Positions 1-64,000 of a stretch of 64,000 bases of DNA are shown piece by piece. The notes beneath the pieces were generated by a model. The model was given only the letters and a program-made list of their open reading frames with translations, made no database searches and was not told the origin of the DNA. The DNA is from a virus. Location of the stretch: positions 1 through 64,000 of the IMG/VR virus record IMGVR_UViG_3300014208_000032, one strand, 5' to 3'. Position numbers and translations under genes: made by a program. How positions within the stretch are numbered: the first letter of the stretch is position 1; every line of letters begins with the position of its first letter.

Positions 1-14
1 CGGCAGTCATCATA

Positions 15-902
15 TTATATGATGACATCTCTTTTGTTATTTAGATAATATCTTATATCTATATATTTACCATTTGGATTATTATAAAGAACTTCTACAA
101 CATCTGCTGATAAATAATTTTGAAAAATCATGCATTCATCAATCGTAAAAGTAGAATTTGCTGCTCCACCAATTATTATTGGTGTTGATGGTAAACTAAC
201 TTCTGACACAGAAATATCATTTAATCTTTCCGTTTTTATGTTATTTATAAAAACAGTACTTTTGTTTGTGTTTGGATTAACAGTTAATACGACATGGTTC
301 CAAACCCCAACCCCTGTTGTTAATGAGTTTAATATTTCTGTTGTAAAAATAGAACTTGTGGAGTTTTTTGTTGTAAACCCAAATTTATTATTTAAAGTGT
401 TGTAATAAATCTTAAACCCAAAAGTACTCCATTTGTTAATTATATTCATTTCACCATTAGGAACACCATTAGGAACATTTATCCAAAAAGAAATTCCATA
501 AGATGATTTTGTAAAATCCGGAAATGATGCTGCACTTGTAATAAAATCACTTGCCCCTACCAATTCAACACCATAATCAGAATTTACCCCTATGGTAAAA
601 AAAGGAGTTCCGCTATAAGTTATAGGATTATTTTTCCCAGATTCATCAATTGCTGTTTCAGATTGAAAACTCCAGTGAGCTAATAATCCACTTTTAAATT
701 TTATTTCATTAGAAATTTTTACAAAATCTCCTTCAGTGGAAATAATATTAAGCAATTTTTCTGCATAATTACCAGATCGCAAATAACCCAAATCACGAAC
801 TCTTTCTAGGGTAGTATTACCTTCAATAATAGTATCACTTTTATTAAAAATTTCTTGGTAAATTTCTTGTAAATAATGTTTATCGTATAATGAATATGCC
901 AT
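15..902 (-). CDS. LamG/concanavalin A-like domain virion protein
   Basis: LamG motifs 'GLLAHWSF', 'YGISFWIN', 'WNHVVLT', 'FTIDECMIF'; lies downstream of tail sheath. Confidence 0.75.
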   Translation of the reverse strand: MAYSLYDKHYLQEIYQEIFNKSDTIIEGNTTLERVRDLGYLRSGNYAEKLLNIISTEGDFVKISNEIKFKSGLLAHWSFQSETAIDESGKNNPITYSGTPFFTIGVNSDYGVELVGASDFITSAASFPDFTKSSYGISFWINVPNGVPNGEMNIINKWSTFGFKIYYNTLNNKFGFTTKNSTSSIFTTEILNSLTTGVGVWNHVVLTVNPNTNKSTVFINNIKTERLNDISVSEVSLPSTPIIIGGAANSTFTIDECMIFQNYLSADVVEVLYNNPNGKYIDIRYYLNNKRDVII

Positions 903-905
903 ATT

Positions 906-913
906 ATTAACTT
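906..913 (-). promoter_or_regulatory. Putative late promoter AAGTTAAT (leaderless, 3 nt before ATG)
   Basis: Recurrent AAGWTAAT motif upstream of late genes; no RBS. Confidence 0.6.
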
Positions 914-916
914 AAC

Positions 917-944
917 AAAAATACCCCCATTTCTGGGGGTATTT
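917..944 (-). terminator. Rho-independent terminator after tail sheath
   Basis: AAATACCCCCA-tttc-TGGGGGTATTT hairpin with T-tract on minus strand. Confidence 0.8.
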
Positions 945-959
945 ATTAATACTAAAAAA

Positions 960-2897
960 TTATTCAGTAAAAGTAGTTCCAGCAGGATCAACAAACATAG
1001 AAATTTCAATCTCTTCAATTGTGTTCATTGGAACAATTCTTACAATACCCTTCATTAAATTCTGCTGAACAACATCAGGAGTGTTTACAGAAGCATCAAT
1101 AATAACCTGATATCTGTCAATTCCACCAGACAAACGAATTGGTTCAAGAATTCCATCAATGCTTGCTTTGGCTTTTGCCCAAATAGATGGGGAGTTTGGT
1201 TCAAAAAGAAGTTCATCCATTTTTACTTTAACTCTCTTCTTGATCTCATTAAGAGTCATTCTCACGTTAATTCTATTAAGGGCAGAAGTTTCTCTTTGTA
1301 GAGTTTTCTGACCATAAATCGTAATACCTTTGGAATTAAAATTCACGATTGGATTAACTGCATTTGTTTCACCATAAAGAGCATCTCTTTCAGATTTATC
1401 TGGAGAGTAACGAATACCAGCAACTGACAATTTACCTCTCTTGTCACCAGCAGGGGCAAACCACATACCATAATCCTGGGCATTTTTTACTAACTTCTCT
1501 GCCAAGAAAATAGAGGATGGGAAATAAGCATAATTGGCTGCAACGGTGTCATAATCTTTTTCCCAAGGCCAGTACATAGCTCCATAAGAAGTATTAAAGG
1601 CCGCAGTCCTTCCGTTAACAGCTCCATAACCATTATGATAATTTACAACACTTGTTACTGTTATGGCATCAACAGCTTCTGGAGTATCTACCAAGAAAAT
1701 TGCCTCTCCACGAGTTGCGCAAAGAACAAGACATCTGTCTTTAACAGTTTCTAACATAGAAGCTTCTGGAGCAATAAGAATATGAAAATCAGAACTTTCA
1801 ACATTTGCAAAAACACCAGCATCCAAAGCGGCGATATGATAAGTTTGTGCATCATTTACGTTTGCAGGTAGTCCATCAGTTGCAGTTCCAACAAGAAACG
1901 TATATTCTTGTGTGGCAGGAACCGTTCCAACACCCCAAGCAAATTCTGTCGTATAACCAGTTACTATTGAGTTGTTAAACGTCTCGGTAATCAAAGTTCC
2001 CACAGAAATTAATGCAGATCCACCATTATCAGTTACTCTGTTAATTACGGTTGAAAAATAATTCAAGTCCGTTGATACAAAAGAAACATCTCTAAAAATT
2101 TCTTTTACTTCGCCAAAATAACTCACGTAAATATTGTGAACATAAGTTCCATCAAACTGAACAACAGATTCTTTAAGAAGTTTTAAATTAGCAGCATAAG
2201 TTCCACCCTCTTTTGCAAAGAAGGTAATTTTTTGTTCAGCTCCAACAGCATTAACCCCATCGGTTTTTGTTGCTACGTTAACAACTGCTAGTGTAGTTCC
2301 AGTATCAACAAATGTAAACGCAGGAACATAAAGCCCGGCAAGTGTTTTTGTCATCACAAAACCAGAACCAGTAATTGCAGCAGGGACAGTCCAAGTAGCT
2401 CCCAACCCAGTTGAAACGTTTGCTATGGCTACACGAACTTTTTCAGCAACAACAGCAGTAGTATCAAGAGCCGCAACTGTAACAGCAATACCAGCAACAG
2501 TAATAATTCCGGCGTTTGTTGCAGCAGTGGTTACAGTGATCGTTTGTGTGGCCGCAACTGCGGGAATAAAGAAAGCATTGTTTGCAGCTGCTGTAAAATC
2601 AACAACCAACGAACCAAGATTTGTTTTGGTTTCAGATGTTGTCTTGTCACCAACACGAACAAAATAAAGTTTATTAGTTACCGCAAGTAACTTTTTAACA
2701 GCAAAATAAGTATTAGTAAAACTAGTTGGAGCTTTACCAAAAATATCTTCAAATTCTTTCAAACTTCTGATTAGAATTTCTTCATTAAATACACCTTTTG
2801 TGGCATAACCCATAATAGCAACGCCAACTCCAGTGTCATAAACGGTATACGCACTTCTATCTTGTTCAATAATTCTTGTAGTAGGGCTTCCTGTCAT
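960..2897 (-). CDS. Tail sheath protein (T4 gp18-like)
   Basis: 'WFAPAGDKRG', 'ERDALY..NAVNPI', 'IYGQKTLQ..SALNRINVR', 'LFEPN' are sheath C-terminal signatures. Confidence 0.95.
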   Translation of the reverse strand: MTGSPTTRIIEQDRSAYTVYDTGVGVAIMGYATKGVFNEEILIRSLKEFEDIFGKAPTSFTNTYFAVKKLLAVTNKLYFVRVGDKTTSETKTNLGSLVVDFTAAANNAFFIPAVAATQTITVTTAATNAGIITVAGIAVTVAALDTTAVVAEKVRVAIANVSTGLGATWTVPAAITGSGFVMTKTLAGLYVPAFTFVDTGTTLAVVNVATKTDGVNAVGAEQKITFFAKEGGTYAANLKLLKESVVQFDGTYVHNIYVSYFGEVKEIFRDVSFVSTDLNYFSTVINRVTDNGGSALISVGTLITETFNNSIVTGYTTEFAWGVGTVPATQEYTFLVGTATDGLPANVNDAQTYHIAALDAGVFANVESSDFHILIAPEASMLETVKDRCLVLCATRGEAIFLVDTPEAVDAITVTSVVNYHNGYGAVNGRTAAFNTSYGAMYWPWEKDYDTVAANYAYFPSSIFLAEKLVKNAQDYGMWFAPAGDKRGKLSVAGIRYSPDKSERDALYGETNAVNPIVNFNSKGITIYGQKTLQRETSALNRINVRMTLNEIKKRVKVKMDELLFEPNSPSIWAKAKASIDGILEPIRLSGGIDRYQVIIDASVNTPDVVQQNLMKGIVRIVPMNTIEEIEISMFVDPAGTTFTE

Positions 2898-2930
2898 AAT
2901 TAATCTCCTTTGATTTAATAATATTACACT

Positions 2931-2965
2931 ATTATCTTTTCTTTAATTTAAAAAATGGACTTTTT
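2931..2965 (-). promoter_or_regulatory. Late promoter AAGATAAT plus upstream AAAAAGTCCATTTTT element
   Basis: AAGATAAT at 2931-2938; 15-mer at 2951-2965 identical to 16389-16403 upstream of the MCP gene. Confidence 0.55.
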
Positions 2966-2970
2966 CGTTA

Positions 2971-3585
2971 TCACAAATCATATCCAATAACAACTGTTTC
3001 AATAATTCCAAAATTCTCTATATATTCGAATGGTAAATAAGCACGAGGGATTGTTATATCAAACCCCCACCTTACTGTTCTGTTTTCGGTATCTGCTGGT
3101 TCTAGGTTTGTTTCGTTAACAATGTTTGATATTTCAATTTCACACCACTGTTCATTAACCTTGGTAGCAAACTTTCTGTTTTTAGGGGCAGCAGAAAATA
3201 ATTGATAATTTAAAATATCTGCATCTTGTTGGTTAACAGTAAACATTGTTCCTTTGAATATTAATTTACAAGGAAGAGGGTGACGATATTCTCCCCATTT
3301 TCCATTTTCTCCCTCGCTCATCAAGGTAACATATCCATTAGGAACTTCTCCCTGAGTGTTTATTTCAAATGAAGAATAATTAAATGTAATTGTTGGGTTC
3401 ATAGTGCTTCCGTTATAAAAAGGAACAACTATTTTTGCATAAGCTCGTGTTATTGGTGCAAAAAATATTTGAACATTCTGCTCTTCTGGGAAATAAGATA
3501 GGTGGGCTGTATTCACTAGAAAACTTTTAATAGCAATTGCATAATCCACAAATAGTGGCCATTCTAATTTATTTTTTAAACTCAT
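2971..3585 (-). CDS. Tail terminator / sheath stabilizer (T4 gp15-like)
   Basis: Position between neck and sheath genes; 'PTITF', 'PLP.KL.F', 'R.VRW.F.IT' pattern. Confidence 0.55.
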   Translation of the reverse strand: MSLKNKLEWPLFVDYAIAIKSFLVNTAHLSYFPEEQNVQIFFAPITRAYAKIVVPFYNGSTMNPTITFNYSSFEINTQGEVPNGYVTLMSEGENGKWGEYRHPLPCKLIFKGTMFTVNQQDADILNYQLFSAAPKNRKFATKVNEQWCEIEISNIVNETNLEPADTENRTVRWGFDITIPRAYLPFEYIENFGIIETVVIGYDL

Positions 3586-3842
3586 ACTTTACCTATTCCA
3601 TCCGTTATAATTATTTCACCTTTTTTGTTTTTAACTCCACCACCCTGAAAAACAACACCAATTATATCTTGATTCCCAATAACCAAATCTTCTTTCGGAA
3701 CAACCAAAACCCCATCTGGATGTTTAACAAGAGTTGCTATATTAGATACAGCATCAGCATTTTCTAATATGCTGTTTTGTGCCTCTTCTGCTCTTCTTTT
3801 TATTAGGTCAGTTAAAATTTTACTATATAGTTGTGGAAACAT
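3582..3842 (-). CDS. Hypothetical protein (probable start MFPQLY at 3842)
   Basis: TAATG stop/start coupling with the upstream gene. Confidence 0.55.
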   Translation of the reverse strand: MFPQLYSKILTDLIKRRAEEAQNSILENADAVSNIATLVKHPDGVLVVPKEDLVIGNQDIIGVVFQGGGVKNKKGEIIITDGIGKV

Positions 3843-4639
3843 TATCCCTCCAAATACATATTGCCACGCAATTTGTATTCTCTTGATTTGGCTCTTTCTG
3901 TCCACTGTTGTGGCAACCCAAGAACTTCAACATCAGCTCTTTGGGCAACTATATTAAACGTAGAATATTCCCAACCTATATTTCCAGAAGGGCGAACATC
4001 CATCACTTCATAAAAAATATATTTATTAGACATTACAACATCGCCATTTTCTATGCTGTCTGTTATATTAGAATAAACAGAATCTCTTATTTCAAGATTG
4101 AAAACTGTTTGCAAAATATTTTTCTCTTCAAAATCTGGAATGTTTCGACTTAAATCATTCTCTCCCGTCAGAATAGAAATCCATCCAGAAAAAGTTGCAA
4201 TTTTATCTCTAACTTTTACTAGAGTGTTGTTTGTAGCAATATCAACTATTTGGGTAGTGCCTCCGACAACCAATAAAATTTGACCATTCAGTTTACTTAT
4301 TTTAGGAATGCCAGAACCATTATATTCAACTGAAAGTATTGCTTTATTCTTATTTCTTAAGTCAGAATGAATAGATACCATTCTTTGAACATTTACTTGA
4401 AACGTAAATTCTTTATCTTCAACTGTCCTATATGGTTCGAGGTTTAAAACATTTCTAAATGAATTATCTAAATGAACTACTTTCATTTTAAAAGGAGGCA
4501 AATAAACACGAGATTTTCTTTCTTCGCCATAAATTGGATGAATTTTTGTTTCTTTTTTGTCCAACTTAAAAACCAAGAGTTCTGGTCCATAAGCTTCAAT
4601 ATAAGAGTCGTTTAAATAACTAACCCAATCAGACAACAT
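3842..4639 (-). CDS. Neck protein (T4 gp14-like)
   Basis: 'IEAYG', 'HPIYGE', 'NGDVV...FYEV' pattern; adjacent to gp13-like gene. Confidence 0.55.
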   Translation of the reverse strand: MLSDWVSYLNDSYIEAYGPELLVFKLDKKETKIHPIYGEERKSRVYLPPFKMKVVHLDNSFRNVLNLEPYRTVEDKEFTFQVNVQRMVSIHSDLRNKNKAILSVEYNGSGIPKISKLNGQILLVVGGTTQIVDIATNNTLVKVRDKIATFSGWISILTGENDLSRNIPDFEEKNILQTVFNLEIRDSVYSNITDSIENGDVVMSNKYIFYEVMDVRPSGNIGWEYSTFNIVAQRADVEVLGLPQQWTERAKSREYKLRGNMYLEG

Positions 4640-5258
4640 TTTCTTTTTCTTCCTCTTTATACCCTAATGCTAAATCTTTGGCATATTTTTTAATGGCAAT
4701 TTGAACAGTTTGTGCAGCAGCTTTTGCTTCTTGGATTCCTAATGTTCCTTTAATAAACTTATATGACTCGTTTCCAGTTGGACCATAGTGAATTGGTGGT
4801 TCTTCAAAAACTTCACTTGCTTTGGCAATAAATGATTTTTTAAACCCCTCGTCATTTCGAACTTTTCTATCAATTTTTTTCAGTTCTTCAAGAGTTTTTT
4901 GTTCGTTTTTTTCTTCAATGGCATTAAACAAATCTTCATAAATTGTTTCAAATTTGCTTAAAGTGGAATCCATTTGTCTTTTTTGAATTCTATATAACTC
5001 ATCATTTTTTACATTGTTTTTTATTTCATTAACAATTTCTTGACTTTCTTTTGGTTTAATGTTCATCATTTTTTCAATACTATTTTTAAAATTTTCAACA
5101 GAATAACCAAGACCTTTGAAAATTAAAGACGCACCCAAAGCAGCGATAGCTCCCAAAGCGCCAACTCCAAGAATTTGCCCAATAAAAGCAGCAGCAACAG
5201 TTAAAACCTCTTCGTTCATTTCTTCTTTTTCTTCTAAGTATTTTTTAAAACTTTTCAT
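4629..5258 (-). CDS. Putative head-internal/ejected protein with MKSFKKYLEE tag and a hydrophobic Gly/Ala segment
   Basis: N-terminus resembles T4 internal protein targeting sequence; RBS GGAG. Confidence 0.5.
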   Translation of the reverse strand: MKSFKKYLEEKEEMNEEVLTVAAAFIGQILGVGALGAIAALGASLIFKGLGYSVENFKNSIEKMMNIKPKESQEIVNEIKNNVKNDELYRIQKRQMDSTLSKFETIYEDLFNAIEEKNEQKTLEELKKIDRKVRNDEGFKKSFIAKASEVFEEPPIHYGPTGNESYKFIKGTLGIQEAKAAAQTVQIAIKKYAKDLALGYKEEEKENVV

Positions 5259-5278
5259 TATTAACTCCTATGTTATCT

Positions 5279-7741
5279 TTAACCGAAAATAAACTCATAA
5301 ATTTCCGTACTTCTTTTCATTTCTTCAACAACAACAGACAATTCTTGTGCCCCTTCTGATTTAAGGGATTCACCATTTAATTGCAACATTCCTTCACCAC
5401 CAGGAATTGTCCCACCAAACGTAGAACGAATTGTTCCTAAAACGATCTTTGCGTTGGCCACCATCATTCTTCTTATAAAATCGGAATTAAAAATCTCATC
5501 AACTGCCATTGGTGATTTAAATCTAATAGCAACACTAAACGTTGCCAATGGTTTTGGATGAACAAATATTTTTCTGTTCATATAAGAAACTTTTGGTTGA
5601 TGATTCATTAAAATATTTAAGTCATTATTTGCTTGAATTGTTAAATAATAATCCGTAGCTCCTTCCATAACACCCTTTCTGTTAAAAAAGGATTGGACAT
5701 ACATATTACCAATTAAATCGTCTCGCCCAGCATAATAACTCCAAGGAAGTTGGGGTCTAACAACAACTTCAATAATATTTTCCTCTCCACCAACAATAGC
5801 AGGAATTGCATATCCATCTGCTGGGGTTCCAAGCAAATTAGCATATATCATATCAACTTTAAAATTTCTCCAACGCTTATAAACAGCCATCGAATCAAAC
5901 AAACAATCATTCAACTGATCTTCTGTTAATTCAACAGGCATTATTGGCGCACCCAACTTCCTTCTCACATAATCAAACAAAGGGGTAAAATTTAATACAC
6001 TATTAGTGATTTCGTTTGCGCCAATATCAGAATTGGCATACCCCCAAACGAGAGGAACGGCATCTGAATTTACTCCCTCATAAACATCTAATATTGCACT
6101 TTCACCAGTAGATATTGTTTTTAATACAATCCTATTGTATGGATCAAGAACAGCAATAGCTAAATCTGAAATATTGGCGTTGTTAATAGCACTAACCACT
6201 TCTTGCGCAGTAACTTGTGTAATATCAACAACCGCTGTTGTTAAATCTATTGTTCTTATTCCATCTTTTGTTTTTATTGTAATTTCTTTATTATTTGTCA
6301 AATTGATAGTGCCATTAATTTCTATTGTCCCAATCAACTGGGCTGGTTCAGCACTTCCTAACTTTCTAGCTATATTAAGGTTGTCAATAAAAACACCTTG
6401 ACTGCCGTCTGAATCAAAATATACTCTGAACAACAAATCTGTATTTTCATTGAGTGGTAGCGACACAAAATTTAAATCTAGTATATCGGGATCATTAGCT
6501 TGAACAAAAGAACTGTCTGAATTTCTCCATACACCACCAACATAATACTGCCAAGCATTATTATTTTTTACAACAAACTTTAAACCAACTGGTGATCCAA
6601 CAATATTTAAATCTTGAACCTCATTTTGTTTGAAACCACTTCCAAAATTAAACTCAATGTATGGCTTAATTGATACACTTGAAAAATATTTTGTTATTGG
6701 TGTAGTTCTTGGGGTATAATTTATAAAACTATAAACATTATCATAAACCACAATTTCTGAAATGTAATATACATCAGCCACTGATGCATTAAACTGTAAT
6801 CTTGCATCCCAAACTGTTAATTTATCCCAAATGTCCAAAAGAATAATTTTCTTTATTTGCCCATCTAAAAAGAAATAAATAACATTTCCATCCCAAGAGA
6901 TGTTAAATTCATTCCAAATTGTTGAGTGATTATTCCAACCAGTAATTATTTGATCTGCTATTAATATTTGATTTTTATCATAAATTCTCAAAACAACATT
7001 TGAGGTTGTTGTTTTGTGAATAATTTGAATTCTATCAATGTTATTTGTTCCATTATAAAACTCTGCTAATATTACATCAGCAGATGGGGGGGATAACATA
7101 TAAGAGGTTCCAACACCCTCCATGAATGTAATAAAAGATGGCTGACCAACAACGTCAACTATTTCTACAGAATAACCATTTGATAAACTTTTTATCCCTA
7201 TTTTCCCTGTCGCTGCCTCAAACTTTGATTCATGAACAGCTCCAATATTTGAGGCAATCAAAGAATTTATTTTAGAAAGAATATGAGCAATGGTAGAATC
7301 AAGTGTTGTTAATGTTATTTCATAAACCCCATCAGAAACACCACCCACCAAAACTTCGAATTGGTATGTAGAATTAACCGCTATCGTAAAAGGTGTAATC
7401 TTGTTAAAGAGTTGATATCCTGCCGCATTGTTGTTCTTGGGGCGTATGCGAAACGATAAAGAACCACTTCCAGTTAATCCAATGAAATTATTTTTATTGT
7501 AAGCGATTGAATCTGATAGTTCCAAACATTTACCAAAACCAAATGGATTAAAGTTTTGCAAAGTAGACATTGAAGTTAATAACTGTGCCCCAGTATCAAT
7601 AGAATAGTTAGCTGTTGTATTACTTTCAAAGTTTGTTAATAACAAAAGATTATCAACCCATTCTCTCAAAGATATTTTATTGTCTTGTTTAATAAACAGA
7701 GATTCGTTGCTGTAAGTTATCGTCGTAAAATTTTCTTCCAT
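5279..7741 (-). CDS. Neck protein (T4 gp13-like C-terminus) with N-terminal LamG-like extension
   Basis: 'YVRRKLGAPIMPVELTEDQL.DC' and 'GGTIPGG..MLQLNGESLKSEG' are gp13-like signatures. Confidence 0.8.
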   Translation of the reverse strand: MEENFTTITYSNESLFIKQDNKISLREWVDNLLLLTNFESNTTANYSIDTGAQLLTSMSTLQNFNPFGFGKCLELSDSIAYNKNNFIGLTGSGSLSFRIRPKNNNAAGYQLFNKITPFTIAVNSTYQFEVLVGGVSDGVYEITLTTLDSTIAHILSKINSLIASNIGAVHESKFEAATGKIGIKSLSNGYSVEIVDVVGQPSFITFMEGVGTSYMLSPPSADVILAEFYNGTNNIDRIQIIHKTTTSNVVLRIYDKNQILIADQIITGWNNHSTIWNEFNISWDGNVIYFFLDGQIKKIILLDIWDKLTVWDARLQFNASVADVYYISEIVVYDNVYSFINYTPRTTPITKYFSSVSIKPYIEFNFGSGFKQNEVQDLNIVGSPVGLKFVVKNNNAWQYYVGGVWRNSDSSFVQANDPDILDLNFVSLPLNENTDLLFRVYFDSDGSQGVFIDNLNIARKLGSAEPAQLIGTIEINGTINLTNNKEITIKTKDGIRTIDLTTAVVDITQVTAQEVVSAINNANISDLAIAVLDPYNRIVLKTISTGESAILDVYEGVNSDAVPLVWGYANSDIGANEITNSVLNFTPLFDYVRRKLGAPIMPVELTEDQLNDCLFDSMAVYKRWRNFKVDMIYANLLGTPADGYAIPAIVGGEENIIEVVVRPQLPWSYYAGRDDLIGNMYVQSFFNRKGVMEGATDYYLTIQANNDLNILMNHQPKVSYMNRKIFVHPKPLATFSVAIRFKSPMAVDEIFNSDFIRRMMVANAKIVLGTIRSTFGGTIPGGEGMLQLNGESLKSEGAQELSVVVEEMKRSTEIYEFIFG

Positions 7742-7742
7742 T

Positions 7743-7922
7743 CTATACTCCGTTTAAAATTTCTGTAATTCTAATTTGTTTTTTTCCGCTTGATGTCATA
7801 TATATGATAGTACCAACACAACTAAATTTTTCTTTTGTGAACGATATATCATTATCTGTTCTAAACGTAATTTCAATATCCTTCTTGGAAGGATCGTATT
7901 CAACAACATCACCTATATTCAT
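7743..7922 (-). CDS. Small hypothetical protein (MNIGDVVEYDPS..., ~59 aa, below track cutoff)
   Basis: Open frame directly after late promoter 7926-7933, coupled to the gp13-like gene. Confidence 0.55.
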   Translation of the reverse strand: MNIGDVVEYDPSKKDIEITFRTDNDISFTKEKFSCVGTIIYMTSSGKKQIRITEILNGV

Positions 7923-7951
7923 AATATTAACTTTTCAAAGGAGAAAAAAGA

Positions 7952-8653
7952 ATGAAAGAGAATAAAATATTTGACCCGATAGAAACTTTTAAAAATAAAT
8001 TAATAGTTGTAGAGGGTCCAGATTTTTCTACAAAAACAACTTTTATAAAATTGTTGTCTAATTATCTTAATGATATTGGTATAGAACATATAAAAACATT
8101 TCAACCAGGAGATACTTCTTATGGCGAAGAGGCAAAACTAATTCGCGAATTAACAAAAAGAGAAGATATGAGCGAACAATCAGCACTTTTTCTTTATCTC
8201 TACGATAGGATTCAAAACAATAAAAAAATAATTAGACCTGCACTAAAAGACGGGAAAACTGTTATTTCAGACCGCTGGTGGTATTCTACTATGGCTTATC
8301 AGTGGACTCTCCCTTATATAAAAAATGCTTTTCCTTGGGATGAAATGGTGAGGATGAATAAATTTGCTAGCACTTGGTTGGAACCGGATATTGGATTGTT
8401 TCTTGTTCGTGAAGATATTGATATAAAAAATCAAGAAAGAAAAGAAATTGATAAATACGACAGAGTAGATAAAATAAGAAGAATCGAAATTTCTGGAATA
8501 TATGAAAGATTTTATCTTGAAGGAAAACTAAAAAAAGTTTTTATCGTAGAAAATGACCCAATAGCAACTTTTGAATCATTTTTAAAAATGGAAGAAAGAT
8601 ATTCTGATACAACAAAAATCAGAGAGCCGAGAATTAAAAAAGAATTAAAATAA
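7952..8653 (+). CDS. tmk: Thymidylate kinase
   Basis: P-loop 'IVVEGPDFSTKTT', 'FQPG', 'VISDRWWYSTMAYQ', 'EPDIGLFL'. Confidence 0.92.
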   Translation: MKENKIFDPIETFKNKLIVVEGPDFSTKTTFIKLLSNYLNDIGIEHIKTFQPGDTSYGEEAKLIRELTKREDMSEQSALFLYLYDRIQNNKKIIRPALKDGKTVISDRWWYSTMAYQWTLPYIKNAFPWDEMVRMNKFASTWLEPDIGLFLVREDIDIKNQERKEIDKYDRVDKIRRIEISGIYERFYLEGKLKKVFIVENDPIATFESFLKMEERYSDTTKIREPRIKKELK

Positions 8654-8684
8654 CTCATAATTAAATAATAAAAAAGGAAGTAAA

Positions 8685-9521
8685 ATGGAAAAAGAACAAA
8701 TGAAAGTCGTCTGGGGAAATTATATTTTTGATCATGGATATTTTAATATTAGCAATCTTCTTATAGATTCACAAGAAGAATTAGGAATAACAGATGACGA
8801 ACTCTTGTTTATAATTAAAATTCAAAGATTTTCTGGTGGTTGGACAATCTTAGATTCTAAACTTTCCAAATCACTTTGCTCCAAATCCTTACAAAGAAGA
8901 AGAAAGACCTTAAAAGAAAAAGGTCTTCTTGATACTATTGAAAGAAAAGAAAAAGACGAACAAGGTCAAATTAGAACTTATGGAATTATATATAATTTTT
9001 CTGGACTTGATAAAAAACTTAGAGAAATATCTGAGAAAAAATTGGAACTCGATGACCGTAAAAAAATTTGCGCCGACCGGACAGTTTTGTCCAAAAAAAA
9101 GACAGAAGTGTCCGCTCTAAATAAGACAATTTCTATAAGAACTAATACTAGTAAAATTTCAGAAGACCCTAAAAGAGTTGAATTAAATACAGAAATAATT
9201 GCTACTTTTAAAAACCAATATATTAAATTTAAAGAAAATAATGATTTTCAATTGTGGGGGCCAGAAATGAGCTGGCCTCATACTTCTTTTAAACCATCTA
9301 AAAAAGATTTAGAAAATTTAAATAATCTTGATTTAGAGGATTTAGAACTATTAAATAAAAGCAGTAAGCATCTTTCAGATTACATTTATTTTGAGTTAGA
9401 AAGTAAAAGATTTATAGGTTCAGATGGTTATTTTACACCAACATTAAGCTTGTTTAGTAAATCAAAAGTTCAGTTCAATAAATTATACAGATTTTACTTG
9501 GATGCAAATGGTTTACTATAA
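8685..9521 (+). CDS. wHTH replication initiator-like protein (DnaD N-terminal-like)
   Basis: 'GYFNISNLLI..ELGITDDELLFII' and 'LQRRRKTLKEKGLL' wHTH; internal palindromic repeats in a mid-gene linker. Confidence 0.55.
   Translation: MEKEQMKVVWGNYIFDHGYFNISNLLIDSQEELGITDDELLFIIKIQRFSGGWTILDSKLSKSLCSKSLQRRRKTLKEKGLLDTIERKEKDEQGQIRTYGIIYNFSGLDKKLREISEKKLELDDRKKICADRTVLSKKKTEVSALNKTISIRTNTSKISEDPKRVELNTEIIATFKNQYIKFKENNDFQLWGPEMSWPHTSFKPSKKDLENLNNLDLEDLELLNKSSKHLSDYIYFELESKRFIGSDGYFTPTLSLFSKSKVQFNKLYRFYLDANGLL
9073..9151. repeat. Ori-like element, copy 1 (two GACA-N4-TGTC palindromes plus AT-rich tract)
   Basis: CGGACAGTTTTGTC-N9-GACAGAAGTGTCCG-c-TCTAAATAAGACAA; homologous to 45578-45657. Confidence 0.65.
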
Positions 9522-9548
9522 AAAAATACCTCCCCAGAAGGGGAGGTA
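9520..9548 (-). terminator. Terminator after capsid paralog
   Basis: TACCTCCCC-agaa-GGGGAGGTA with T-tract on minus strand. Confidence 0.75.
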
Positions 9549-9570
9549 AAAAACAGTAGTTTTTTAATTT

Positions 9571-11001
9571 TTAAAACAAATCAGTTCCAGCTCCAGTTAC
9601 AGTGATTACACCATATTGTTTCTGACCTGCATAATCAGAAGTTCCTGTGATTGTTTTACTTTCAAGAAACTCAAGAGCATACCTTGCAAAAATTCCCTGG
9701 TTTAAGTTCAAGTTACTTACATCTGTTGCACTATAAACATTAAAAGAATAAGGAGCAAAAATTAATCCAGGCATAAATTTACTTCCTTCTGATGGAGTAA
9801 ACCCACAGATTATTTTATCTTCCGTTTCAACTGGATTGATAAATACTTTAATAAACTTGTTAATAATACCGATCTTTTGAATTACAGAATAATACTCTGT
9901 AATTTCTCCTTCAAATTTTTCCATTAAAATAACTGCTTGCATAAATTTTGGTGGAATAACAATGAAGTTTCCAATTCCACACCTAGCAGCAGAACCTATT
10001 GTTGTCAACATTTTTATAATTGTTGTATAAAGTTCATTTGCTGGGTTGTTAATATATTGCATTGTCGTCCAATCTCTCCAAGCAATAGTATCAGTATGAA
10101 TGTTTGTTGCGTTTTTAATTTTATCAATTACATCCTGTTCAATTTCATAGTTTAAAAGAGAGCCAACAACAGCAGAAAGTTCTGGAACTGATTCTTCTTT
10201 TGTTACAGCAGTAAAATCATCAATCAGTTCTTTTGTTAGTTCAACCTTCATTTTTTTAGATTTTACTTGATAAGCTCGTCCAATAAGTTTTGGGGTAACA
10301 TTAACAATTTCAGTTCCATCATAAGATGTGTATGTCAAAACGCCATAATTTGCCTTGTTTATGTTAGACACATCCGTTGCTCCATAAGAAGCAATCACTG
10401 AAACTTTTCCTGGTTTTGAGACAGCAAAAGTGATAATAAGATTTGTATCATCGTAAGTAATTACTAATCCGTTTAATACAATTCCACTATAAGTATACCC
10501 GAGAGCAACAAGAGTTGCTTTTGTGTTTGTATAAACATTTGCACCAGTTCCGGCAGCTACTTTAACAAAAACTCCTGATATTGTTTTTGTTAAGTCATCA
10601 ACTCCGGTATACGCAACACTAAAAGTTGTGTTAGCACCAGCCCCATCATCAACGGTAACAGGGGTGATTGCCGCACTGTAATCCAAGGTTAGATTTGTTG
10701 CCACACCTTTTAAAGAATAATTTGTGTCACCAGTTTCAGATCCAACACCAATTATTCTTTTGGGGCCAGTTTGTTGTTCTGTACCTAATCCGTAAAAAAC
10801 ACCAGAAGGTGATTCAATTTTTCTAACTGATGCGATTTCTGGTAGAAAAGCGTTTTCGAGAGTTACTTTGATAATTCCACCAAGTAAATCTTTTACACCT
10901 TGCTGCCCATTATCAAAATATGTTGGTGCTTCATTAAGCACTTGTTCTCTAATTGAGTTTTCAATTAAATAGTCAAAATTTTTTTTCATTTCAATCTCCA
11001 T
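9571..11001 (-). CDS. Major-capsid paralog / capsid vertex protein (gp24-like); start may be 10989
   Basis: gp23-fold motifs 'IASVRKIESPSGVFY', 'KSKKMK...ELIDD', 'YEIEQDVI', 'GLIFAPY', 'ARY'; cleavage-like 'VLNE/AP'. Confidence 0.75.
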   Translation of the reverse strand: MEIEMKKNFDYLIENSIREQVLNEAPTYFDNGQQGVKDLLGGIIKVTLENAFLPEIASVRKIESPSGVFYGLGTEQQTGPKRIIGVGSETGDTNYSLKGVATNLTLDYSAAITPVTVDDGAGANTTFSVAYTGVDDLTKTISGVFVKVAAGTGANVYTNTKATLVALGYTYSGIVLNGLVITYDDTNLIITFAVSKPGKVSVIASYGATDVSNINKANYGVLTYTSYDGTEIVNVTPKLIGRAYQVKSKKMKVELTKELIDDFTAVTKEESVPELSAVVGSLLNYEIEQDVIDKIKNATNIHTDTIAWRDWTTMQYINNPANELYTTIIKMLTTIGSAARCGIGNFIVIPPKFMQAVILMEKFEGEITEYYSVIQKIGIINKFIKVFINPVETEDKIICGFTPSEGSKFMPGLIFAPYSFNVYSATDVSNLNLNQGIFARYALEFLESKTITGTSDYAGQKQYGVITVTGAGTDLF

Positions 11002-11092
11002 TGTTAATTATAAAAACAGTATATTATTAACTTGACTTTAATTCAAAAAACAAACTTTAAAAGACGTAAATATAATATACGGGGCATAAACA

Positions 11093-12829
11093 ATGACAAT
11101 AAATAAAGTTCTTGATAATAAAAAAAATGAAGTAAATATAAATGAAATTATTGTAAATAACGATTTTACAAATACAATAAAAACAAAATATGAAATATTT
11201 TATAATTGTTTTCAATGTGGGAGGGAAACACATAAAACAGCATATAAATTTGCAAAGCCATTAAATGAAAATTCATTTATTTGTCAAAAATGTTCTGTTA
11301 TTAATTTTAGAAAAGAAAACAAAGAAGTAATAAATCAAAAAAGAAAAGAAACTGTATTAGAAAAATACGGAGTAGAAAATGTTGGCTTTTTAACAAAAAA
11401 TCACTCAACAAAAAGTACAGAGACAAGAGAAAAAATGAAAGCAACTTGCTTAGAAAAATACGGAGTAGAGTTTCCTTTTCAATCAAAAGAACTAAGAGAT
11501 AAAAGAAAAATAACTTTTATGAAAAAATATGGTGCAGATCATCCACTAAAAAATGAGGATGTTATAAAAAAAATAAAAGAAACAAACCTACTTAAATATG
11601 GGAAAGAAACAAATTTACAAAACGATGATGTTATTGATAAAATAAAAAAATCTAATTTAGAAAACTACGGAACGGTTTATGCTTTTCATTCACCAGAAGT
11701 TATAAAAAAAATAAAAGAAGAAAATATAAAAAATTTTGGGCACGAATATCCATTTCAACTAAAAGAAAATAGAGATAAAGCAAAAAACATTATATATAAA
11801 CAACTAAAAATATTTCAACAAGATGATGTTGTGCCACTTTTTACCCAAGAAGAATATAAAGGGACTAAAAAAAACGAATATAATTTTTCTTGTAAAAATT
11901 GTCAAACTGTTTTTGTTTCTAAAATAGAAAATGGTAAAATACCAATTTGTCCAACTTGTTATCCACATTTTTCAGGAATATCTAAAAAAGAAAAAGAGTT
12001 ATTTAAAATAATAAAAACATTAACATTAGAAAACGTTATTGGAAATTATAATGATGGAAAATTTGAGATTGATATTTTCATACCTGGTTTAATGCTGGGT
12101 TTTGAATTTGATGGTTTGTATTGGCATAGTACTGAATATAAAACTAGTAATTATCATATAAATAAAACTAATTATTTTTTAGAAAAAGGAATAAAAATAA
12201 TTCACATATTTGAAGACGAGTATGATAATAATAGAGATGTTTTAATATCAATGATAAAAAATAAATTAAATTCTCCTGATAAAACAATATATGGTAGAAA
12301 ATGTTTTGTAAAAGAAATAACAACAGAAGAAGCAATTGTTTTTATAAACAATTCTCACATACAGGGATATACAAATTCTTCTGTTAAATTGGGTTTATTT
12401 TTTGAGAGTGAGTTGGTTTCTGTTATGACTTTTGGTAGATCAAGATATTCCATAAAATTTCAATGGGAATTAATAAGATTTTGTAATAAAACTGGGTACA
12501 AAGTAATTGGTGGGGCTGGAAAATTATTTAAATACTTTATAAATTATTTTAATCCGGAAAATATAGTAAGTTATTGCGACCTAAGATATTTCGATGGTGT
12601 TATGTATGAAAAAATAGGAATGAATTTTTCACACACATCCAATCCAAATTATTTTTATTTTCACAAAAGTAATCTTAAAAGGTTTTCAAGAGTTAATTTT
12701 CAAAAATACAGATTAAAAAATATGTTTGAAAATTATGACGAAAAATTAACAGAAGAAGAAATAATGAGAAGTAACGGATATTTCAAAATATTTGATTGTG
12801 GAAATAAAGTGTTTACTTGGAATAAATGA
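11093..12829 (+). CDS. Free-standing homing endonuclease-like protein (KYG repeats, Zn ribbons, PD-(D/E)xK/Vsr-like domain, GNAT/Mom-like C-terminus)
   Basis: 'LEKYGVE' repeats, CxxC pairs, 'EIDIFIP..GFEFDGLYWHS', 'HIFEDE', 'ELIRFC..GGAGKLF..SYCDLRY'. Confidence 0.7.
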   Translation: MTINKVLDNKKNEVNINEIIVNNDFTNTIKTKYEIFYNCFQCGRETHKTAYKFAKPLNENSFICQKCSVINFRKENKEVINQKRKETVLEKYGVENVGFLTKNHSTKSTETREKMKATCLEKYGVEFPFQSKELRDKRKITFMKKYGADHPLKNEDVIKKIKETNLLKYGKETNLQNDDVIDKIKKSNLENYGTVYAFHSPEVIKKIKEENIKNFGHEYPFQLKENRDKAKNIIYKQLKIFQQDDVVPLFTQEEYKGTKKNEYNFSCKNCQTVFVSKIENGKIPICPTCYPHFSGISKKEKELFKIIKTLTLENVIGNYNDGKFEIDIFIPGLMLGFEFDGLYWHSTEYKTSNYHINKTNYFLEKGIKIIHIFEDEYDNNRDVLISMIKNKLNSPDKTIYGRKCFVKEITTEEAIVFINNSHIQGYTNSSVKLGLFFESELVSVMTFGRSRYSIKFQWELIRFCNKTGYKVIGGAGKLFKYFINYFNPENIVSYCDLRYFDGVMYEKIGMNFSHTSNPNYFYFHKSNLKRFSRVNFQKYRLKNMFENYDEKLTEEEIMRSNGYFKIFDCGNKVFTWNK

Positions 12830-12903
12830 ATTTGGTTTTTTCTAATGTTATGTCATATATAATGTATAGAAGTTAAACATAAATTTTCTATAAGGGTAAT
12901 TAT

Positions 12904-14598
12904 ATGAACAAAATAATAAAAGTTGTTGACAGAAAAAGAGTAGAAAAAATTATAGATAATAAATCTGATAGTGAGATTTTTGAACAATGTTCTACTCACG
13001 ATATAATATATTTTATTTGTAATGTTTGTAATTTTGTGGGGAACAGAATTAAATCAAAATTTATAGAAGACGATTTTGTTTGCAAAAAATGTAAACTATC
13101 TTCAATATCAAAAGAGGAAAGAAAAAGAAGATTAAAATTAAATCAAGAAAAACAAAGGAAAAAATTTGATGGGCTTCTATATTTTCAGACAGAAGAGTTT
13201 AAAAAGAAATCAGAGGCAACAAGCTTAAAAAAATATGGCCATTCTAGTCCAAATTCTTCAGATGAAATAAAAGAAAAAAAAATATTATCTTATATTGAAA
13301 AATATGGCGTGGATAATCCAATGAAACTGAAAGACATCTCAGATAAATTAAGAAAACCAAAAAAAAATAAACCAATAATTTCAAAAGAAGAAACTGAACA
13401 GAAAAGAATATTTACTAATTTAAAAAATAGGGGTGTAAAATATTCCGGGCAAGATCCAATAGTAATAGAAAAAATTAAAAAAACAAACTTCCGCAACCAT
13501 GAAGGAAAATACTTTTTTCAGACAGAGAAATTTATTTTAGAAAATAAAACAAGAAATTTGAATAAACAATATGATATTTTAAAAACAGAAAAATCAGGTT
13601 TTTCCCCTCTGTTTACAAAAGAAGAATACAATGGAACTATTGGGTTTAAATATCCGTGGAGATGTTTGGAGTGTTCTAGTGAGTTTATTTCTTCTTTTGT
13701 TAATGGAATACCACCAAGGTGCCCAAAATGTTCTCCTGTTATAAAAAGTTATTCCCAGGCAGAAAAAGATATCAGAGTGTTTATTAGCGACGAATTAAGA
13801 GTTTTAACATCAAAAATAAGACCAGAAAATGTTTTTGAGATTGATATATTTTGTAATGATTATAGTATTGGGTTTGAATATGATGGGTTATATTATCATT
13901 CTACAGACAAAATAGGGAAGGATTATCATCTAAACAAAACTAATTTTTTTAAAGAAAGGGGAATAAGCGTCTATCATATTTTTGAAGATGAATGGTTAAA
14001 TAAAAAAGAAATAGTAAAATCAATCATAAAAACAAAATTAAATAAATTCGATAAAACATTTTATGGTAGAAAATGCACAATAAAAGAAATTAATTATAAT
14101 GTTGCAAAAAGCTTTGTAGACGAAAATCATATTCAGGGTTATTCCAATTCTTGTATGAGGGTTGGGTTATTTTTTGAGGAAGAGTTGATTTCTGTTATGA
14201 CTTTTGGAAAATCAAGATTTGATAAAAAATATGAATGGGAATTAATAAGGTTTTGCAACAAATTAGGATATAAAGTGGTTGGTGGGGCTGGAAAGTTGTT
14301 TAATTATTTTAAAAATGAATATAATCCATCTAATATAATTAGTTATTGTGATTTAAGATATTTTGATGGCATTATGTATGAAAAAATAGGTATGAAATTT
14401 TCTCATATTTCTTCTCCAAATTATTTTTATTTTTTAAACAATAAAATAAGATTTTCAAGAAATAGATTTCAAAAACATAAATTAAAAAATATTTTAGAAA
14501 CATTTGACGAAAACAAAACAGAAACAGAAAATATGTTGGATAATAAATATTTACAAATACACGACTGCGGAAACAAAGTATTTGTTTGGAATAAATAA
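12904..14598 (+). CDS. Paralog of 11093-12829 (homing endonuclease-like)
   Basis: Same architecture; near-identical C-terminal 200 aa ('WELIRFCNK.GYKV.GGAGKLF', 'DCGNKVF.WNK'). Confidence 0.7.
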   Translation: MNKIIKVVDRKRVEKIIDNKSDSEIFEQCSTHDIIYFICNVCNFVGNRIKSKFIEDDFVCKKCKLSSISKEERKRRLKLNQEKQRKKFDGLLYFQTEEFKKKSEATSLKKYGHSSPNSSDEIKEKKILSYIEKYGVDNPMKLKDISDKLRKPKKNKPIISKEETEQKRIFTNLKNRGVKYSGQDPIVIEKIKKTNFRNHEGKYFFQTEKFILENKTRNLNKQYDILKTEKSGFSPLFTKEEYNGTIGFKYPWRCLECSSEFISSFVNGIPPRCPKCSPVIKSYSQAEKDIRVFISDELRVLTSKIRPENVFEIDIFCNDYSIGFEYDGLYYHSTDKIGKDYHLNKTNFFKERGISVYHIFEDEWLNKKEIVKSIIKTKLNKFDKTFYGRKCTIKEINYNVAKSFVDENHIQGYSNSCMRVGLFFEEELISVMTFGKSRFDKKYEWELIRFCNKLGYKVVGGAGKLFNYFKNEYNPSNIISYCDLRYFDGIMYEKIGMKFSHISSPNYFYFLNNKIRFSRNRFQKHKLKNILETFDENKTETENMLDNKYLQIHDCGNKVFVWNK

Positions 14599-14623
14599 AA
14601 AACCCACTCTTTCAAGTGGGTTT
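14597..14623. terminator. Terminator between convergent endonuclease and MCP genes
   Basis: AAACCCACT-ctttca-AGTGGGTTT hairpin. Confidence 0.7.
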
Positions 14624-14642
14624 AATTAAATCACATTAACTA

Positions 14643-16337
14643 TTAAAGAAAGTTCAAGTTAGCAATCTTCAAGCGGGAATAGTAATATTGTCCCCTGCGG
14701 ATCTTGTGAATTCCGTATCGAGAGAAGAACCCTCGAATACTATCAAAGTTCTGAGGATTGGTAACCGTATCACTCATCCACTGAATATAAGGAGCGTAAA
14801 CAACACCGGCACCATATTCAGAAGTATTGGATTTGTATCCCATAAGGATTTCATCAGCACGACCAGAAGGTCTGTTGATATCGCAATAAATCTGCATAGA
14901 ACCGTTATTCAATTCACCAAGTTCCTGAATTTTCATGCTGTTGTTTGTGAAAATATCACCTTCAAAGCCAGGAAGTTGACGAAGCACTGCGCCCATCTGA
15001 GGACCAACAACTGCCCAAGAAGGAACGCCCAATCGGTTATACTGGGCAGAAAGAGCACCAAGTTCAAACATCTTCTGAGAAAGCAACCGATGTCGATCCA
15101 AGAAGTTTCCAGAGGTTCCCTGGATTGTGTCCACGTTATTACTAACAAGAGCTGTGGTAAAGTCAGGGGCGAGAGTTCCTGGGACAGAAGTTCCTGGAAC
15201 AGAAAGTGGATCATTACCCCAAACATGCAATTTATCCAACTGAGAAGGAACGATATTTTCGATAAAGTCAAGCACCTCTCTGTCTGTTTCGTATGCTTGT
15301 TCCATAGAAGCGATTTTCACAAGTTCGGACTCTACGTCAATCTTGTGGTATCTCTGCATATCCTGTTCAGATTCTTTTGTCCATCTGATTTTAAGTTTTC
15401 TTTCTTGTGTTTCAACATTCTCAGATTCAACACTGAATTCCATCTCAGGCATATAAGCAGTAGATTCCTGTTCATAGTGCCAGAATATCATAATCTTTTT
15501 TAGACCATAAAGGCTACCAGCGTTTCCAGTTGTGGAAATATCCACTTCACCAGCAGCTCCACCACTAACAAACTGAAGCAAAGCTTCAACAGTAGGAACC
15601 CTAGATCCATTAATATAAGCAGTAAACCCTTTTCCACCAGCTCTTACACCAGCACTATCAAAACCCTTGTGTGCCCAATCGGTATATTTAACCAAAAAGT
15701 CCTCAGATTTTGCTTCAGCGTCAGCACCAGCCAAAAGACTAAACTCATCAAAGAAAGGAATAATTTTTCCGTGAACATCAGTAACGAGAGTAGCACCAGT
15801 AAGTGCGCCGTTAGCATCGGTTGTTCCAACGAAAGGTCCAAACTTGTGGTTGCTGTAATAGCTAGGAACAGCAGTGGTGTTTCCATCTCCATCAAGATCA
15901 AGGTTAGCACCAGTATATTTCTGGCCAGCAGTGTGCCCATTCTTGGAATTGGAATATTTGTAGTCGATGTAATAAACAACACCAGTTCTAGCATCAATTG
16001 GCTGAGTAGAAACAAGTTTGTTAGTGAAGAGATTAGGCATCACCCTTCTGATGATTGGGAAAAGAACTCTTGGGATTACCTGAGATTTATCAAAGGTGCT
16101 ATAAGTAGAAGCAGGAGCTTCGTTAAGCTGTTCAGTCCCTTCGTTGAGAACATTCTCTTCAAGCCACTTTGATGTAACCTGTCCTTCCTTAACCATGTTG
16201 CCATAGGAATTCTCCAAAAGCATCATTGTATTAAAACGAACACTTTTGTCAGCAATGTCTTCGCAAAGCCACCCCCATCTTGTAGAGAGCACTTCATTAT
16301 ACTGCTCATTAGTCATTCTTTCCATTTTTTCCTCCAT
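14643..16337 (-). CDS. Major capsid protein (T4 gp23-like); start may be 16325
   Basis: 'FPIIRRVMPNL..LVSTQP', 'RKLKIRWT.E..QDM..H.IDVESEL', 'GVVYAPY', 'FSRYG'; cleavage-like 'QLNE/AP'. Confidence 0.95.
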   Translation of the reverse strand: MEEKMERMTNEQYNEVLSTRWGWLCEDIADKSVRFNTMMLLENSYGNMVKEGQVTSKWLEENVLNEGTEQLNEAPASTYSTFDKSQVIPRVLFPIIRRVMPNLFTNKLVSTQPIDARTGVVYYIDYKYSNSKNGHTAGQKYTGANLDLDGDGNTTAVPSYYSNHKFGPFVGTTDANGALTGATLVTDVHGKIIPFFDEFSLLAGADAEAKSEDFLVKYTDWAHKGFDSAGVRAGGKGFTAYINGSRVPTVEALLQFVSGGAAGEVDISTTGNAGSLYGLKKIMIFWHYEQESTAYMPEMEFSVESENVETQERKLKIRWTKESEQDMQRYHKIDVESELVKIASMEQAYETDREVLDFIENIVPSQLDKLHVWGNDPLSVPGTSVPGTLAPDFTTALVSNNVDTIQGTSGNFLDRHRLLSQKMFELGALSAQYNRLGVPSWAVVGPQMGAVLRQLPGFEGDIFTNNSMKIQELGELNNGSMQIYCDINRPSGRADEILMGYKSNTSEYGAGVVYAPYIQWMSDTVTNPQNFDSIRGFFSRYGIHKIRRGQYYYSRLKIANLNFL

Positions 16338-16379
16338 TTAGGTTTTTATATATATTAGAAAATCTTAAATTACCTTAAC

Positions 16380-16403
16380 CATATCTTGAAAAATGGACTT
16401 TTT
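16380..16403 (-). promoter_or_regulatory. MCP promoter region (AAAAAGTCCATTTTT plus AAGATATG variant box)
   Basis: 15-mer shared with the tail sheath upstream region. Confidence 0.45.
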
Positions 16404-16427
16404 GGCTCTTTCGGCGTTATAAGATAT

Positions 16428-16460
16428 AAAAAAAAGGAAGTAAATAAATACTTCCTTTTT
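16428..16460 (-). terminator. Terminator after scaffold gene
   Basis: AAAAAGGAAGTA-aataaa-TACTTCCTTTTT. Confidence 0.7.
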
Positions 16461-16475
16461 GTAACAAACTAAAAA

Positions 16476-17360
16476 TTAACCATTAAGGTGGGATTTCATC
16501 CTGTCTTTAAGGCGATTGACTTTGGCTTTTGGAGCATCTTCTCCAATAACACTTTCTTTTACAACACCCTTACCTTTTTCTTCATCATTCTCGTCGTCTT
16601 CATCTTCTTCATCATCACTTTCTTTTTCTTCATCATCCTCGTCGTCTTCATCTTCTTCATCATCACTTTCTTCGTCTTCATCATCCTCGTCGTCTTCATC
16701 TTCTTTTTTCTTTTTCTTGTCTTTTGTTTTCTTGCTGTATTTAGTGTTGGTTCCAGTTTTAGAAGTTTCCTCTTCTTCGTCACCTTCACCAACATCCTCA
16801 GCACCCTCAGAAAGGCTTTCGATAATATTATAGAATTGTTCGGTTACTTCTTCGGCACTACCTTCATTAACAAGGGTAATAATAAGTCGCTGAGTTTTTC
16901 TATCATAATCAGAAAGAAGTTTTGCAAGAGTTCTGGCTCCTTCTTCAAGTTGCATTTCTTTCTTAATCTTCAAATTTTCCTCACGAAGAATAGAAATTTC
17001 CTCAGAGTAAAGATTTCCACCATAACTTTCGTTAAGAGTAGGGGCAACAAGTTCTTTAATTTTTTCAAGAATCTGAAGTTCTGGATTAGAAGAAACCATT
17101 TCTGAAATAACTTCTGCTTTAATTTCATCTCTCATTTCATTGAGAGCAAGCATCATTTTGTCAGCAAATTCTTCCTTCAATTCTTCTTGATACTTCACGT
17201 TCTCTTCTTCAAGAACCTGGATCAATTTCTGTTTTTCGTTATCAAATTCCTCGTTGAGTTCGTTGATAACCTCTTCTTTCCAAGATTTGATGTGCTCACG
17301 AATTTGTTCCTCTTCGTTCAACTCCAATTCTTTATTCAAAGCATCTTCTTTTTTTGTCAT
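16476..17360 (-). CDS. Prohead scaffolding protein (gp22-like) with acidic tandem repeats
   Basis: Glu-rich coiled coil just upstream of MCP; many LxE sites. Confidence 0.75.
   Translation of the reverse strand: MTKKEDALNKELELNEEEQIREHIKSWKEEVINELNEEFDNEKQKLIQVLEEENVKYQEELKEEFADKMMLALNEMRDEIKAEVISEMVSSNPELQILEKIKELVAPTLNESYGGNLYSEEISILREENLKIKKEMQLEEGARTLAKLLSDYDRKTQRLIITLVNEGSAEEVTEQFYNIIESLSEGAEDVGEGDEEEETSKTGTNTKYSKKTKDKKKKKEDEDDEDDEDEESDDEEDEDDEDDEEKESDDEEDEDDENDEEKGKGVVKESVIGEDAPKAKVNRLKDRMKSHLNG
16580..16706. repeat. Imperfect tandem repeat encoding (ESDDEEDEDDEDDE)n
   Basis: About 3 copies of tcatcnTCGTCGTCTTCATCTTCTT. Confidence 0.8.
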
Positions 17361-17374
17361 AGGTATTCCTCCAA

Positions 17375-18178
17375 TTATATGTTCTTAATTACCTTTTCTA
17401 TATTTTTATTTTTGAGGTTTTTGCTTATATAAGCAAAAAACATCTTTTGATTATTTTTTCTTAACGTAGAAGTAAATCCAGCTCCAACACCTTGTGATCC
17501 AATTCCTAAATAATTATTATATTTAGAAGAGACATCTCTATTTAAATTTATCAATACATCAACTAATTTTTCTTTTTCGTTTCCTATTGAAGTGGAAGAT
17601 TTTATATCTCTTAACAAAATTAACATTTTATTAGAATGATAATCAATTACTTTAGAATATTCTTCTAAAACATTATCTTCTTGTGTTTTTCTATTCAACA
17701 TGTTATCGTTCTTGTTGGACAATTGTTTAGACATAGAAAAAACATAAAGATCTATTTTGTTTAAAACCAAATTTAAGTAAGATAGTGTATAGGAAACCAA
17801 ACAAGGGATTTTTAATTCTTTAATAGTTTTTGTGTTATTAGTGTCTAAATATCTAAATATAAACCCATAATCATCTTCTATATCTTTTTGAATTTTTTTA
17901 ATCCCATTTTTAGAATTAGAAAAATCTTTTATATTTTTATCAAGATATTCGTTCTTAAACTTTTTGATTTTGAGGGTAGTCCTTTCGACAGATTTTAAAA
18001 AATCTTCCAACTTAGTTGTATCCAAACCTTCTTCTGAACCTCTTCTGATTTTTGAGTCAATGGATTTTATCAAGAAGTTTAAAGTAAGAATACTAATGTT
18101 TAGAGTATTTGTATTTTCTAAATTAATTCCTTCCTCTAATATATTAGAACAAATAAACTTTAAACTTTCTGATAGCAT
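17375..18178 (-). CDS. Hypothetical protein
   Basis: 267-aa ORF coupled between protease and scaffold genes. Confidence 0.6.
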   Translation of the reverse strand: MLSESLKFICSNILEEGINLENTNTLNISILTLNFLIKSIDSKIRRGSEEGLDTTKLEDFLKSVERTTLKIKKFKNEYLDKNIKDFSNSKNGIKKIQKDIEDDYGFIFRYLDTNNTKTIKELKIPCLVSYTLSYLNLVLNKIDLYVFSMSKQLSNKNDNMLNRKTQEDNVLEEYSKVIDYHSNKMLILLRDIKSSTSIGNEKEKLVDVLINLNRDVSSKYNNYLGIGSQGVGAGFTSTLRKNNQKMFFAYISKNLKNKNIEKVIKNI

Positions 18179-19801
18179 TTAGAACAATCCTTTTACAATG
18201 TCAGAAATTTTAACTTCTTTTTCATTAAGATAATCAAAACTTTCACCTTCCATAACAAATTCTGGTCTTCCAAAATCACCAGCGGACGGATCAAAAACAA
18301 CATCAATTGCTTTTAATCTCAATCCACTAGTTACTTCTACTAGGTTTTTCCCAAGCTGTCCGGTGTATGGTTTTGTGTTTCCTAAAGCTCTTGTTGAAAC
18401 CCCGAGGTGAATACCTTCTGACATCAACTGACGAAGTTTTCTACCTTGGTCTGTATTAAGAACCTCCATTTCACCAACAACAGCGCCATCTTCCATGAGT
18501 TCTAATCTTGTTATTTTGTGAGATATTTTATCAACGTTGATTTTGGGGGAATTTCCTGTCCAAAAAGATTTTCCGTTTTGTTTCATATAAAAATTTCCAT
18601 TAGGAACAGTAATACAATAAACGTTTCCATCATGGTCTTTTTTTTCTATTTTAAGAAATCTTTCATCAAGGTAAATACCTTTTGTTGTAGAAAGATTTAA
18701 CTGATAAAGAGTTGATTTATTTTCCGCTTCAATTAAGTGGTCAGCAAACATATAATCTTCTGTTGTATTTATTTCTGTCCAATTTCCACTTCCTCCACAT
18801 TTAATGACTAATTCATGTAAGTCCTCAATCAATCTCTTAGAAACAGAAAAAACGTTTATTCTGTTTCCTCCATCCATTCCTCTTCGATCTCTTCCATCAC
18901 CCTTAACAAACCACTCTACTAATTCTTCAAGATAGGGAGCATCAAGTTGTTTTAGTTCAAGTGGAATATATTTAGCATAGCAATTTCCTAATGGCCTTAA
19001 AAAATCAGCAAATGCTTTAGAACTAAAATTAAATCTAATTAGAACATTATCTCTCCTTTTTTGATGATATTCTTTCATGTCAAAAGGAAGCCTACTAAAT
19101 AACTCCCTAATCTCATCTGCTGTAGTCCCATCGTTTTGTGAAATAGAAATTAGATTCTTCTCTTTTGAAACAAATCCCTCAGAGAGATATATTCCCATAA
19201 AAGACATTAGATCTTTTGTGTTAAACTCAATCCCAGAAATAGTTATTTTTTCGCTCGTTTCTGTTGACCAGTTTCCTAGTTTTATTATTTTATGTTTGTT
19301 ATATTTATTTCTATTTTCAAATATTTCCCCAACAGTAACTATTTCTCTTTTTCCATATCTATTTTCTAAATAAAATCTATGAGAACCAGTAAAATCGGAT
19401 GATATGTTTTTTCCATTAAAAGAATAAATATCCCCTTTCCAATACTCATTTATAATTGTTTGTATTGGTTGATAAACAATATCATTGTTTTCATCAAGAG
19501 TTGCTACTTCATCACCGATTTTACAATCGAGAAACTCTTTCCATCCTTCTTTTGCTAAGATGGAGAAATCGCTAACCCCGACACACGCAGGGTGATCGAG
19601 TTCACCTACCAGACCATTTCTTGAAATTAAATCTTGAACCGACTCAACCATTTCTTTTAAAATTGCAAATGGATAAACTCTTCCGTTTTTATTGGGAATG
19701 TCTGCTTTTGAAAAAACACCACGAATAACAAATCTTTTATCCTCGTTTTCTGTTAGTTGATATTCAAGAGGACTAAAATCTTCTAAAAATTTTTCACTCA
19801 T
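18179..19801 (-). CDS. Prohead protease (T4 gp21-like) with intein
   Basis: 'N.NGRVYP', 'GELDHP', 'SHKI', 'GVSTRALG', 'IDVVFDPS'. Confidence 0.93.
   Translation of the reverse strand: MSEKFLEDFSPLEYQLTENEDKRFVIRGVFSKADIPNKNGRVYPFAILKEMVESVQDLISRNGLVGELDHPACVGVSDFSILAKEGWKEFLDCKIGDEVATLDENNDIVYQPIQTIINEYWKGDIYSFNGKNISSDFTGSHRFYLENRYGKREIVTVGEIFENRNKYNKHKIIKLGNWSTETSEKITISGIEFNTKDLMSFMGIYLSEGFVSKEKNLISISQNDGTTADEIRELFSRLPFDMKEYHQKRRDNVLIRFNFSSKAFADFLRPLGNCYAKYIPLELKQLDAPYLEELVEWFVKGDGRDRRGMDGGNRINVFSVSKRLIEDLHELVIKCGGSGNWTEINTTEDYMFADHLIEAENKSTLYQLNLSTTKGIYLDERFLKIEKKDHDGNVYCITVPNGNFYMKQNGKSFWTGNSPKINVDKISHKITRLELMEDGAVVGEMEVLNTDQGRKLRQLMSEGIHLGVSTRALGNTKPYTGQLGKNLVEVTSGLRLKAIDVVFDPSAGDFGRPEFVMEGESFDYLNEKEVKISDIVKGLF
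18551..19585 (-). mobile_element. Intein (345 aa, C73-N417) with LAGLIDADG endonuclease
   Basis: Begins 'CVGVSDFSILAKEGWK', block B 'FTGSHRF', 'FMGIYLSEG' and 'WFVKGDG' LAGLIDADG motifs, ends 'VYCITVPNGNFY..NGKSFWTGN' followed by Ser. Confidence 0.92.
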
Positions 19802-19826
19802 TTTTTAACTCCTTAAAGTTTCTAAT

Positions 19827-19834
19827 ATTAACTT
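19827..19834 (-). promoter_or_regulatory. Putative late promoter AAGTTAAT for prohead protease
   Basis: Recurrent motif, immediately after a terminator. Confidence 0.55.
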
Positions 19835-19845
19835 TTCTAATAAAG

Positions 19846-19872
19846 AAAAAGGGAGGCAAATGCCTCCCTTTT
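19846..19872 (-). terminator. Terminator
   Basis: AAAAGGGAGGCA-aa-TGCCTCCCTTTT. Confidence 0.8.
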
Positions 19873-19890
19873 GTTTAATTAAAAATAATA

Positions 19891-21036
19891 TTAACTAATA
19901 TATTCGTTAGAACTTTCGTAAATATTTTTACCAAGAATAATAGAAATTGCTTCTTTTACTTCTTCAACAGGAGTTCCTTCATCTTTTTTGGATGAAAGTT
20001 TAGCAGCAAGTTTATCAAGTTTTGCTTTAATTTTTTCATCTTCAACTTTTCCAGAAAGAGTAGTAAGTTCATCTGCAATTTTCTGTAATTCATCGGGCGT
20101 AAGTGTTGGGGCTGGTTCTTCGGCAGTTTCACCATCTGTTGGAGCTTCAGTTTCAGCGGCATCTTCCTCAGCTTCGGTAATATAATCAGGTTTAACTGAA
20201 TTAAATTCACCTTCTTTAAGAAGTTTTTCAACTTTTGTGGAAATAATATTCATACTGTCTCGAAGATCTTTATTCATAAGAACTGCTTTCCCAAGAACAA
20301 TTTTTCTTTCTGCTTTATCGAGAGAAAAAAGAGCAGGAAAAGATTCGAACAAATCAATGAAGTAAGAATCATCTTTATTTTCAACAAGTTCTTTACTTGC
20401 TTCTGCAAGAGCTTTCTTAAAGTCATCTTGTTTCCAAAGATTTTTTGCCTTATCTTTATTAGAAGATCCAACAGTTTTTTTAGATTCGGTAGGAATTAAA
20501 GAAACAGATACATCTTCATTAAAAGAAAAGAACTTAATTTTATTAAGTGGTTTGGTTGCAATTCTAGTAGCGTATTTCTGCACAAATCCCTCGTTAATAA
20601 TATCACTTCTTTTTACTTCGTTTAGTGAAGCATAATCAGATGTTTCTTCAAAAGATTTTCTTGACATAGCATCGTGAATGGTTTCAGTGATATACCTATC
20701 TTTTGAAAGAATGTTTTTCTTATAAGAAGAAAGAACATCTTCTAAAATACCTGTATCAAAAAAATCTTTTACACTTTCTTTAAGAGAGGTTGTCTCATCG
20801 ACAATTGCCAACTCTTCAAAGTTTTTGAAAGAAACAGTATAGTTTTTTCTATTTATTTCCCATTTTGCAACAAAAAACTTTCCAGTTGTATGTTCAAAAA
20901 GGTTTACAGCATCCTCAAAAACAGAAACAAGCGCAGCATTTGCACTTTCGTTCACGATATTCCCAATAATTTTTTGAACATTTTCGTTATTGAAAACGTT
21001 AGCATTCTCAAACTGAGCGGCTGTCATTATTTTCAT
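19891..21036 (-). CDS. Putative prohead core/internal protein
   Basis: Between portal and protease; strong RBS AAGGAG; acidic linker following 'YITE'. Confidence 0.45.
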   Translation of the reverse strand: MKIMTAAQFENANVFNNENVQKIIGNIVNESANAALVSVFEDAVNLFEHTTGKFFVAKWEINRKNYTVSFKNFEELAIVDETTSLKESVKDFFDTGILEDVLSSYKKNILSKDRYITETIHDAMSRKSFEETSDYASLNEVKRSDIINEGFVQKYATRIATKPLNKIKFFSFNEDVSVSLIPTESKKTVGSSNKDKAKNLWKQDDFKKALAEASKELVENKDDSYFIDLFESFPALFSLDKAERKIVLGKAVLMNKDLRDSMNIISTKVEKLLKEGEFNSVKPDYITEAEEDAAETEAPTDGETAEEPAPTLTPDELQKIADELTTLSGKVEDEKIKAKLDKLAAKLSSKKDEGTPVEEVKEAISIILGKNIYESSNEYIS

Positions 21037-21064
21037 TATTTAATCTCCTTAGAATTTTCTAATA

Positions 21065-21505
21065 TTAACTTTGTCGGTTGTCAATTTTTACAATTTTATG
21101 AACACCTTTAAAAAGCCTTTTCACATTTCCTTCCACTAAATCATTCAATGTTAAATGAACTTCTATGTCTTTATAAAATTTATCTTTGATTTCATCTTCA
21201 AAAGAAAGGTTTTCACAAACTATTTTTTCACCACTTATGCTTTTAATTCTAAGAATGTCCCCTCTCTTCTTTTCTTTATAAAAATCATAGATAGGGCTAT
21301 TTTCTGTTAGTGCTCGTTTTTTATCTTTTTTTGAAAGAGCTAGGGGTTTTGTTAATTCTTTATTTTTTATTAGAATGTTCTTTTCTTCTCTCGGCGTATT
21401 TGCTGTTGGATAAATACTCCGTATTGTTTCGAGAAATTGTCCTTCTTTTAAATCAAGTATTTCCTCTTTGATTTCTTCCAATAAAGAAATTAAACTATTA
21501 TTCAT
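21065..21505 (-). CDS. Hypothetical protein
   Basis: ORF overlapping the portal stop. Confidence 0.6.
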   Translation of the reverse strand: MNNSLISLLEEIKEEILDLKEGQFLETIRSIYPTANTPREEKNILIKNKELTKPLALSKKDKKRALTENSPIYDFYKEKKRGDILRIKSISGEKIVCENLSFEDEIKDKFYKDIEVHLTLNDLVEGNVKRLFKGVHKIVKIDNRQS

Positions 21506-23510
21506 CCTTTAAATATTCCTTTTTATGCAGTGGTATTCTACTTTCTTCTAAAATTCCATTTCCTTCATTGTCTTTCGTTGGTTTATAAATTAACATATCT
21601 CTTTCTTTAAAAGAAAGTCCACCAAACTCACCAAGCAAAATCATCCGGCGAACAGAGTTTTCAAGAAGTTTTTTACCATATTTCTTTTCCATCTTTTTAT
21701 TTATGTCTTCAACTAAATTTTCTAGTATGGCTTCTGATGGTTCTTCATTTCTTTTTCTTAAATCTTTCATAAAGTATAAGAAATCTTCCTTGTTTTCTGT
21801 TAAGAATTTTTTACCATACATTTGTCTAAAAATATCAACAGATGCTAAAATTGGTTCTGTTGATGGAATTGGAGTCATTTCTCCGCCCATTGGGGTTGCA
21901 CCACCCATTTCGGTTCCTGTTGGGGGCACGCCAGGTTCTCCACCCATTGGAACTTCTCCGCCCAATCCAGCACCACCTAATCCCATATCTCCACCCAGCC
22001 CCATATCTCCACCAGCAATTCCGGCAGTTCCATCTGCGTTTACTGCACCAGATTGTAATTTCATTTGGAAACCAAGGTCAGATATCTCTCTATCAGACAT
22101 CTTAAGAATTTTTTTAAGAATCCAAGCATCGGGAAATAACCCAAGTTGTTTGATTGTAGAGACAAGATTAATTTTTTGATTAAAAATATCAACTTCTGCA
22201 ATCTCTTTAACGGATGATGGTGGAGTTAGTTCAACAGTAAAATTGGAAAGATCTTCTTTCTTAAATCCTTTTAGCCACAACTCAATAGCAAGCATTTTAT
22301 TAAGAGTTTTAACTATTTGTTTTTGAATACGCTCAATGTATCGAGCAAACTTTTGATCCATTTGAGAAAGAGATTGTGTTCTATTAGCTTCTTCTCCCAA
22401 ATACTCCAATGGAATATTCATTGTTCTCAAAATCTTCTTTACAAAATAATTAATATCATCCATATTTTGAAACGCAGTTCCGCCTTGCAAGGTTTCAATT
22501 CTTGTTCCAGACCCACCTTCTCTTTGTGGAACGAAAATGTCTTTAAACAAAGAAAGACCACCAATCTGTTTTGTAATATCTCCGTTTAGGTCGATAACGT
22601 TTTCGGAGCGGTAATTATCCTTCATTTGGTTTAGAAATCTTCTTGCTTCAGACGGACTAAGGTTTCCCACATCAACATAGAACACTCTTTTTTCTGGTGA
22701 TCTTGATAAGCGATAGGTAACCATCAAATCTTCTAATAATTCCAATCTTCTGTATGTTTTAATACCGGGTTTCAACAAAGAAGAGCCGTATGGTTTGTTT
22801 TCAGAATCTTCTGCTACTTTAAAATGTGCAACCTGCCAAGGAAACAATTTATAAATCATTTTGTCTTTTTCTTTACTAATGTAATCAAAGACACCTGTTT
22901 TAAAGTTATTTCTTTGTTTTTCGTCTAAATCTACTGTATAACGAAACATAAGAAGTTTAGAATCAATTTCAATCCTTTCTGTTCTTTCTTGTTCTAAAAA
23001 TCGAATTTGAACAATTTCTTTGGGATCTTTAAAACTATTAGGAATAATCTCATAAAATCCATCACCAAATTTTGCGGTGTTAAAAATAATATTCCACAAT
23101 TCAGAATTGAGATCTAATTTCTTAATAAACAGTTCTTCTCCAATTTTTCTAATATCTTCGTTGGGAGAAAAAACACGAACAACGTTTCCATCATCATTTT
23201 GTTGTGTACTGTCATCAGCGATAATCTCAAGGCTTCTATTAATATACTCGCTATTTCCCATGCTTCTATAAACAGAATAACTTCCACGTCTATCATTTAA
23301 TGAACGCATTCCTTGAACACTAGCATCATCAAAAAACATAGACATATTGGCAGGATCATCTTCATCCCTCATTAAATCTTGTCTTAGTTTAGAAATATCT
23401 AATTCTGTTTTAGCATCAACAGGCATTGATTTGTTTTGATCAATGTCTTTCTGAATAATATGTTGTTTTTTAATGTCATAAAAAACTTCTCTACCATTAA
23501 TCATCGGCAT
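21498..23510 (-). CDS. Portal protein (T4 gp20-like)
   Basis: 'YRLSRSPEKRVFYVDVGNL', 'DIFVPQREGGSGTRIETLQGG', 'DDINYF', 'KFARYIERIQ'. Confidence 0.95.
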   Translation of the reverse strand: MPMINGREVFYDIKKQHIIQKDIDQNKSMPVDAKTELDISKLRQDLMRDEDDPANMSMFFDDASVQGMRSLNDRRGSYSVYRSMGNSEYINRSLEIIADDSTQQNDDGNVVRVFSPNEDIRKIGEELFIKKLDLNSELWNIIFNTAKFGDGFYEIIPNSFKDPKEIVQIRFLEQERTERIEIDSKLLMFRYTVDLDEKQRNNFKTGVFDYISKEKDKMIYKLFPWQVAHFKVAEDSENKPYGSSLLKPGIKTYRRLELLEDLMVTYRLSRSPEKRVFYVDVGNLSPSEARRFLNQMKDNYRSENVIDLNGDITKQIGGLSLFKDIFVPQREGGSGTRIETLQGGTAFQNMDDINYFVKKILRTMNIPLEYLGEEANRTQSLSQMDQKFARYIERIQKQIVKTLNKMLAIELWLKGFKKEDLSNFTVELTPPSSVKEIAEVDIFNQKINLVSTIKQLGLFPDAWILKKILKMSDREISDLGFQMKLQSGAVNADGTAGIAGGDMGLGGDMGLGGAGLGGEVPMGGEPGVPPTGTEMGGATPMGGEMTPIPSTEPILASVDIFRQMYGKKFLTENKEDFLYFMKDLRKRNEEPSEAILENLVEDINKKMEKKYGKKLLENSVRRMILLGEFGGLSFKERDMLIYKPTKDNEGNGILEESRIPLHKKEYLKDE

Positions 23511-23512
23511 AA

Positions 23513-24136
23513 TTAATACCCCAACTTTTTATCTAATTTTTTATAATAATCTTTATTAACGCTTTTACCGATTGCTTTTTTATGATCTCTTTCTGTGCTA
23601 CCAGTAAATTCCTTAAATCTTTTGTCTTGTTTTAGTTTTCTTTCGTGTTTATAAATAGAGGAATCTTTGTTTTTACCATTAATGTCGTTAATGTGTTTGT
23701 CAACTCTTTTTGAAAATTGCGCTTTTTTACCTTCGGTAGTATTATCTTCGACAGGAGTTTCTTCTTTGTTAATCAATTTTTCTTTATTATCTTCATTTCC
23801 ATCTTGGGTAGAAGTTTCGTCTTCTGGGGTTTCTTTGTTTTGTGTGATAGGTGTTGTTGCACTTTTTGTTGGTATTGTTGAAGATTTATTTGATCTAAAT
23901 TTTGCTAATATTTTTTCATCCGATCCTTCTTTTGTTGGATCAGGACTGATTTGTATTTTTGTTACTCTTTTTGAGGTTGCTAAAGTAGGAGGTGCCCCTG
24001 GAGTTAAAGGTACTACAGGCACAACAGAAGCGTCTTGTTGTTGTGTAGGATCAATTTGTTGATTTTTATCTACGGGAATATTTTCTGCTTCTGTGAAAAA
24101 TGATAAAATCTTTTTAATACTTTTAGTGTAATACAT
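23513..24136 (-). CDS. Hypothetical low-complexity protein
   Basis: ORF between terminase and portal; 'FFTE/A' possible protease site. Confidence 0.55.
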   Translation of the reverse strand: MYYTKSIKKILSFFTEAENIPVDKNQQIDPTQQQDASVVPVVPLTPGAPPTLATSKRVTKIQISPDPTKEGSDEKILAKFRSNKSSTIPTKSATTPITQNKETPEDETSTQDGNEDNKEKLINKEETPVEDNTTEGKKAQFSKRVDKHINDINGKNKDSSIYKHERKLKQDKRFKEFTGSTERDHKKAIGKSVNKDYYKKLDKKLGY

Positions 24137-24145
24137 TTAAACCTC

Positions 24146-26041
24146 TTAGTTGATTAGCCAATTATATATTTTAATTTCTTCAGAATTGGCATCCCCACCA
24201 TCCCATTCATCAGAAACAAATCCATAAGCTTTAGAGAAATTATCTTCTTCTCCATCATTTATATTATCTTTCTTAAATGTAAACATCTTACCACTTTCTG
24301 AAATTAAGAAACTTTCTCCACCGTTAGTTGCCCTATCTCTTAAATAAAGACAAAAAGCAAGAGCCATCAACAAGTCATCATGTGCTGATGATGATGCATG
24401 AGTTGGTTTTCCTTTTTCGTTATAAATCCAAGTTGTCATTTCAAGATAAAGTCTTTTGCTATAAATTTTTAATTGAGAAAAAAGATCATCTACTGTTAAC
24501 CAATCAATAAGATTATTTGTAATTAGTTTTCTTGATTTTTCTGTTGTGGTCCATCCAGTAGCAATTTGCTCGCCTTTTTTGTTTGTTTTAAATTCTTTAT
24601 ACATATTATTATAGGATTCATTTTCATCATAATAAAGTTTAGTAAAAACAGCTTCACCAACTCCATTACTTTCAATGATTAAATATGCTTGATTATAATA
24701 ATTTGCTAACATATAAATTAATCTAGCAAATGCTGGAGTAGATAATAAATTTTGATATTCACAAACTTGCTCATATTCTTCTACATCAAATATTTGAAAT
24801 GTAGAATAATCAGCAGAAGTTCCTTTTGCTATGTCGCAACTAATCGCATATCTTTTCCCTGGTTTTGGCTCTTTCCAGATCCAAAGTCCATCAATTTCCA
24901 TTGTTTTAAATTTATTTTTAATTATTGGTTCTCTAATTCGACTTTCAATTTTAGCAAGAACATCTTTATTAAAAACCATATTTCCAGAGACAATGAATTC
25001 GTGAAGAATTTCTTGGCGATAAGATTGTTCGTTACTATCTTCATATTGTCTTCTTAACCAAGGGTTTTCGTAATATTTTTCTTTAGCAAGAGGCATAAAA
25101 AAATTATTATATTTTGATTTTATAGGTTCGTTGTGATAATAATTTTCTTTAATTGCTTTTTCAAGAATTTCATTATATCCTTTTTTTGGTCCAGCGATCT
25201 CTGGATCATCAGGAATTTCCCACCAATCAATTGTAATTAATTTTGTGTGTTTATCTTTTGATATTTGAGCATTTACAACTTGTTCATAATAATATTGACC
25301 AGCACCTGATGTTCCGGATGGTGTTGAAATTACCAACAATTGACCACCAGTTTTTGTAAGTGCTGGTCCAGAGGATGATACAATTTTTCTGACCATTCTG
25401 TCAGATTGATAGTGAGCTACTTCGTCCATAATAAGAAGAGAAATAGAATCACCTCGTCCAGCATTTTCTGATTGGGATTCTGATCTGATTGTTGAGAGAG
25501 TTCCTGATGGATGTTGTAAAACTATTTTTTCAGTATTTTGTGCTAAAACTTTTTTCTTTAAAAAATCTGGCATCCTAATCATTGTTGTATTAAACCTGCC
25601 AACAAATCCCTGGGCAGCAATTTGTGTTTTAGAAATAATAGATATGTATTCTCCCTCATAAAAATTGCATTTCCAGAAAGCATAATTTGAAGTTAAAGTA
25701 GAAAAGCCTGCTTGGCGAGTTTTAAATGCTACAACCTTTAGATATTTTTGGATCTCTCTTGCTAATTCTTTTTGAAAATAATATGGTTTAAATGGTTCTG
25801 ACCCTTTCCCTGGAATATCCACCCAAGCATAACTGGTCATAAAATAAAGAAACGATTTTTTACAAAGAAAATGTTCTATTCCAGCATCAACAATTTCTGT
25901 TGATAAATCATTATAAGTTGTTTCAACAAAATTCCCTGTCGAATTTAACAGGGCCTCTTTTGTTGTTGTTGAAATAGAATATTTTTTTATTTTACTATCT
26001 ATGGACGTGAGAAATTTCTGTTCTTTTTCGTTGAGTATCAT
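24146..26041 (-). CDS. Terminase large subunit (gp17-like)
   Basis: 'KTRQAGFST', Walker B 'LLIMDEVAH', 'ISTPSG', nuclease 'CDIAKG..DYS', 'IESN', 'HDDLLMA'. Confidence 0.95.
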   Translation of the reverse strand: MILNEKEQKFLTSIDSKIKKYSISTTTKEALLNSTGNFVETTYNDLSTEIVDAGIEHFLCKKSFLYFMTSYAWVDIPGKGSEPFKPYYFQKELAREIQKYLKVVAFKTRQAGFSTLTSNYAFWKCNFYEGEYISIISKTQIAAQGFVGRFNTTMIRMPDFLKKKVLAQNTEKIVLQHPSGTLSTIRSESQSENAGRGDSISLLIMDEVAHYQSDRMVRKIVSSSGPALTKTGGQLLVISTPSGTSGAGQYYYEQVVNAQISKDKHTKLITIDWWEIPDDPEIAGPKKGYNEILEKAIKENYYHNEPIKSKYNNFFMPLAKEKYYENPWLRRQYEDSNEQSYRQEILHEFIVSGNMVFNKDVLAKIESRIREPIIKNKFKTMEIDGLWIWKEPKPGKRYAISCDIAKGTSADYSTFQIFDVEEYEQVCEYQNLLSTPAFARLIYMLANYYNQAYLIIESNGVGEAVFTKLYYDENESYNNMYKEFKTNKKGEQIATGWTTTEKSRKLITNNLIDWLTVDDLFSQLKIYSKRLYLEMTTWIYNEKGKPTHASSSAHDDLLMALAFCLYLRDRATNGGESFLISESGKMFTFKKDNINDGEEDNFSKAYGFVSDEWDGGDANSEEIKIYNWLIN

Positions 26042-26065
26042 TTAAATATGTATGATACGAAAATA

Positions 26066-26353
26066 TTATCTTCTATGTTTAAAAAGTTCAAGTTGAGATA
26101 ATCTGTGATGTGCAACTGCCTCTGGGGAAAGTTTTTTGTCACCTTTTTCTTTTCTGATTTTATTAACATATTGTGTGTCAATATAACCTTTTATTTTTCC
26201 CTTCTCATCTTTTATTATAAGATAAAGAATTCCGCCTTCACTTTCTCCTTGTCTTTCTTTCCAGTCATCTTTTTCTTTAGAAGTTGGTTTAACAATTTCT
26301 TCATTAAGAACCTCTTCTTTTAGCAATTCATTTACCCTGTCTTTAAAATTCAT
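26066..26353 (-). CDS. Hypothetical protein (tagged N-terminus ...VLNE)
   Basis: ATGA coupling, RBS GGAG. Confidence 0.55.
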   Translation of the reverse strand: MNFKDRVNELLKEEVLNEEIVKPTSKEKDDWKERQGESEGGILYLIIKDEKGKIKGYIDTQYVNKIRKEKGDKKLSPEAVAHHRLSQLELFKHRR

Positions 26354-27363
26354 TTCCTGTTCTCCTTTAATATTGTTAAAAATCCAAATTTCTCTGGTAT
26401 TAAATCTGCTTCTGTATAACTCTTACCTTTATCTCTGAAATTAATCTTTATCTTTTGATTGGCATCTCTTATTTTAGACATAAATTCTCCAACATATCTA
26501 TTCCAATTTCTAAGATTTTCTTTTGTGTTAATATTTGATTTAGAAATTCCTGGGTGGTGCTTTTCTGCAAATCTCTTTAAAAAATCTTGGCTATTAACCA
26601 TTTTTGAAAAAGAAACTCTATTTAATTTATTTTCCATTAGATCACTCACGATATTTTGAATATTAGCATTTTGTTCTGCTGGTTCTAAAAAATAATTATT
26701 AGAATTTGTTTCTATGTTTTTGTTTTTATAAAGTCCCGTATTATGTTTTAAATTATCTTTTCCAATATAGGATGTTTTTTTTATTCTGGAATAATCTAAC
26801 ATATGAACCAATTCGTGTTTTAATATACGCCTGATTTCTGTTTTTTCTTTTTCTTTGTGAATATATAATATATTATTTTTTATGTTTATTTTTATAAAAC
26901 TTTTTGTATCATCAACGGATGGTAAAATGACGCTCATATCTTTTTGATATGTTTCCTTAGAAGAAACTGTTGCGTAATTATAGGGTTCTTTGTTTTCTAT
27001 TTTTCTATCATCGAGTTCTCCATAAATATTAATATATGGTTTAAATATGACGTAGAATTTTTTTTTCTTAAACTCTTCTATATCATCTTTAGTTTTAAAG
27101 TTATTATCTTTTATAAAAGTATTCAAGAGAATCAAAATTTTGTCTGTAATATCTATTGTTTTTATTTTATTTCCAATTGAGTTTTTTATTGTTTTTTCAA
27201 GATTTACTTTATAAGATTTATTTTTTTTTGGATCGAACAAAGTTGGTATAAAATTAAAGTCAGTTATATTATTTTTTAGCCAATCTAAATACTCATTTAG
27301 AATATATCTTGATAAAGATGTTGTTTCATAAACTGCTTCAAACAAATAAGTAAAATCTTTCAT
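26350..27363 (-). CDS. Putative zincin-like metallopeptidase (HExxH)
   Basis: 'ILKHELVHMLD' plus downstream 'YFLEPAEQNA'; N-terminus MKDFTYLFE. Confidence 0.55.
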   Translation of the reverse strand: MKDFTYLFEAVYETTSLSRYILNEYLDWLKNNITDFNFIPTLFDPKKNKSYKVNLEKTIKNSIGNKIKTIDITDKILILLNTFIKDNNFKTKDDIEEFKKKKFYVIFKPYINIYGELDDRKIENKEPYNYATVSSKETYQKDMSVILPSVDDTKSFIKINIKNNILYIHKEKEKTEIRRILKHELVHMLDYSRIKKTSYIGKDNLKHNTGLYKNKNIETNSNNYFLEPAEQNANIQNIVSDLMENKLNRVSFSKMVNSQDFLKRFAEKHHPGISKSNINTKENLRNWNRYVGEFMSKIRDANQKIKINFRDKGKSYTEADLIPEKFGFLTILKENRK

Positions 27364-27377
27364 AAAATTAACTTAGC

Positions 27378-27412
27378 AAAAAAAAGAACTTGTAAGTTTT
27401 CCTTACAAGTTC
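27378..27412 (-). terminator. Terminator
   Basis: GAACTTGTAAG-ttttc-CTTACAAGTTC with T-tract. Confidence 0.75.
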
Positions 27413-27456
27413 AAAAGTACCTCGATGATACTGCTACCGCTTTGGAATTTTTTTAT

Positions 27457-27894
27457 TTAATCTTCGTCATCTTCGTTGTCAAATTTATCAAAAGTGTCAT
27501 CCACTTCATCATCACCAATATCAATACTCCCACCAAATGGACTACGAACTTTGTTCGGTTTTCTATTTTCTTCTAACCCAAATTTTTCACGAATCAATTC
27601 TTCAACAGAAGACAGTTGTTCTAATGCTTTTTTACCAAGAGATCTTCTAATTATTTTTTTCTCTTCGTATTCTTGTTCTTTTTTTCTTACATCAACGATT
27701 GGCAAAGAATAACCATTTCCAAAATTTGTTTCTGAAAATCTTGACGCAATTGAATCAAGCTCTCTTCTTAAATTAACAAAAGCATTAAGGAGATTTGCAT
27801 CAGTTTCCAATTTATCCGTAATTATTTTGTGCTCTTCTGAATTTTCATTAAGGGATGCTCTTAAATTATATAGAATTTGACTTTTAATACTCAT
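27457..27894 (-). CDS. Hypothetical protein
   Basis: ORF in a tightly packed operon; N-terminus ends 'SLNE'. Confidence 0.6.
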   Translation of the reverse strand: MSIKSQILYNLRASLNENSEEHKIITDKLETDANLLNAFVNLRRELDSIASRFSETNFGNGYSLPIVDVRKKEQEYEEKKIIRRSLGKKALEQLSSVEELIREKFGLEENRKPNKVRSPFGGSIDIGDDEVDDTFDKFDNEDDED

Positions 27895-27895
27895 A

Positions 27896-28219
27896 TTACC
27901 TTCTTGTTAATTTTCTTTTATTTACGTCATAAGAATACTCTATGCCGTTGTCATCAGTTAATGACACAATAGAACCAACTTTACTTCTTGAATTAGCAAT
28001 ATCATCTGGAGTTAATGGCTTTACAAAACTTTTAGTTAAATTACTATCAATAATGGCTGTTCTTATTTCTTTAATAACTTTAAGCCAGCTTGGTTGTCCA
28101 ACAAGAGCTTGTTGTCCAGCAGGAGTTTTAGTGCTTAAACCATTAAATTTAACAATATCCAAGTTGGCTCCGGCCAATTCTGTTCCGTCGTTTTCTTTAA
28201 TTAAATCAAAAAATTTCAT
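27896..28219 (-). CDS. Hypothetical protein (MKFFDLIKE tag)
   Basis: ORF with upstream AAGTTAAT at 28234-28241. Confidence 0.6.
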   Translation of the reverse strand: MKFFDLIKENDGTELAGANLDIVKFNGLSTKTPAGQQALVGQPSWLKVIKEIRTAIIDSNLTKSFVKPLTPDDIANSRSKVGSIVSLTDDNGIEYSYDVNKRKLTRR

Positions 28220-28234
28220 ATTAACCTTCTTAAA

Positions 28235-28657
28235 TTAACTTTGCGGATCATTGCTAATGTGATTAAATACATTTTGTAAATCTATTCCAGCTTTTCTCTC
28301 GGACACCACGTTGATCATAACACCGTTGGCAGTTTTTGTTGCTTCGTTTTTCTTTGCTTTAATTTTAAGAAGTTCTATAATATTTTTACTTGCTTCTATT
28401 TTTAATTCAAGTGCCCGCATAACAGCTTCTTTAGAAGCTTGACTGTGATCTCTTCCAATAGCCAAATCTCCATAGAATAAAGAAAATAGTTGATCTGCTT
28501 TTTCTCTATCTTTATTTACCATATCAACAAGGTGTTCACTAACACTTTCTTCGTCATTGGCATCCACTTTGATAATTTCTTGATTGTTTTTTGTTTCTAA
28601 ACTTCTTACTTCAATAGAAGCTAAATCTAAAATTTTATCTAATTCTGTATCCTTCAT
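28235..28657 (-). CDS. Possible terminase small subunit (gp16-like)
   Basis: Size, helical central oligomerisation-like region, C-terminal beta 'MINVVS'; near terL. Confidence 0.4.
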   Translation of the reverse strand: MKDTELDKILDLASIEVRSLETKNNQEIIKVDANDEESVSEHLVDMVNKDREKADQLFSLFYGDLAIGRDHSQASKEAVMRALELKIEASKNIIELLKIKAKKNEATKTANGVMINVVSERKAGIDLQNVFNHISNDPQS

Positions 28658-28661
28658 ATAA

Positions 28662-28865
28662 TTAACTTTTCAATTGGTCTATATACCAATATCTTTGACA
28701 TTCATTACAAAATGTTTTGTTTTTAACATCTCTAAAATCCCTATTTTCTAAAACAGGGATATCTTGGATTGATGTTTCGGCAAGATTTAGGGACCCACAA
28801 GGGCATCTCTTTTTTTTTGCATAGTAGCGAAATTTTATATCTTTTTGTTGTTGTTCAGACAGCAT
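28662..28865 (-). CDS. Zinc-ribbon protein
   Basis: CPCGS...CNEC. Confidence 0.6.
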   Translation of the reverse strand: MLSEQQQKDIKFRYYAKKKRCPCGSLNLAETSIQDIPVLENRDFRDVKNKTFCNECQRYWYIDQLKS

Positions 28866-28866
28866 T

Positions 28867-29535
28867 CTATTCCTCTGTAATTGATATCAAACTAAATAAA
28901 TCATTTCTATATGGGATTATATCCGCCATAAAAACTTTTATTTCTTTTGCTTTAAATCCAAACGACTTCACAAAATTAAACATATCAGTTCTTGAAATGA
29001 ATTTTTTATTTTTACGAATATATTCTGCCATTAACCCAGAGATTTGTAGATAATCTCTTCTTTTTTGTTTTAAAAAGTTTTCATTAATAATACCAATGAA
29101 AGTTCTTTCAAAATCATCAGCAAAATTATCAATATTATTTGTTGGTTTTGCAATTAACTCAATCTGCATATCAACATCAGCATGCCCTCTGTGTTTTTTT
29201 CTTCTATCTGTATAATTTAGCAAGCTTCTTTTAACTATCCAAGAAAAATAATTAAATGCTGTTCCTTTTTCAATATCAAATTTTAAATAATTTGTATAAC
29301 AAGCGTGAATTCCGTGTTGAACACAATCTTCATAAGGTTCAAAAATATAATAGCGATAAAGTTGAATAATTGCTTTTACAATTTTCATTATTTCGTCTGT
29401 AATTTTGTTCTCAAGTTTGTCATCTTTGGATATAATCTTTATTTTGTTTTTTTCACCTAGTATATACTGTGTTGTAGTTTGATATTCTTTTATTAGACCA
29501 CGAACATAATCTTCATCGAAATAATTTTTAGCCAT
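28867..29535 (-). CDS. Late transcription sigma factor (T4 gp55-like)
   Basis: 'KNYF' N-terminus; region-2-like 'EDCVQHGIHACY..YLKFDIEKGTAFNYFSWIVKRSL'. Confidence 0.7.
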   Translation of the reverse strand: MAKNYFDEDYVRGLIKEYQTTTQYILGEKNKIKIISKDDKLENKITDEIMKIVKAIIQLYRYYIFEPYEDCVQHGIHACYTNYLKFDIEKGTAFNYFSWIVKRSLLNYTDRRKKHRGHADVDMQIELIAKPTNNIDNFADDFERTFIGIINENFLKQKRRDYLQISGLMAEYIRKNKKFISRTDMFNFVKSFGFKAKEIKVFMADIIPYRNDLFSLISITEE

Positions 29536-30191
29536 TACTCGTCCTTTTTCATTACAATTATATAGTCATTAATTGTGTCGGGATTAAATTGATCGGGAAG
29601 GTTTGAGCCATCTTTTCTCATAAGTAAAGACATATTGTCTGAACCAGATAATTTATTAATTTTAAACCCAATTGATTCATCTACTTTTGAACCATAATCA
29701 ATCGTGCAAAGGATTTTATCTTCTGTTTTCAAGAAGTCAGAAATTTTCTGTCTTTCTGGGGAAAGAACGATTTTAAATATTGCAACAACTTCTTCTGGAA
29801 ATGATTTCCCGCCATTACTATTTGGTTTGTTAGAAATGGAAGAAAGTAGATCATCTAGTGAATGAATATTTTCGCTCTCATCTTTTGAAAAAGAAATAAT
29901 CCCTTTCTCTTTAAAAGAGAAACTCTCATCCTCAAGAATTAGTTTTCTTTTTCCTTTTCTTTTTACACTTTCGGTTTTTAATACAGGTTGTGGAGTTGGT
30001 AATGCTGGAGTAGATGTATTTTCTACTTCAACTTTATCATTTTTTTCTTCGTCAGAAGCAATATCTGTTCCAGTTCTAAGAATTTGACAAGAAACATCGT
30101 AAAAACATTTAAATCCGTCTTCTTTGTTTTTCTTTTGTGCTACAATTTCATCTTCAAATAATTCTTTAACTATATTGAGTATTTTAGACAT
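29535..30191 (-). CDS. Hypothetical protein
   Basis: TAATG coupling. Confidence 0.6.
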   Translation of the reverse strand: MSKILNIVKELFEDEIVAQKKNKEDGFKCFYDVSCQILRTGTDIASDEEKNDKVEVENTSTPALPTPQPVLKTESVKRKGKRKLILEDESFSFKEKGIISFSKDESENIHSLDDLLSSISNKPNSNGGKSFPEEVVAIFKIVLSPERQKISDFLKTEDKILCTIDYGSKVDESIGFKINKLSGSDNMSLLMRKDGSNLPDQFNPDTINDYIIVMKKDE

Positions 30192-30397
30192 TATATTTCT
30201 CCCTTAAAAATCTCAACTAAATCAGAACTACTGTTTATAAAAAGAATAAATTCTTTTACTGAGTCAAAAACAAAGCCAGTTGTTGCAGGGTTTGCTTTTT
30301 CAAAAATCTCAACACCATCACCCGTAAAGTCAATTTGAATTTCTTTTCCATTAATTGGAAATTCATATAAACTTTCTGTTATCTTTTTTAATTGCAT
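30191..30397 (-). CDS. Hypothetical protein
   Basis: RBS GGAG; coupled. Confidence 0.55.
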   Translation of the reverse strand: MQLKKITESLYEFPINGKEIQIDFTGDGVEIFEKANPATTGFVFDSVKEFILFINSSSDLVEIFKGEI

Positions 30398-30425
30398 ACA
30401 TTCTCCATTACATTTATTTATGACA

Positions 30426-31061
30426 TTAGATAGCCAACTGTTTTTTATTCCATTCTCTTATCTTTGATATGAAATCAATCTCTGTTGTTTTAGTAAAAAT
30501 ATTATTTTCTGGAGTAGTGGTTCCGACAGACATTAAAATATTATATGTTTCAGTTTCTTTTTTTGTTTTTGCTTTCATTTTATAATCTTTCATTATCATT
30601 GAAACATCAACATCTTTATAAATTGTTTTTTTATCACATTCTTTTTTAAGAAGAATATAATTTCTTTCTATCCAAATTATAATTGTTTTTCTTACTCTCT
30701 TTGTTATTCCGTGATCTTTTTTGATATGGTAATAAAATTCAAGAAGGTTTTTTATAGAAGAAATTATTTTTGGAAACATTTCATAAAACACTTTCTTTGA
30801 CGGAACATTATTAGAGGAAAGAACAGATAATGTAATGAGTGATGGAAGATTTGTTTTGTTTTCTTTTAAGGAATCGAATAAAAATTGCCTTATTCTATCT
30901 GGATACATCGAACAGACGGAATAAAGCAATCTTTTATTAATATGTTGAAATCCGCTTTTAGTGGAATCCAAATTACCATTTATTATCCAATTCCTAACCT
31001 TATTTAATGTCAGGTCAGGAACGGATCTTTCTTTGAATTTTCTTCTTAGTATTTTAACCAA
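30426..31061 (-). CDS. Truncated TROVE/Ro60-like protein
   Basis: 'KVFYEMFPKII..IKNLLEFYYHIKKDHGITKRVRKTII.W' resembles the TROVE helical-repeat region. Confidence 0.4.
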   Translation of the reverse strand: MVKILRRKFKERSVPDLTLNKVRNWIINGNLDSTKSGFQHINKRLLYSVCSMYPDRIRQFLFDSLKENKTNLPSLITLSVLSSNNVPSKKVFYEMFPKIISSIKNLLEFYYHIKKDHGITKRVRKTIIIWIERNYILLKKECDKKTIYKDVDVSMIMKDYKMKAKTKKETETYNILMSVGTTTPENNIFTKTTEIDFISKIREWNKKQLAI

Positions 31062-31063
31062 TA

Positions 31064-32743
31064 TTAAACTCCAATTTTTTTGTTAAGTTCCTCTATTACT
31101 TTTCTTACTTCTACTTCATTTACGCCTTTAAGAGAACCTTCTCCTTGAAGTTTAAATGCACCAGTTGAATCTTTCATTTTAGTGCTTATTCTTGAAAGAT
31201 ATTTACCTAATTTTGATCCTATTTCTTTTCTCATTTCTTTTTTCTTGTCTTCGTCTTTGACTCTATTCACTCTTGCCATTAGTTTATCAAAAGCATCACT
31301 AACAATTTGTCTAATTCTTTGCATTTCTTTTTGTTCTGGGTTTACTTCGCCTTTTTTTAAGTCAGTAAGGAGTTCGTTTGGTGTTTTTGGAATTGCTTTA
31401 TGTTTTTTGATAATATCAGCCATTTCACTTTTAGAAAGAGGGGTTTCTTTTTCCTCATCCTTATTTAATAACCCTGCTTTTCTGTCTTTTAATTGTTTAT
31501 TTTTTTCTTCCATATCTCTAGTGTTTTTTGCTTGCAAATCTAAGAGTTTTCCAACAGAAGTTTTTCTCAAAGTTTTCTCTTGTTTTATAAAATTGTCAAT
31601 AAGAAAATCAAGTTTTTTTGCCACAGAAATAATATCTTCTTTTTTCTTAATCGTAGGGAGGTCAATAATTCTTTGTGTATTATCTCCTGCTTTTGTTGAT
31701 ATATTTTTTGCTTCTTTTTTAGAGGCAACGATATCCATCCCTTTTTCTGTAAAAGCATCAACTGTTTCATTATATTTCTCTAAAAAATCATAAACTGGTT
31801 TTAAGTGTTTAATTATATTTTCTAGTCCAACATATTTAACTTCTAAATCAATTATTCCAGTAGGGGTTTTTGTTGATATTTTACCTCTTGTTAGTGGTTC
31901 TATTAATTCTTTTAACTCTTCTAATTTTGCTTCTCTTTTTATGCTGTCTTCTTTTTCTGTTGAATTAAAATCAATATTTGATATATCTACTTTTTTTATT
32001 AATATGTTATCTTTGTTTACACCTTGGGTTGATTTAGATTGTTTTTTGAAACTGGAAACATTTTTAAAATCAGCCATAATTTCATCATAATCTTTAACTA
32101 CATCTTTTGAAACTTTTGCTAAAAATTTAAACAATCTAATTTTTTCTTCTGTTCCTAAAACTCTTCTTGCTTTTTGAAAATCTTCTACTGATTTTGCTAG
32201 TTCTTTTTCTTTTTCACTATTTGCTGTCTTCAAAAGATCATCAACAACTTCTCCATAGTTTGTTAAAAATTCTCTAACTTTTGCTAGATCGCTATTTTCA
32301 AAGGATGTTTTTCCAGAGATTTCATTTAAATCATCAGATAATTTCTTTCTAAAATTATATTCTTCTTCTGCTGATTTTTCTGTTCTTCCTGTTTCGTGTT
32401 TCCCTTTTTGTTGAAGAACACTTTCTCCTTGTCCTCCGACAGCAACAACTTTTACTTTATCTTCTTTGGTTGCTTCCCCTGCATATTTTTTTACAAGTTC
32501 TTCGTTTCCACTTAATCCAAGTTCTGAGATTCCAGATAAAAACGGAGATGTTAAACTACCATTAGTGTTATACATTCTAACGGATTTTCTTTTAGCAAAA
32601 TCAACAACGAACTTTATTTTTTCTTCTTTCCCTTCTATTTTAGAAAGATCAATTTCGCTATACCATTTTCCCTTGCCGATTGCTTTGCCGTAAGCAGCAC
32701 CACCAACAGCCATCTCATTTAAAAATTCTTTAAAACTTTTCAT
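31064..32743 (-). CDS. Large Lys/Glu-rich helical putative head-internal protein (MKSFKEFLNE tag)
   Basis: N-terminal tag; coiled-coil composition. Confidence 0.55.
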   Translation of the reverse strand: MKSFKEFLNEMAVGGAAYGKAIGKGKWYSEIDLSKIEGKEEKIKFVVDFAKRKSVRMYNTNGSLTSPFLSGISELGLSGNEELVKKYAGEATKEDKVKVVAVGGQGESVLQQKGKHETGRTEKSAEEEYNFRKKLSDDLNEISGKTSFENSDLAKVREFLTNYGEVVDDLLKTANSEKEKELAKSVEDFQKARRVLGTEEKIRLFKFLAKVSKDVVKDYDEIMADFKNVSSFKKQSKSTQGVNKDNILIKKVDISNIDFNSTEKEDSIKREAKLEELKELIEPLTRGKISTKTPTGIIDLEVKYVGLENIIKHLKPVYDFLEKYNETVDAFTEKGMDIVASKKEAKNISTKAGDNTQRIIDLPTIKKKEDIISVAKKLDFLIDNFIKQEKTLRKTSVGKLLDLQAKNTRDMEEKNKQLKDRKAGLLNKDEEKETPLSKSEMADIIKKHKAIPKTPNELLTDLKKGEVNPEQKEMQRIRQIVSDAFDKLMARVNRVKDEDKKKEMRKEIGSKLGKYLSRISTKMKDSTGAFKLQGEGSLKGVNEVEVRKVIEELNKKIGV

Positions 32744-33399
32744 TATCTATTTTCCCTATTGGCGTCAACAGTTTTAAAAACTTTTCCTGCTGGAACTTTT
32801 ATTTTACTAGCATTAGCTAAATGCTCTTGGCTATCATCAACAAATTTTACTACTTTGTATTTGCTTAAAAACTTTTCAAGTTGTGGATTTTTATTATAAC
32901 CTTTATAAATACCTTCGGCTCTTTTTTTCTCGTCATTGATTGCGTGAATGTTTGCTGGATTAAGTTTGGGAACCATAACTAATTTATCCCCTACTTTTGC
33001 TCTCAGCCAATCTCTAATGGCTTGTTTAACGGAATCTTCTACACCTCTGGCGGTTATTATGCCAACATGCCATCCTGCCTTTACGTGCCTATCCAACATC
33101 TTTAAAACAGGAAGCTTCCCTTTCCCGTAAACAATACTGGTATAAATTTTATCCGGATCTCGAAATTCTCTAAAATCCCAAGTTTCACCGTTTTTAGTTG
33201 ATAGTTTCTTTTGTTCTTTTGTCATTCCATCATATTGTTCTGGGGTTAATTTGTTAATATCTTTTTTGCCTGTTGGATCTTTTAAATAGATAAAAATATC
33301 CTTTGCTGTCAGCAAAGTATTATCAATATCAAAAACAATAATTTTATCATTAGTTCTTTTGTCTTGAAGTTCTTCGTTTAATAAATCTTTAATTGTCAT
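32743..33399 (-). CDS. HAD-superfamily phosphatase
   Basis: Motif I 'VFDIDNTL', motif II 'ITARG', motif IV 'FVDDS'; N-terminus MTIKDLLNE. Confidence 0.8.
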   Translation of the reverse strand: MTIKDLLNEELQDKRTNDKIIVFDIDNTLLTAKDIFIYLKDPTGKKDINKLTPEQYDGMTKEQKKLSTKNGETWDFREFRDPDKIYTSIVYGKGKLPVLKMLDRHVKAGWHVGIITARGVEDSVKQAIRDWLRAKVGDKLVMVPKLNPANIHAINDEKKRAEGIYKGYNKNPQLEKFLSKYKVVKFVDDSQEHLANASKIKVPAGKVFKTVDANRENR

Positions 33400-33438
33400 T
33401 TAATTTCCTCGTTTGAATTATCTTGACAATTAGTAAAT

Positions 33439-33463
33439 AAAAAACCCACAATTAAGTGGGTTT
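33439..33463 (-). terminator. Terminator
   Basis: AAACCCAC-aattaa-GTGGGTTT. Confidence 0.7.
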
Positions 33464-33469
33464 GATTTT

Positions 33470-33841
33470 TTATTCTTCCATAAAAGGTTTAAGCAACATT
33501 ACATCTCGAACCGTAAATCCCGATTCTAAAGCTTCTATTTCAATTTTGTATTGAAACACATTATCCTTAGTAAGTAAATCTGCTAAATCATTATTAAATT
33601 CTTTAACAAGTTCTTGTTTAACTCTAATATTCCCATCTTCGCCGGTTTCTCCGTATTTTTTAATAAGATCGACGCGAACTTTATCAATCAACCTATATTC
33701 GTCTGTTGTTTCAAGAACAAATCTTGCCAAAGAAAGCAACACAGAACCACGAACATTTTCAATTGCTTCAATTTTTGAAATAATTGAATCTCCATCTTCG
33801 TTTGGTTGAAACAAATTCCAAATATCAACATTTTTAACCAT
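33470..33841 (-). CDS. Hypothetical phage protein
   Basis: RBS GGAG; 'LIKKYGE..EDG' motif. Confidence 0.6.
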   Translation of the reverse strand: MVKNVDIWNLFQPNEDGDSIISKIEAIENVRGSVLLSLARFVLETTDEYRLIDKVRVDLIKKYGETGEDGNIRVKQELVKEFNNDLADLLTKDNVFQYKIEIEALESGFTVRDVMLLKPFMEE

Positions 33842-33911
33842 ATTTTCTCCTATAATATATAATTATGATTTAAGACGTTAAGATAATTTATATTAGCAGG
33901 AGAAATAAAAA

Positions 33912-34448
33912 ATGGATTTTAAAGAAAAAGTTTTGGAATTACTTGAAGGAATTGTTAATCCAGATTTAAACAAAGTTTATGGTGGCAAGAAAACTGGAGC
34001 TGCTTATGTGAACAAACAAGGAACAAGAATTTCTCTTGGTGCGGATGTTCCAAAAGATATTGTTCTTTGGATTAGAAAAAAAAATAAAGATGGCGTTCCT
34101 GTTGGAACAATTACTAATCAATTAAAAATCCACATTGAAAGATGGTTAACCAATCCTAAAAACAAAGAAGTATTAGCAAAGAAATATCAAGAACTTGTTG
34201 GTAAAGATTTTCTCACACAAGAAGAGGCACTAAGAAAACCTGGTGGAATAGCTTCTGAACTTATTGAAATTGTTTTAAAAGGAAGAACCACAAAAGAAGG
34301 AGTTGCTGCGAAAGCAAAACAACAACCAATAACTAAGGTTTTTAATAAAGAAAAAGATTTTGAAGAAAGAGTTAAAAGACAGATGATTAAAAATCCAAAA
34401 TTATCAGAAAAACAAATTCGCTCTTCTTTGGGAAGGATTTTTAAATGA
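33912..34448 (+). CDS. Hypothetical basic protein (MDFKEKVLELLE tag)
   Basis: Late promoter AAGATAAT at 33880-33887; RBS AGGAG. Confidence 0.6.
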   Translation: MDFKEKVLELLEGIVNPDLNKVYGGKKTGAAYVNKQGTRISLGADVPKDIVLWIRKKNKDGVPVGTITNQLKIHIERWLTNPKNKEVLAKKYQELVGKDFLTQEEALRKPGGIASELIEIVLKGRTTKEGVAAKAKQQPITKVFNKEKDFEERVKRQMIKNPKLSEKQIRSSLGRIFK

Positions 34449-34798
34449 AAGGATTTATGGAAAAAAATAGAACAAAGATTATTGTCATTGTTGCTGTTTT
34501 GATTCTTGCAGCATCTGGAATCTGGGGATATAATTCTTATACCAACAATGGTTTGTTCGAAAAGTTTTGGAAATTCAACAAACAAACCACACAACAAAAC
34601 GAACTTGTTTTGCAAAATTTCCCCAAAAAAATCTCTGACCCGTTTGTTGATGGAATTTCTCCAAAACAGTTGGAAACTGTAGACACTATCTTTGATTTAG
34701 TTTTCAAATATATAGATAAGATATTATCATCATTAGCAACACTATTCGGCTTATTTGTTCTTTATAAAGAAATTAAAAAAGGAAAAAGGAAAACATAA
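34445..34798 (+). CDS. Two-TM membrane protein, possible holin
   Basis: Two hydrophobic segments, basic C-terminal tail; precedes a putative endolysin. Confidence 0.45.
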   Translation: MKGFMEKNRTKIIVIVAVLILAASGIWGYNSYTNNGLFEKFWKFNKQTTQQNELVLQNFPKKISDPFVDGISPKQLETVDTIFDLVFKYIDKILSSLATLFGLFVLYKEIKKGKRKT

Positions 34799-34799
34799 A

Positions 34800-35294
34800 A
34801 TGACAAGACAAAAAAACTCAAAACTATATCCAGTTATTCAAAAAGAGGGCTGTTATATGCTATCTGGAATGAGAAAAGTTCAACTAATTACGGGAGATAA
34901 ATTTGATTTTGATAATCCAGAATTTGTTAATAAAACTTATGACGAACTATTAAAAAAAGAAATTATTAATTCAAGATGTTTAATGCAATCTCCTACTAAA
35001 TTTTTTGAATATTTTAATTTAGATATTAGACAAAGAGTAAGGGCAGACGGAGTAGTTTTTGAATCTACCTATATTCCTTTTGAAAATGAATTTGAAGTTC
35101 TTTGTTTTAAAACAAGTGTTCTTCTTGGAAATTACACGCATTTTGTTCTTGGTAATGGGAAAGGTGGAATAGAGTTTGATCCAATGGGAGAAAGTGATGC
35201 TAAACCTTTTGGTTATGTTTGTAACAAAGGAAAATTAAGTTCTAAAAGAATATTTAGTGTATTAAAATTTGGATCTGAGAAAAAGGAAATTTAA
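34800..35294 (+). CDS. DUF261-like papain-fold (C39-like) peptidase, putative endolysin
   Basis: 'IQKEGCYMLS' (Cys), 'THFVL' (His), 'FDP' (Asp). Confidence 0.55.
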   Translation: MTRQKNSKLYPVIQKEGCYMLSGMRKVQLITGDKFDFDNPEFVNKTYDELLKKEIINSRCLMQSPTKFFEYFNLDIRQRVRADGVVFESTYIPFENEFEVLCFKTSVLLGNYTHFVLGNGKGGIEFDPMGESDAKPFGYVCNKGKLSSKRIFSVLKFGSEKKEI

Positions 35295-35893
35295 TGTGGA
35301 AGAAAATTCTATATTTGCCAAAATTAAAAAAAATATTATTTTTATCTTTGTTGTTGTTATTCTTACAATCACAATCGTTGTCGCAGGATATTATTCTATT
35401 ACAAACGGTTCCAACGGAAAAATTGATACCCTTAGTGCTTCAATATCAACAGATAGCAAAAGACTTGAAGAGTCAATCAGACGATTTGAAGAAACAACTG
35501 GACGAATTAATAAACAACTCACAGATATCGGAGCAGAAATTTCAGGAATTAAATCAGAGATATCAAAACTTGGAGTCCAGACGAGCAATATTAGAGAAAC
35601 AGTCAGAGGATTTGGTAAAACTTTCGGAGAATTTGGCAATGAACTCAATAGGTTTGGAAACTCATTATCAGATATTAAGTCAAGAGTTTCAGGTATTCAA
35701 TCAGGACTTTCAAACATTCAAACAGGACTTGATGACTTTGATGTCGCAAATAAAAAATTTAGTGATATTATCAACGGAAATTAACAACCAGAATAAATTT
35801 TTAACAAACGCTGTCGTTATTGGTGGCAGCGTTGTTGGTGGCTTAGTAGCTGTAGATGTTATTATAAATATACTACTGCTTTTAAAAAAGTAA
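35294..35893 (+). CDS. Signal peptide + coiled coil + C-terminal TM protein (spanin-like, frame 1 of an overlapping pair)
   Basis: 'LFLSLLLLFLQSQSLS' signal, heptad repeats, C-terminal 'AVVIGGSVVGGLVAV' TM. Confidence 0.55.
   Translation: MWKKILYLPKLKKILFLSLLLLFLQSQSLSQDIILLQTVPTEKLIPLVLQYQQIAKDLKSQSDDLKKQLDELINNSQISEQKFQELNQRYQNLESRRAILEKQSEDLVKLSENLAMNSIGLETHYQILSQEFQVFNQDFQTFKQDLMTLMSQIKNLVILSTEINNQNKFLTNAVVIGGSVVGGLVAVDVIINILLLLKK
35296..35784 (+). CDS. N-terminal TM + coiled-coil protein (i-spanin-like, overlapping frame; GTG start)
   Basis: 'IIFIFVVVILTITIVVAGYY' TM then regular heptads; GTG at 35296 overlaps ATG at 35294. Confidence 0.55.
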   Translation: MEENSIFAKIKKNIIFIFVVVILTITIVVAGYYSITNGSNGKIDTLSASISTDSKRLEESIRRFEETTGRINKQLTDIGAEISGIKSEISKLGVQTSNIRETVRGFGKTFGEFGNELNRFGNSLSDIKSRVSGIQSGLSNIQTGLDDFDVANKKFSDIINGN

Positions 35894-35968
35894 TTCTTTT
35901 AATTGTAAATAACCTAAGTACTCTTTTGTATTTAGGTTTTATTTTAGGTAATCTCGTGTAAATTGGCA

Positions 35969-36310
35969 CTAAATCCTCCCGTAATCATCTTCTAATTTAA
36001 GAGTATCCTCCTTTTCTAAATTTCCTTTTTGAATTTCTAATATTATTAAACTATTGTCTTTATCTGGATTATAAATTCTATGTAAATTATTTTTAATAAT
36101 ATTTATTATATCTTCTTCACAAAAAATATCTATTTTGTCATCTATTTCATATACGGCAGTTCCGTTTAATATATAATTTTTTTCATCTTTAAGGTTGTGT
36201 AAATGTAAACTTGTTCTTTGTTTTGGGTTAATTGTAGTTAAAGATACTTTCTTTTCTTTTGATGAGAATAATATTATTTTTTCACCCCAAGGTTTTTCTA
36301 TCTTTTCCAT
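35969..36310 (-). CDS. Cupin (mannose-6-phosphate isomerase type II-like)
   Basis: 'EKPWG', 'RTSLHLH..KDE', 'HRIYN', 'LEIQ.G...ED..ED.YGR'. Confidence 0.8.
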   Translation of the reverse strand: MEKIEKPWGEKIILFSSKEKKVSLTTINPKQRTSLHLHNLKDEKNYILNGTAVYEIDDKIDIFCEEDIINIIKNNLHRIYNPDKDNSLIILEIQKGNLEKEDTLKLEDDYGRI

Positions 36311-36316
36311 AATAGT

Positions 36317-36343
36317 ATTATCTTTTCAAGCTGCCAAGATAAT
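36317..36343. promoter_or_regulatory. Back-to-back divergent late promoters (AAGATAAT on each strand)
   Basis: 36317-36324 (-) and 36336-36343 (+). Confidence 0.55.
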
Positions 36344-36379
36344 ACTATGAGATGAAAAACTCAAAAAGGAATAAAAAAA

Positions 36380-36841
36380 ATGGCAACACTAAGAGAAATT
36401 TTTGAAGAGACATTAAACGAAGAACTTGGATCTAAAAACGGAAAAATGAGATTGGCAGACAGAGATGCTTTTTCAGAACTAGTAGGTAATTTAAACCCAA
36501 AAACAAAATCAAGTTTGTTGTCTACTATTGCAAACGGAACAAATGATCAAATTTTTGCAGCACTAAAAGCTGCGTCTACTGGTATGCCTTATAATAAAAG
36601 GATTGATGAAATCAAAGAAGCTGGTGATTTTGATAAATTTATCAACTCCATCAAAGGAATGAAAACAACTGAATCAAAAGTTGTTGTTTCTTATGACAGA
36701 AACAAATCATCTACATTTAGAAAAAACTTAAAAGATACCAGAAACCAATTTGCCGATAAAGTTGCCACTGATGCAGAAAAACGCCCTGCTTTTTCAAAAA
36801 AAACAGACCTTGCAAATAAAATAAAGGGTGATTGTAAATAA
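36380..36841 (+). CDS. Hypothetical protein (MATLREIFEETLNE tag)
   Basis: RBS AAGGA; first gene of the SBP operon. Confidence 0.6.
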   Translation: MATLREIFEETLNEELGSKNGKMRLADRDAFSELVGNLNPKTKSSLLSTIANGTNDQIFAALKAASTGMPYNKRIDEIKEAGDFDKFINSIKGMKTTESKVVVSYDRNKSSTFRKNLKDTRNQFADKVATDAEKRPAFSKKTDLANKIKGDCK

Positions 36842-36842
36842 A

Positions 36843-37622
36843 ATGAAAAAATTATTGTTAATACTATTAACATTATTTTTTTCTTGCACTAGTAATGTTA
36901 AAGACGAAAAAACTATAACATTTGTTATTAACCCTTGGTTTCCGTATGAACTATGGAACGAAGAGGATAAAAAAATAGAAGGTGCAACTGGAGAATATGT
37001 TGATTTAGTTTTTAGAGAACTTGGATATAAAACAGAATTTATTGTTGAGCCAAAATTTGATAGAGCTCTTTATATGGTATCAGTTGGAGAGGTTGATGCA
37101 GTTTATACTTTATTAAAAACAGAAGAGAGGACAAAAACAATGTTGTTTTCTACTTCTATAATTACTCCCTATGAATCAATGTTTTATATTAACAAAACAA
37201 AACATCCAAACTTAGTTAACGCAGATATTTATTCCACGAAAGAACAACTTATATTTGGTTCTCTAACTGGGGAAACAGAAACAGCTATTACTGTAAATTC
37301 TAACCCTAATTTTACATTCATCAGAACGTTTGAAAAATATCAGGATTTAATGTATTCATTGGATGCAAATATAATCAATATTGCTTTTATGGAAAAGTAT
37401 AATGGAATTTATGAATATAATCAATATAAAAAAAATAACACCTTGTCAACATTTGAACTATCCAGCACTAATAATACCTCTAGACAAGATTTAAAAATAG
37501 CTTTTACAAAAAATGATCGAGGAGAAAGATTTCAGAAAGATTTTGATTTAAAAAACTTAGAGTTAAAAAAAACAAACATTCTTGAAAAATTATTTGAAAA
37601 ATATGTAGGAAAATTAAATTGA
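36843..37622 (+). CDS. Solute-binding protein family 3 lipoprotein
   Basis: Lipobox 'LLTLFFSC'; 'PWFPYE...EG...LVFRELGY', 'RALYMV..GEVDA', 'KTEER', 'IAFTK'. Confidence 0.8.
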   Translation: MKKLLLILLTLFFSCTSNVKDEKTITFVINPWFPYELWNEEDKKIEGATGEYVDLVFRELGYKTEFIVEPKFDRALYMVSVGEVDAVYTLLKTEERTKTMLFSTSIITPYESMFYINKTKHPNLVNADIYSTKEQLIFGSLTGETETAITVNSNPNFTFIRTFEKYQDLMYSLDANIINIAFMEKYNGIYEYNQYKKNNTLSTFELSSTNNTSRQDLKIAFTKNDRGERFQKDFDLKNLELKKTNILEKLFEKYVGKLN

Positions 37623-38407
37623 TTACAACAGGTCTTATGGGATCTTTTATGCTAGATTTTTTTTTACTAATCTCTTTGTTTTCAATAAGTGTTTTGAGTT
37701 TTAATAAATATTTTATAGAATTATTTTATGAAAATCTAAAAATAGGTTCTAAAAAAATATCTGCAAAAAAAGAATACAACACATCTGCTTTGTGTCTTGG
37801 TTTTCTTTATTTGTCTTATTTTTTCGAGAGTTTTTTTGAAGGAATTAATTCAAGTGGTGTTTATTTTATTTTACCATTCTTAATAAAACTGTCTAATTAT
37901 GATATTAGGTTTTTTCTGTACTTGTTTGATATTATTTCTATATTTTTTTTGGGAATAGTTTTAACAAAAATCACTCAAAGATACTTTAATAGTTTTAAAC
38001 AATCAAACAATTTATTAATGATAAAATTTATTATTGTAATCACTATTTTTTTGTTTATTTTAGATTCTTTTCTTAAAACAAACTATATTCATCAAACCCT
38101 TCATATTATACAAAAAATTTTGATATTCATATTTTTTCACTTTATTTATATTAACAAGAACAAAGCTCTTGAAACAGATTTTTCTATTTACTATAGAATT
38201 GGTTTTGTTTTACTTATTTCTTATTTATTTACTTGTTCTGTCATTTACATTTCTTCTGTGACTTTATATTTAGGCGTGTTTTTAACAATACATAATATTG
38301 CAAACGTTATAGAAAAAATAATTGTTCTCTTGTTTGGTATATTACTAACAATAATAATAGAAAAAGATGTTGGAAAAATTAGGATAAAATATGATAGAAA
38401 TAATTGA
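37619..38407 (+). CDS. Multi-pass (~7-8 TM) membrane protein
   Basis: Repeated hydrophobic segments; overlaps the SBP stop. Confidence 0.7.
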   Translation: MITTGLMGSFMLDFFLLISLFSISVLSFNKYFIELFYENLKIGSKKISAKKEYNTSALCLGFLYLSYFFESFFEGINSSGVYFILPFLIKLSNYDIRFFLYLFDIISIFFLGIVLTKITQRYFNSFKQSNNLLMIKFIIVITIFLFILDSFLKTNYIHQTLHIIQKILIFIFFHFIYINKNKALETDFSIYYRIGFVLLISYLFTCSVIYISSVTLYLGVFLTIHNIANVIEKIIVLLFGILLTIIIEKDVGKIRIKYDRNN

Positions 38408-39170
38408 TTTTATAAACAGACTCTCTCTTCCTTTTGTTTTTGGGTTTATATTTAGCACTGCAGTTGTTTCTGTGAGTTTGATTTATCTTTTTTTGTATGA
38501 ATCTATTAATCCAATAAAAAAAATAATAAATTCCTTTCTGGTTATTTTGTCGTATATTGCCTTACTTTTTTCTCTTGTTTTAGAGTATAATTATGTTTTG
38601 ATAATAAATCAATTCACAACTTTCTTATTAGACCCTAAGCATACAATTTATTATATTACATATTTAAATCTTTTCTTTTATATTATTCATTATAAAGTAA
38701 TTAGTGAAAATCTTGTTAAAAATAAAACTTATCAAAAAATAGGATTTTTTGTAAATTATGGAGTTCTTCTTGTTGTTCTGTTATCAACAACTCTTAATGA
38801 TTATGAATATTACTTTATATTTGTTGTTTTGTTTTTAATCACTTTATTTATTAATTTTTTCTTTTGGTTAAAATGTTTTAAAAGCAAGTCGTTTGCTGTA
38901 ATGACTTTTATAATAACTCTTTTTAGTTTTGTTTTTTTTATGTTTAAAACAGGATATTTGTTCGGACTAACATTTAATTCATTTCAAATGCTTTATTTTT
39001 TAAATGCTTATAAGTGGGTAATATTTACAATCTATCCTATTTTATTAGGAATTGGAATCTCTTATTATAACTTTCTCATAGTAAAAAGTTATGATATAGA
39101 CAAAAATAATAACAATAAACTTAACTCGTTTAAATTTATTAAAGTTAAACCAGAGGAAAAAAAGGTTTAA
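38391..39170 (+). CDS. Multi-pass (~7 TM) membrane protein
   Basis: Repeated hydrophobic segments; overlaps the previous gene. Confidence 0.7.
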   Translation: MIEIIDFINRLSLPFVFGFIFSTAVVSVSLIYLFLYESINPIKKIINSFLVILSYIALLFSLVLEYNYVLIINQFTTFLLDPKHTIYYITYLNLFFYIIHYKVISENLVKNKTYQKIGFFVNYGVLLVVLLSTTLNDYEYYFIFVVLFLITLFINFFFWLKCFKSKSFAVMTFIITLFSFVFFMFKTGYLFGLTFNSFQMLYFLNAYKWVIFTIYPILLGIGISYYNFLIVKSYDIDKNNNNKLNSFKFIKVKPEEKKV

Positions 39171-39173
39171 TAA

Positions 39174-40040
39174 ATGCTAGAATCATATTTCACTTGGATT
39201 TCAACACTAGAACAAGGGACAGGAATATTTGTCTTTTTTCTCTCTGTATTGTTAGCTTTTATTTTGCTAGTTTTTTCTATTAGAATAACTCTAAACGCTT
39301 TGGCAGTTTTAGCTAGTAAAATACCAGCAAAAAAAAGAGCAGGAATTCTTTTTAAAATAATTAATATATTTGTCGGGAAAAAATCCGAAAAAGATGATGA
39401 AGAAGAAAAAGATGATACAATGAGTATTTCTAATTCTATTGATACTACGGAAGTTGTTCTTATGATTTCTAATATATTAATTTTCAAAGAAGAAGAAAAA
39501 AAATTAGAAAAAGAATTTATGATCACTAGTATTAAATTAGTAGACCAAACAATGAAAACAGAACTTGCAAAAACAATTAGAGAAATGATTTATGTATCAG
39601 ATCCTGTTTTTTATGCGGAGGAAACAGAATTTTTGGGTCTTTATACGGAAGCTATTGCTCTTTCTATGGATGAGGTTTTAAAAGATGCTATTAGAGAAAA
39701 TGGGTTAGATAAATACACTGACTCAATTGCTAAAAAAAATTATATCGACTTGAAAATACTTGATATTATTAATTTAATAACTTATAAATTAATTGGTGTT
39801 GTAAAAAAAATGGCAAAGAGAGAAAATAAAGAATTTCTCTCTTATTTAGAAAGCACTAAATTTTATATAGAATTAAGAAGATTGTTTGTTGATCTATTTG
39901 AAAAACTCATTGTGTTTGCTATCGAAAAAGAAGCAAAAAGAACAATCATGAAAGAAAAAATCATTGAAACATTCACAACAATTTCAGAGACATCTGAAAG
40001 TTCGATCAAAATAATAAAAAATTTAATGTTTATTAAATAA
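39174..40040 (+). CDS. N-terminally membrane-anchored helical protein
   Basis: TM at aa ~17-47 followed by ~220-aa soluble helical domain. Confidence 0.65.
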   Translation: MLESYFTWISTLEQGTGIFVFFLSVLLAFILLVFSIRITLNALAVLASKIPAKKRAGILFKIINIFVGKKSEKDDEEEKDDTMSISNSIDTTEVVLMISNILIFKEEEKKLEKEFMITSIKLVDQTMKTELAKTIREMIYVSDPVFYAEETEFLGLYTEAIALSMDEVLKDAIRENGLDKYTDSIAKKNYIDLKILDIINLITYKLIGVVKKMAKRENKEFLSYLESTKFYIELRRLFVDLFEKLIVFAIEKEAKRTIMKEKIIETFTTISETSESSIKIIKNLMFIK

Positions 40041-40047
40041 AAAATAA

Positions 40048-43000
40048 CTAAAGAATTACATAAGTAAAGTGGAACGACCATCTAGTATTAGCAACATTAG
40101 TTGTAACATCAGTTGTTACTGTAGCTCTATCGTTAGCAACATCTCCTATTATTTCCATACTAGCAATTTCAGATGATGCAACACAAGAGCCAGCTAATTG
40201 ATAAACTTGACTAAAATTAGAAGGTATTGGCAAAGATAGTCCCATAGCAGTTGTTGTAGATGCTGAAGTTATATCAAGATTAAATTCTCCTGAAACAGTA
40301 ACCAGATTTCCTATTCTAAACCATTGTGCTCCTAAAGATGCAGAAGCATCTACATTTGTTGTGTTATAAAGAGTGGGTGTATAAGTCCCAGAAGTTATAT
40401 ATTGATTCGTTACGCCAGTTACATCACCAACATTGTTATGTAGATTTGATCCATATATCCTACCATCAGCCATTACATTAAATACATCTGTACCACCTGC
40501 TAATCCACTATCATTAACAGCAAATTTAGCACCAGTAGCGCCAGAAGAAAGACCAACAATTACTTGTCCAGGTCTTGAAGCATGAGCATGTGCATGAAAA
40601 TGTATAGCTCCACCCATAGCAGCAGAACCAGAGCCAGCCTGTATAGATAATCTTCCAGTACCAGCACCAATTTCTTCTGTTAATATGTATTTATTGCCTG
40701 TTAATGTTGGGAGTATTAAATTTCCATCAGTAGATAGCGCCATTCTTGATGTAGCGGCAGTAGAGTCATAGAAACTAATACCCCCACCCTTGTAAAGAAC
40801 ATAATTAGAATAATTAACACTTGCAACCCCAGTAGTAGCAAGTTCAAGAGCTGTAATATTTGTTTTTGATTCAATATTAATAGCAGCAGTTTCTCCACCA
40901 GTAGCGGTTCCTTTAATAGCTATTCCTGAAGTGTTAACACCTGCAGCAAACCATGTTGGATTATCTATTCTACCATTTAACACATTTCCACCAGCAGAAT
41001 TAAGTATAATATTTCCATAAGCACCACCAGTTTTATAAGCCTGCCAAGCAGAATAAGTATCTCCACTAGTAGCGCCATTATATAATATTGACCCGGAACC
41101 AATAGTTGAAACATCCCAATCGGTATTTCCAAACACTATTTTCTGAGTGTCAGGACCTTTTATTTGTAATCTACCTAATCCATTTGTTATTGCCCCACCT
41201 ACAAGAATATTTCCAGTCAATCCTATTAATTTCATCATTTCTGTAGGACGAGTTGTGGCTGATGCGTCTAACATGCCACCAAAAATGATATTAGTAGAAG
41301 AATGCACACCTCCTGATGTGATAGACTCAAACCACATTCCAGCAGTATAAGATGGGTCTGCAACGTCTCTATAGGTATCCGCTAATATGCCACCAAAAAT
41401 ATAAGTCCCGTTCGTAGAGTTATGATAAGCGTTTATTATAGAACCAGAAGTATTAATAGCAGATAAATTTGTAGGTGCAATATATAATTTATCAATAAGA
41501 GCAATATTTCCAACAACATTTAATTTATAAGTTGTTGTGGTTATTGTTCCTACGCTAATATTATTAGTAGCTGTATCAATCATTATAGATGGTGCAGTTG
41601 CACCTCCTATACCAAATTTACCAGCTCCAAGTGTCCAACCACCATGACTTAAGTACACATCAGTAGTTCCCCAACTAGTTCTAATACCAGATTCAGCAGC
41701 AGCTCTATATATGTGTATTGGATATAATGGAGTTGTAATACCTATTCCCAATGTGTCATTTACTTCATCATAAGTAGAAGCTCCAAAAAGTATTTTACCT
41801 TTTGTTGCGTGAGATGTTGAAAAAAGAGTTAAGTTATTTCCTGATGCAGTTCCGCCTATTACAGTTTGTCCACCAGATAAACCAGTTATTAAATTATTAG
41901 CAATAGCATTTACTGTTCTTGTTAAACCACTTCCAAAAGTAAGGATAGCATCTTTTGTATTTAATTGAGCTTGTATATTTGATGTAACGTCAGTTAAATA
42001 ACCCAATTTTGTTGTTGTGATACCATCTAAAGTTTTTAATTGGAATGAGGCACTATCGTAATAAGCAACAGTTGCGTCATCAGGAGTTTCTTCTATTGTT
42101 GCAATCTTTACTAAAGACCCCGCATCACCAATTCTTGCCCAACCACCATTATCAAGTACTAAAAACCCATCATTAATTCCATCATAAAGTTTTGCTTGAA
42201 ATCCAGTATAAACTCCAGTGCCTAAACCTGATACTGCACCATCTCTGGTTATTATTATATCTTTTGTTGTAAAAATTTGTTCTGCATGAGTTGTGTAAGA
42301 TGTTCCAACTTGGTAAATATTTCCAGTAATATTAACATCACCATTACCTTTAATGTTGAATGTAGAAATATTACTTCCGCTCAAAATTTCAAATACTTTA
42401 TCAGTATCTGCTGTTGATCCTCTTTTTATTTGAAGAGCACTTAATGCTGCAGTTGTTGTTATTTGTGGTTGAGTTGAATTATTATAAGCTTGTTGAATTG
42501 TTGTTGTTCCAGAACCAGATGCTGTGGCGTTAGATCCTCCCCACTTATCAACTTCAAAAAACTTAGCTTGAGTTAAATCACTAAGATCTGTTGCTGTGCT
42601 TTTAATAATTAAAATACATCTCAACAAACCATTCTCAGCAATATTCTGCTCAGTAATAAACACTTCAGAATTAATTGCTTGAATTGCCTCAGACATTGAA
42701 CCATAAAATGCTTGACCATATTGAATACGAATAAGGTTAGATGTAAAAATAACAATTCTTTGAATTGTAAATTTATTTGGATTTAATACAGTTCTAACGC
42801 CATTTAAATCATAATAACCTGGATCTAAAACTGCAGTATCTGCATACTCAGTTCCTGTATTTAATCTATATCTAATGTTTGTTGGGGCAATTAAACCAGA
42901 AAGAGTTATTTTATGTGGATTTTTGTGACTAATAAAAAAATTAACACCTTTTTTGAAAACATAACCAATACTTTTATTAATTGAAAGATTGATTCCGTTA

Positions 43001-43710
43001 GGTGAAATTATATTTCCAGAAACATTAAAATTCCTCATGCTGTCTAAGAGATCGTTAAATTGTGATATTGAATTTCCAGCAACGTCTGGAAGATTATTTA
43101 CAGCATTAATAGTAGTTCTGTTTGAGTGAATAATTACACCAAGCAAAACATGATCTCTTCTATCTTCTATAGTAAACGGAGAAGTTTCTTGTATAATTGC
43201 GTTGGTAACAAAATCCATTGCTAAATATGTTACATTGTGAGTTAATATATTTGTAACTGATACACCAGTTATCCCTGGAAAATTTATTACGGAACCTGTT
43301 GGGTTTATTGGATCAGTGGTATTCACTTGATTAGCATACCCAGATGAAATATTAAATTTTGTTGGATCTGCGTTTATAGAAATTGTAAATCCAGCTCTAA
43401 CCCCATTAGATGATTCATTAACTATTTTTTTGTTAATTTCATCAGTAAACTCATGTAGTGAAAATACGTGAATAGCTTCCAGTGAAGTAAAAACATTCGT
43501 TGGAATTGCTAATAAATTATCTTTTGTTAAAATCAAATCACCTGAAATTATTTCTGCTTCAAAGTTTTTACTAGCAAAATAAATATCTGATAACTCTTTT
43601 TCGTTTTTTATGGAAAAATAAGTATAAGGATAAATGTCTTTATTTATTTGTGCAATTCTTATTGTAGAACTTGTGTTGTTGTATAAATAAATTGGAAATA
43701 TTATATTCAT
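40048..43710 (-). CDS. Long tail fibre / receptor-binding protein
   Basis: 1220 aa; 'LGIGITTP', 'ISVGT' beta-helix-type repeats, C-terminal 'RIGNLVTV..LSLP' gp53-like module. Confidence 0.8.
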   Translation of the reverse strand: MNIIFPIYLYNNTSSTIRIAQINKDIYPYTYFSIKNEKELSDIYFASKNFEAEIISGDLILTKDNLLAIPTNVFTSLEAIHVFSLHEFTDEINKKIVNESSNGVRAGFTISINADPTKFNISSGYANQVNTTDPINPTGSVINFPGITGVSVTNILTHNVTYLAMDFVTNAIIQETSPFTIEDRRDHVLLGVIIHSNRTTINAVNNLPDVAGNSISQFNDLLDSMRNFNVSGNIISPNGINLSINKSIGYVFKKGVNFFISHKNPHKITLSGLIAPTNIRYRLNTGTEYADTAVLDPGYYDLNGVRTVLNPNKFTIQRIVIFTSNLIRIQYGQAFYGSMSEAIQAINSEVFITEQNIAENGLLRCILIIKSTATDLSDLTQAKFFEVDKWGGSNATASGSGTTTIQQAYNNSTQPQITTTAALSALQIKRGSTADTDKVFEILSGSNISTFNIKGNGDVNITGNIYQVGTSYTTHAEQIFTTKDIIITRDGAVSGLGTGVYTGFQAKLYDGINDGFLVLDNGGWARIGDAGSLVKIATIEETPDDATVAYYDSASFQLKTLDGITTTKLGYLTDVTSNIQAQLNTKDAILTFGSGLTRTVNAIANNLITGLSGGQTVIGGTASGNNLTLFSTSHATKGKILFGASTYDEVNDTLGIGITTPLYPIHIYRAAAESGIRTSWGTTDVYLSHGGWTLGAGKFGIGGATAPSIMIDTATNNISVGTITTTTYKLNVVGNIALIDKLYIAPTNLSAINTSGSIINAYHNSTNGTYIFGGILADTYRDVADPSYTAGMWFESITSGGVHSSTNIIFGGMLDASATTRPTEMMKLIGLTGNILVGGAITNGLGRLQIKGPDTQKIVFGNTDWDVSTIGSGSILYNGATSGDTYSAWQAYKTGGAYGNIILNSAGGNVLNGRIDNPTWFAAGVNTSGIAIKGTATGGETAAINIESKTNITALELATTGVASVNYSNYVLYKGGGISFYDSTAATSRMALSTDGNLILPTLTGNKYILTEEIGAGTGRLSIQAGSGSAAMGGAIHFHAHAHASRPGQVIVGLSSGATGAKFAVNDSGLAGGTDVFNVMADGRIYGSNLHNNVGDVTGVTNQYITSGTYTPTLYNTTNVDASASLGAQWFRIGNLVTVSGEFNLDITSASTTTAMGLSLPIPSNFSQVYQLAGSCVASSEIASMEIIGDVANDRATVTTDVTTNVANTRWSFHFTYVIL

Positions 43711-43728
43711 ATTATTATCTTTATGATG

Positions 43729-43998
43729 TTAATAACTTATTATATAATACATTGAAAATCCAGAAAAAGAAACAAAAGCTCCTATTACAGCCCCCAATAT
43801 AGCCACAACAACATATTCAACAGGTTTTTCTGATTTTTTTATTAAATAGAAAGAAGTTGTTGTAATTACCGATCCTGTTATAGTTCCAGCAATAACCGTT
43901 TGTATTATTTCAGTATTAAATTTTTCTTCTGCTTTTAAATTCTTATAAGGATATTGAGATGATAATAAAAAACACAACAATAATAAAAATATTCTCAT
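43729..43998 (-). CDS. Small membrane protein
   Basis: Signal peptide plus two hydrophobic segments. Confidence 0.5.
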   Translation of the reverse strand: MRIFLLLLCFLLSSQYPYKNLKAEEKFNTEIIQTVIAGTITGSVITTTSFYLIKKSEKPVEYVVVAILGAVIGAFVSFSGFSMYYIISY

Positions 43999-44040
43999 TT
44001 TAATTTACAAATTTCATTTGGATAATAATCCTTGGTATTT

Positions 44041-44337
44041 TTAATATTCTTTTAATATAACTATTCCAATTACGCTTTGATTTGCTGTAACTGGAATATA
44101 ACCTAAAATATATTCTTCGCTAACATCAGTTATTAAAGAAGATAGCCACACCAAAAAATCTTCTGATAGGGTTTCGGAATTATTATATGCTTGTTGAAGA
44201 AATGTGACACCAGGAACTCCCCAATCAACACCCCATTCTCCGCCTAGGTTTTTTTCTATTTCTTTTAATCTAATTATGAGAGAGTTTATAATTTTTAAAT
44301 CAAAGTTTCCAGTTATTAGATAATCATTAATTGCCAT
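44041..44337 (-). CDS. Hypothetical tail-associated protein
   Basis: Shares 'QQAYNNS' with the 1220-aa fibre; AAGATAAA 3 nt before ATG. Confidence 0.55.
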   Translation of the reverse strand: MAINDYLITGNFDLKIINSLIIRLKEIEKNLGGEWGVDWGVPGVTFLQQAYNNSETLSEDFLVWLSSLITDVSEEYILGYIPVTANQSVIGIVILKEY

Positions 44338-44353
44338 ATATTTATCTTTATAT

Positions 44354-44383
44354 AAAAAAAGACAGAGTGTTCAGACTCTGTCT
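44354..44383 (-). terminator. Terminator
   Basis: AGACAGAGT-gttcag-ACTCTGTCT with T-tract. Confidence 0.75.
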
Positions 44384-44405
44384 AAAATTAGAAATTAAAA
44401 ACTAA

Positions 44406-45521
44406 TTAAGCAAGGCAGACAAAAGTCCAAGCAGCAGCAGAACCCATCACAACAGTGGTTTGCGTGGCAGAATCGTGAGTAATAGATGTTGGGGCGGTAA
44501 CTACGCCATCAGCAACCAAATAAGCTTGCACAACTGGCTGAATTCCTAGTCCGTGAGTGATAACATAAGTTCCAGTTCCAGCAGCAGGAGATGTTCTATA
44601 AACCCTAGCAATAGTTCCACCAACAACAGGAGTTGTCAAGGAAATATTGGCAGTAAGAGTTCCTGGGGTGATTGTGGCAGCATAACTACCAGTTCCACCG
44701 GCTCGTCCAGTAAGAACTACGGCATCCTGTGTGGCAGCAGCAATTGCTTTCACAGAACCAGTAACAGTAGTCAAACCAGTAACATTAACAGCACCGGTGT
44801 TTGTTGTAACACCAGTAATTCCAACAGCACCAGTAATAGTAACAGCACCAGTAATTCCAGTTGCTCCAGTAATAGCTGTAACACCAGCAATAGTAACATC
44901 ACCAGTAGCTTCAAGAGCATAGTTTGCAGTTCCACCAGAAGCAACAGCAGTTATGGCAGTGTTTTTTGTTCCGGTTCCTGTAACAGTAGAAGTCACACCA
45001 CTTCTTGTTCCAGTAACAGTATCAGCAACAGCAGCAACATTAACTACAGCTCTTGTGGCAGTAGAGGTAGAGGTAGAGGTGACATCAACAGCTTTGCCAG
45101 TTGTTAAAGCATCAGCGGAAATTTCAAGAGCTTTACCAGTTGTGATACTGTCCCCAAGTAATTTATTTCCGAATGTTGTAGTAGAAGACGAAGTGAAAGT
45201 TGCAGGAATATCTCCATCAACAAGAGCAGCCCAAATAGGGACAGAACTAGTTTCCTGCAAAAACATTTTAGTAGCCGTAGCATTTGGAGCTAATCGGGCA
45301 TTAACTGTGGCATTTCTATAAGAAATATCACCTTCGGTTGTGGTTGGGGAAAGTGCATCAAAACCAGCAACTGCTGTAATCTGACCTGTCCCACCGCCGT
45401 TAATATCAATTGTTCCATTAAGAGCAATGATAGCAGAAGCTGCTTCAACAATATCCATCTCGTCAGCAACCGTCTTGATTGACAGGTTGATATATTTTTG
45501 ATCGCCTGTAAGTATACTCAT
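44406..45521 (-). CDS. Thr/Ala/Gly-rich virion fibre (head fibre or short fibre)
   Basis: ITGA/VTG hexapeptide repeats, C-terminal 'ITHGLG..P.VQ' module; strong RBS AAGGAG; GC-elevated like MCP. Confidence 0.65.
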   Translation of the reverse strand: MSILTGDQKYINLSIKTVADEMDIVEAASAIIALNGTIDINGGGTGQITAVAGFDALSPTTTEGDISYRNATVNARLAPNATATKMFLQETSSVPIWAALVDGDIPATFTSSSTTTFGNKLLGDSITTGKALEISADALTTGKAVDVTSTSTSTATRAVVNVAAVADTVTGTRSGVTSTVTGTGTKNTAITAVASGGTANYALEATGDVTIAGVTAITGATGITGAVTITGAVGITGVTTNTGAVNVTGLTTVTGSVKAIAAATQDAVVLTGRAGGTGSYAATITPGTLTANISLTTPVVGGTIARVYRTSPAAGTGTYVITHGLGIQPVVQAYLVADGVVTAPTSITHDSATQTTVVMGSAAAWTFVCLA

Positions 45522-45577
45522 AAAATTATTCTCCTTTTATGTTCATGTTAAAAATATCTTTACTTTATGTAAAAAAA

Positions 45578-45657
45578 CCGGGCGGACAGTTTTGTCTTTT
45601 TATTGGACAGGAATGTCCGGTCTATATAAAACAACTTAAATAAAAATCTACTACTAG
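45578..45657. repeat. Ori-like element, copy 2 (intergenic)
   Basis: CGGACAGTTTTGTC-N9-GACAGGAATGTCCG-g-TCTATATAAAACAA; same spacing as 9073-9151. Confidence 0.65.
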
Positions 45658-45663
45658 AATTTT

Positions 45664-46815
45664 TTATTTTTTAAGATTAGAAGTCAAATAAGATACATTT
45701 TCATAAAGAAAAGCTCTGGTTGTTTTGTTTAGGTTTATGAAGACATCTTTTATTGTTTCTAGTGGAATAATATTTTTATCTATTTCCATCTTCAATAATC
45801 TTATATCAGTTATTAATTCTTTTGTTCTGATATCACCTATTTTTTTAGAAACATCAACGAGTATAGATTTTGCTTTGTTTGTATCTTCGATAAATATTAC
45901 ATATTTTATAAACCTTGTTATTGAATCTATTTTATTGTTTGTTGTATAAAGAGGAGAAAGATGAGTAAATATTTTTTTAACTAAACTTTCAACTAAAGAT
46001 GTATCAGATTCTCTTTTTAAAGACACGTTTTTTAATATTTCTGTTTCTTTTTCGAAACCAATAACAGATTTTACATCATTTTCGTTTCCATCAACAAAAA
46101 TAATATCCGTTTGACCATCATTTTTATCAGCAACATATAATAGATTTTTTGAAATGTTGTTGATAGAACTTTTTTCTAATCTGTTTTTAAGATAATTATA
46201 AACAACAACTTCAAACATTTTTCCAAGAGTATAATTTAAAAAACCAATAAATTTAGGTAATTCTTCTTTTGAAGAATATTTTAATAGAATATTTTTAACA
46301 CCAGTAGATACAATAGATAAAAAATCCTTTATAGTAGTTGCTGAAATTCCATTAATAAAATCAATGATTGCTTTTGATCTGTTACTTAATTTTTTCTCTG
46401 TGAAAGCTTCTTCTTTTAATTCTGTTTTTTTCTTTTTTAGAAATTCATTTTGAAAAAAACTAATAACTAATGATTTTAGTTTTTCTACAGTTAATTTTCC
46501 ACCAGATGTTGGTATTGCTTTTCTTGTTTTGTCTGGGTTGGAGATTCCGTATTCAAAAATACTGATATTTTCTGAGTTTGTTGTTATTTTGTAATAATAT
46601 TTTTTTCTTTTCGGTGGATTTTTTTCATAATGAGTATTCATTTTATTAACAGTTTCTTTTGTTACTACTCCTGTTTTCATTTCAAGAACGGTTATGATTC
46701 CGTTTTTCATTTCTTTTTGGGCATAGATTACTTTAAGTTCGTCTTTTAATTTGATTTGAGTAGTTACAGAAAGATTTTTTATAAACTTTATTTCAACGGG
46801 TATTTCTCTTGTCAT
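45664..46815 (-). CDS. PD-(D/E)xK nuclease-like protein (probable start MTREIP at 46815)
   Basis: 'GKMFEVVVYNYL...TDIIF..GNENDVKS'; late promoter 3 nt upstream of the ATG. Confidence 0.45.
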   Translation of the reverse strand: MTREIPVEIKFIKNLSVTTQIKLKDELKVIYAQKEMKNGIITVLEMKTGVVTKETVNKMNTHYEKNPPKRKKYYYKITTNSENISIFEYGISNPDKTRKAIPTSGGKLTVEKLKSLVISFFQNEFLKKKKTELKEEAFTEKKLSNRSKAIIDFINGISATTIKDFLSIVSTGVKNILLKYSSKEELPKFIGFLNYTLGKMFEVVVYNYLKNRLEKSSINNISKNLLYVADKNDGQTDIIFVDGNENDVKSVIGFEKETEILKNVSLKRESDTSLVESLVKKIFTHLSPLYTTNNKIDSITRFIKYVIFIEDTNKAKSILVDVSKKIGDIRTKELITDIRLLKMEIDKNIIPLETIKDVFINLNKTTRAFLYENVSYLTSNLKK

Positions 46816-46818
46816 ACT

Positions 46819-46842
46819 ATTATCTTGACTTGAAAAGTTAAT
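46819..46842. promoter_or_regulatory. Back-to-back divergent leaderless late promoters
   Basis: AAGATAAT (-) at 46819-26 and AAGTTAAT (+) at 46835-42, each 3 nt before an ATG. Confidence 0.65.
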
Positions 46843-46845
46843 ACT

Positions 46846-47679
46846 ATGAAAAGCTTTAAAGAACATTTACAAAGAAAATTAGACGAAAACGTATTAGATC
46901 CTATTAATAAAACAAAATCAAAAGAACTTTGGAGTACATCCGGTAATCTTCTTCCAGACGCTAAGAGAACGCTTTTGACGAACTTTTACTCCTGGTGGGA
47001 TAAGTTTGGGTTTGAACGCAAAGATATAAAAAAAATGCTTATCCTGGGCAGTATAACGGGCTTTCAATACAATGAAGCTTCAGATATTGATGTTAATGTT
47101 GTGGTTAATCTTTCTAAAGAAAAAATATCTTCTGTTTATAAATTATTACCAGGAAATGTTAAGATTGGGAAACATCCTTGTAATTATTATCTTACAGCAG
47201 ATGAATATGATGCTGGAAAAGCAGACGGGGTTTATAACGTAGTAAAAGATGTTTGGGAAAAAGAAGTAAAAAAAATAGACCCAAAAATTGATAACAGTTA
47301 TGTTCTTGAAGTTACTAAATTTTTTATGGACGGAATTGATGGGCGAATTGCTGAATATGAGAGAGATAAGAAAGAACTTGATATGTTTTATCAATATCTT
47401 AAAGACGCAGATCTTGAAGTTAATAAAAATGATTTAGAAAAAAGTATAGCTCAAAAAAAAGGCGAGATCGAAGCTGATATTCAGTCGCTAGTTATTGGTT
47501 ATCATGTTATCAAAGCTTTTAGATGGGAAGCATTTGTAAAAGATGCTAAACCAATAGAATTACAAATTCAAATAAAAAGCCCTAACCTTACGTTGAACAA
47601 TTTAATTTATAAAACACTAGAAAGGTTTGGATATTTTGATAAACTCCACTCCGTTTTGGAAAAAGAAGGAAAACTATGA
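46846..47679 (+). CDS. Pol beta-superfamily nucleotidyltransferase (MKSFKEHL..LDE tag)
   Basis: 'ILGSITGFQY..ASDIDVNVV' GS..DxD motif. Confidence 0.75.
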   Translation: MKSFKEHLQRKLDENVLDPINKTKSKELWSTSGNLLPDAKRTLLTNFYSWWDKFGFERKDIKKMLILGSITGFQYNEASDIDVNVVVNLSKEKISSVYKLLPGNVKIGKHPCNYYLTADEYDAGKADGVYNVVKDVWEKEVKKIDPKIDNSYVLEVTKFFMDGIDGRIAEYERDKKELDMFYQYLKDADLEVNKNDLEKSIAQKKGEIEADIQSLVIGYHVIKAFRWEAFVKDAKPIELQIQIKSPNLTLNNLIYKTLERFGYFDKLHSVLEKEGKL

Positions 47680-48326
47680 AATTTGAAGATCTTATTAATG
47701 AGATGGAATCTATGAGTTATGACAGCGGACACGACAGAAGCATTGCCGATGTTTCTACTCATGCCACCCATCATACTGCCCCACCAGAGGCAAGTATTAA
47801 TTCAAGAAGTTTTAAAGATTTTGAAAACTTTACAGATAGAGTTTCAGATAAAGATATGCATCTTGATATGAATAATGATAAAAAAATTGATACAGATGAA
47901 TTAAAAAGATATGTCAACTGGACTGCTAAAAAATTAGGAGTTCCGCAAGAGATTGCTTTGGCTGTTGTGGAAAGAGAAAGCAATTGGAATCAGAATGATG
48001 TTTCCAGAAACAGAAACGGAACAAGAGATGTGGGATTAATGCAACTAAATTCCAGTAATAGAAAATATTTTGAGGATAAGTTTTGGACACCAGATCACCA
48101 TGGAATAAAATTTAATCCAATGAACCCAGAACATAATGTTGAGGTTGGTATTAAATATTTAAAATGGCTAAATACTTATTTTGATGGAGATTGGGGTAAA
48201 GCAATTATGGGATATAATGCCGGTCCAGGAAACGTAAAAAGAGATACGATTCCTGATTCTACCAGAAATTATTTAAAATTTGTTATGGATTTTGTTGGCG
48301 ACAAAGCAAAGAAATATTTTGGATAA
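47676..48326 (+). CDS. Lytic transglycosylase (SLT) with EF-hand-like linker
   Basis: 'AVVERESNW', 'GLMQLN', 'NVEVGIKYL', 'YNAGPG'; 'DMNNDKKIDTDEL'. Confidence 0.9.
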   Translation: MKFEDLINEMESMSYDSGHDRSIADVSTHATHHTAPPEASINSRSFKDFENFTDRVSDKDMHLDMNNDKKIDTDELKRYVNWTAKKLGVPQEIALAVVERESNWNQNDVSRNRNGTRDVGLMQLNSSNRKYFEDKFWTPDHHGIKFNPMNPEHNVEVGIKYLKWLNTYFDGDWGKAIMGYNAGPGNVKRDTIPDSTRNYLKFVMDFVGDKAKKYFG

Positions 48327-48339
48327 AAGGAAATAGAAA

Positions 48340-48621
48340 ATGAAAAAAATAAAAGATTTAATTCTTATGAACTCTCTTTTGCTAACAGAAGATGAAAAAC
48401 CAGAACAAGAGAAAATAGACGGGAAAGAAGATAAAGATTGGCAAATAAAAACAGGAGCTGAAGTAGAGAAAGAACACGCTGGAACTTATGAAGAAGTGCA
48501 AAAGATTTTTAAAACAACTGGCAAATATCCATCATTAGAAGATTATTGCTTAATGATTGTTAATGATCACCTAAAAGAAGATCCAAAATATTATTCTAAA
48601 TTAGTGAAATTTGGATTATAA
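48340..48621 (+). CDS. DUF5661-like phage protein
   Basis: 'GAEVEKEH...IVNDHLKEDPKYYSKL'. Confidence 0.6.
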   Translation: MKKIKDLILMNSLLLTEDEKPEQEKIDGKEDKDWQIKTGAEVEKEHAGTYEEVQKIFKTTGKYPSLEDYCLMIVNDHLKEDPKYYSKLVKFGL

Positions 48622-48837
48622 AAGTTTATAACCTTTTCTTTTTAATTCTTTATTGGCATCTTCTCTTGTGAGGATGCCTTTTTTTATTTTAGCAACTAAC
48701 ATTTCAACATAAGTAATTTCAGCAATATCTTTTTCTGCATCTGGTTTGAAATCTTCTCTTTGGTTGCTTTTTTTAATCAACTTTGTTTTTGGTTTTTTGT
48801 TGTGATTAAAATCATCTATTTTTTTTGATTTGCTCAA
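48616..48837 (-). CDS. Hypothetical basic protein
   Basis: TTG start overlapping the upstream TGA. Confidence 0.45.
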   Translation of the reverse strand: MSKSKKIDDFNHNKKPKTKLIKKSNQREDFKPDAEKDIAEITYVEMLVAKIKKGILTREDANKELKRKGYKLL

Positions 48838-49013
48838 TTGGTTTTCCTGTTGTCAGTAGAATAAAATCCACTTCCTTTTAGTGAAAAATTAGCAGAAACA
48901 ATTTTAATTTTCATTAATCTTCCTTGGCTATCTCTTACTTCTGGTTTTTCATTCATTGGGTGTTCTACTTCTTTTTCTTCGTATTCGTTATGATAAATAT
49001 AAAATGCCATCAT
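48834..49013 (-). CDS. FmdB-family-like small protein (59 aa, below track cutoff)
   Basis: C-terminal 'FSLKGSGFYSTD' signature; TAATG coupling with the cupin gene; Zn-ribbon cysteines absent. Confidence 0.55.
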   Translation of the reverse strand: MMAFYIYHNEYEEKEVEHPMNEKPEVRDSQGRLMKIKIVSANFSLKGSGFYSTDNRKTN

Positions 49014-49366
49014 TACCTCTCGTCAATTATTACTTTGTCTTCTTCTTTTAAATTGTCACCAAACTGAATTTGAAGATAATTTATTTCGTGGTTATTAAAA
49101 TTATGTATTCTGTGGGTTGCGTTTGGTTCAATTATAATATTATCATTATATTTTAAAAAAATATTATCATTATTTTTCATAATAATTAAATCTGTTTGTG
49201 GTGTAATGTTTTTGATCATTTCATTTTTTTTAAAGTGTTTATGAATGGTTGTTGAAGTAGTTGGATTCATCATATTATAAGTAAGAATAACATAATCATC
49301 TTTATAAATAAGTTTTGAAGTTCCCCAAGATTTTACTCTTAGGGGTTCTTCTTTTTGTTCTTTCAT
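49013..49366 (-). CDS. Cupin (second MPI-like paralog)
   Basis: 'KSWG', 'TTIHKHF.KNE', 'HRIHN', 'QIQFG...EED'. Confidence 0.7.
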   Translation of the reverse strand: MKEQKEEPLRVKSWGTSKLIYKDDYVILTYNMMNPTTSTTIHKHFKKNEMIKNITPQTDLIIMKNNDNIFLKYNDNIIIEPNATHRIHNFNNHEINYLQIQFGDNLKEEDKVIIDER

Positions 49367-49381
49367 AAGATAATTATGATA

Positions 49382-52300
49382 TTAAGTTGCTACTCCAGTG
49401 ATTGTATGATAAAGTGAATCTGCAGCATATTCTGTGTTTAAATAATAGGCACGAAAAGTATAAGAAGTTGATGTTATAGCAGTTATTCCCGTGTTTAATC
49501 CTATATTAGCTCCCCAAACCCCAGGACTTGTTTCTTGTTGTATAACCCTTGTTGATGCTCCTGGCGGGGCGTTGGCATCTGCTAATACAATTTGGCTTCC
49601 ACCAACTAATGTTGTAAAACTCATTGCCGGAGTAATAATAGGTGTTGGTATTTCTAAATTACTAATCACTCTTATCTTCTTAACCTCAACTATTTGTTCA
49701 GATATATTATATCGCATCCCATAAATTCTTTTAAGTTCGCTAGTTGTTGTGTCATAATAAAAAACATCGCCAGTAGTCACACCAGTTTCGTCAAGAATAT
49801 TTCCCCAAACAGGAGCAGCGCCATTAGTTCCAGTTCCTGTTTCGGTTAAGAATTTTTTAACTGTTGTGGTGTTTGGAGAAAGAAGTGTTGTAACGTCTAC
49901 ATTACTTTGATATGGAATTGACCCTAGAAGTGTTGTGTTGTTCCCACCAACTAAATTTGTTGATTTTATTGTGGTTCCTGTTATTGTTCCAGTAACAGTT
50001 AATGTGTTATTAATGGTAGTTGCTGTATCAATTGTTGTTTTTTCATATTCATTAGATAATAAAACAATATCTATATTGGTTCCGCTATATTGTGGTACAT
50101 ATATTTTATTTAAATTTATAAAAGAAATGTCATGATTAACGTTTGTAAGAATATTTTCTGTTGTTTTTGAGTTAGTACTAAGTTCTACAATATCCATGTT
50201 TGTAGAGTTTCTGAGTGGTAGATAAAGTTTTCCATTATAAATATGAGATGTATATTTATCATTACTAGATAGAGTTGAAATTGTAGTAACAGAATTATTA
50301 CTTAAATCAACAATATCCATATTTACTCCACCACTTTGTGGTAAATAAAGTTTTCCATTATAAATCTGAGATGTGAATCTATTATGGTTGGAAATTAATG
50401 TTAGTGTAGTAACAGAATTATTACTTAAATCTACAACATCCGCAATATTTCCACCTGTTAAAATAGAAGAGTGTGGTAAATAAAGTTTTCCATTATAAAT
50501 CTGAGATGTATATCTATTGTGGTTTGATAGAGTTGAAATTGTAGTAACAGAATTATTACTTAAATCAACAATATCCATATTTACTCCACCACTTTGTGGT
50601 AAATAAAGTTTTCCATTATAAATTTGAGATGTGTTTTTTGTAAAAGCTGTTAAAGTTGAAATTGTAGTAACAGAATTATTACTTAAATCAACGATGTCCA
50701 TATTTACTCCACCGCTTTGTGGTAAATAAAGTTTCCCATTATAAATTTGAGATGTGGAAGTAATCATACTTGTTAATCCAGAAATTGTGGAAAATGAGTT
50801 ATCACTTAAGTCCATAATAACAAAATTTACACCAAAAGCATTTGTTATGTAAACTTTGTTGTTATACAAATGAGCATCTTTGTTTGTAAAAGAAGGAAGA
50901 GTGGCAAGTGAAGTTTTTGTTGGTGGTGATAACATGTCAATAACAAGTCCAATTTTAACATCACTTCTTGTTTCTAGTTTGTTGGTTGTAGAATCCCAAA
51001 CAGCAACTCCCATATCAACAGGAAGAGCTTGAACGACAGAGTTTCCAATAGAAGCTGTATCAAATCTATTAGTTGCAGCGTTCCAGATTGCCACTCCACC
51101 ATCTAATGGCGTGTTTTCTCTTGTAGCAATTGCTTGCAAAGAAGTTTTCACAATTCCATCAACTGAAGTTCCCACTTTAAAAGTATCAGTTTCTTCATCG
51201 AATACAATATAATAACTATCTAAGCCAATTCCACGTTGAATTTCTATACCAGCCATATTGGTAGATAAAGCTGTTCCGTTTTTGTTTAATGTTAAAATTG
51301 GATCTGTAGAATTTAAGGAATTTACATTCACATTAGTAGTAGCTACAACAATATCAACAGAAGTTGGTGTAATCTCCATAATTTTAGAAGCGCCAATTCC
51401 CGTGCCAGTCCAAAATTGAATTCTTGAATCTGGATCATCAAAAAGATTAAAAAGAGTAGTAATACTTCCATCTCCATTTTCTTTACTTACTATTGTGTTT
51501 GCTACATTTCCAGCATTAAATTGGGTTTCTCTGGCAAAAAAATCTCTTTGATCGTAAGTGTTTGCTAAAACATAAGTCCCAGGAGTTCCTGTAATTTCTA
51601 CAAAATAAAAATCATTAGTAAAAACAGATGGATCTGGTGCTCCAGCCCAAGTAGTTGAAACAAGAACAACTTCCCCTAGTTCATTAGTAGAAATTAAATA
51701 TTTTCCAGCAACAGGAATTGGAATAATTCCTAAAGAAGGAATTAAACTAACATCTCCAGAAAATGCAGTAAATATTTTATTAAGATAAAGATTACTTCTT
51801 AAGATAGAAGCATTGATATAAACAATAAGTTCAAAAGATTTAGCAAAACCAACTGTATCATCTTCCCAGTTTGTTAAATCATCAACCCCAGTTCCTATAA
51901 AATAATCATAAGTTCCATCAATAAAAGAACGAGCTTTAAATTTACCATTAGCAGTAAGTTTAACCTCAAAATTATAATTACCAAATTCAATATCGTTGGT
52001 TGGAAAAATAATTTTATTAAGAATTCTGGAAAATAAATCAACATCAATATAATTATTGAAAAATACATTATTGGGAATTACTTTGCCAACCAAATCTGCT
52101 CTTGCTATATCAATTTCTGTTTTTCTGGAAACACCAGCACCAGGGGATAAATAAAGAAACTGAATTCCATTTACTATCTCAAGAGAAAGATCAATATCAA
52201 AAATTGTATTTTTAAAAATACCGCCAGAAAAATTGAATACTGCACTCTGTTCTAAGAAATCAATTATTTTACCAACATTATAATTAATGTTTTCAATGGG

Positions 52301-52444
52301 TCTATTGATGGAGTAGGGAGTTCTGTAATCAATTTTCTCTAAAAATTCCAATCCGGGTATTATAGCATTAAGATCTTTGATTCCACTTCCGGTTGTTTTC
52401 TTTTTAAACATTATATTATTTCCTTTTGTTATTCCCACTGGCAT
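49382..52444 (-). CDS. Tail fibre/baseplate protein with a 7-blade beta-propeller repeat
   Basis: 1020 aa; 41-aa repeats; shares 'IATRE.TP.D' module with the 40048 fibre. Confidence 0.75.
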   Translation of the reverse strand: MPVGITKGNNIMFKKKTTGSGIKDLNAIIPGLEFLEKIDYRTPYSINRPIENINYNVGKIIDFLEQSAVFNFSGGIFKNTIFDIDLSLEIVNGIQFLYLSPGAGVSRKTEIDIARADLVGKVIPNNVFFNNYIDVDLFSRILNKIIFPTNDIEFGNYNFEVKLTANGKFKARSFIDGTYDYFIGTGVDDLTNWEDDTVGFAKSFELIVYINASILRSNLYLNKIFTAFSGDVSLIPSLGIIPIPVAGKYLISTNELGEVVLVSTTWAGAPDPSVFTNDFYFVEITGTPGTYVLANTYDQRDFFARETQFNAGNVANTIVSKENGDGSITTLFNLFDDPDSRIQFWTGTGIGASKIMEITPTSVDIVVATTNVNVNSLNSTDPILTLNKNGTALSTNMAGIEIQRGIGLDSYYIVFDEETDTFKVGTSVDGIVKTSLQAIATRENTPLDGGVAIWNAATNRFDTASIGNSVVQALPVDMGVAVWDSTTNKLETRSDVKIGLVIDMLSPPTKTSLATLPSFTNKDAHLYNNKVYITNAFGVNFVIMDLSDNSFSTISGLTSMITSTSQIYNGKLYLPQSGGVNMDIVDLSNNSVTTISTLTAFTKNTSQIYNGKLYLPQSGGVNMDIVDLSNNSVTTISTLSNHNRYTSQIYNGKLYLPHSSILTGGNIADVVDLSNNSVTTLTLISNHNRFTSQIYNGKLYLPQSGGVNMDIVDLSNNSVTTISTLSSNDKYTSHIYNGKLYLPLRNSTNMDIVELSTNSKTTENILTNVNHDISFINLNKIYVPQYSGTNIDIVLLSNEYEKTTIDTATTINNTLTVTGTITGTTIKSTNLVGGNNTTLLGSIPYQSNVDVTTLLSPNTTTVKKFLTETGTGTNGAAPVWGNILDETGVTTGDVFYYDTTTSELKRIYGMRYNISEQIVEVKKIRVISNLEIPTPIITPAMSFTTLVGGSQIVLADANAPPGASTRVIQQETSPGVWGANIGLNTGITAITSTSYTFRAYYLNTEYAADSLYHTITGVAT
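50095..50880. repeat. 123-bp tandem repeats (one 135-bp unit)
   Basis: 'TGTGGTAAATAAAGTTTTCCATTATAAAT' core or close variants at 50214, 50337, 50472, 50595 and 50718. Confidence 0.9.
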
Positions 52445-52875
52445 TATAGATTTTCCTTGTCTTTTTTAATTAAATCTTGTATTTCTGTCTTTCCAAAAAA
52501 CCAGTCGTTTTCGTTTTTTGTTTTAAGATTTTTGACATACATTTTATTATATCTTCTCAAAAGAGGGAGAGCATCGGGGAAAAAATATTTAATTCTTTTA
52601 TATTTTTCTTCTTTATTAACAGATAACATTCTGGCGAAACTATCAATTTCATCAATTGCTCTCATTGCGTATTTTTTATTATCATAATAATTTACATTAA
52701 AACCAAGAATATCACTTCTTTTGCCATAGGTTTTTTGGTGAGGTTGTCCTGGATATTCAAAATCCAATACTTTTACTTTTGGGTTAGGATCTTGCTTAAA
52801 ATTGTCGTATTTGAATTTAACAAGTACTGCATCTTCGCTGAGAACAATTTCTTCATATAATTCTTGAAACTTCAT
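52444..52875 (-). CDS. Possible DNA end-protector (T4 gp2-like), MKFQELYEE tag
   Basis: 'FKY....DP.P', 'ILGFNVNY', 'LRRYN' pattern. Confidence 0.4.
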   Translation of the reverse strand: MKFQELYEEIVLSEDAVLVKFKYDNFKQDPNPKVKVLDFEYPGQPHQKTYGKRSDILGFNVNYYDNKKYAMRAIDEIDSFARMLSVNKEEKYKRIKYFFPDALPLLRRYNKMYVKNLKTKNENDWFFGKTEIQDLIKKDKENL

Positions 52876-53010
52876 AATATTATCTTTTCAAGTGAACTAA
52901 TTACCCATTAAAGACAGGTAATATTTTTGTTTCATAGACAAAACTTGTTTTTTGAATAAACAAAACCCTTGGTTTTTATCTCCACAAACTTATATTCGGG
53001 TTATTCCAAC
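52872..53010 (-). ncRNA. Predicted TnpB omega/reRNA (scaffold plus ~20-nt guide)
   Basis: IS200/605-type right end: hairpin TTACCTGT-cttta-ATGGGTAA (G-U pairs) then TTAGTTCAC (ends 52892); guide TTGAAAAGATAATATTATGA. Confidence 0.55.
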
Positions 53011-54152
53011 CCTATTTTTTTTAAACCATAATTTTTAAGATTGATCCCAGCGTTTTGATCTCGATCAATCTCAAATCCACAACTCGGGCAACTAAAAATT
53101 CTATCTTTTAACATTAAATCTTTGTGAATAAATCCACACTTCGAACAAGTTTTAGATGAAGCAAACCATTTATCTGCTTCAATTAAAATCTTGTTATTCC
53201 AAAAAGTTTTATATTTAAGTTGTTGTAAAAACATACCATAACCTAAATCATTAATAGATTTTCCTAACTTTAAACACTGAGCCATTGCTCTTAAGTTAAT
53301 ATTTTCAACCACTATTACATCATTATCTTTTACGAGTTTTGTAGATAGTTTTTGGGTAAAATCTTTTCTTTTGTTAGTAATTTTTTCAAATAATAAATTT
53401 ACTCTTAGTTGTGCTTTTTTTCTATTATTCGAGCCCTTCTGTTTTTTAGAAACTTTTCTTTGAAGAAATTTTAATTTCTTTTCGTTGTTTCTGTAAATCC
53501 TCTCATAAACAGGAGAACTTCCTTGATCATCTACAAAAAAAGAAGACATAGACATATCTAAACCCTTGGTTTTCAGGTTTTTACTTATGACAACTCCTTT
53601 TAGTATTAAATCTTGTTCAAAAATTATTGAGACAAAGTATTTTCCAGTTGGTGTTTTACTAACAGTAGCAGATTTTATTTCTCCTTTTAATTCTTTTCTT
53701 AAATCTCTAAAATTTATCCAACCAAGTTTTGGAAGTTTTATTTTTTTTGATTCAAAATCAATTTTAATATTTTCATTTGTAATTGTTGTTCTATAAGAAT
53801 CTTTTTTACCTTTTTTGTGAAACTTTGGAAAACCAGATTTTCCTTTACTTTTCCCAGAAATGGATTTAAAAAAGTTTTGATAAGCCGCAGATAAATCTCT
53901 TGAAGATTGTTGTAAAGAAATAGAATCCACTTCTTTTAAAAATTCAAACTCAGTTTTATATTCTTTTTCTGTTTTATATTTAAATTCAAACAATGCTCGT
54001 TTGTCATTTTTTAATATTTCATAGGTTTTAATTTTTTCGGCAAGCATTGCATTATAAATAAACCTTGAACAACCAATAGTTTTATTTATTAAAACTTCTT
54101 GTTCTTTATTTGGATAGATTCTTACTTTTAATGCTTTAATTATTAAACCCAT
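53001..54152 (-). CDS. tnpB: TnpB RNA-guided endonuclease (IS200/IS605 family, no tnpA)
   Basis: 'KVRIYPNKEQ..LINKTIGCSRFIYN' HTH; RuvC 'GLDM', 'VVENI', 'DRDQNAGINL'; CxxC..CxxC. Confidence 0.95.
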   Translation of the reverse strand: MGLIIKALKVRIYPNKEQEVLINKTIGCSRFIYNAMLAEKIKTYEILKNDKRALFEFKYKTEKEYKTEFEFLKEVDSISLQQSSRDLSAAYQNFFKSISGKSKGKSGFPKFHKKGKKDSYRTTITNENIKIDFESKKIKLPKLGWINFRDLRKELKGEIKSATVSKTPTGKYFVSIIFEQDLILKGVVISKNLKTKGLDMSMSSFFVDDQGSSPVYERIYRNNEKKLKFLQRKVSKKQKGSNNRKKAQLRVNLLFEKITNKRKDFTQKLSTKLVKDNDVIVVENINLRAMAQCLKLGKSINDLGYGMFLQQLKYKTFWNNKILIEADKWFASSKTCSKCGFIHKDLMLKDRIFSCPSCGFEIDRDQNAGINLKNYGLKKIGLE

Positions 54153-54157
54153 ATAAT

Positions 54158-54165
54158 ATTATCTT
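54158..54165 (-). promoter_or_regulatory. Late-promoter box AAGATAAT directly upstream of tnpB
   Basis: 5 nt before the ATG; no RBS. Confidence 0.55.
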
Positions 54166-54210
54166 TACGTCTTTTACAAAAGTTATTAAATTATTATACT
54201 TTGGTAAAAA

Positions 54211-54405
54211 TTATGCTAAAATATTTACTTTTGTTCCTAAATAGTTTTTTGATATTGCTTCGACTTCTTGGTCGGTTCTTTTTTCAAGCATAACAACCTT
54301 CTTTCTTTTAGAAAAAGAACTGTATAAAAATACTTGATTATACACAAAAGAGGCCACTTCATAGGAATTGTTGGAAATAATATATTCGTCAGTTAATATT
54401 GTCAT
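54211..54405 (-). CDS. Hypothetical protein
   Basis: 64-aa ORF. Confidence 0.4.
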   Translation of the reverse strand: MTILTDEYIISNNSYEVASFVYNQVFLYSSFSKRKKVVMLEKRTDQEVEAISKNYLGTKVNILA

Positions 54406-54441
54406 ATTATACTTATGACATATTTAATCGAGAGGGAAAAA

Positions 54442-54612
54442 ATGATAATCGAATGCCCAAATTGTGACGAAGAATTTATAGCTTATGAATGGGAAAATAT
54501 AACCTGTCCAAAATGTGGTAGAACTGCTTATTGGGATAGTTATTTTTCTTATGGCACCGATGGAGAGATTGAAGATGAGTTTGCATTTGTTGATTGGGAG
54601 GAAATAAAATGA
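54442..54612 (+). CDS. Zinc-ribbon protein
   Basis: CPNC...CPKC; RBS GAGGG. Confidence 0.6.
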   Translation: MIIECPNCDEEFIAYEWENITCPKCGRTAYWDSYFSYGTDGEIEDEFAFVDWEEIK

Positions 54613-54839
54613 AAAGACAAATTAACAAATACATTAATAGCATTAGAAAAACAAAAACTTATTCAAGAGATTATTGTGAAGAAGTTGATGAGTATTATTT
54701 TATGGGTGATGGGCAAGGTGATTTTGAAGACAGTTCTTATTCTGCATCAAAAGAATGTACAGAGAGATACATAGAAGAATGTCTAAAACAAATAGAGATA
54801 GCAAAAGAATATCTGGAGAAAATAAATGGAAATGATTGA
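54609..54839 (+). CDS. Hypothetical protein
   Basis: RBS GGAGG; ATGA coupling. Confidence 0.6.
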   Translation: MKRQINKYINSIRKTKTYSRDYCEEVDEYYFMGDGQGDFEDSSYSASKECTERYIEECLKQIEIAKEYLEKINGND

Positions 54840-55149
54840 TTGGTTAAAACAACAAAGAAACTTTTATAGTAAAAAATTGATTAAAATAGCGGACACGCAA
54901 AATGCTGATTTTATTTATATTAGCGGAAGGTTAATGATGCTAGAAGAAGTAATTAATAAAATAAGAATTGATAGTTTAGATGTTGAAAAAGAATTATATG
55001 ATAATTATGAAAACAAATCGTTTGATAGAGCAATAGTAGAAATAGTAAAAAAATCTATTGAAATGGAAAATAATATAAAAAGAGGAAATCCAATTCATAT
55101 TTATAACAAAGAAACAAAAGAATTTGAGGAGATAAAAAATGGAAATTGA
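54826..55149 (+). CDS. Hypothetical protein
   Basis: RBS GGAG; coupled. Confidence 0.55.
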   Translation: MEMIDWLKQQRNFYSKKLIKIADTQNADFIYISGRLMMLEEVINKIRIDSLDVEKELYDNYENKSFDRAIVEIVKKSIEMENNIKRGNPIHIYNKETKEFEEIKNGN

Positions 55150-55307
55150 TAGAGCAAATCTTTTAATTGTGAAGATCAAGAAAACAATTGATGAGTTGGA
55201 AAATAATAAGATTACATCCATTGGGTTAATGCATGATAATCAAGAAAATTATAACAACGGAATTGATACAGCAATTAGAATTGTTAAAAAGTTGTTGAGG
55301 TAAAAAA

Positions 55308-55604
55308 ATGCCAATTAATATTAGTAATACAACAAATTTTACCATATCTAGTAGTGGAAATATCGGTATTGGTTCCTTGACACCGATGTATACTAGCAGT
55401 TCAGCGTGGTTGTCAATACCTACAACGTCAACAACAAGAAGTTATGGTTTCGCAATAGGAGGTTATTATACCTCAACTATTTTAGACACAACTGTGAATT
55501 TTAATTATTCAGGTTATAACCAAGCTTATTTAACACCAATTTATGGTAAAAAATCACAACGAATTTTTATTACTTTTGACGACGAGGAGAAAGAAAATGT
55601 TTAA
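55308..55604 (+). CDS. Ser/Thr-rich small protein
   Basis: RBS GAGG; 'SGNIGIG' motif; C-terminal KKSQRIF. Confidence 0.55.
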   Translation: MPINISNTTNFTISSSGNIGIGSLTPMYTSSSAWLSIPTTSTTRSYGFAIGGYYTSTILDTTVNFNYSGYNQAYLTPIYGKKSQRIFITFDDEEKENV

Positions 55605-55947
55605 ACAATTTTTAAAAGATATTATTTCAATACCAAAAAAGATTGTATCTGATTTTCTTCCTGTGTTTGGTGCTGCTTTACTTTTTACTTGTATCGTATT
55701 TGGAATACCAACAGGGATTATTTTTTCTATTAATTTGTTATTTCTACAACAATGGGATCTCACGTTGTATTTATTAGGTAATATTACCAACCCAGGCAAT
55801 AAAATTATGGATTTATTAACGGTTTCTTCCGCAGAATTTATTGTTTTGCTAACGCTTGCTGGGGTAATTATTTTTGTTGTGATTAATATTGTTGATTATT
55901 TAAAATCTCTAAAAGAAAGAAGCAGATTAAATAAGGACAAAAATTAG
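55597..55947 (+). CDS. Two-TM membrane protein
   Basis: RBS GAGGAG; two hydrophobic segments. Confidence 0.6.
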   Translation: MFKQFLKDIISIPKKIVSDFLPVFGAALLFTCIVFGIPTGIIFSINLLFLQQWDLTLYLLGNITNPGNKIMDLLTVSSAEFIVLLTLAGVIIFVVINIVDYLKSLKERSRLNKDKN

Positions 55948-56154
55948 ATGTATGTTTCAATAGTTAATATTTTTGACAATGACAATGAATTTGTGCAAAA
56001 TGTTATTCACAATGATTTAGAAATAGCAAATGAAATAGCTGATGGTATTAGGATTAGAAATCCAAATTTTAAGGTTTTTACCGAAAGCGTTTATGTTAGA
56101 ACTACTGATGCAAAAGAAATTTTAAGAGAGATGTGGGAGGATAATCATATATGA
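55948..56154 (+). CDS. Hypothetical protein
   Basis: Packed ORF. Confidence 0.55.
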   Translation: MYVSIVNIFDNDNEFVQNVIHNDLEIANEIADGIRIRNPNFKVFTESVYVRTTDAKEILREMWEDNHI

Positions 56155-56366
56155 TTATTATTTTTGTCATGGTTGGTGTTTTTATTGCTTTTGGCATAAT
56201 TGGAGTTGCATTAGATTATTTTGATTGGAATGATGGAATTTGTAAAAAAACTGGGAAACACTGGGAATATTTTGATACAGATAGTCAAGATGGTCACGGG
56301 TATAAATCTGATGAATATCGTATTTGGATTAGTTGGGGTTTTGATAAAAATGCAGAGTTATTATAA
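56151..56366 (+). CDS. Small membrane-anchored phage protein
   Basis: N-terminal TM; 'WN.GIC..W.YFDTDSQ..GY'. Confidence 0.6.
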   Translation: MIIIFVMVGVFIAFGIIGVALDYFDWNDGICKKTGKHWEYFDTDSQDGHGYKSDEYRIWISWGFDKNAELL

Positions 56367-56607
56367 ACTAGCGGAACAAAGACCGTTTGAAATAAGACGC
56401 ACTTATAATGAGAGTGAATACATAGCATACCCATTAGTGTGTCTTCCTATGAGTGATAGAGAAATCATTTATTATTTAGAAGAAAAAACTAGATTATTAG
56501 AGAAAACAATAGAGACAATAAAAATCTATTCAGATGATGACTATTTTAAAGCATCTTTTGAGTTAGAAGAGTTTTTAAAAAACTTTAAAGTTTATGGGGA
56601 GAAATAA
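56350..56607 (+). CDS. Hypothetical protein (probable start MQSYY)
   Basis: Overlapping start in packed operon. Confidence 0.5.
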   Translation: MQSYYKLAEQRPFEIRRTYNESEYIAYPLVCLPMSDREIIYYLEEKTRLLEKTIETIKIYSDDDYFKASFELEEFLKNFKVYGEK

Positions 56608-57061
56608 TGTGTAATGAGATAAGGTTTGATAAAAATGGATAGTTTTAAAGTTAAAATAATTTCTTGTTCTAATCCTGAATATTGGTATTCTCATTTAATA
56701 GGAGAAGTGTTTTCAGTTAGACATCTTACAAGAGAAGAAAGTGATAAATATGTTAAAGATGAAGACAAAGAAGTGAGATATTTTGTAGTGTCTCCAAAAA
56801 TGTATGTTATAAGTTTAATAAATTCTCGTGATACTGTATTATATTCAGATAGGGATGAACAAATGAATTTGGCAGAAGAGATTATTGCCGTTCTTGAAAA
56901 AGCAAGATTAACAAAAGATTACCATAATCCCTGGATGGTAAATGGTATTCTTAATGCTATTGTTGAGGGATGTCCAGATTCTGAAAAGATTATTACAAGA
57001 GACATAGATAAATGGGCAAATGAAATGTGGGATTCTTAAAAGGAGAAATAATGTGTAATGA
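56598..57061 (+). repeat. 20-bp direct repeat GGAGAAATAATGTGTAATGA (56598-56617, 57042-57061)
   Basis: Exact repeat of RBS plus start, flanking one gene. Confidence 0.8.
56626..57039 (+). CDS. Hypothetical protein (start possibly 56635)
   Basis: 'YWYSHLIGEVF.V' SH3-like N-terminus. Confidence 0.6.
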   Translation: MIKMDSFKVKIISCSNPEYWYSHLIGEVFSVRHLTREESDKYVKDEDKEVRYFVVSPKMYVISLINSRDTVLYSDRDEQMNLAEEIIAVLEKARLTKDYHNPWMVNGILNAIVEGCPDSEKIITRDIDKWANEMWDS

Positions 57062-57195
57062 TCATTGTCCATCAGATAAAGGCATAAGTCAAATGGTAAA
57101 AAGAAAAAGTGGTTTAAAGAAAAAGCATCAAAAACTTAAAAAGAAATATAAAGAATTAAAAAAATCATATAATAAAATTAAATATAGGTTTTTAA

Positions 57196-57522
57196 ATGAA
57201 AATTAATACGGAATTAAAAATGAAATGTTATGATTGTAAACTAAAAAAATGCAAGAAAACTCTTCTCAATAGGATTAGAGCCAATAGATACAGAGATAGT
57301 TTGGATAATGGAACAAGAGATAAACACAACCTAAAACTTCTCAAAGAGAGATGGTTCTTAAGAGAAAGGGTTTTAAAGATTAAATGGACAAAAATGGAAG
57401 AAATTGATACAGAAACAACTTGGGACGAATTAACTATTAAAAATATAGTAAAAGAAATTAATGATGGAATAGAAAAATATGGCAAATATGATACAAGGAG
57501 TATAGATAAGAACTATGAATGA
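57196..57522 (+). CDS. Hypothetical protein
   Basis: Packed ORF. Confidence 0.5.
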   Translation: MKINTELKMKCYDCKLKKCKKTLLNRIRANRYRDSLDNGTRDKHNLKLLKERWFLRERVLKIKWTKMEEIDTETTWDELTIKNIVKEINDGIEKYGKYDTRSIDKNYE

Positions 57523-57748
57523 TAATGATACAGAGGCAATAGAAACCGCTAACAATTTTTCAGATGCATTAGCAGAACAATATAGAATATTAGCAGGTGG
57601 CCGAGTTTCTGTTGGGGAGTTAAGGCCAGAAATACTTACAGAGTATGCTATGGAACAAAGGAGTGATATTATTTATTATATAAATTACAAATACAATGAA
57701 GTTAAAAAATCACAACGAATATTTTTAGATTTTGGAGATGACAAATGA
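57515..57748 (+). CDS. Hypothetical protein with C-terminal KKSQRIF motif
   Basis: RBS AAGGAG. Confidence 0.55.
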   Translation: MNDNDTEAIETANNFSDALAEQYRILAGGRVSVGELRPEILTEYAMEQRSDIIYYINYKYNEVKKSQRIFLDFGDDK

Positions 57749-57806
57749 AAGTAATAAAAAAAACAATTCCGATTGACGTTGTATTATATGAAGAAGGAGT
57801 AAATAG

Positions 57807-58391
57807 ATGAATAGCATAACACATGCAGAGTTTGAATTTTCTTTATTAGAAAATGTAAAATATGAAACAGAGGATGAAGTTCCTATTGTTTTAGAATACA
57901 AAGAAGAAATTATTAACTTAATTAAAAAATTTAGTAATTCAGGGCAATCAGGAATGTCTGCCCCAATCACTGCTTCTATAATTACTAATTGTATTAAAAA
58001 TCTTATGGCATTTAAACCAATTGGCCCACTTGTTGGGAACGAAGAAGAATGGAATTATAATAGCGATGATAGTTTTCAAAATAATAGATTATCTGCTGTG
58101 TTTAAAACTGGATTAAATGGTAAACCTTATTATTTAGATGCCATTACTTTTGTTGGAGAAGAGGAGTATGACACTTTTCACGGACATGTTGAAGGTATAT
58201 CTTCTAGACAATATTTAAAAGGTTTTCCATTTTTTCCAAAGACGTTTTACATAAATGTTTATAAGGATTTTGAAAATAAAGATGAAAACAATTTATGTAG
58301 TGGAGATGATGGAGAGTATACCTATAGAATTAAATATCCAGAACAACTAGAAGAAGTGTTTAATTATTATGATAAATTTACAAAGGAGTAA
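57807..58391 (+). CDS. Conserved phage protein
   Basis: RBS AAGGAG; 'FS.SGQSG.SA', 'PL.G.E.EW', 'QN.R.S.VFK' motif seen in other phages. Confidence 0.7.
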   Translation: MNSITHAEFEFSLLENVKYETEDEVPIVLEYKEEIINLIKKFSNSGQSGMSAPITASIITNCIKNLMAFKPIGPLVGNEEEWNYNSDDSFQNNRLSAVFKTGLNGKPYYLDAITFVGEEEYDTFHGHVEGISSRQYLKGFPFFPKTFYINVYKDFENKDENNLCSGDDGEYTYRIKYPEQLEEVFNYYDKFTKE

Positions 58392-58396
58392 ATAAA

Positions 58397-58567
58397 ATGG
58401 AAGAGATTAAAGCAGGAGACATAGTGGTGCTAAAAAATGGGCAAAGCCCAAAAATGATGGTCACTAGAGTTTCTATGGAAGTAGCAGATGTGTGCTGGTT
58501 TGAACATCAAATATCATTCAGAGAAGAAAGTATTCAAGTTGTTGTTTTGATGAAGGTAGGTAATTAA
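58397..58567 (+). CDS. YodC/DUF2158-like small protein
   Basis: 'KAGDIVVLK..SPKMMV....VCWF'; RBS AAGGAG. Confidence 0.65.
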   Translation: MEEIKAGDIVVLKNGQSPKMMVTRVSMEVADVCWFEHQISFREESIQVVVLMKVGN

Positions 58568-58570
58568 AAA

Positions 58571-58996
58571 ATGAACATATTAGAATTGGCAAAACAAAAA
58601 CAGGATAGTATTGATGACAAAAGATTAAAAATTATTAAAGAAAGAGAAGAGGAAGAACAAAAAGAGAGAAATGATTGTAATATTTTTTTTGAAAAAACAT
58701 TGAAGATATTAAAAGAACTTGAAATAGATGCAGTAAGTCCAAATAATTATTGGGAAGGTATAAATATATCGCTAACAAAAGATATAGATATTAAAATAGG
58801 TGTTATTAGTAGTAGCTATATAACGATTAGATCTTATTTAAAAGAATTTCATTATAATTATGATGTAGAAACAAATTTTGTTTACATAAAACCAAATGCG
58901 GAAGGTTTTATAGACGAAAGTAATAAAAGAATAATTCAATATAGTGCTGAATTTTTGGAAAAAGTGTTTAAAAAATTAATTTCTGACTATAATTAA
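58571..58996 (+). CDS. Hypothetical protein
   Basis: 141-aa ORF, last of the plus-strand island. Confidence 0.6.
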   Translation: MNILELAKQKQDSIDDKRLKIIKEREEEEQKERNDCNIFFEKTLKILKELEIDAVSPNNYWEGINISLTKDIDIKIGVISSSYITIRSYLKEFHYNYDVETNFVYIKPNAEGFIDESNKRIIQYSAEFLEKVFKKLISDYN

Positions 58997-59547
58997 CTAG
59001 TTATTTTTTTTCTTTTCTTAATCTTATCTCTTATTTTTCTAAATAAAGCAATACCAGCGGCGAGAGCAAGCGTTCCGCCGCCAATAGCAGTAGCAACTCC
59101 TGTGTCAAACATCATAGGAGAACTATTATTATTGGGTATTCCACCAGAAGCAATAGTTTCCAACCTAGAAAGAGTTGCGTCAGGAAAGTCCCATCCGTTG
59201 TTTTCTGCACCTTTAATCTTGCTAATATATTTATCCAATTCTTTTGTTAATTCGTTTTTATCAACATAAGTTTTATCCAATCCTTCAATATTTCTAACTG
59301 CACCACTTCTCATAATTCCAATATCAAATGGTAAAAAACTTTCATAAAAATCTTTAGTAAAATTATTCTTAATATATTCAGCAAAATTGTTATCATTTTT
59401 TACAATCTCTGCAATTTTATCTTTTGAAAACGTAAACAAATTAAGAAACAACAAATCACTTTCAATGTCAAAATTGTTTGTATTAACATAACTCTCGTTA
59501 AGAGTTCTTCCCTCAATTCTTAAAAGGATTTGTTGTTTATAATTCAT
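58993..59547 (-). CDS. Hypothetical protein with C-terminal Gly/Ala TM (tag ends TLNE)
   Basis: 'GVATAIGGGTLALAAGIALF' followed by basic tail. Confidence 0.6.
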   Translation of the reverse strand: MNYKQQILLRIEGRTLNESYVNTNNFDIESDLLFLNLFTFSKDKIAEIVKNDNNFAEYIKNNFTKDFYESFLPFDIGIMRSGAVRNIEGLDKTYVDKNELTKELDKYISKIKGAENNGWDFPDATLSRLETIASGGIPNNNSSPMMFDTGVATAIGGGTLALAAGIALFRKIRDKIKKRKKITS

Positions 59548-62165
59548 TATATTTTCTCCGTCACTGTCATTTCTTTTTCTTTAATAGAAGCAATATCTGC
59601 ATCTGTTAAATTGCCAGAGATTATCCAATTCTTATCTGGTGCATTAAATCTTGCTTTGTAAATATTTTTCAACCAATCTTTATTAGGAAATGTTTTCCCA
59701 CCAATTAAATAGGTTTTATTAGCAGATTTTACTTCAGCAATATTCTTAGCAGCATTAGAAACAGCAGATTGAGCTGCTACTTTTGGAATTTCTTTGTCAG
59801 GAGCTGGTTCAAATTTCTTCATATTCATTTCATAAGAAGCATCAGTTTCTTTATATGTAGGAGTAGATCCTTTAAGAACTTCTTGAAGTTTCTTGTTAAC
59901 AATAGCAACAATTCTTTTGATAATAACTTTAGGAACAGCAGACAATACATCTTTAATTTCAGTTTTTGGTAGATTTTTTGCTTTAATGTCTTCAAGTTGT
60001 TTTTTAAGTGGTTCGACATTAATTCCTCTTGCTTCTAATTTTTTAATTCTAACTTCCATATCTTTTTCTTTGTCAGATATTTGTCTCACGTTTTTAGGGG
60101 CAAGAGTTGGCATAGACAATTTAGAAATTGTAACAATTGGTTTGTGTCCACCAACTTGTTTTTCAACCTTCTCAATACCAAAATCAAATAAAGTTTTATC
60201 ATAACCATATTTACTATGAATATCTCTAATTTCTTTAGAAGTATCACTTTTTATTTCTTGAATAGCTTGTTTACCAATTTCTACTAAATTAATTCTACTG
60301 GCAGTTTCTTTATCAAGATCACTATTAACAGCAAATTGAATCATATCATTCCAACTTCTAAAATAGACAGGAAATCTTCCAAATTCTTTATCCTTCAATA
60401 CAGGAGGAAGAAATCTGTTCATATCTTTAGGACTTTCTGCCCCCATTAATACAGAAGAAACCTTAACCATATTGGAAGTTTCAGGGTTCATTTGTTTTTC
60501 AATCTGCCCTTTTAATTTTTCTCTTCCAGTTGCTATCTCTGCTTTATAACTAGACGCATCATTTGCATCATTTCTTCTTCCAGCTTTATCAATAAAATTA
60601 AGATCTTTCTTTCTTGCTTGAAGAGCTTCTTTCATTCCTTTTAAATCTTTGGCATAAAGAGGTTTAGTAAATTCTTTTATCTTATAATCTTCCCAGCCAG
60701 ATTTATTTGCAAGAGTTTCGATTTCTTTAGATTTAGATTGCCAATTTCCTGATAAAAGTTTCTCAATATCTGTAATAACTTTTTCTTCATGAAATGTAGA
60801 ACCTTGTAGAGCTTTTCTTTTTGTTGTTTTTGATAATTTAGAAAGTGATTCTGCATCCCTGTTTTTATAGAAAGAAGATTCAGCTTTAATTAATTCTTGT
60901 CCTTTTTTAGAAAACATTGTATTAAGAAAACTAATCAAGGTTGGTTTAGCATTTCTAATGAGATATTCTGTTATTCCAGTAGTTCTTGTGTTGGCAGATC
61001 CGTGAACCATGTCTGGCTTAATCATTTTGGAAATAATAGAATTAGATATATGAGCAAAGTTTTCTTTAATACTATCATCCATTTTCACAAGTTTTTCAAG
61101 AGAAGTAAAATCTGCACTATCAACTCTTTTCAAATCAGATATAAATTTTTGATCAGCAATATTTTGTGTATGAAATGTAGCAAGTCGAGATGTGTCTGAT
61201 TTATAAACTTGCTTCATGTCTTTAGAATGTTTGAAATAATCATTAGTAATTTTAGCTAGGTTGTTTACTTGTTGAGGAGTGGCAGTATATTTCTTTTGTT
61301 CTAAAAACTTATTAATAGCTTCTTGAACACTTTCTTTTCCTTCTACTGCTTTAATAAACTCATCAAAAAGCCTATCATAAACCTCTCTATTCCTCATAGA
61401 AGTATCAATTGGTCTTGTATTATAATCAGTTGATCTTGCATAATCTTTTTCAATATTATTTAGTTCGGTATATTTTAAAGCTTTAAGCATTTCAATTTTT
61501 TTATCAAAAGATTTCTCTTCATAAACTTTTTTCAATTCTGCATATAATTGATCTTTTTTTAAACTTCTATCAAAATTAGCAGTAAGATCAGACATTCCAA
61601 CAGGAGATCCGCCACCAGCAATGCTTCTTAAATCTTTTCTTAAATCATTATACATACTTACAAGAGCAGATTTGTATTTTTGATTTTTACCTTTTATGAC
61701 ATCAAGTTTTCCTTGGGTTTGTTTTCCAAGAACTCCCTTGATATCAAAAATCTCATCAAGTTTATTTTGAATTACTTTTCTAATAGCAGAGGAAGAAGAA
61801 TCCGATCCATGTCTTACAGATCCGATAGATTGTTTAATGTCTTTCTTTTCGTGGTGGTCAGAAACCCAATAATCTTTATTACCAAGAACTTTATCTGTTT
61901 CATCTCCAAAATCTCCAAAATCAACAACAACACCTTTTTGCCCTTTTTTTAAATTCCAAACATCTTTAGCGTTTGCTCCATATTGAACAGGGACTAGAAC
62001 AATTTGTTCTGGCTTAACTCCTTGCTTGAGTAATTGATTGTAAGCCATAGTGGCAGAAGAAATTCCGTCTAAATCAGTGTGATGGAGTAATTTTATTGAT
62101 TTCTCTGTTCCTTTTTTTCCTAAGTTAATACCACTTTCTGTTATGTATTCTTTAAAACTTTTCAT
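59547..62165 (-). CDS. DHH-family phosphoesterase with large insertions (MKSFKEYITE tag)
   Basis: 'HHTDLDGISS', 'VVVDFG', 'SDHH', DHHA1-like 'GGH'. Confidence 0.75.
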   Translation of the reverse strand: MKSFKEYITESGINLGKKGTEKSIKLLHHTDLDGISSATMAYNQLLKQGVKPEQIVLVPVQYGANAKDVWNLKKGQKGVVVDFGDFGDETDKVLGNKDYWVSDHHEKKDIKQSIGSVRHGSDSSSSAIRKVIQNKLDEIFDIKGVLGKQTQGKLDVIKGKNQKYKSALVSMYNDLRKDLRSIAGGGSPVGMSDLTANFDRSLKKDQLYAELKKVYEEKSFDKKIEMLKALKYTELNNIEKDYARSTDYNTRPIDTSMRNREVYDRLFDEFIKAVEGKESVQEAINKFLEQKKYTATPQQVNNLAKITNDYFKHSKDMKQVYKSDTSRLATFHTQNIADQKFISDLKRVDSADFTSLEKLVKMDDSIKENFAHISNSIISKMIKPDMVHGSANTRTTGITEYLIRNAKPTLISFLNTMFSKKGQELIKAESSFYKNRDAESLSKLSKTTKRKALQGSTFHEEKVITDIEKLLSGNWQSKSKEIETLANKSGWEDYKIKEFTKPLYAKDLKGMKEALQARKKDLNFIDKAGRRNDANDASSYKAEIATGREKLKGQIEKQMNPETSNMVKVSSVLMGAESPKDMNRFLPPVLKDKEFGRFPVYFRSWNDMIQFAVNSDLDKETASRINLVEIGKQAIQEIKSDTSKEIRDIHSKYGYDKTLFDFGIEKVEKQVGGHKPIVTISKLSMPTLAPKNVRQISDKEKDMEVRIKKLEARGINVEPLKKQLEDIKAKNLPKTEIKDVLSAVPKVIIKRIVAIVNKKLQEVLKGSTPTYKETDASYEMNMKKFEPAPDKEIPKVAAQSAVSNAAKNIAEVKSANKTYLIGGKTFPNKDWLKNIYKARFNAPDKNWIISGNLTDADIASIKEKEMTVTEKI

Positions 62166-62190
62166 TATTTTCCCTTTTATTATATTAACT

Positions 62191-62565
62191 TTATTCGCTA
62201 CTATAAACTACAAATTTCTTTTTATCTTTCTCGTCTATGAAATCAATATTGTTTATTTTTTTAAATCCAATTGAATTATGTAAATTTATACTTCTATCAT
62301 TATCATTACTAATTACAGAATAAAATAATCCAAATTTTTTCTTAGCTTCTAATAAAACTAATTTTGCTAATCCTTGTCTTCTAAATTCTTTATCTATTTG
62401 TATAAATATTTCCTTCTTGTTTTTTAAGACATCATTAGTCAATATATCAAAATAACCAATTATTTTATTGTCATAGATAATATCATAATTATCTCTATCT
62501 TTTTCTTTCTTTGTTAGTTTAAATATTATTGTTTTATTTTCATTCAATAAATCAAATAGTTTCAT
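62191..62565 (-). CDS. GNAT acetyltransferase (start MKLFDLLNE at 62565)
   Basis: 'EFRRQGLAK' acetyl-CoA motif A, 'N.RSINLH..IGF'. Confidence 0.8.
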   Translation of the reverse strand: MKLFDLLNENKTIIFKLTKKEKDRDNYDIIYDNKIIGYFDILTNDVLKNKKEIFIQIDKEFRRQGLAKLVLLEAKKKFGLFYSVISNDNDRSINLHNSIGFKKINNIDFIDEKDKKKFVVYSSE

Positions 62566-62580
62566 GTAATTATCTTTGCC

Positions 62581-62619
62581 AAAAAAAATCCAAGACAAAT
62601 TTTACTTCATCTTGGATTT
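62581..62619 (-). terminator. Terminator
   Basis: AAATCCAAGA...TCTTGGATTT with T-tract. Confidence 0.55.
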
Positions 62620-62639
62620 AATTTTAAAAATTATTTAGA

Positions 62640-63263
62640 TTAAAAAATAGAACAAATGATAAGAAACAAACCAGTATAATAAGTTGGCATTATAAGATAT
62701 TGATAAGCATTCTTAAAAGGCCAATTTGGATTAAACAACTGATGAGCAATTACACTGTCGCTGATATAAAGCAACGAAGTTCCAATAACAATCATCCAAT
62801 TTCCGGTTAGTATTGCCATTGATACTAAAAATACCTGTGCCAATAAATAAACAGCAATAGGAATTGTTTTATCTCCAGCTTTTAAAAATAAAAATTGAAA
62901 GATTGAAAACCCAATCAAAGTAATAAGAGGAATAATAATCATTTCGTTAATAATTAAAGTTTTAAATAAAAATGAAACTCCAAACAAAACATATCCAATC
63001 AGAAAAGATAATGCTCCATAAATAAATACTTCATCTTTCCCTAAATAAGAAAGAAAGTAATCACCTATTACAGAAAGTAAAAATCCAACTGAAAGAATTA
63101 CCATCCCAATTGAGGGAAATAAAATTGTTCCAACAATAGAAAGACCAAAAAACAATCCAGTTGATGTAAGTTTTACCAACCCTGCTTTTAAATTATTTTG
63201 AACCGCCAACTCCATTCCAATTAATCCAACAACAAGAGCTACTAATCCTAATGCTATAAACAT
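62640..63263 (-). CDS. YhhN/lysoplasmalogenase-family membrane protein
   Basis: 'LVK', 'SVIGDYFL', 'G..SFLIG', 'YISDSVIA', 'IMPTYY' with ~8 TM. Confidence 0.75.
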   Translation of the reverse strand: MFIALGLVALVVGLIGMELAVQNNLKAGLVKLTSTGLFFGLSIVGTILFPSIGMVILSVGFLLSVIGDYFLSYLGKDEVFIYGALSFLIGYVLFGVSFLFKTLIINEMIIIPLITLIGFSIFQFLFLKAGDKTIPIAVYLLAQVFLVSMAILTGNWMIVIGTSLLYISDSVIAHQLFNPNWPFKNAYQYLIMPTYYTGLFLIICSIF

Positions 63264-63406
63264 TTGTTCTCCTTATTTTGTGCTTTTTTTCTCAATAATA
63301 TAACATCAACCAATAAAGACAACCTCAAAAGAGTTTTCTCGTCTCTAGTTTTTTCAAACTTCTTTACAAAATAAGCAATATCTTCAATATCAACATCGAC
63401 CATTTG

Positions 63407-63832
63407 TTAATTCTCCTTATATTCTTTTTTTTCTTCAAATCCTAAATCAAGAACTTTATTAATTCTGTTTTTTAAACTCACTCTGTTATCATTATATTCT
63501 CTAATAAGAATGGCAAATCTTCCAACGTCATCTAAATTAACTTCTGTTCTGATTTTATCTTCCAAGTCCCACTGAGATTTATTAGAAGATGACAGTGTAT
63601 CGTAAATTACACTTATTTTTGGCATATATTCTTTTAAAAATATAAACAATTCGCTGTATTCATAATCTACTTTCAATCCTTTATTTTTCTTTATTTCAAG
63701 AATAGAAAGTTTATCAAACAATTCTCCAGGAGACACGAAATCAAATAAACGATCTTTGGGAACATATTGTCTATAAGGAATATCACTTCCATCTAAGTTT
63801 GTTGTCCTACAATAAGTAAAAGTAGATTCCAT
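63407..63832 (-). CDS. DUF6165-like protein
   Basis: 'VSPGELFDKLSILEIK', 'WDLEDKIR', 'ND.R..LKN.IN','EEK.Y'. Confidence 0.65.
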   Translation of the reverse strand: MESTFTYCRTTNLDGSDIPYRQYVPKDRLFDFVSPGELFDKLSILEIKKNKGLKVDYEYSELFIFLKEYMPKISVIYDTLSSSNKSQWDLEDKIRTEVNLDDVGRFAILIREYNDNRVSLKNRINKVLDLGFEEKKEYKEN

Positions 63833-64000
63833 TATTTTCCTCCAAGGATTGTATCAAGATTTTCCATAATTAATTTAGGGATTACTTTAATACATTCTGG
63901 TTTTTTGCAAGTCCAAACATTTCCCTTACTAACAAAATCAGAAGAATGTCTAAAATAAGGGCGAGAACAATGCAAATCATGAAATGGACAAGAGTTAGTA
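63832..64000 (-). CDS. C-terminal fragment of a Cys-rich protein (runs off the window)
   Basis: Open frame '...CPFHDLHC...CKKPECIK..ILGGK*' coupled by TAATG. Confidence 0.4.
   Translation of the reverse strand, partial: TNSCPFHDLHCSRPYFRHSSDFVSKGNVWTCKKPECIKVIPKLIMENLDTILGGK

Follow-up and report, generated by a model that had tools for sequence, protein, structure and literature searches.

[quoted passage not shown] In the T4 record the leader reads MKTYQEFIAE/A in IPII and IPIII and MKTFKEF...ITE/A in IPI (a slash marks the cut, and below the predicted cut). Many head-internal proteins of phages phiKZ, 201phi2-1 and SPN3US are likewise cut after glutamate by a gp21-related protease, and their ejection proteins include membrane-spanning ones (SPN3US gp47) and enzymes (the virion RNA polymerase) (PMC5694885). 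In phage P1 an N-terminal signal suffices for head packaging of the enzyme DarB (PMC9024508), and T7 gp16, with the SLT domain of PHROG 342, is an internal virion lytic transglycosylase for envelope passage. Finally, the polyvalent proteins of phages and conjugative elements have been proposed to enter the cell together with the DNA and to act as effectors in the early phase (Iyer et al. 2017, PMC5512222).

The phage considered here is uncultured and T4-like, with a 160-kb genome of 199 ORFs and 30% G+C; "the window" denotes the stretch of 64,000 nucleotides at the start of its IMG/VR record (IMGVR_UViG_3300014208_000032). At least 12 of its late proteins, mutually unrelated and several of them enzymes, bear a T4-style N-terminal address label for head loading. 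As in T4, the leader comprises about 10 residues (at most 19); positions 4 and 7 are hydrophobic and positions 8-10 read [LI]xE. The phage further resembles T4 in having a gp21-family protease and sites of this type in its gp23 and gp24 homologues, and unrelated cargo has only the tag in common, Alt being the precedent for an enzyme as cargo. The tags MKSFKEFLNE, MKSFKEYITE and MKSFKKYLEE are nearly identical to the T4 CTS, matching it at positions 4, 7, 8 and 10, and six of the first seven residues are identical to those of IPI. The same pattern has 5 matches in T4, whereas here the candidates number 12 (strict) or about 20 (loose). T4 cargo is small and basic; the putative cargo of this phage consists mostly of larger proteins that have enzyme folds (SLT, NTase, HAD, DHH, GNAT) and of membrane proteins. 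Its genes are spread over the late region rather than lying in a few loci, and the preferred site is L-N/T-E. The phage is also very distant from T4 (the major capsid proteins, MCPs, are about 23% identical). The mechanism is already known from T4; it is the candidate cargo set that is enlarged here.

Propeptides of the phiKZ type are mostly longer than 100 residues and end in S/A/G-x-E, whereas those described here are of T4 length and end in [LIV]-x-E (PMC5694885). The packaging signal of the P1 Dar proteins has no shared consensus, unlike these tags (PMC9024508), and T7 gp16, unlike the tagged SLT protein, is a large core protein without a CTS-type leader. Polyvalent proteins have an overlapping repertoire (zincin-like peptidase, GNAT, Pol-beta NTase and muramidase/lysozyme domains; PMC5512222) but are single giant multidomain polypeptides, whereas here we find separate small proteins, each with its own tag. 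Because each activity is separately tagged, this comparison is an analogy of function and not one of membership.

Leaders of the late proteins

From the T4 literature we derived a strict pattern (hydrophobic positions 4 and 7, [LIV]xE at 8-10; regular expression ^M.{1,2}[FLIYMW]..[FYLIWHM][LIVYFM].E), and applied it to gene starts from a crude longest-ORF caller, which also served for all controls. It matches 12 of the 199 ORFs, with 1.05 expected from its internal frequency (binomial p 1.3e-9); when residues 2-15 of each protein were shuffled, 2000 trials averaged 1.3 matches with at most 6, none reaching 12. Motif starts peak at protein positions 3-4 (6 each, with 0-2 elsewhere), and the LNE tripeptide occurs 13 times within the first 20 residues against 2.4 expected (5.5-fold, p 1e-6). 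The resulting consensus is M-K-S/x-F-K-E-F/Y-L/I-x-E, or one residue shorter, in leaders of 9-19 residues. With the same caller the pattern recovers IPII, IPIII and gp24 from T4, but it is not fully specific: it also matches gp2 and a 54-aa ORF beside the primase gene, gp61.1, whose function is unknown. Admitting looser leaders raises the count from at least 12 to about 16 in the window or about 20 genome-wide; several of these loose leaders may be ordinary N-terminal helices. All twelve N-termini quoted in the original prediction, and its three leaders ending in LNE, are present at the starts it had given.

The enrichment recurs in related loci, where the pattern matches 28 of 851 ORFs against 5.1 expected (p 1e-12). 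The proteome is of low complexity, rich in Lys, Glu and Leu and biased in composition towards K, E, L, I, F and N, so that chance resemblance has to be considered; the shuffles together with this independent replication effectively refute it, and we regard its probability as negligible.

The original prediction would have been refuted by a motif just as frequent among early genes, but this check did not refute it: 11 of 110 ORFs in the structural/late region (0-110 kb) match strictly, as against 1 of 89 in the replication/early region (110-160 kb; p 0.013). The late-promoter box of the phage (late box, AAG[AT]TAA) lies within 70 nt upstream of 9 of the 12 tagged genes versus 41 of 187 untagged ones (p 2.6e-4), and the lone early-region match, an ORF at 157.6 kb, also has one. 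Orthologues in related uncultured phages retain the tags. More widely, ORFs that begin with MK[S/T/R]FKEF occur in at least 119 IMG/VR contigs; 50 of 110 such starts continue with [LIVM]xE, and an S77 protease is encoded by 8 of the 16 long contigs of this kind, both complete ones included.

Protease, capsid proteins and core genes

The window encodes the following head proteins:
18179..19801, minus strand: prohead protease of the T4 gp21 family (Peptidase_S77; Pfam S77 3.9e-15, in two stretches)
16476..17360, minus strand: acidic coiled-coil scaffold candidate in the gp22 position, assigned from position and composition only, with 21 [LIV]xE sites
14643..16337, minus strand: major capsid protein of the gp23 family (Pfam Gp23 1.7e-45)
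9571..11001, minus strand: capsid paralogue, a gp24-like vertex protein (Pfam Gp23 1.8e-24), with VLNE/AP at residues 21-26, predicted cut at 24/25
19891..21505, minus strand: two conserved genes (381 aa and 146 aa) between portal and protease, with 23 to 30 orthologues

A LAGLIDADG intein of about 340 aa (LAGLIDADG_3 and Intein_splicing matches) splits the protease gene after GELDHPA, and because of this interruption splicing must be assumed; relatives without the intein, about 200 aa long, can be aligned across the junction. The scaffold candidate has homologues in 49 related loci, and a Pfam search with it gave no match. In the MCP the propeptide site EQLNE/AP spans residues 70-76 (predicted cut at 74/75); its form [LI][NT]E/AP is nearly invariant in more than 100 homologues, and E73 and A74 do not vary in alignment A1. 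Both this site and VLNE/AP of the paralogue are read in the sequence as originally predicted, and the tags accompany a gp21-type protease cutting after [LI]xE. The 381-aa gene has a conserved VNE/S(S/A)NA site near residue 30. In T4 the slot between portal and protease is the place of small core proteins.

A rival reading is that the shared N-terminus has nothing to do with the capsid. It could instead be a generic amphipathic helix, or a nucleotide feature aiding translation of late, often leaderless AT-rich mRNAs: at 30% G+C, lysine (AAA) is common at codon 2, the late box abuts the ATG in some tagged genes, and T4 gp61.1 has the motif outside the late structural genes. However, the signal is lost upon shuffling of the N-terminal residues, the box abuts the ATG in only 3 of the 12 strict matches, tags also occur behind ordinary Shine-Dalgarno leaders, and many late genes with an ATG-abutting box are untagged. 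Furthermore, the amino-acid pattern is conserved in relatives despite different codons, the last residues of the motif are precisely the conserved MCP site, and the motif co-occurs with S77 proteases. We accordingly consider a capsid-unrelated origin quite improbable.

Tagged enzymes and other tagged proteins

The tagged proteins with predicted activities are:
47676..48326, plus strand: SLT lytic transglycosylase, 216 aa; tag MKFEDLINE/M; Pfam SLT 7e-24
46846..47679, plus strand: Pol-beta-fold nucleotidyltransferase, 277 aa; leader MKSFKEHLQRKLDE/NVLDP; late box abuts the ATG
32743..33399, minus strand: HAD-type phosphatase, 218 aa; tag MTIKDLLNE/E, then the DIDNT catalytic motif; late box 25 nt upstream
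62191..62565, minus strand: GNAT acetyltransferase, 124 aa; tag MKLFDLLNE/N; Pfam Acetyltransf_1 28.8 bits (cut-off 20.7)
59547..62165, minus strand: DHH-family phosphoesterase protein, 872 aa; tag MKSFKEYITE/S; DHH domain N-terminal; late box 26 nt upstream
26350..27363, minus strand: HELVH protein, 337 aa; loose tag MKDFTYLFE/A; late box abuts the ATG

In the enzyme list of the original prediction the assignment of the SLT protein is strong. Its tag is followed by a low-complexity linker of about 70 aa and the SLT domain (residues 80-191), and among PHROGs it matches number 342 (7.6e-15), annotated as "internal virion protein with endolysin domain". The GNAT and HAD assignments are adequate. 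For the former the start is fixed at 62565 by the late box abutting the ATG; the latter matches Pfam DUF2608 (28.8 bits, cut-off 22.6) as well as Acid_phosphat_B, and its five full-length orthologues retain an N-terminal helix ending in [IV]xE or RE (MKLFEAYDIVNE, MTLAEAYRIVTE). A sixth orthologue match is N-terminally truncated or mis-called.

The Pol-beta assignment is also supported: G68, S69, D80 and D82 of the GS...DxD motif are invariant, homologues carry PF01909/PF18765, and a fold search returned only NTases as top matches, though weak ones (best E 1.8e-3). The AF2 model has pLDDT 84, with the leader below 50. In 44 of 46 homologues a variable leader of 3-53 aa ends in xxE, with [SN]hhD following immediately; at 43 of these 44 junctions P3 is occupied by L, I, V, M or F, giving [LIVMF]xE/. 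In part, the conserved E-S-V-L-D-P of the family could reflect the structure of the mature fold.

The last two assignments are weak. The DHH match (Pfam 1.5e-5, 25.7 bits) falls below the 28.1 cut-off and structural leads to RecJ/DHH are weak; PF01368 is precomputed for the protein and its one 68% homologue, and its relative in locus L036 starts MNFDYLTE/TG. The proposed zincin, which displays a single HELVH motif, is a possible zincin-like peptidase judging from that motif only; its relatives form a large viral family that lacks a Pfam entry, and metallopeptidase leads are weak.

The other tagged proteins are:
4629..5258, minus strand: TM protein, 209 aa; tag MKSFKKYLEE; late box 21 nt upstream
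26066..26353, minus strand: 95-aa protein; longer leader MNFKDRVNE LLKE EVLNE/E, loose, no strict match
27457..27894, minus strand: acidic protein, 145 aa; leader MSIKSQILYNLRASLNE/N, loose class
27896..28219, minus strand: 107-aa protein; strict tag MKFFDLIKE/N; late box 22 nt upstream
29535..30191, minus strand: 218-aa protein; strict tag MSKILNIVKE/L; the syntenic L197/L198 gene starts MATLKSIVREIILE
31064..32743, minus strand: 559-aa protein; tag MKSFKEFLNE/M
33912..34448, plus strand: basic protein, 178 aa; loose leader MDFKEKVLE LLE/G; late box 32 nt upstream
36380..36841, plus strand: 153-aa protein; strict tag MATLREIFEE TLNE/E; late box 44 nt upstream
52444..52875, minus strand: 143-aa protein; strict tag MKFQELYEE; late box abuts the ATG
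58993..59547, minus strand: 184-aa protein; leader MNYKQQILLRIEGRTLNE/S, loose class; C-terminal Gly/Ala TM helix

The two Gly/Ala-TM proteins originally predicted are those of 209 and 184 aa, each a single-pass membrane protein with a Gly/Ala TM helix. In the former, encoded within the conserved neck/head cluster, the tag is followed by an acidic linker, a second site (MNE/E) and the helix; nine orthologues retain the tag (MKSFKNYIDE, MELKDYLEE, MDNFKDYILE, MKSFNEYLFE), with a second LNE, FNE or LDE site just before the helix. The mature part of the 559-aa protein matched only itself among 1.84 billion representatives, and nothing in PDB, Pfam or PHROGs. While sequence, comparative and statistical evidence bears out the presence of T4 CTS-like tags on unrelated late proteins including enzymes, to call these proteins a family is a misnomer. 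Since their mature parts are mutually unrelated and share only the tag, the latter is a portable module.

Proposed packaging, cleavage and delivery

In the mechanism that we propose, the amphipathic leader of 9-19 residues would bind the scaffolding core during prohead assembly, and the gp21-family serine protease would cleave it behind the glutamate of an [LIV]-x-E site (mostly L-N/T-E in this phage), just as it would cut the capsid protein, vertex paralogue and scaffold at sites of that kind. Once matured, the cargo would remain with the DNA inside the head and would most likely exit with it at infection. Prohead-core targeting followed by cleavage, yielding packaged and probably ejected proteins, is the best reading of the data and in our view a likely one.

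It is conceivable that the tags target the core and are cut, but that the proteins function solely in the head while it is being built (in assembly, maturation or DNA condensation), or are degraded and expelled like scaffold fragments, rather than being effectors for the next host. T4 gp67, gp68 and gp22 are core proteins cut by the same protease, and their fragments leave the head (PMC9026906); the conserved 381-aa and 146-aa core genes probably act in this way, and several small tagged proteins are without predicted enzymatic function. Against this, the SLT protein, GNAT, NTase and phosphatases have no obvious prohead role, the scaffold has many sites and the tagged proteins just one or two, at the N-terminus, and CTS cargo of T4, foreign enzymes included, is retained in the head and injected (PMC9026906; PMC3012670). 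A role confined to the head therefore appears unlikely.

Returning to packaging followed by delivery, we infer that the tagged proteins would be packaged, cleaved and ejected, and that the cargo would function in the host, possibly including anti-defence roles. The SLT and membrane proteins are likely to serve envelope passage, and the enzymes early takeover or counter-defence. A "host-takeover or anti-defence kit", as originally predicted, is suggested by analogy to T4 IPI, IPIII and Alt and to the injected polyvalent proteins. The tagged set thus provides concrete candidates for proteins injected with the DNA.

A T4-like leader and its probable late-gene setting

In the T4 record NC_000866, the internal proteins IPII and IPIII begin MKTYQEFIAE|A and IPI begins MKTFKEF...ITE|A. 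The phage has the tags MKSFKEFLNE, MKSFKEYITE, MKSFKKYLEE and MKSFKEHLQRKLDE. MKSFKEFLNE and tags like it resemble the T4 capsid targeting sequence (CTS), a propeptide of about 10-19 residues, in having F4 and F/Y7 and in ending in the prohead-protease site [LI]-x-E, with 6 of the first 7 residues identical to IPI. All the N-termini quoted in the original prediction are present where it placed them. Residues 4 and 7 of the T4 CTS govern targeting, and residues 8 and 10 processing (PMC9026906). A pattern built from knowledge of the T4 CTS without tuning to the phage genome (^M.{1,2}[FLIYMW]..[FYLIWHM][LIVYFM].E, admitting a form one residue shorter) matches 12 of 199 ORFs, against 1.05 expected from its frequency inside proteins (p = 1.3e-9). 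Chance resemblance is excluded as the source of the tags, since shuffling residues 2-15 of each protein in 2000 trials gave a mean of 1.3 matches and at most 6. The start of the motif forms a sharp peak at protein positions 3 and 4, and in an independent test the tripeptide LNE proved 5.5-fold enriched within the first 20 residues (13 versus 2.4 expected, p = 1e-6).

Candidate cargo proteins in the window
31064-32743 (-), tagged protein of 559 aa
32743-33399 (-), HAD phosphatase
46846-47679 (+), Pol-beta-type nucleotidyltransferase (NTase)
47676-48326 (+), SLT protein
59547-62165 (-), DHH protein
62191-62565 (-), GNAT protein

The identical pattern and ORF caller applied to the whole T4 genome return 5 matches in 275 ORFs (1.07 expected), fewer than half as many as in the phage, namely IPII, IPIII, gp24, gp2 and gp61.1. 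The short N-terminal propeptide of gp24 is removed by gp21 (PMC5694885). With IPII, IPIII and gp24 among its matches alongside gp2 and gp61.1, the pattern thus recovers proven substrates and is not perfectly specific. T4 gp61.1 (NC_000866 18966-19130, -), a hypothetical protein of 54 aa encoded beside the primase gene, has a perfect CTS-like decapeptide, MKTFKEFIKE, and gp2, the DNA-end protector (NC_000866 76061-76885, -), begins MAIFQIINE.

A motif just as frequent among early genes, which the original prediction named as grounds for refuting it, was looked for and is not what the genome shows: the motif occurs in 11 of the 110 ORFs at 0-110 kb, a region of structural and other late genes, versus 1 of the 89 ORFs that make up the replication/early part (p = 0.013). 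This single match is at 157.6 kb, near structural genes at the end of the contig, and is itself preceded by a late box. The late box, AAG[AT]TAA, is found within 70 nt upstream of 9 of the 12 tagged genes versus 41 of 187 others (p = 2.6e-4), and also upstream of the sheath, protease and terminase genes. Each of the other three tagged genes stands directly behind a same-strand gene; two of the three, the genes for the 559-aa and SLT proteins, each directly follow a box-preceded tagged gene. From these upstream signals the tagged genes are predicted to be expressed late, alongside the head genes. The proposal that the tag is a by-product of leaderless translation was rejected after the starts and late boxes of tagged and untagged genes were compared.

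The extended box AAG[AT]TAAT stands upstream of many late genes throughout the genome (e.g. at window positions 46835, 52886, 62576, 27374 and 43721). In one class it begins exactly 11 nt before the ATG, without a Shine-Dalgarno sequence, giving a leaderless-looking start, while in the other it lies 20-45 nt upstream of the ATG and is followed by a Shine-Dalgarno sequence. Two TnpB/OrfB-like genes, at window 53001-54152 (-; MGLIIKALKVRIYP...) and genome 123949-125208 (-; MGTILKTLKIRIYP...), each have a late box that stands 12-13 nt upstream of the start codon. Inside the tag-rich block, an untagged protein of 222 aa (28867-29535, -) weakly matches Sigma70_r2 (E = 1.3e-3), and the 26-33 kb block is therefore not purely one of virion genes. 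This protein may be a gp55-like late sigma factor reading the late box; its gene is conserved beside that of a 61-67-aa zinc-ribbon protein in two related loci, L197 and L198.

The head module and its predicted cleavage sites

The genome is a single contig of 159,813 bp with 30% G+C. The window, its first 64 kb, encodes a portal (PHROG 213 match, 1e-69) as well as a large terminase and a tail sheath, which form part of a T4-type head module with the following genes.

Capsid and protease genes in the window
9571-11001 (-), gp23 paralogue (Pfam Gp23, 1.8e-24)
14643-16337 (-), major capsid protein (MCP), gp23 family (Pfam Gp23, 1.7e-45)
18179-19801 (-), prohead protease, Peptidase_S77, T4 gp21 family (Pfam PF03420, 3.9e-15; 56 bits, cut-off 27)

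The phage is thus like T4 in encoding a protease of the gp21 family. Its gene is interrupted right after GELDHP(A) by an intein of the LAGLIDADG type, about 340 aa long; intein-less orthologues are about 200 aa long (e.g. in the related locus L019) and align across the junction. Some related phages (L006, L048 and L025) share the intein, which is split in L022.

The MCP and its paralogue had been described as carrying the same LxE site as the tags, and this is borne out by EQLNE|AP in the MCP, about 20 residues N-terminal of the conserved RRVMPNL, and by VLNE|AP in the paralogue. Among more than 100 MCP homologues [LI][NT]E|AP is nearly invariant, and in our MCP alignment (A1) E73 and A74 are invariant. 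The gp22 position, between protease and MCP, is occupied by a candidate for the scaffolding core, a 294-aa acidic coiled-coil protein with 21 [LIV]xE sites, which has homologues in 49 loci and found no family match in a Pfam search. A conserved gene between portal and protease, encoding 381 aa, has a conserved VNE|S(S/A)NA site. The capsid proteins of the nearest deposited phages are 23-28% identical to that of the phage, and those of a large clade of uncultured phages 41-46%. As a single-sequence query against viral contigs the MCP gave no match, and no cultured relative of the phage was found.

Candidate cargo and tag in related phages

The tagged proteins had been described as a large family. 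The shared tag stands but common ancestry does not, as all-against-all BLASTP of 23 tagged or tag-like proteins, from residue 21 to the end, gave no significant pair, and a paralogous family is accordingly rejected. In this the phage again resembles T4, its candidate cargo being unrelated apart from the tag. As judged from these sequences, the tag is a portable module. A nucleotide scan of IMG/VR with ATG AAA WSN TTY AAR GAR TTY detected at least 119 loci; among the matches listed, nearly all are genuine starts of ORFs, whose proteins are very diverse, [LIVM]xE continues the start in 50 of 110, and Peptidase_S77 is encoded by 8 of the 16 contigs of at least 37 kb, including both that are estimated to be complete.

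In 59 related IMG/VR loci the pattern matches 28 of 851 ORFs versus 5.1 expected (p = 1e-12). Orthologues of a 209-aa membrane protein keep the tag and, immediately ahead of the TM helix, a second LNE/FNE/LDE site. In those of the HAD phosphatase a helix ending in [IV]xE is retained, and a relative of the DHH protein begins MNFDYLTE|TG. L197 and L198 contain a block that shows synteny to the 26-33 kb region of the window and in which the corresponding genes are tagged.

The strongest comparative case for conservation of the tag, at the level of sequence, is the NTase. Of its 46 homologues, 44 have a leader of 3 to 53 residues, which is otherwise unconserved but always ends in xxE directly before a conserved [SN]VLDP, with L, I, V, M or F at P3 in 43 of the 44. 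G68, S69, D80 and D82 are invariant in the NTase alignment. In the AF2 model (pLDDT 84) a low-confidence N-terminal helix, residues 4-13, is detached from a well-folded core, and the top Foldseek matches are all Pol-beta-fold NTases, consistent but weak (best E 1.8e-3). A 73%-identical NTase is known from a 33.6-kb contig, which the metagenome scan did not return. Instead of the MKSF-type tag, many of the homologues (among P0127-P0151) have a different, longer conserved leader of 30-53 aa, M-N-E-A-E-D-F-L-x-x-[ML]-G-[IV]-K-[IV]-K.... This points to a second type of leader, or to leaders being swapped on one and the same NTase cargo.

The enzyme identities first proposed fared unevenly. SLT is firm, with a further match of this protein to the PHROG "internal virion protein with endolysin domain"; GNAT and HAD lie above Pfam cut-offs, and the NTase is supported. 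DHH is weak, and the zincin amounts to a single HELVH motif in a protein of a large, Pfam-less viral family. Leads from the ESM Atlas on the DHH and HExxH proteins were all weak, a single homologue was found for the DHH protein, and PDB sequence searches with the DHH, NTase and 559-aa proteins yielded nothing useful. No homologue of the 559-aa protein was detected among 1.84 billion representative proteins. Beside the HAD gene, four related loci (L021, L027, L046 and L050) encode a tagged protein of 530-583 aa, beginning M(K)xLDE[LI]INE and without detectable similarity to the 559-aa protein, of which it may be a fast-evolving positional equivalent.

A possible injected protein set

The T4 mechanism is the best-supported account of the tagged proteins, with packaging, cleavage, ejection and targets alike inferred. 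The tag would bind the scaffolding core and be cut off after Glu by the S77 protease, leaving the cargo in the head to be ejected later, and the tagged enzymes would do their work before the phage expresses its genes. The SLT and membrane proteins probably help in passage through the envelope, by analogy with T7 gp16 and SPN3US gp47 (PMC5694885).

Among the domains of polyvalent injected proteins are zincin, GNAT, Pol-beta NTase and lysozyme (PMC5512222), a repertoire with which the tagged enzymes of the phage overlap; however, polyvalent proteins carry 2-15 effector domains per large polypeptide (Iyer et al. 2017), whereas the tagged proteins have at most one recognisable domain each. Ejection proteins of the phiKZ/SPN3US type differ in their propeptides of more than 100 aa and S/A/G-x-E sites, as against leaders of 9-18 aa and [LIV]-x-E in the phage. 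That T-even internal proteins are diverse and share only the conserved CTS is textbook knowledge (PMC3012670), and published work already holds that the CTS allows a variety of proteins to be loaded by T4-like phages (PMC9026906). The novelty lies in how large and how enzymatic the set is, in the almost unchanged tag in a very distant lineage, and in an NTase family that has a protease site throughout.

We tentatively offer a wider reading, which we regard as possible rather than likely. In it the T4 CTS decapeptide would be an ancient portable label, conserved more strongly than the capsid protein throughout the T4-like superfamily, all the way from T4 of E. coli to phages of groundwater (MCP identity about 23%; 119 or more contigs in IMG/VR). 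With it, this lineage would load a dozen or more separate enzymes as a "disaggregated polyvalent protein", including the NTase family with 43 of 44 junctions fitting [LIVMF]xE, to be injected as first-minute counter-defence effectors.

Because injected proteins are at work before phage gene expression begins, they are prime candidates for counter-defence; IPI of T4 blocks GmrSD, and on some hosts T4 requires IPIII (PMC3012670, PMC9391042). The tag offers a route, from sequence data only, to candidate injected proteins of uncultured T4-like phages, and this genome supplies about a dozen of them. Among these, the conserved NTase, HAD, DHH and GNAT proteins have predicted activities that can be assayed against nucleotide-signalling or toxin-based defences. 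That T4 and a very distant relative have nearly the same tag suggests T4 as a possible test bed for the leaders, and also a label that may be searched for across viromes.

What the first reader, a model, noticed from the sequence alone, without database searches (positions are those of the whole stretch)
52872..54166. Stand-alone TnpB whose predicted guide is the phage's own late-promoter sequence
Seen: tnpB keeps all three RuvC acidic residues (GLD, VEN, DRD) and has no tnpA or visible left-end hairpin. It carries a phage late box (AAGATAAT) 5 nt before its ATG. An IS200/605-type right end (hairpin plus TTCAC, ending 52892) follows. The next bases, TTGAAAAGATAATATTATGAA, are the leaderless promoter and start of the downstream gene. 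Near-matches lie at other late promoters: 7918-7938 (20/21), 46830-46850 (19/21, preceded by TTGAC), 36316-36329 (14/14 seed) and 28661-28673 (12/13). A 14-bp AAAGATAATATTAT repeat (52874-87, 54153-66) brackets the cassette. Established: TnpB guides are taken from DNA just beyond the right end, and TTGAT is a known TAM. Inference: a domesticated, late-expressed RNA-guided nuclease that could act as a homing or competition weapon against relatives' late promoters, or bind many promoters. Caveat: insertion next to a promoter would give this guide by chance.
Basis: partly seen in the sequence, partly recalled or inferred. Interest (0 to 1): 0.8.

Follow-up and report, generated by a model that had tools for sequence, protein, structure and literature searches.

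The report
Transposase-less TnpB insertion beside phage promoter
An intact RNA-guided nuclease gene (TnpB) with its guide-RNA scaffold sits as a clean 1.3-kb insertion just upstream of a late promoter in an uncultured T4-like phage; a sister phage has that site empty, so it most likely behaves as a selfish homing element and not as a regulator of the phage's promoters.

Summary
Window 53001-54152(-) encodes an intact IS200/IS605-type TnpB: three Pfam domains, the RuvC D/E/D residues and the zinc ribbon. A guide-RNA (omegaRNA) scaffold with covariation support ends at TTCAC, window 52892. About 29 relatives share this right end and then diverge. The next bases are the leaderless late promoter and start codon of the downstream gene, and the listed near-matches at other promoters are real.

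- Two metagenomic sister contigs carry the two flanking genes with no tnpB. The stop codon, TATTTAA and then the exact 35-nt target follow each other directly. So this is a clean 1313-bp insertion, and position explains the guide.
- The lineage's target-adjacent motif (TAM) is TTTAT and its right-end motif is TTCAC, as in Geobacillus ISGst2. It is not TTGAT or TTGAC.
- None of the other promoter near-matches combines this TAM with an intact seed.
- No other copy has a promoter guide.

New points:
- This IS sublineage carries the phage's AAGATAAT box in front of tnpB, and in one relative also in front of tnpA.
- This copy has lost tnpA and the left-end hairpin, yet keeps TnpB under purifying selection and keeps the RNA stems through compensatory changes.

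Best reading: a transposase-independent, late-expressed homing cassette. The scan has reported similar filled/empty phage TnpB pairs on other DNA.

The parts
53001..54152 (-). tnpB CDS, 383 aa, intact RuvC D199/E283/D365 and CxxC...CxxC zinc ribbon. About 35 aa shorter at the C-terminus than relatives (415-426 aa).
54158..54165 (-). AAGATAAT late-type promoter box 5 nt upstream of the tnpB ATG. It is part of the IS-derived leader and is shared with copies C2, L018, L003 and L027.
54153..54203 (-). Remnant of the IS left part (51 nt). It aligns to the tnpB-proximal half of the left end of C2/L018. The first ~56 nt, including the left-end hairpin, are missing.
54204..54208 (-). Left junction TTTAC. 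The TTTA is shared by the phage flank (TTTAA in the empty allele) and by an IS-internal CTTTACAAA landmark, so it is the likely microhomology point of the left-end deletion.
52892..53026 (-). omegaRNA scaffold (covariance-model match, 121 bits), overlapping the tnpB 3' end and running to the right-end boundary.
52901..52921 (-). Subterminal right-end hairpin (loop TCTTTAA), which is also the terminal omegaRNA stem.
52892..52896 (-). Right-end motif TTCAC (TEM), last bases of the element.
52872..52891 (-). Predicted 16-20-nt guide template TTGAAAAGATAATATTATGA. It contains the late promoter box (52886-52879) and the ATG (52875-52873) of the downstream gene.
52444..52875 (-). Downstream 143-aa late gene, right flank of the insertion. 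Its orthologue directly follows the 64-aa gene in sister contigs.
54211..54405 (-). Upstream 64-aa gene, left flank of the insertion. It is intact, with stop codon at 54213-54211.

Best explanation
An ISGst2-like IS200/IS605 element (TAM TTTAT, right-end motif TTCAC) inserted into the 7-nt spacer between a 64-aa gene and the leaderless late promoter of a 143-aa gene. It later lost tnpA and its left-end hairpin. What remains is a 1313-bp cassette: phage-type late promoter box, tnpB, omegaRNA scaffold and right end.

Inferred mechanism:
1. Late in infection, transcription starts at the AAGATAAT box and runs through tnpB and the scaffold into the flank.
2. This yields an omegaRNA whose guide is UUGAAAAGAUAAUAUU(AUGA).
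3. In its own genome the match is preceded by TTCAC, which is not a TAM, so the occupied site is immune.
4. In a co-infecting relative with the uninterrupted site (TTTAN followed by the same sequence), TnpB would cut.
5. The very active recombination of T4-like phages would then copy the cassette in (homing), or the rival allele would be lost (marker exclusion).

The guide equals a promoter because the only tolerated insertion point at this locus lies 2 nt upstream of the promoter motif. It is not evidence that promoters are the intended targets.

Shown: the anatomy, the boundaries, the filled/empty polymorphism and the conservation. Inferred: expression, RNA 3' end, TAM specificity, cleavage and homing.
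For: - TnpB is intact and close to ISDra2 TnpB. dN/dS is 0.12-0.14 against C2, L003 and L018.
- The omegaRNA scaffold is conserved: 21 of 29 pairs show compensatory changes. This copy has its own double compensation, TTTGT...ACAAA against the consensus CCTGT...GCAGG. The covariance model hits 43 places in related loci.
- The right-end boundary at 52892 is fixed by 29 copies with unrelated flanks.
- Empty-site alleles L211 and L212 read: 64-aa gene stop, TATTTAA, then 35 nt identical to the window's right flank. blastn breaks exactly at window 54205 and 52891.
- TAM TTTAT precedes the left ends of C2, L018, L003, L019 and L006, three of them directly after unrelated terminator hairpins. This matches the experimental ISGst2 TAM TTTAT and TEM TTCAC (PMC10055086).
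- There is a reduction series. L003 has the left end, tnpA (Y1_Tnp, 121 bits), tnpB and the right end. C2 and L018 have no tnpA. This copy has no tnpA and no left-end hairpin.
- The promoter box is part of the IS in five copies.
- TnpA-independent spread by cleavage of an orthologous empty site is discussed for plasmids and phages in PMC13565253.
Against: - The only empty allele found has TTTAA, one base off the consensus TAM. For GstTnpB2, single-base TAM changes abolish cleavage, so that particular allele may be resistant.
- Its flanks are only 72-85% identical to the window, which is low for efficient recombination.
- There are no RNA or activity data.
- This TnpB lacks the ~35-aa C-terminal tail of its relatives.
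- The AT-rich scaffold does not fold better than shuffled sequence on its own, z = -0.45.
- Purifying selection and the compensatory changes could predate arrival in this phage.
- By a rough count, only about 1% of intergenic TTTAT/TTTAN sites lie within 8 nt upstream of a late box. Landing here is therefore somewhat unusual, although 1 case among ~30 copies is not significant.
Confidence: 0.75

Rival explanations
1. Inert relic. The cassette is the immobilised leftover of an ordinary IS insertion and currently does nothing: no relevant targets, no homing. It has simply not yet decayed.
For: - tnpA and the left-end hairpin are gone.
- The right-end 'DNA guide' GGAAG has changed to AAAAT.
- The C-terminal tail is missing.
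- The scaffold has drifted to 28% GC and is not detectably stable alone.
- The only empty allele has an off-consensus TAM and diverged flanks.
Against: - The ORF is fully open, the catalytic and zinc residues are intact, and dN/dS is about 0.13.
- RNA stems are kept by compensatory double changes while the transposase signals decayed. That pattern is expected if TnpB and omegaRNA are under selection and transposition is not.
- A correctly placed late promoter box is retained.
Confidence: 0.13
2. Promoter-directed function. Because the guide is the extended late-promoter consensus, the TnpB-omegaRNA complex binds or cuts several late promoters. These could be in this phage (regulation) or in competitors (a weapon).
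For: - Five promoters share TTGAAAAG[AT]TAAT.
- One of them, 19839(-), upstream of the prohead protease gene, has a perfect TTTAT and a 14/16 match.
- ChIP data for GstTnpB2 show TAM-dependent, mismatch-tolerant binding (PMC10055086).
- Nuclease-dead TnpB relatives (TldR) of phages do target promoters (10.1101/2023.11.30.569447, listed).
Against: - The nuclease is intact, unlike TldR.
- 4 of the 5 near-matches lack any TTTAT-like TAM: CTCCT, GCAGC, ACCAA and TTGAC.
- The sites with a TAM-like motif carry a mismatch at guide position 9, inside the seed.
- None of ~29 related copies has a promoter-like guide, so there is no recurrence.
- The exact empty-site allele explains the guide by position.
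Confidence: 0.07

Closest known systems
ISGst2 (Geobacillus stearothermophilus IS200/IS605 element) with TnpB2 and omegaRNA; Meers et al. 2023, PMC10055086
   Same: - Same end motifs: TAM TTTAT at the left end (seen in relatives here) and TTCAC as the last bases of the right end.
- The guide is taken from DNA just beyond the right end.
- The occupied site is protected because the right-end motif differs from the TAM at positions 3 and 5.
- Homing-type maintenance model.
   Different: - Here the element lives in a lytic-type T4-like phage.
- It has lost tnpA and the left-end hairpin.
- It carries a phage late-promoter box directly at the tnpB start.
- Protein identity to GstTnpB2 was not measured, because no sequence was at hand.
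ISDra2 TnpB/omegaRNA (Deinococcus radiodurans; PDB 8h1j, 8bf8, 8exa)
   Same: Closest solved structure, E 3e-68 over residues 6-381. Same domain order, catalytic D/E/D and zinc ribbon. The omegaRNA overlaps the 3' end of tnpB.
   Different: The ISDra2 TAM is TTGAT (from my own knowledge), whereas this lineage uses TTTAT. ISDra2 is a complete tnpA-tnpB element in a bacterial chromosome.
Free-standing homing endonucleases of T-even phages (Seg and Mob; intronless homing and marker exclusion), reviewed in PMC13565253
   Same: A selfish nuclease gene wedged between two conserved phage genes, present in one phage and absent at the same site in a relative. It is expected to spread through cleavage of the empty allele and recombinational repair during co-infection.
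   Different: Recognition would be by guide RNA plus TAM rather than by protein. Self and non-self are told apart by the insertion itself, as in intron homing, and not by substitutions. It has no GIY-YIG or HNH domain.
TldR, nuclease-dead TnpB-like RNA-guided transcription factors of prophages (10.1101/2023.11.30.569447)
   Same: A phage-borne TnpB relative whose guide matches a promoter.
   Different: TldR has an inactivated RuvC and targets a distant host promoter. Here RuvC is intact and the only perfect match is the adjacent insertion flank.

Membership tests
IS200/IS605-family TnpB (RNA-guided endonuclease) | Domain architecture: N-terminal HTH, OrfB_IS605 (RuvC) and C-terminal zinc-ribbon TNB | tested here: met
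   Pfam PF12323, PF01385 and PF07282 are all above cutoff. NCBIfam guided_TnpB scores 282 bits against a cutoff of 100. IS200_TnpB scores 367 bits, below its strict exception cutoff of 425.
IS200/IS605-family TnpB (RNA-guided endonuclease) | RuvC catalytic D-E-D triad | tested here: met
   D199, E283 and D365 align with the catalytic residues of ISDra2 TnpB and are invariant among 8 relatives.
IS200/IS605-family TnpB (RNA-guided endonuclease) | omegaRNA scaffold overlapping the tnpB 3' end and terminating at the right-end boundary | tested here: met
   Alignment and RNAalifold: 21 of 29 pairs with compensatory changes. The covariance model scores 121 bits in the window and hits 43 places in related loci. 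The single-sequence fold is not significant.
IS200/IS605-family TnpB (RNA-guided endonuclease) | RNA-guided, TAM-dependent DNA cleavage | not testable with these tools
   Needs a biochemical or plasmid-interference assay.
Complete IS200/IS605 insertion sequence | Right end with subterminal hairpin and conserved terminal motif | tested here: met
   Hairpin 52921-52901 followed by TTAGTTCAC. 29 relatives share this end.
Complete IS200/IS605 insertion sequence | Left end with subterminal hairpin preceded by the TAM | tested here: not met
   Hairpin scan and blastn-short with the left ends of L018, C2 and L003 find only the C2 left end at genome 125229-125312. The 51-nt leader aligns only to the part 3' of the hairpin.
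Complete IS200/IS605 insertion sequence | Y1 (HUH) transposase TnpA | tested here: not met
   No PF01797 match in the 159.8-kb record, while controls were positive. tblastn with the L003 TnpA gives E > 2. The record is about 69% complete, so a copy elsewhere is not excluded.
ISGst2-like subgroup (TAM TTTAT / right-end motif TTCAC) | TTCAC as the last five bases of the right end | tested here: met
   The published motif is in PMC10055086.
ISGst2-like subgroup (TAM TTTAT / right-end motif TTCAC) | TTTAT immediately 5' of the left end | tested here: inconclusive
   Met in relatives C2, L018, L003, L019 and L006. In this copy the original junction is lost: it reads TTTAC here and TTTAA in the empty allele.
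TldR (nuclease-dead TnpB-derived transcription factor) | Loss of RuvC catalytic residues | tested here: not met
   All three residues are present.
TldR (nuclease-dead TnpB-derived transcription factor) | Guide complementary to a promoter at a separate locus with a cognate TAM | tested here: not met
   The only perfect match is the adjacent flank. Other promoters lack the TAM or carry seed mismatches.
Homing element (works-like test, not homology) | Presence/absence polymorphism at an otherwise conserved site, with the target intact in the empty allele | tested here: met
   L211 and L212 lack the 1313-bp insert and keep 35 nt identical to the guide region.

The most novel reading that the evidence does not exclude
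This IS lineage has specialised on a clade of T4-like phages. It carries their late promoter box in front of tnpB, and in one relative in front of tnpA too. Here it has become a transposase-independent, RNA-guided 'intronless homing' cassette. Because its guide is the extended late-promoter consensus plus a leaderless start codon, it could also cut or block any TTTAT-flanked late promoter of competing relatives, so it would act as a weapon between phages as well as a homing element.
Probability: 0.08. Interest if true: 0.75.

Novelty: new member of a known kind. Interest (0 to 1): 0.36.

Why it matters
TnpB is understood as a guide-RNA homing nuclease that keeps its transposon in place. Spread into co-infecting phages without any transposase has so far been argued mostly in theory and shown on plasmids. 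This locus offers three things:
- a natural filled/empty pair in related T4-like phages;
- a copy in which the transposase signals have decayed while the nuclease and the RNA structure are kept;
- an IS lineage that has taken on the phage's own late promoter.

Together these make RNA-guided homing between phages directly testable. For promoter biology the result is negative: the promoter-shaped guide is a consequence of where the element landed.

Tried and rejected
- IMG/VR scans with the downstream 143-aa and 1020-aa proteins found no relatives. The empty site came from the protein-cluster route instead.
- An exact 16-mer guide search in IMG/VR gave 113 matching stretches, 114 matches. None was followed by ATG, which is consistent with chance matches in AT-rich DNA.
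- More distant orthologues of the 143-aa gene (L213-L220) are translationally coupled or have other promoter variants, so they say nothing about the target.
- Rfam has no family covering the scaffold at gathering threshold.
- Nucleotide search of the phage collection gave only short tnpB-internal hits.
- The single-sequence fold of the scaffold is not better than shuffles, z = -0.45. Structural support therefore rests on covariation only.
- The idea that the 14-bp flanking repeat is a target-site duplication or recombination scar was rejected. The tnpB-side copy is IS-internal and shared with other contigs, and IS200/IS605 elements make no duplications (established knowledge).
- TTGAC or TTGAT as the TAM was rejected in favour of TTTAT.
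- The empty site for the second copy (C2) was sought. Sister contigs L222 and L223 lack the insertion, but the intergenic DNA has diverged too much to read a TAM plus target.

Full report
**What is there.**
- The ORF 53001..54152(-) encodes a 383-aa protein. It matches the three Pfam domains of IS200/IS605 TnpB and the NCBIfam TnpB models.
- It aligns over residues 6-381 with ISDra2 TnpB structures at E about 3e-68. GLD, VEN and DRD lie on the catalytic D/E/D, and both CxxC pairs are present. These residues are invariant in eight relatives.
- The record holding the window is a 159.8-kb virus contig, about 69% complete. It has a second tnpB copy (C2) at 124054-125208(-), 78% identical in protein.
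- No Y1 transposase is detectable in the record.
- Neighbouring window ORFs are tail sheath, portal, terminase, protease and tail fibre. The terminase is distantly T4-like.

**Right end and guide RNA.**
- The two copies in this genome both end in a hairpin followed by ATTAGTTCAC, and are unrelated after that.
- Eleven IMG/VR loci, four genome loci and 80 metagenome loci with relatives were fetched.
- An alignment of the last ~190 nt of nine copies gives a consensus structure in which 21 of 29 pairs show compensatory changes.
- A covariance model built from it finds 43 places in related loci. In the 29 best, the element ends with hairpin (loop TCTTTAG) + (T)AGTTCAC, followed by unrelated DNA.
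- The right end at window 52892 is therefore secure. The predicted guide template is TTGAAAAGATAATATT(ATGA).
- In this copy the inner stem has changed on both sides (TTTGT...ACAAA instead of CCTGT...GCAGG), so the RNA pairing is kept.
- The scaffold alone does not fold better than shuffled sequence, so the support is comparative.

**The promoter motif.**
- AAG[AT]TAAT followed by 3-5 nt and an ATG that opens a long ORF occurs at about 19 gene starts across the record, mostly structural genes.
I checked only its position relative to ORFs, not its timing.

**The decisive comparison.**
- Homologues of the downstream 143-aa protein led to two contigs, L211 and L212. There the 64-aa gene is followed after 23 nt by the 143-aa gene, with no tnpB.
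- The junction reads: stop codon, TATTTAA, then TTGAAAAGATAATATTATGAAG... It is identical to the window's right flank for 35 nt.
- blastn breaks exactly at window 54205 on the left and 52891 on the right.
- The window therefore carries a clean 1313-bp insertion, 52892-54204, placed 2 nt upstream of the promoter motif. The flanking genes and the promoter are untouched.
- With only 7 nt between stop codon and promoter, this is essentially the only harmless insertion point at this locus. Any element landing there must have the promoter as its guide.

**TAM.**
- Left ends of relatives have a conserved layout: about 18-19 nt, then ..CCAGAAAA, a hairpin with loop TCTTTAG, then ATGAATGG...
- They are preceded by TTTAT in C2, L018, L003, L019 and L006. 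In three of these the TTTAT is the tail of an unrelated terminator hairpin, which marks it as flank.
- Other copies show TTTAC, TTTAA, TTCAT or TTGAC.
- TTTAT as TAM and TTCAC as right-end motif are exactly the experimentally defined pair of ISGst2/TnpB2. There, single-base TAM changes abolish cleavage, and binding is TAM-dependent but tolerant of mismatches (PMC10055086).
- With this TAM, the own genome has no site combining a TAM and an intact seed. The best are 19839(-), with TTTAT and mismatches at guide positions 2 and 9, and 46830(+), with TTGAC and mismatches at 9 and 15.
- The occupied site itself is preceded by TTCAC.
- The sister allele has TTTAA, one base off consensus, so whether it can be cut is open.

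**State of this copy.**
- L003, from another myovirus contig, sits just after a tail-sheath gene. It is a complete element: TTTAT, left-end hairpin, a divergent 136-aa TnpA (Y1_Tnp, 121 bits), tnpB and the right end.
- C2 and L018 have lost tnpA but keep both ends.
- The window copy keeps only the 51 nt nearest tnpB. Its left junction TTTAC(C)AAAG aligns to an IS-internal CTTTACAAAC just 3' of the hairpin in C2, L018 and L003. The first ~56 nt, with the hairpin, were most likely deleted at a TTTA microhomology (inference).
- The stretch 5' of the right-end hairpin also changed, from GGAAG in relatives to AAAAT. I read this stretch as the transposase's DNA guide, by analogy with ISGst2 and IS608.
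- In contrast, the ORF has dN/dS of 0.12-0.14 against three relatives and the RNA stems are compensated. Transposase signals decayed while nuclease and RNA were kept.

**IS-borne promoter.**
- Most relatives have the leader ACTAATTAAAT-ATG.
- C2, L018 and L027 have about 20 extra nt containing AAGATAAT between that leader and the ATG. The window copy and L003 also have the box.
- In L003, tnpA also starts 2 nt after an AAGATAAT box, and another gene of that contig uses the motif.
This sublineage appears adapted to the transcription system of these phages.

**Chance.**
- By a rough ORF-based count, 1 of 179 intergenic TTTAT sites and 5 of 461 TTTAN sites lie within 8 nt upstream of a late box.
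- One promoter-guide among about 30 examined copies is unremarkable, especially for a case picked because it looked odd.

**Verdict.**
- The best-supported reading is a known kind of element (ISGst2-like IS200/IS605 TnpB/omegaRNA), reduced to a transposase-independent cassette that probably persists by homing between co-infecting phages. It works like the free-standing homing endonucleases of T-even phages (PMC13565253).
- Regulation or attack of many promoters is not supported.
- Similar filled/empty TnpB pairs in phages were already reported by this scan on other DNA.
- Expression, RNA ends, TAM preference and cleavage remain inferred.

Noticed in passing
same genome, outside the window: G000 123940-125312 (locus L002/L221): Second tnpB copy (C2, 419 aa, 78% identical) with both ends intact. 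TTTAT precedes its left end directly after a terminator hairpin, and its right flank is ACGCTACTTAAC... Sister contigs L222 and L223 have the two flanking genes abutting without it, but the intergenic DNA has diverged too much to read the target.
   Followed up: partly
L003:1860-3661 (IMGVR_UViG_3300033562_002835): Complete IS200/IS605 element downstream of a tail-sheath gene in a related phage contig. tnpA and tnpB are divergent, and each starts 2-5 nt after an AAGATAAT box, so this IS appears to use phage late promoters for both genes.
   Followed up: partly
window 19819-19844 (-): The late promoter upstream of the prohead protease gene is preceded by a perfect TTTAT and matches 14 of the first 16 guide positions (mismatches at 2 and 9). 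It is the best candidate off-target in the phage's own genome.
   Followed up: no
L004:~2880-2900 and 4248-4255: The 8-mer TACAACAG occurs both just outside the degenerate left part and immediately after the right end of a related tnpB element. No explanation found.
   Followed up: no
L008:~2900-2960 and 4230-4280: A more distant tnpB (61% identical) is flanked by reverse-complementary 12-mers (GGAATTATGTAC / GTACATAATTCC) next to ATTGAC...GTCAAT hairpins. This end architecture differs from the TTCAC family.
   Followed up: no
window 50230-50750, inside ORF 49382..52444(-): A short query matched at about 123-135-nt intervals (50241, 50364, 50499, 50622, 50745) in a blastn-short run. This suggests a ~41-45-aa tandem repeat in the 1020-aa protein, which has a weak DUF4915 hit.
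   Followed up: no
L014 (Paceibacterota MAG contig JBBACS010000018.1); L015 and L016 (Promethearchaeota MAG contigs): Relatives of this TnpB with the same omegaRNA and right-end architecture (61% and 48-49% identity) occur on contigs binned to a CPR bacterium and to Asgard archaea. These could be mis-binned virus DNA or a hint at hosts.
   Followed up: no
L006:~2745-3000 and L004 upstream region: A truncated tnpA remnant lies between the left-end hairpin and tnpB on the opposite strand; its C-terminal residues read ...FWSDGFFACSIGEASDETIRKYIESQG. This is another stage of tnpA loss in the 72-73% identity group.
   Followed up: no
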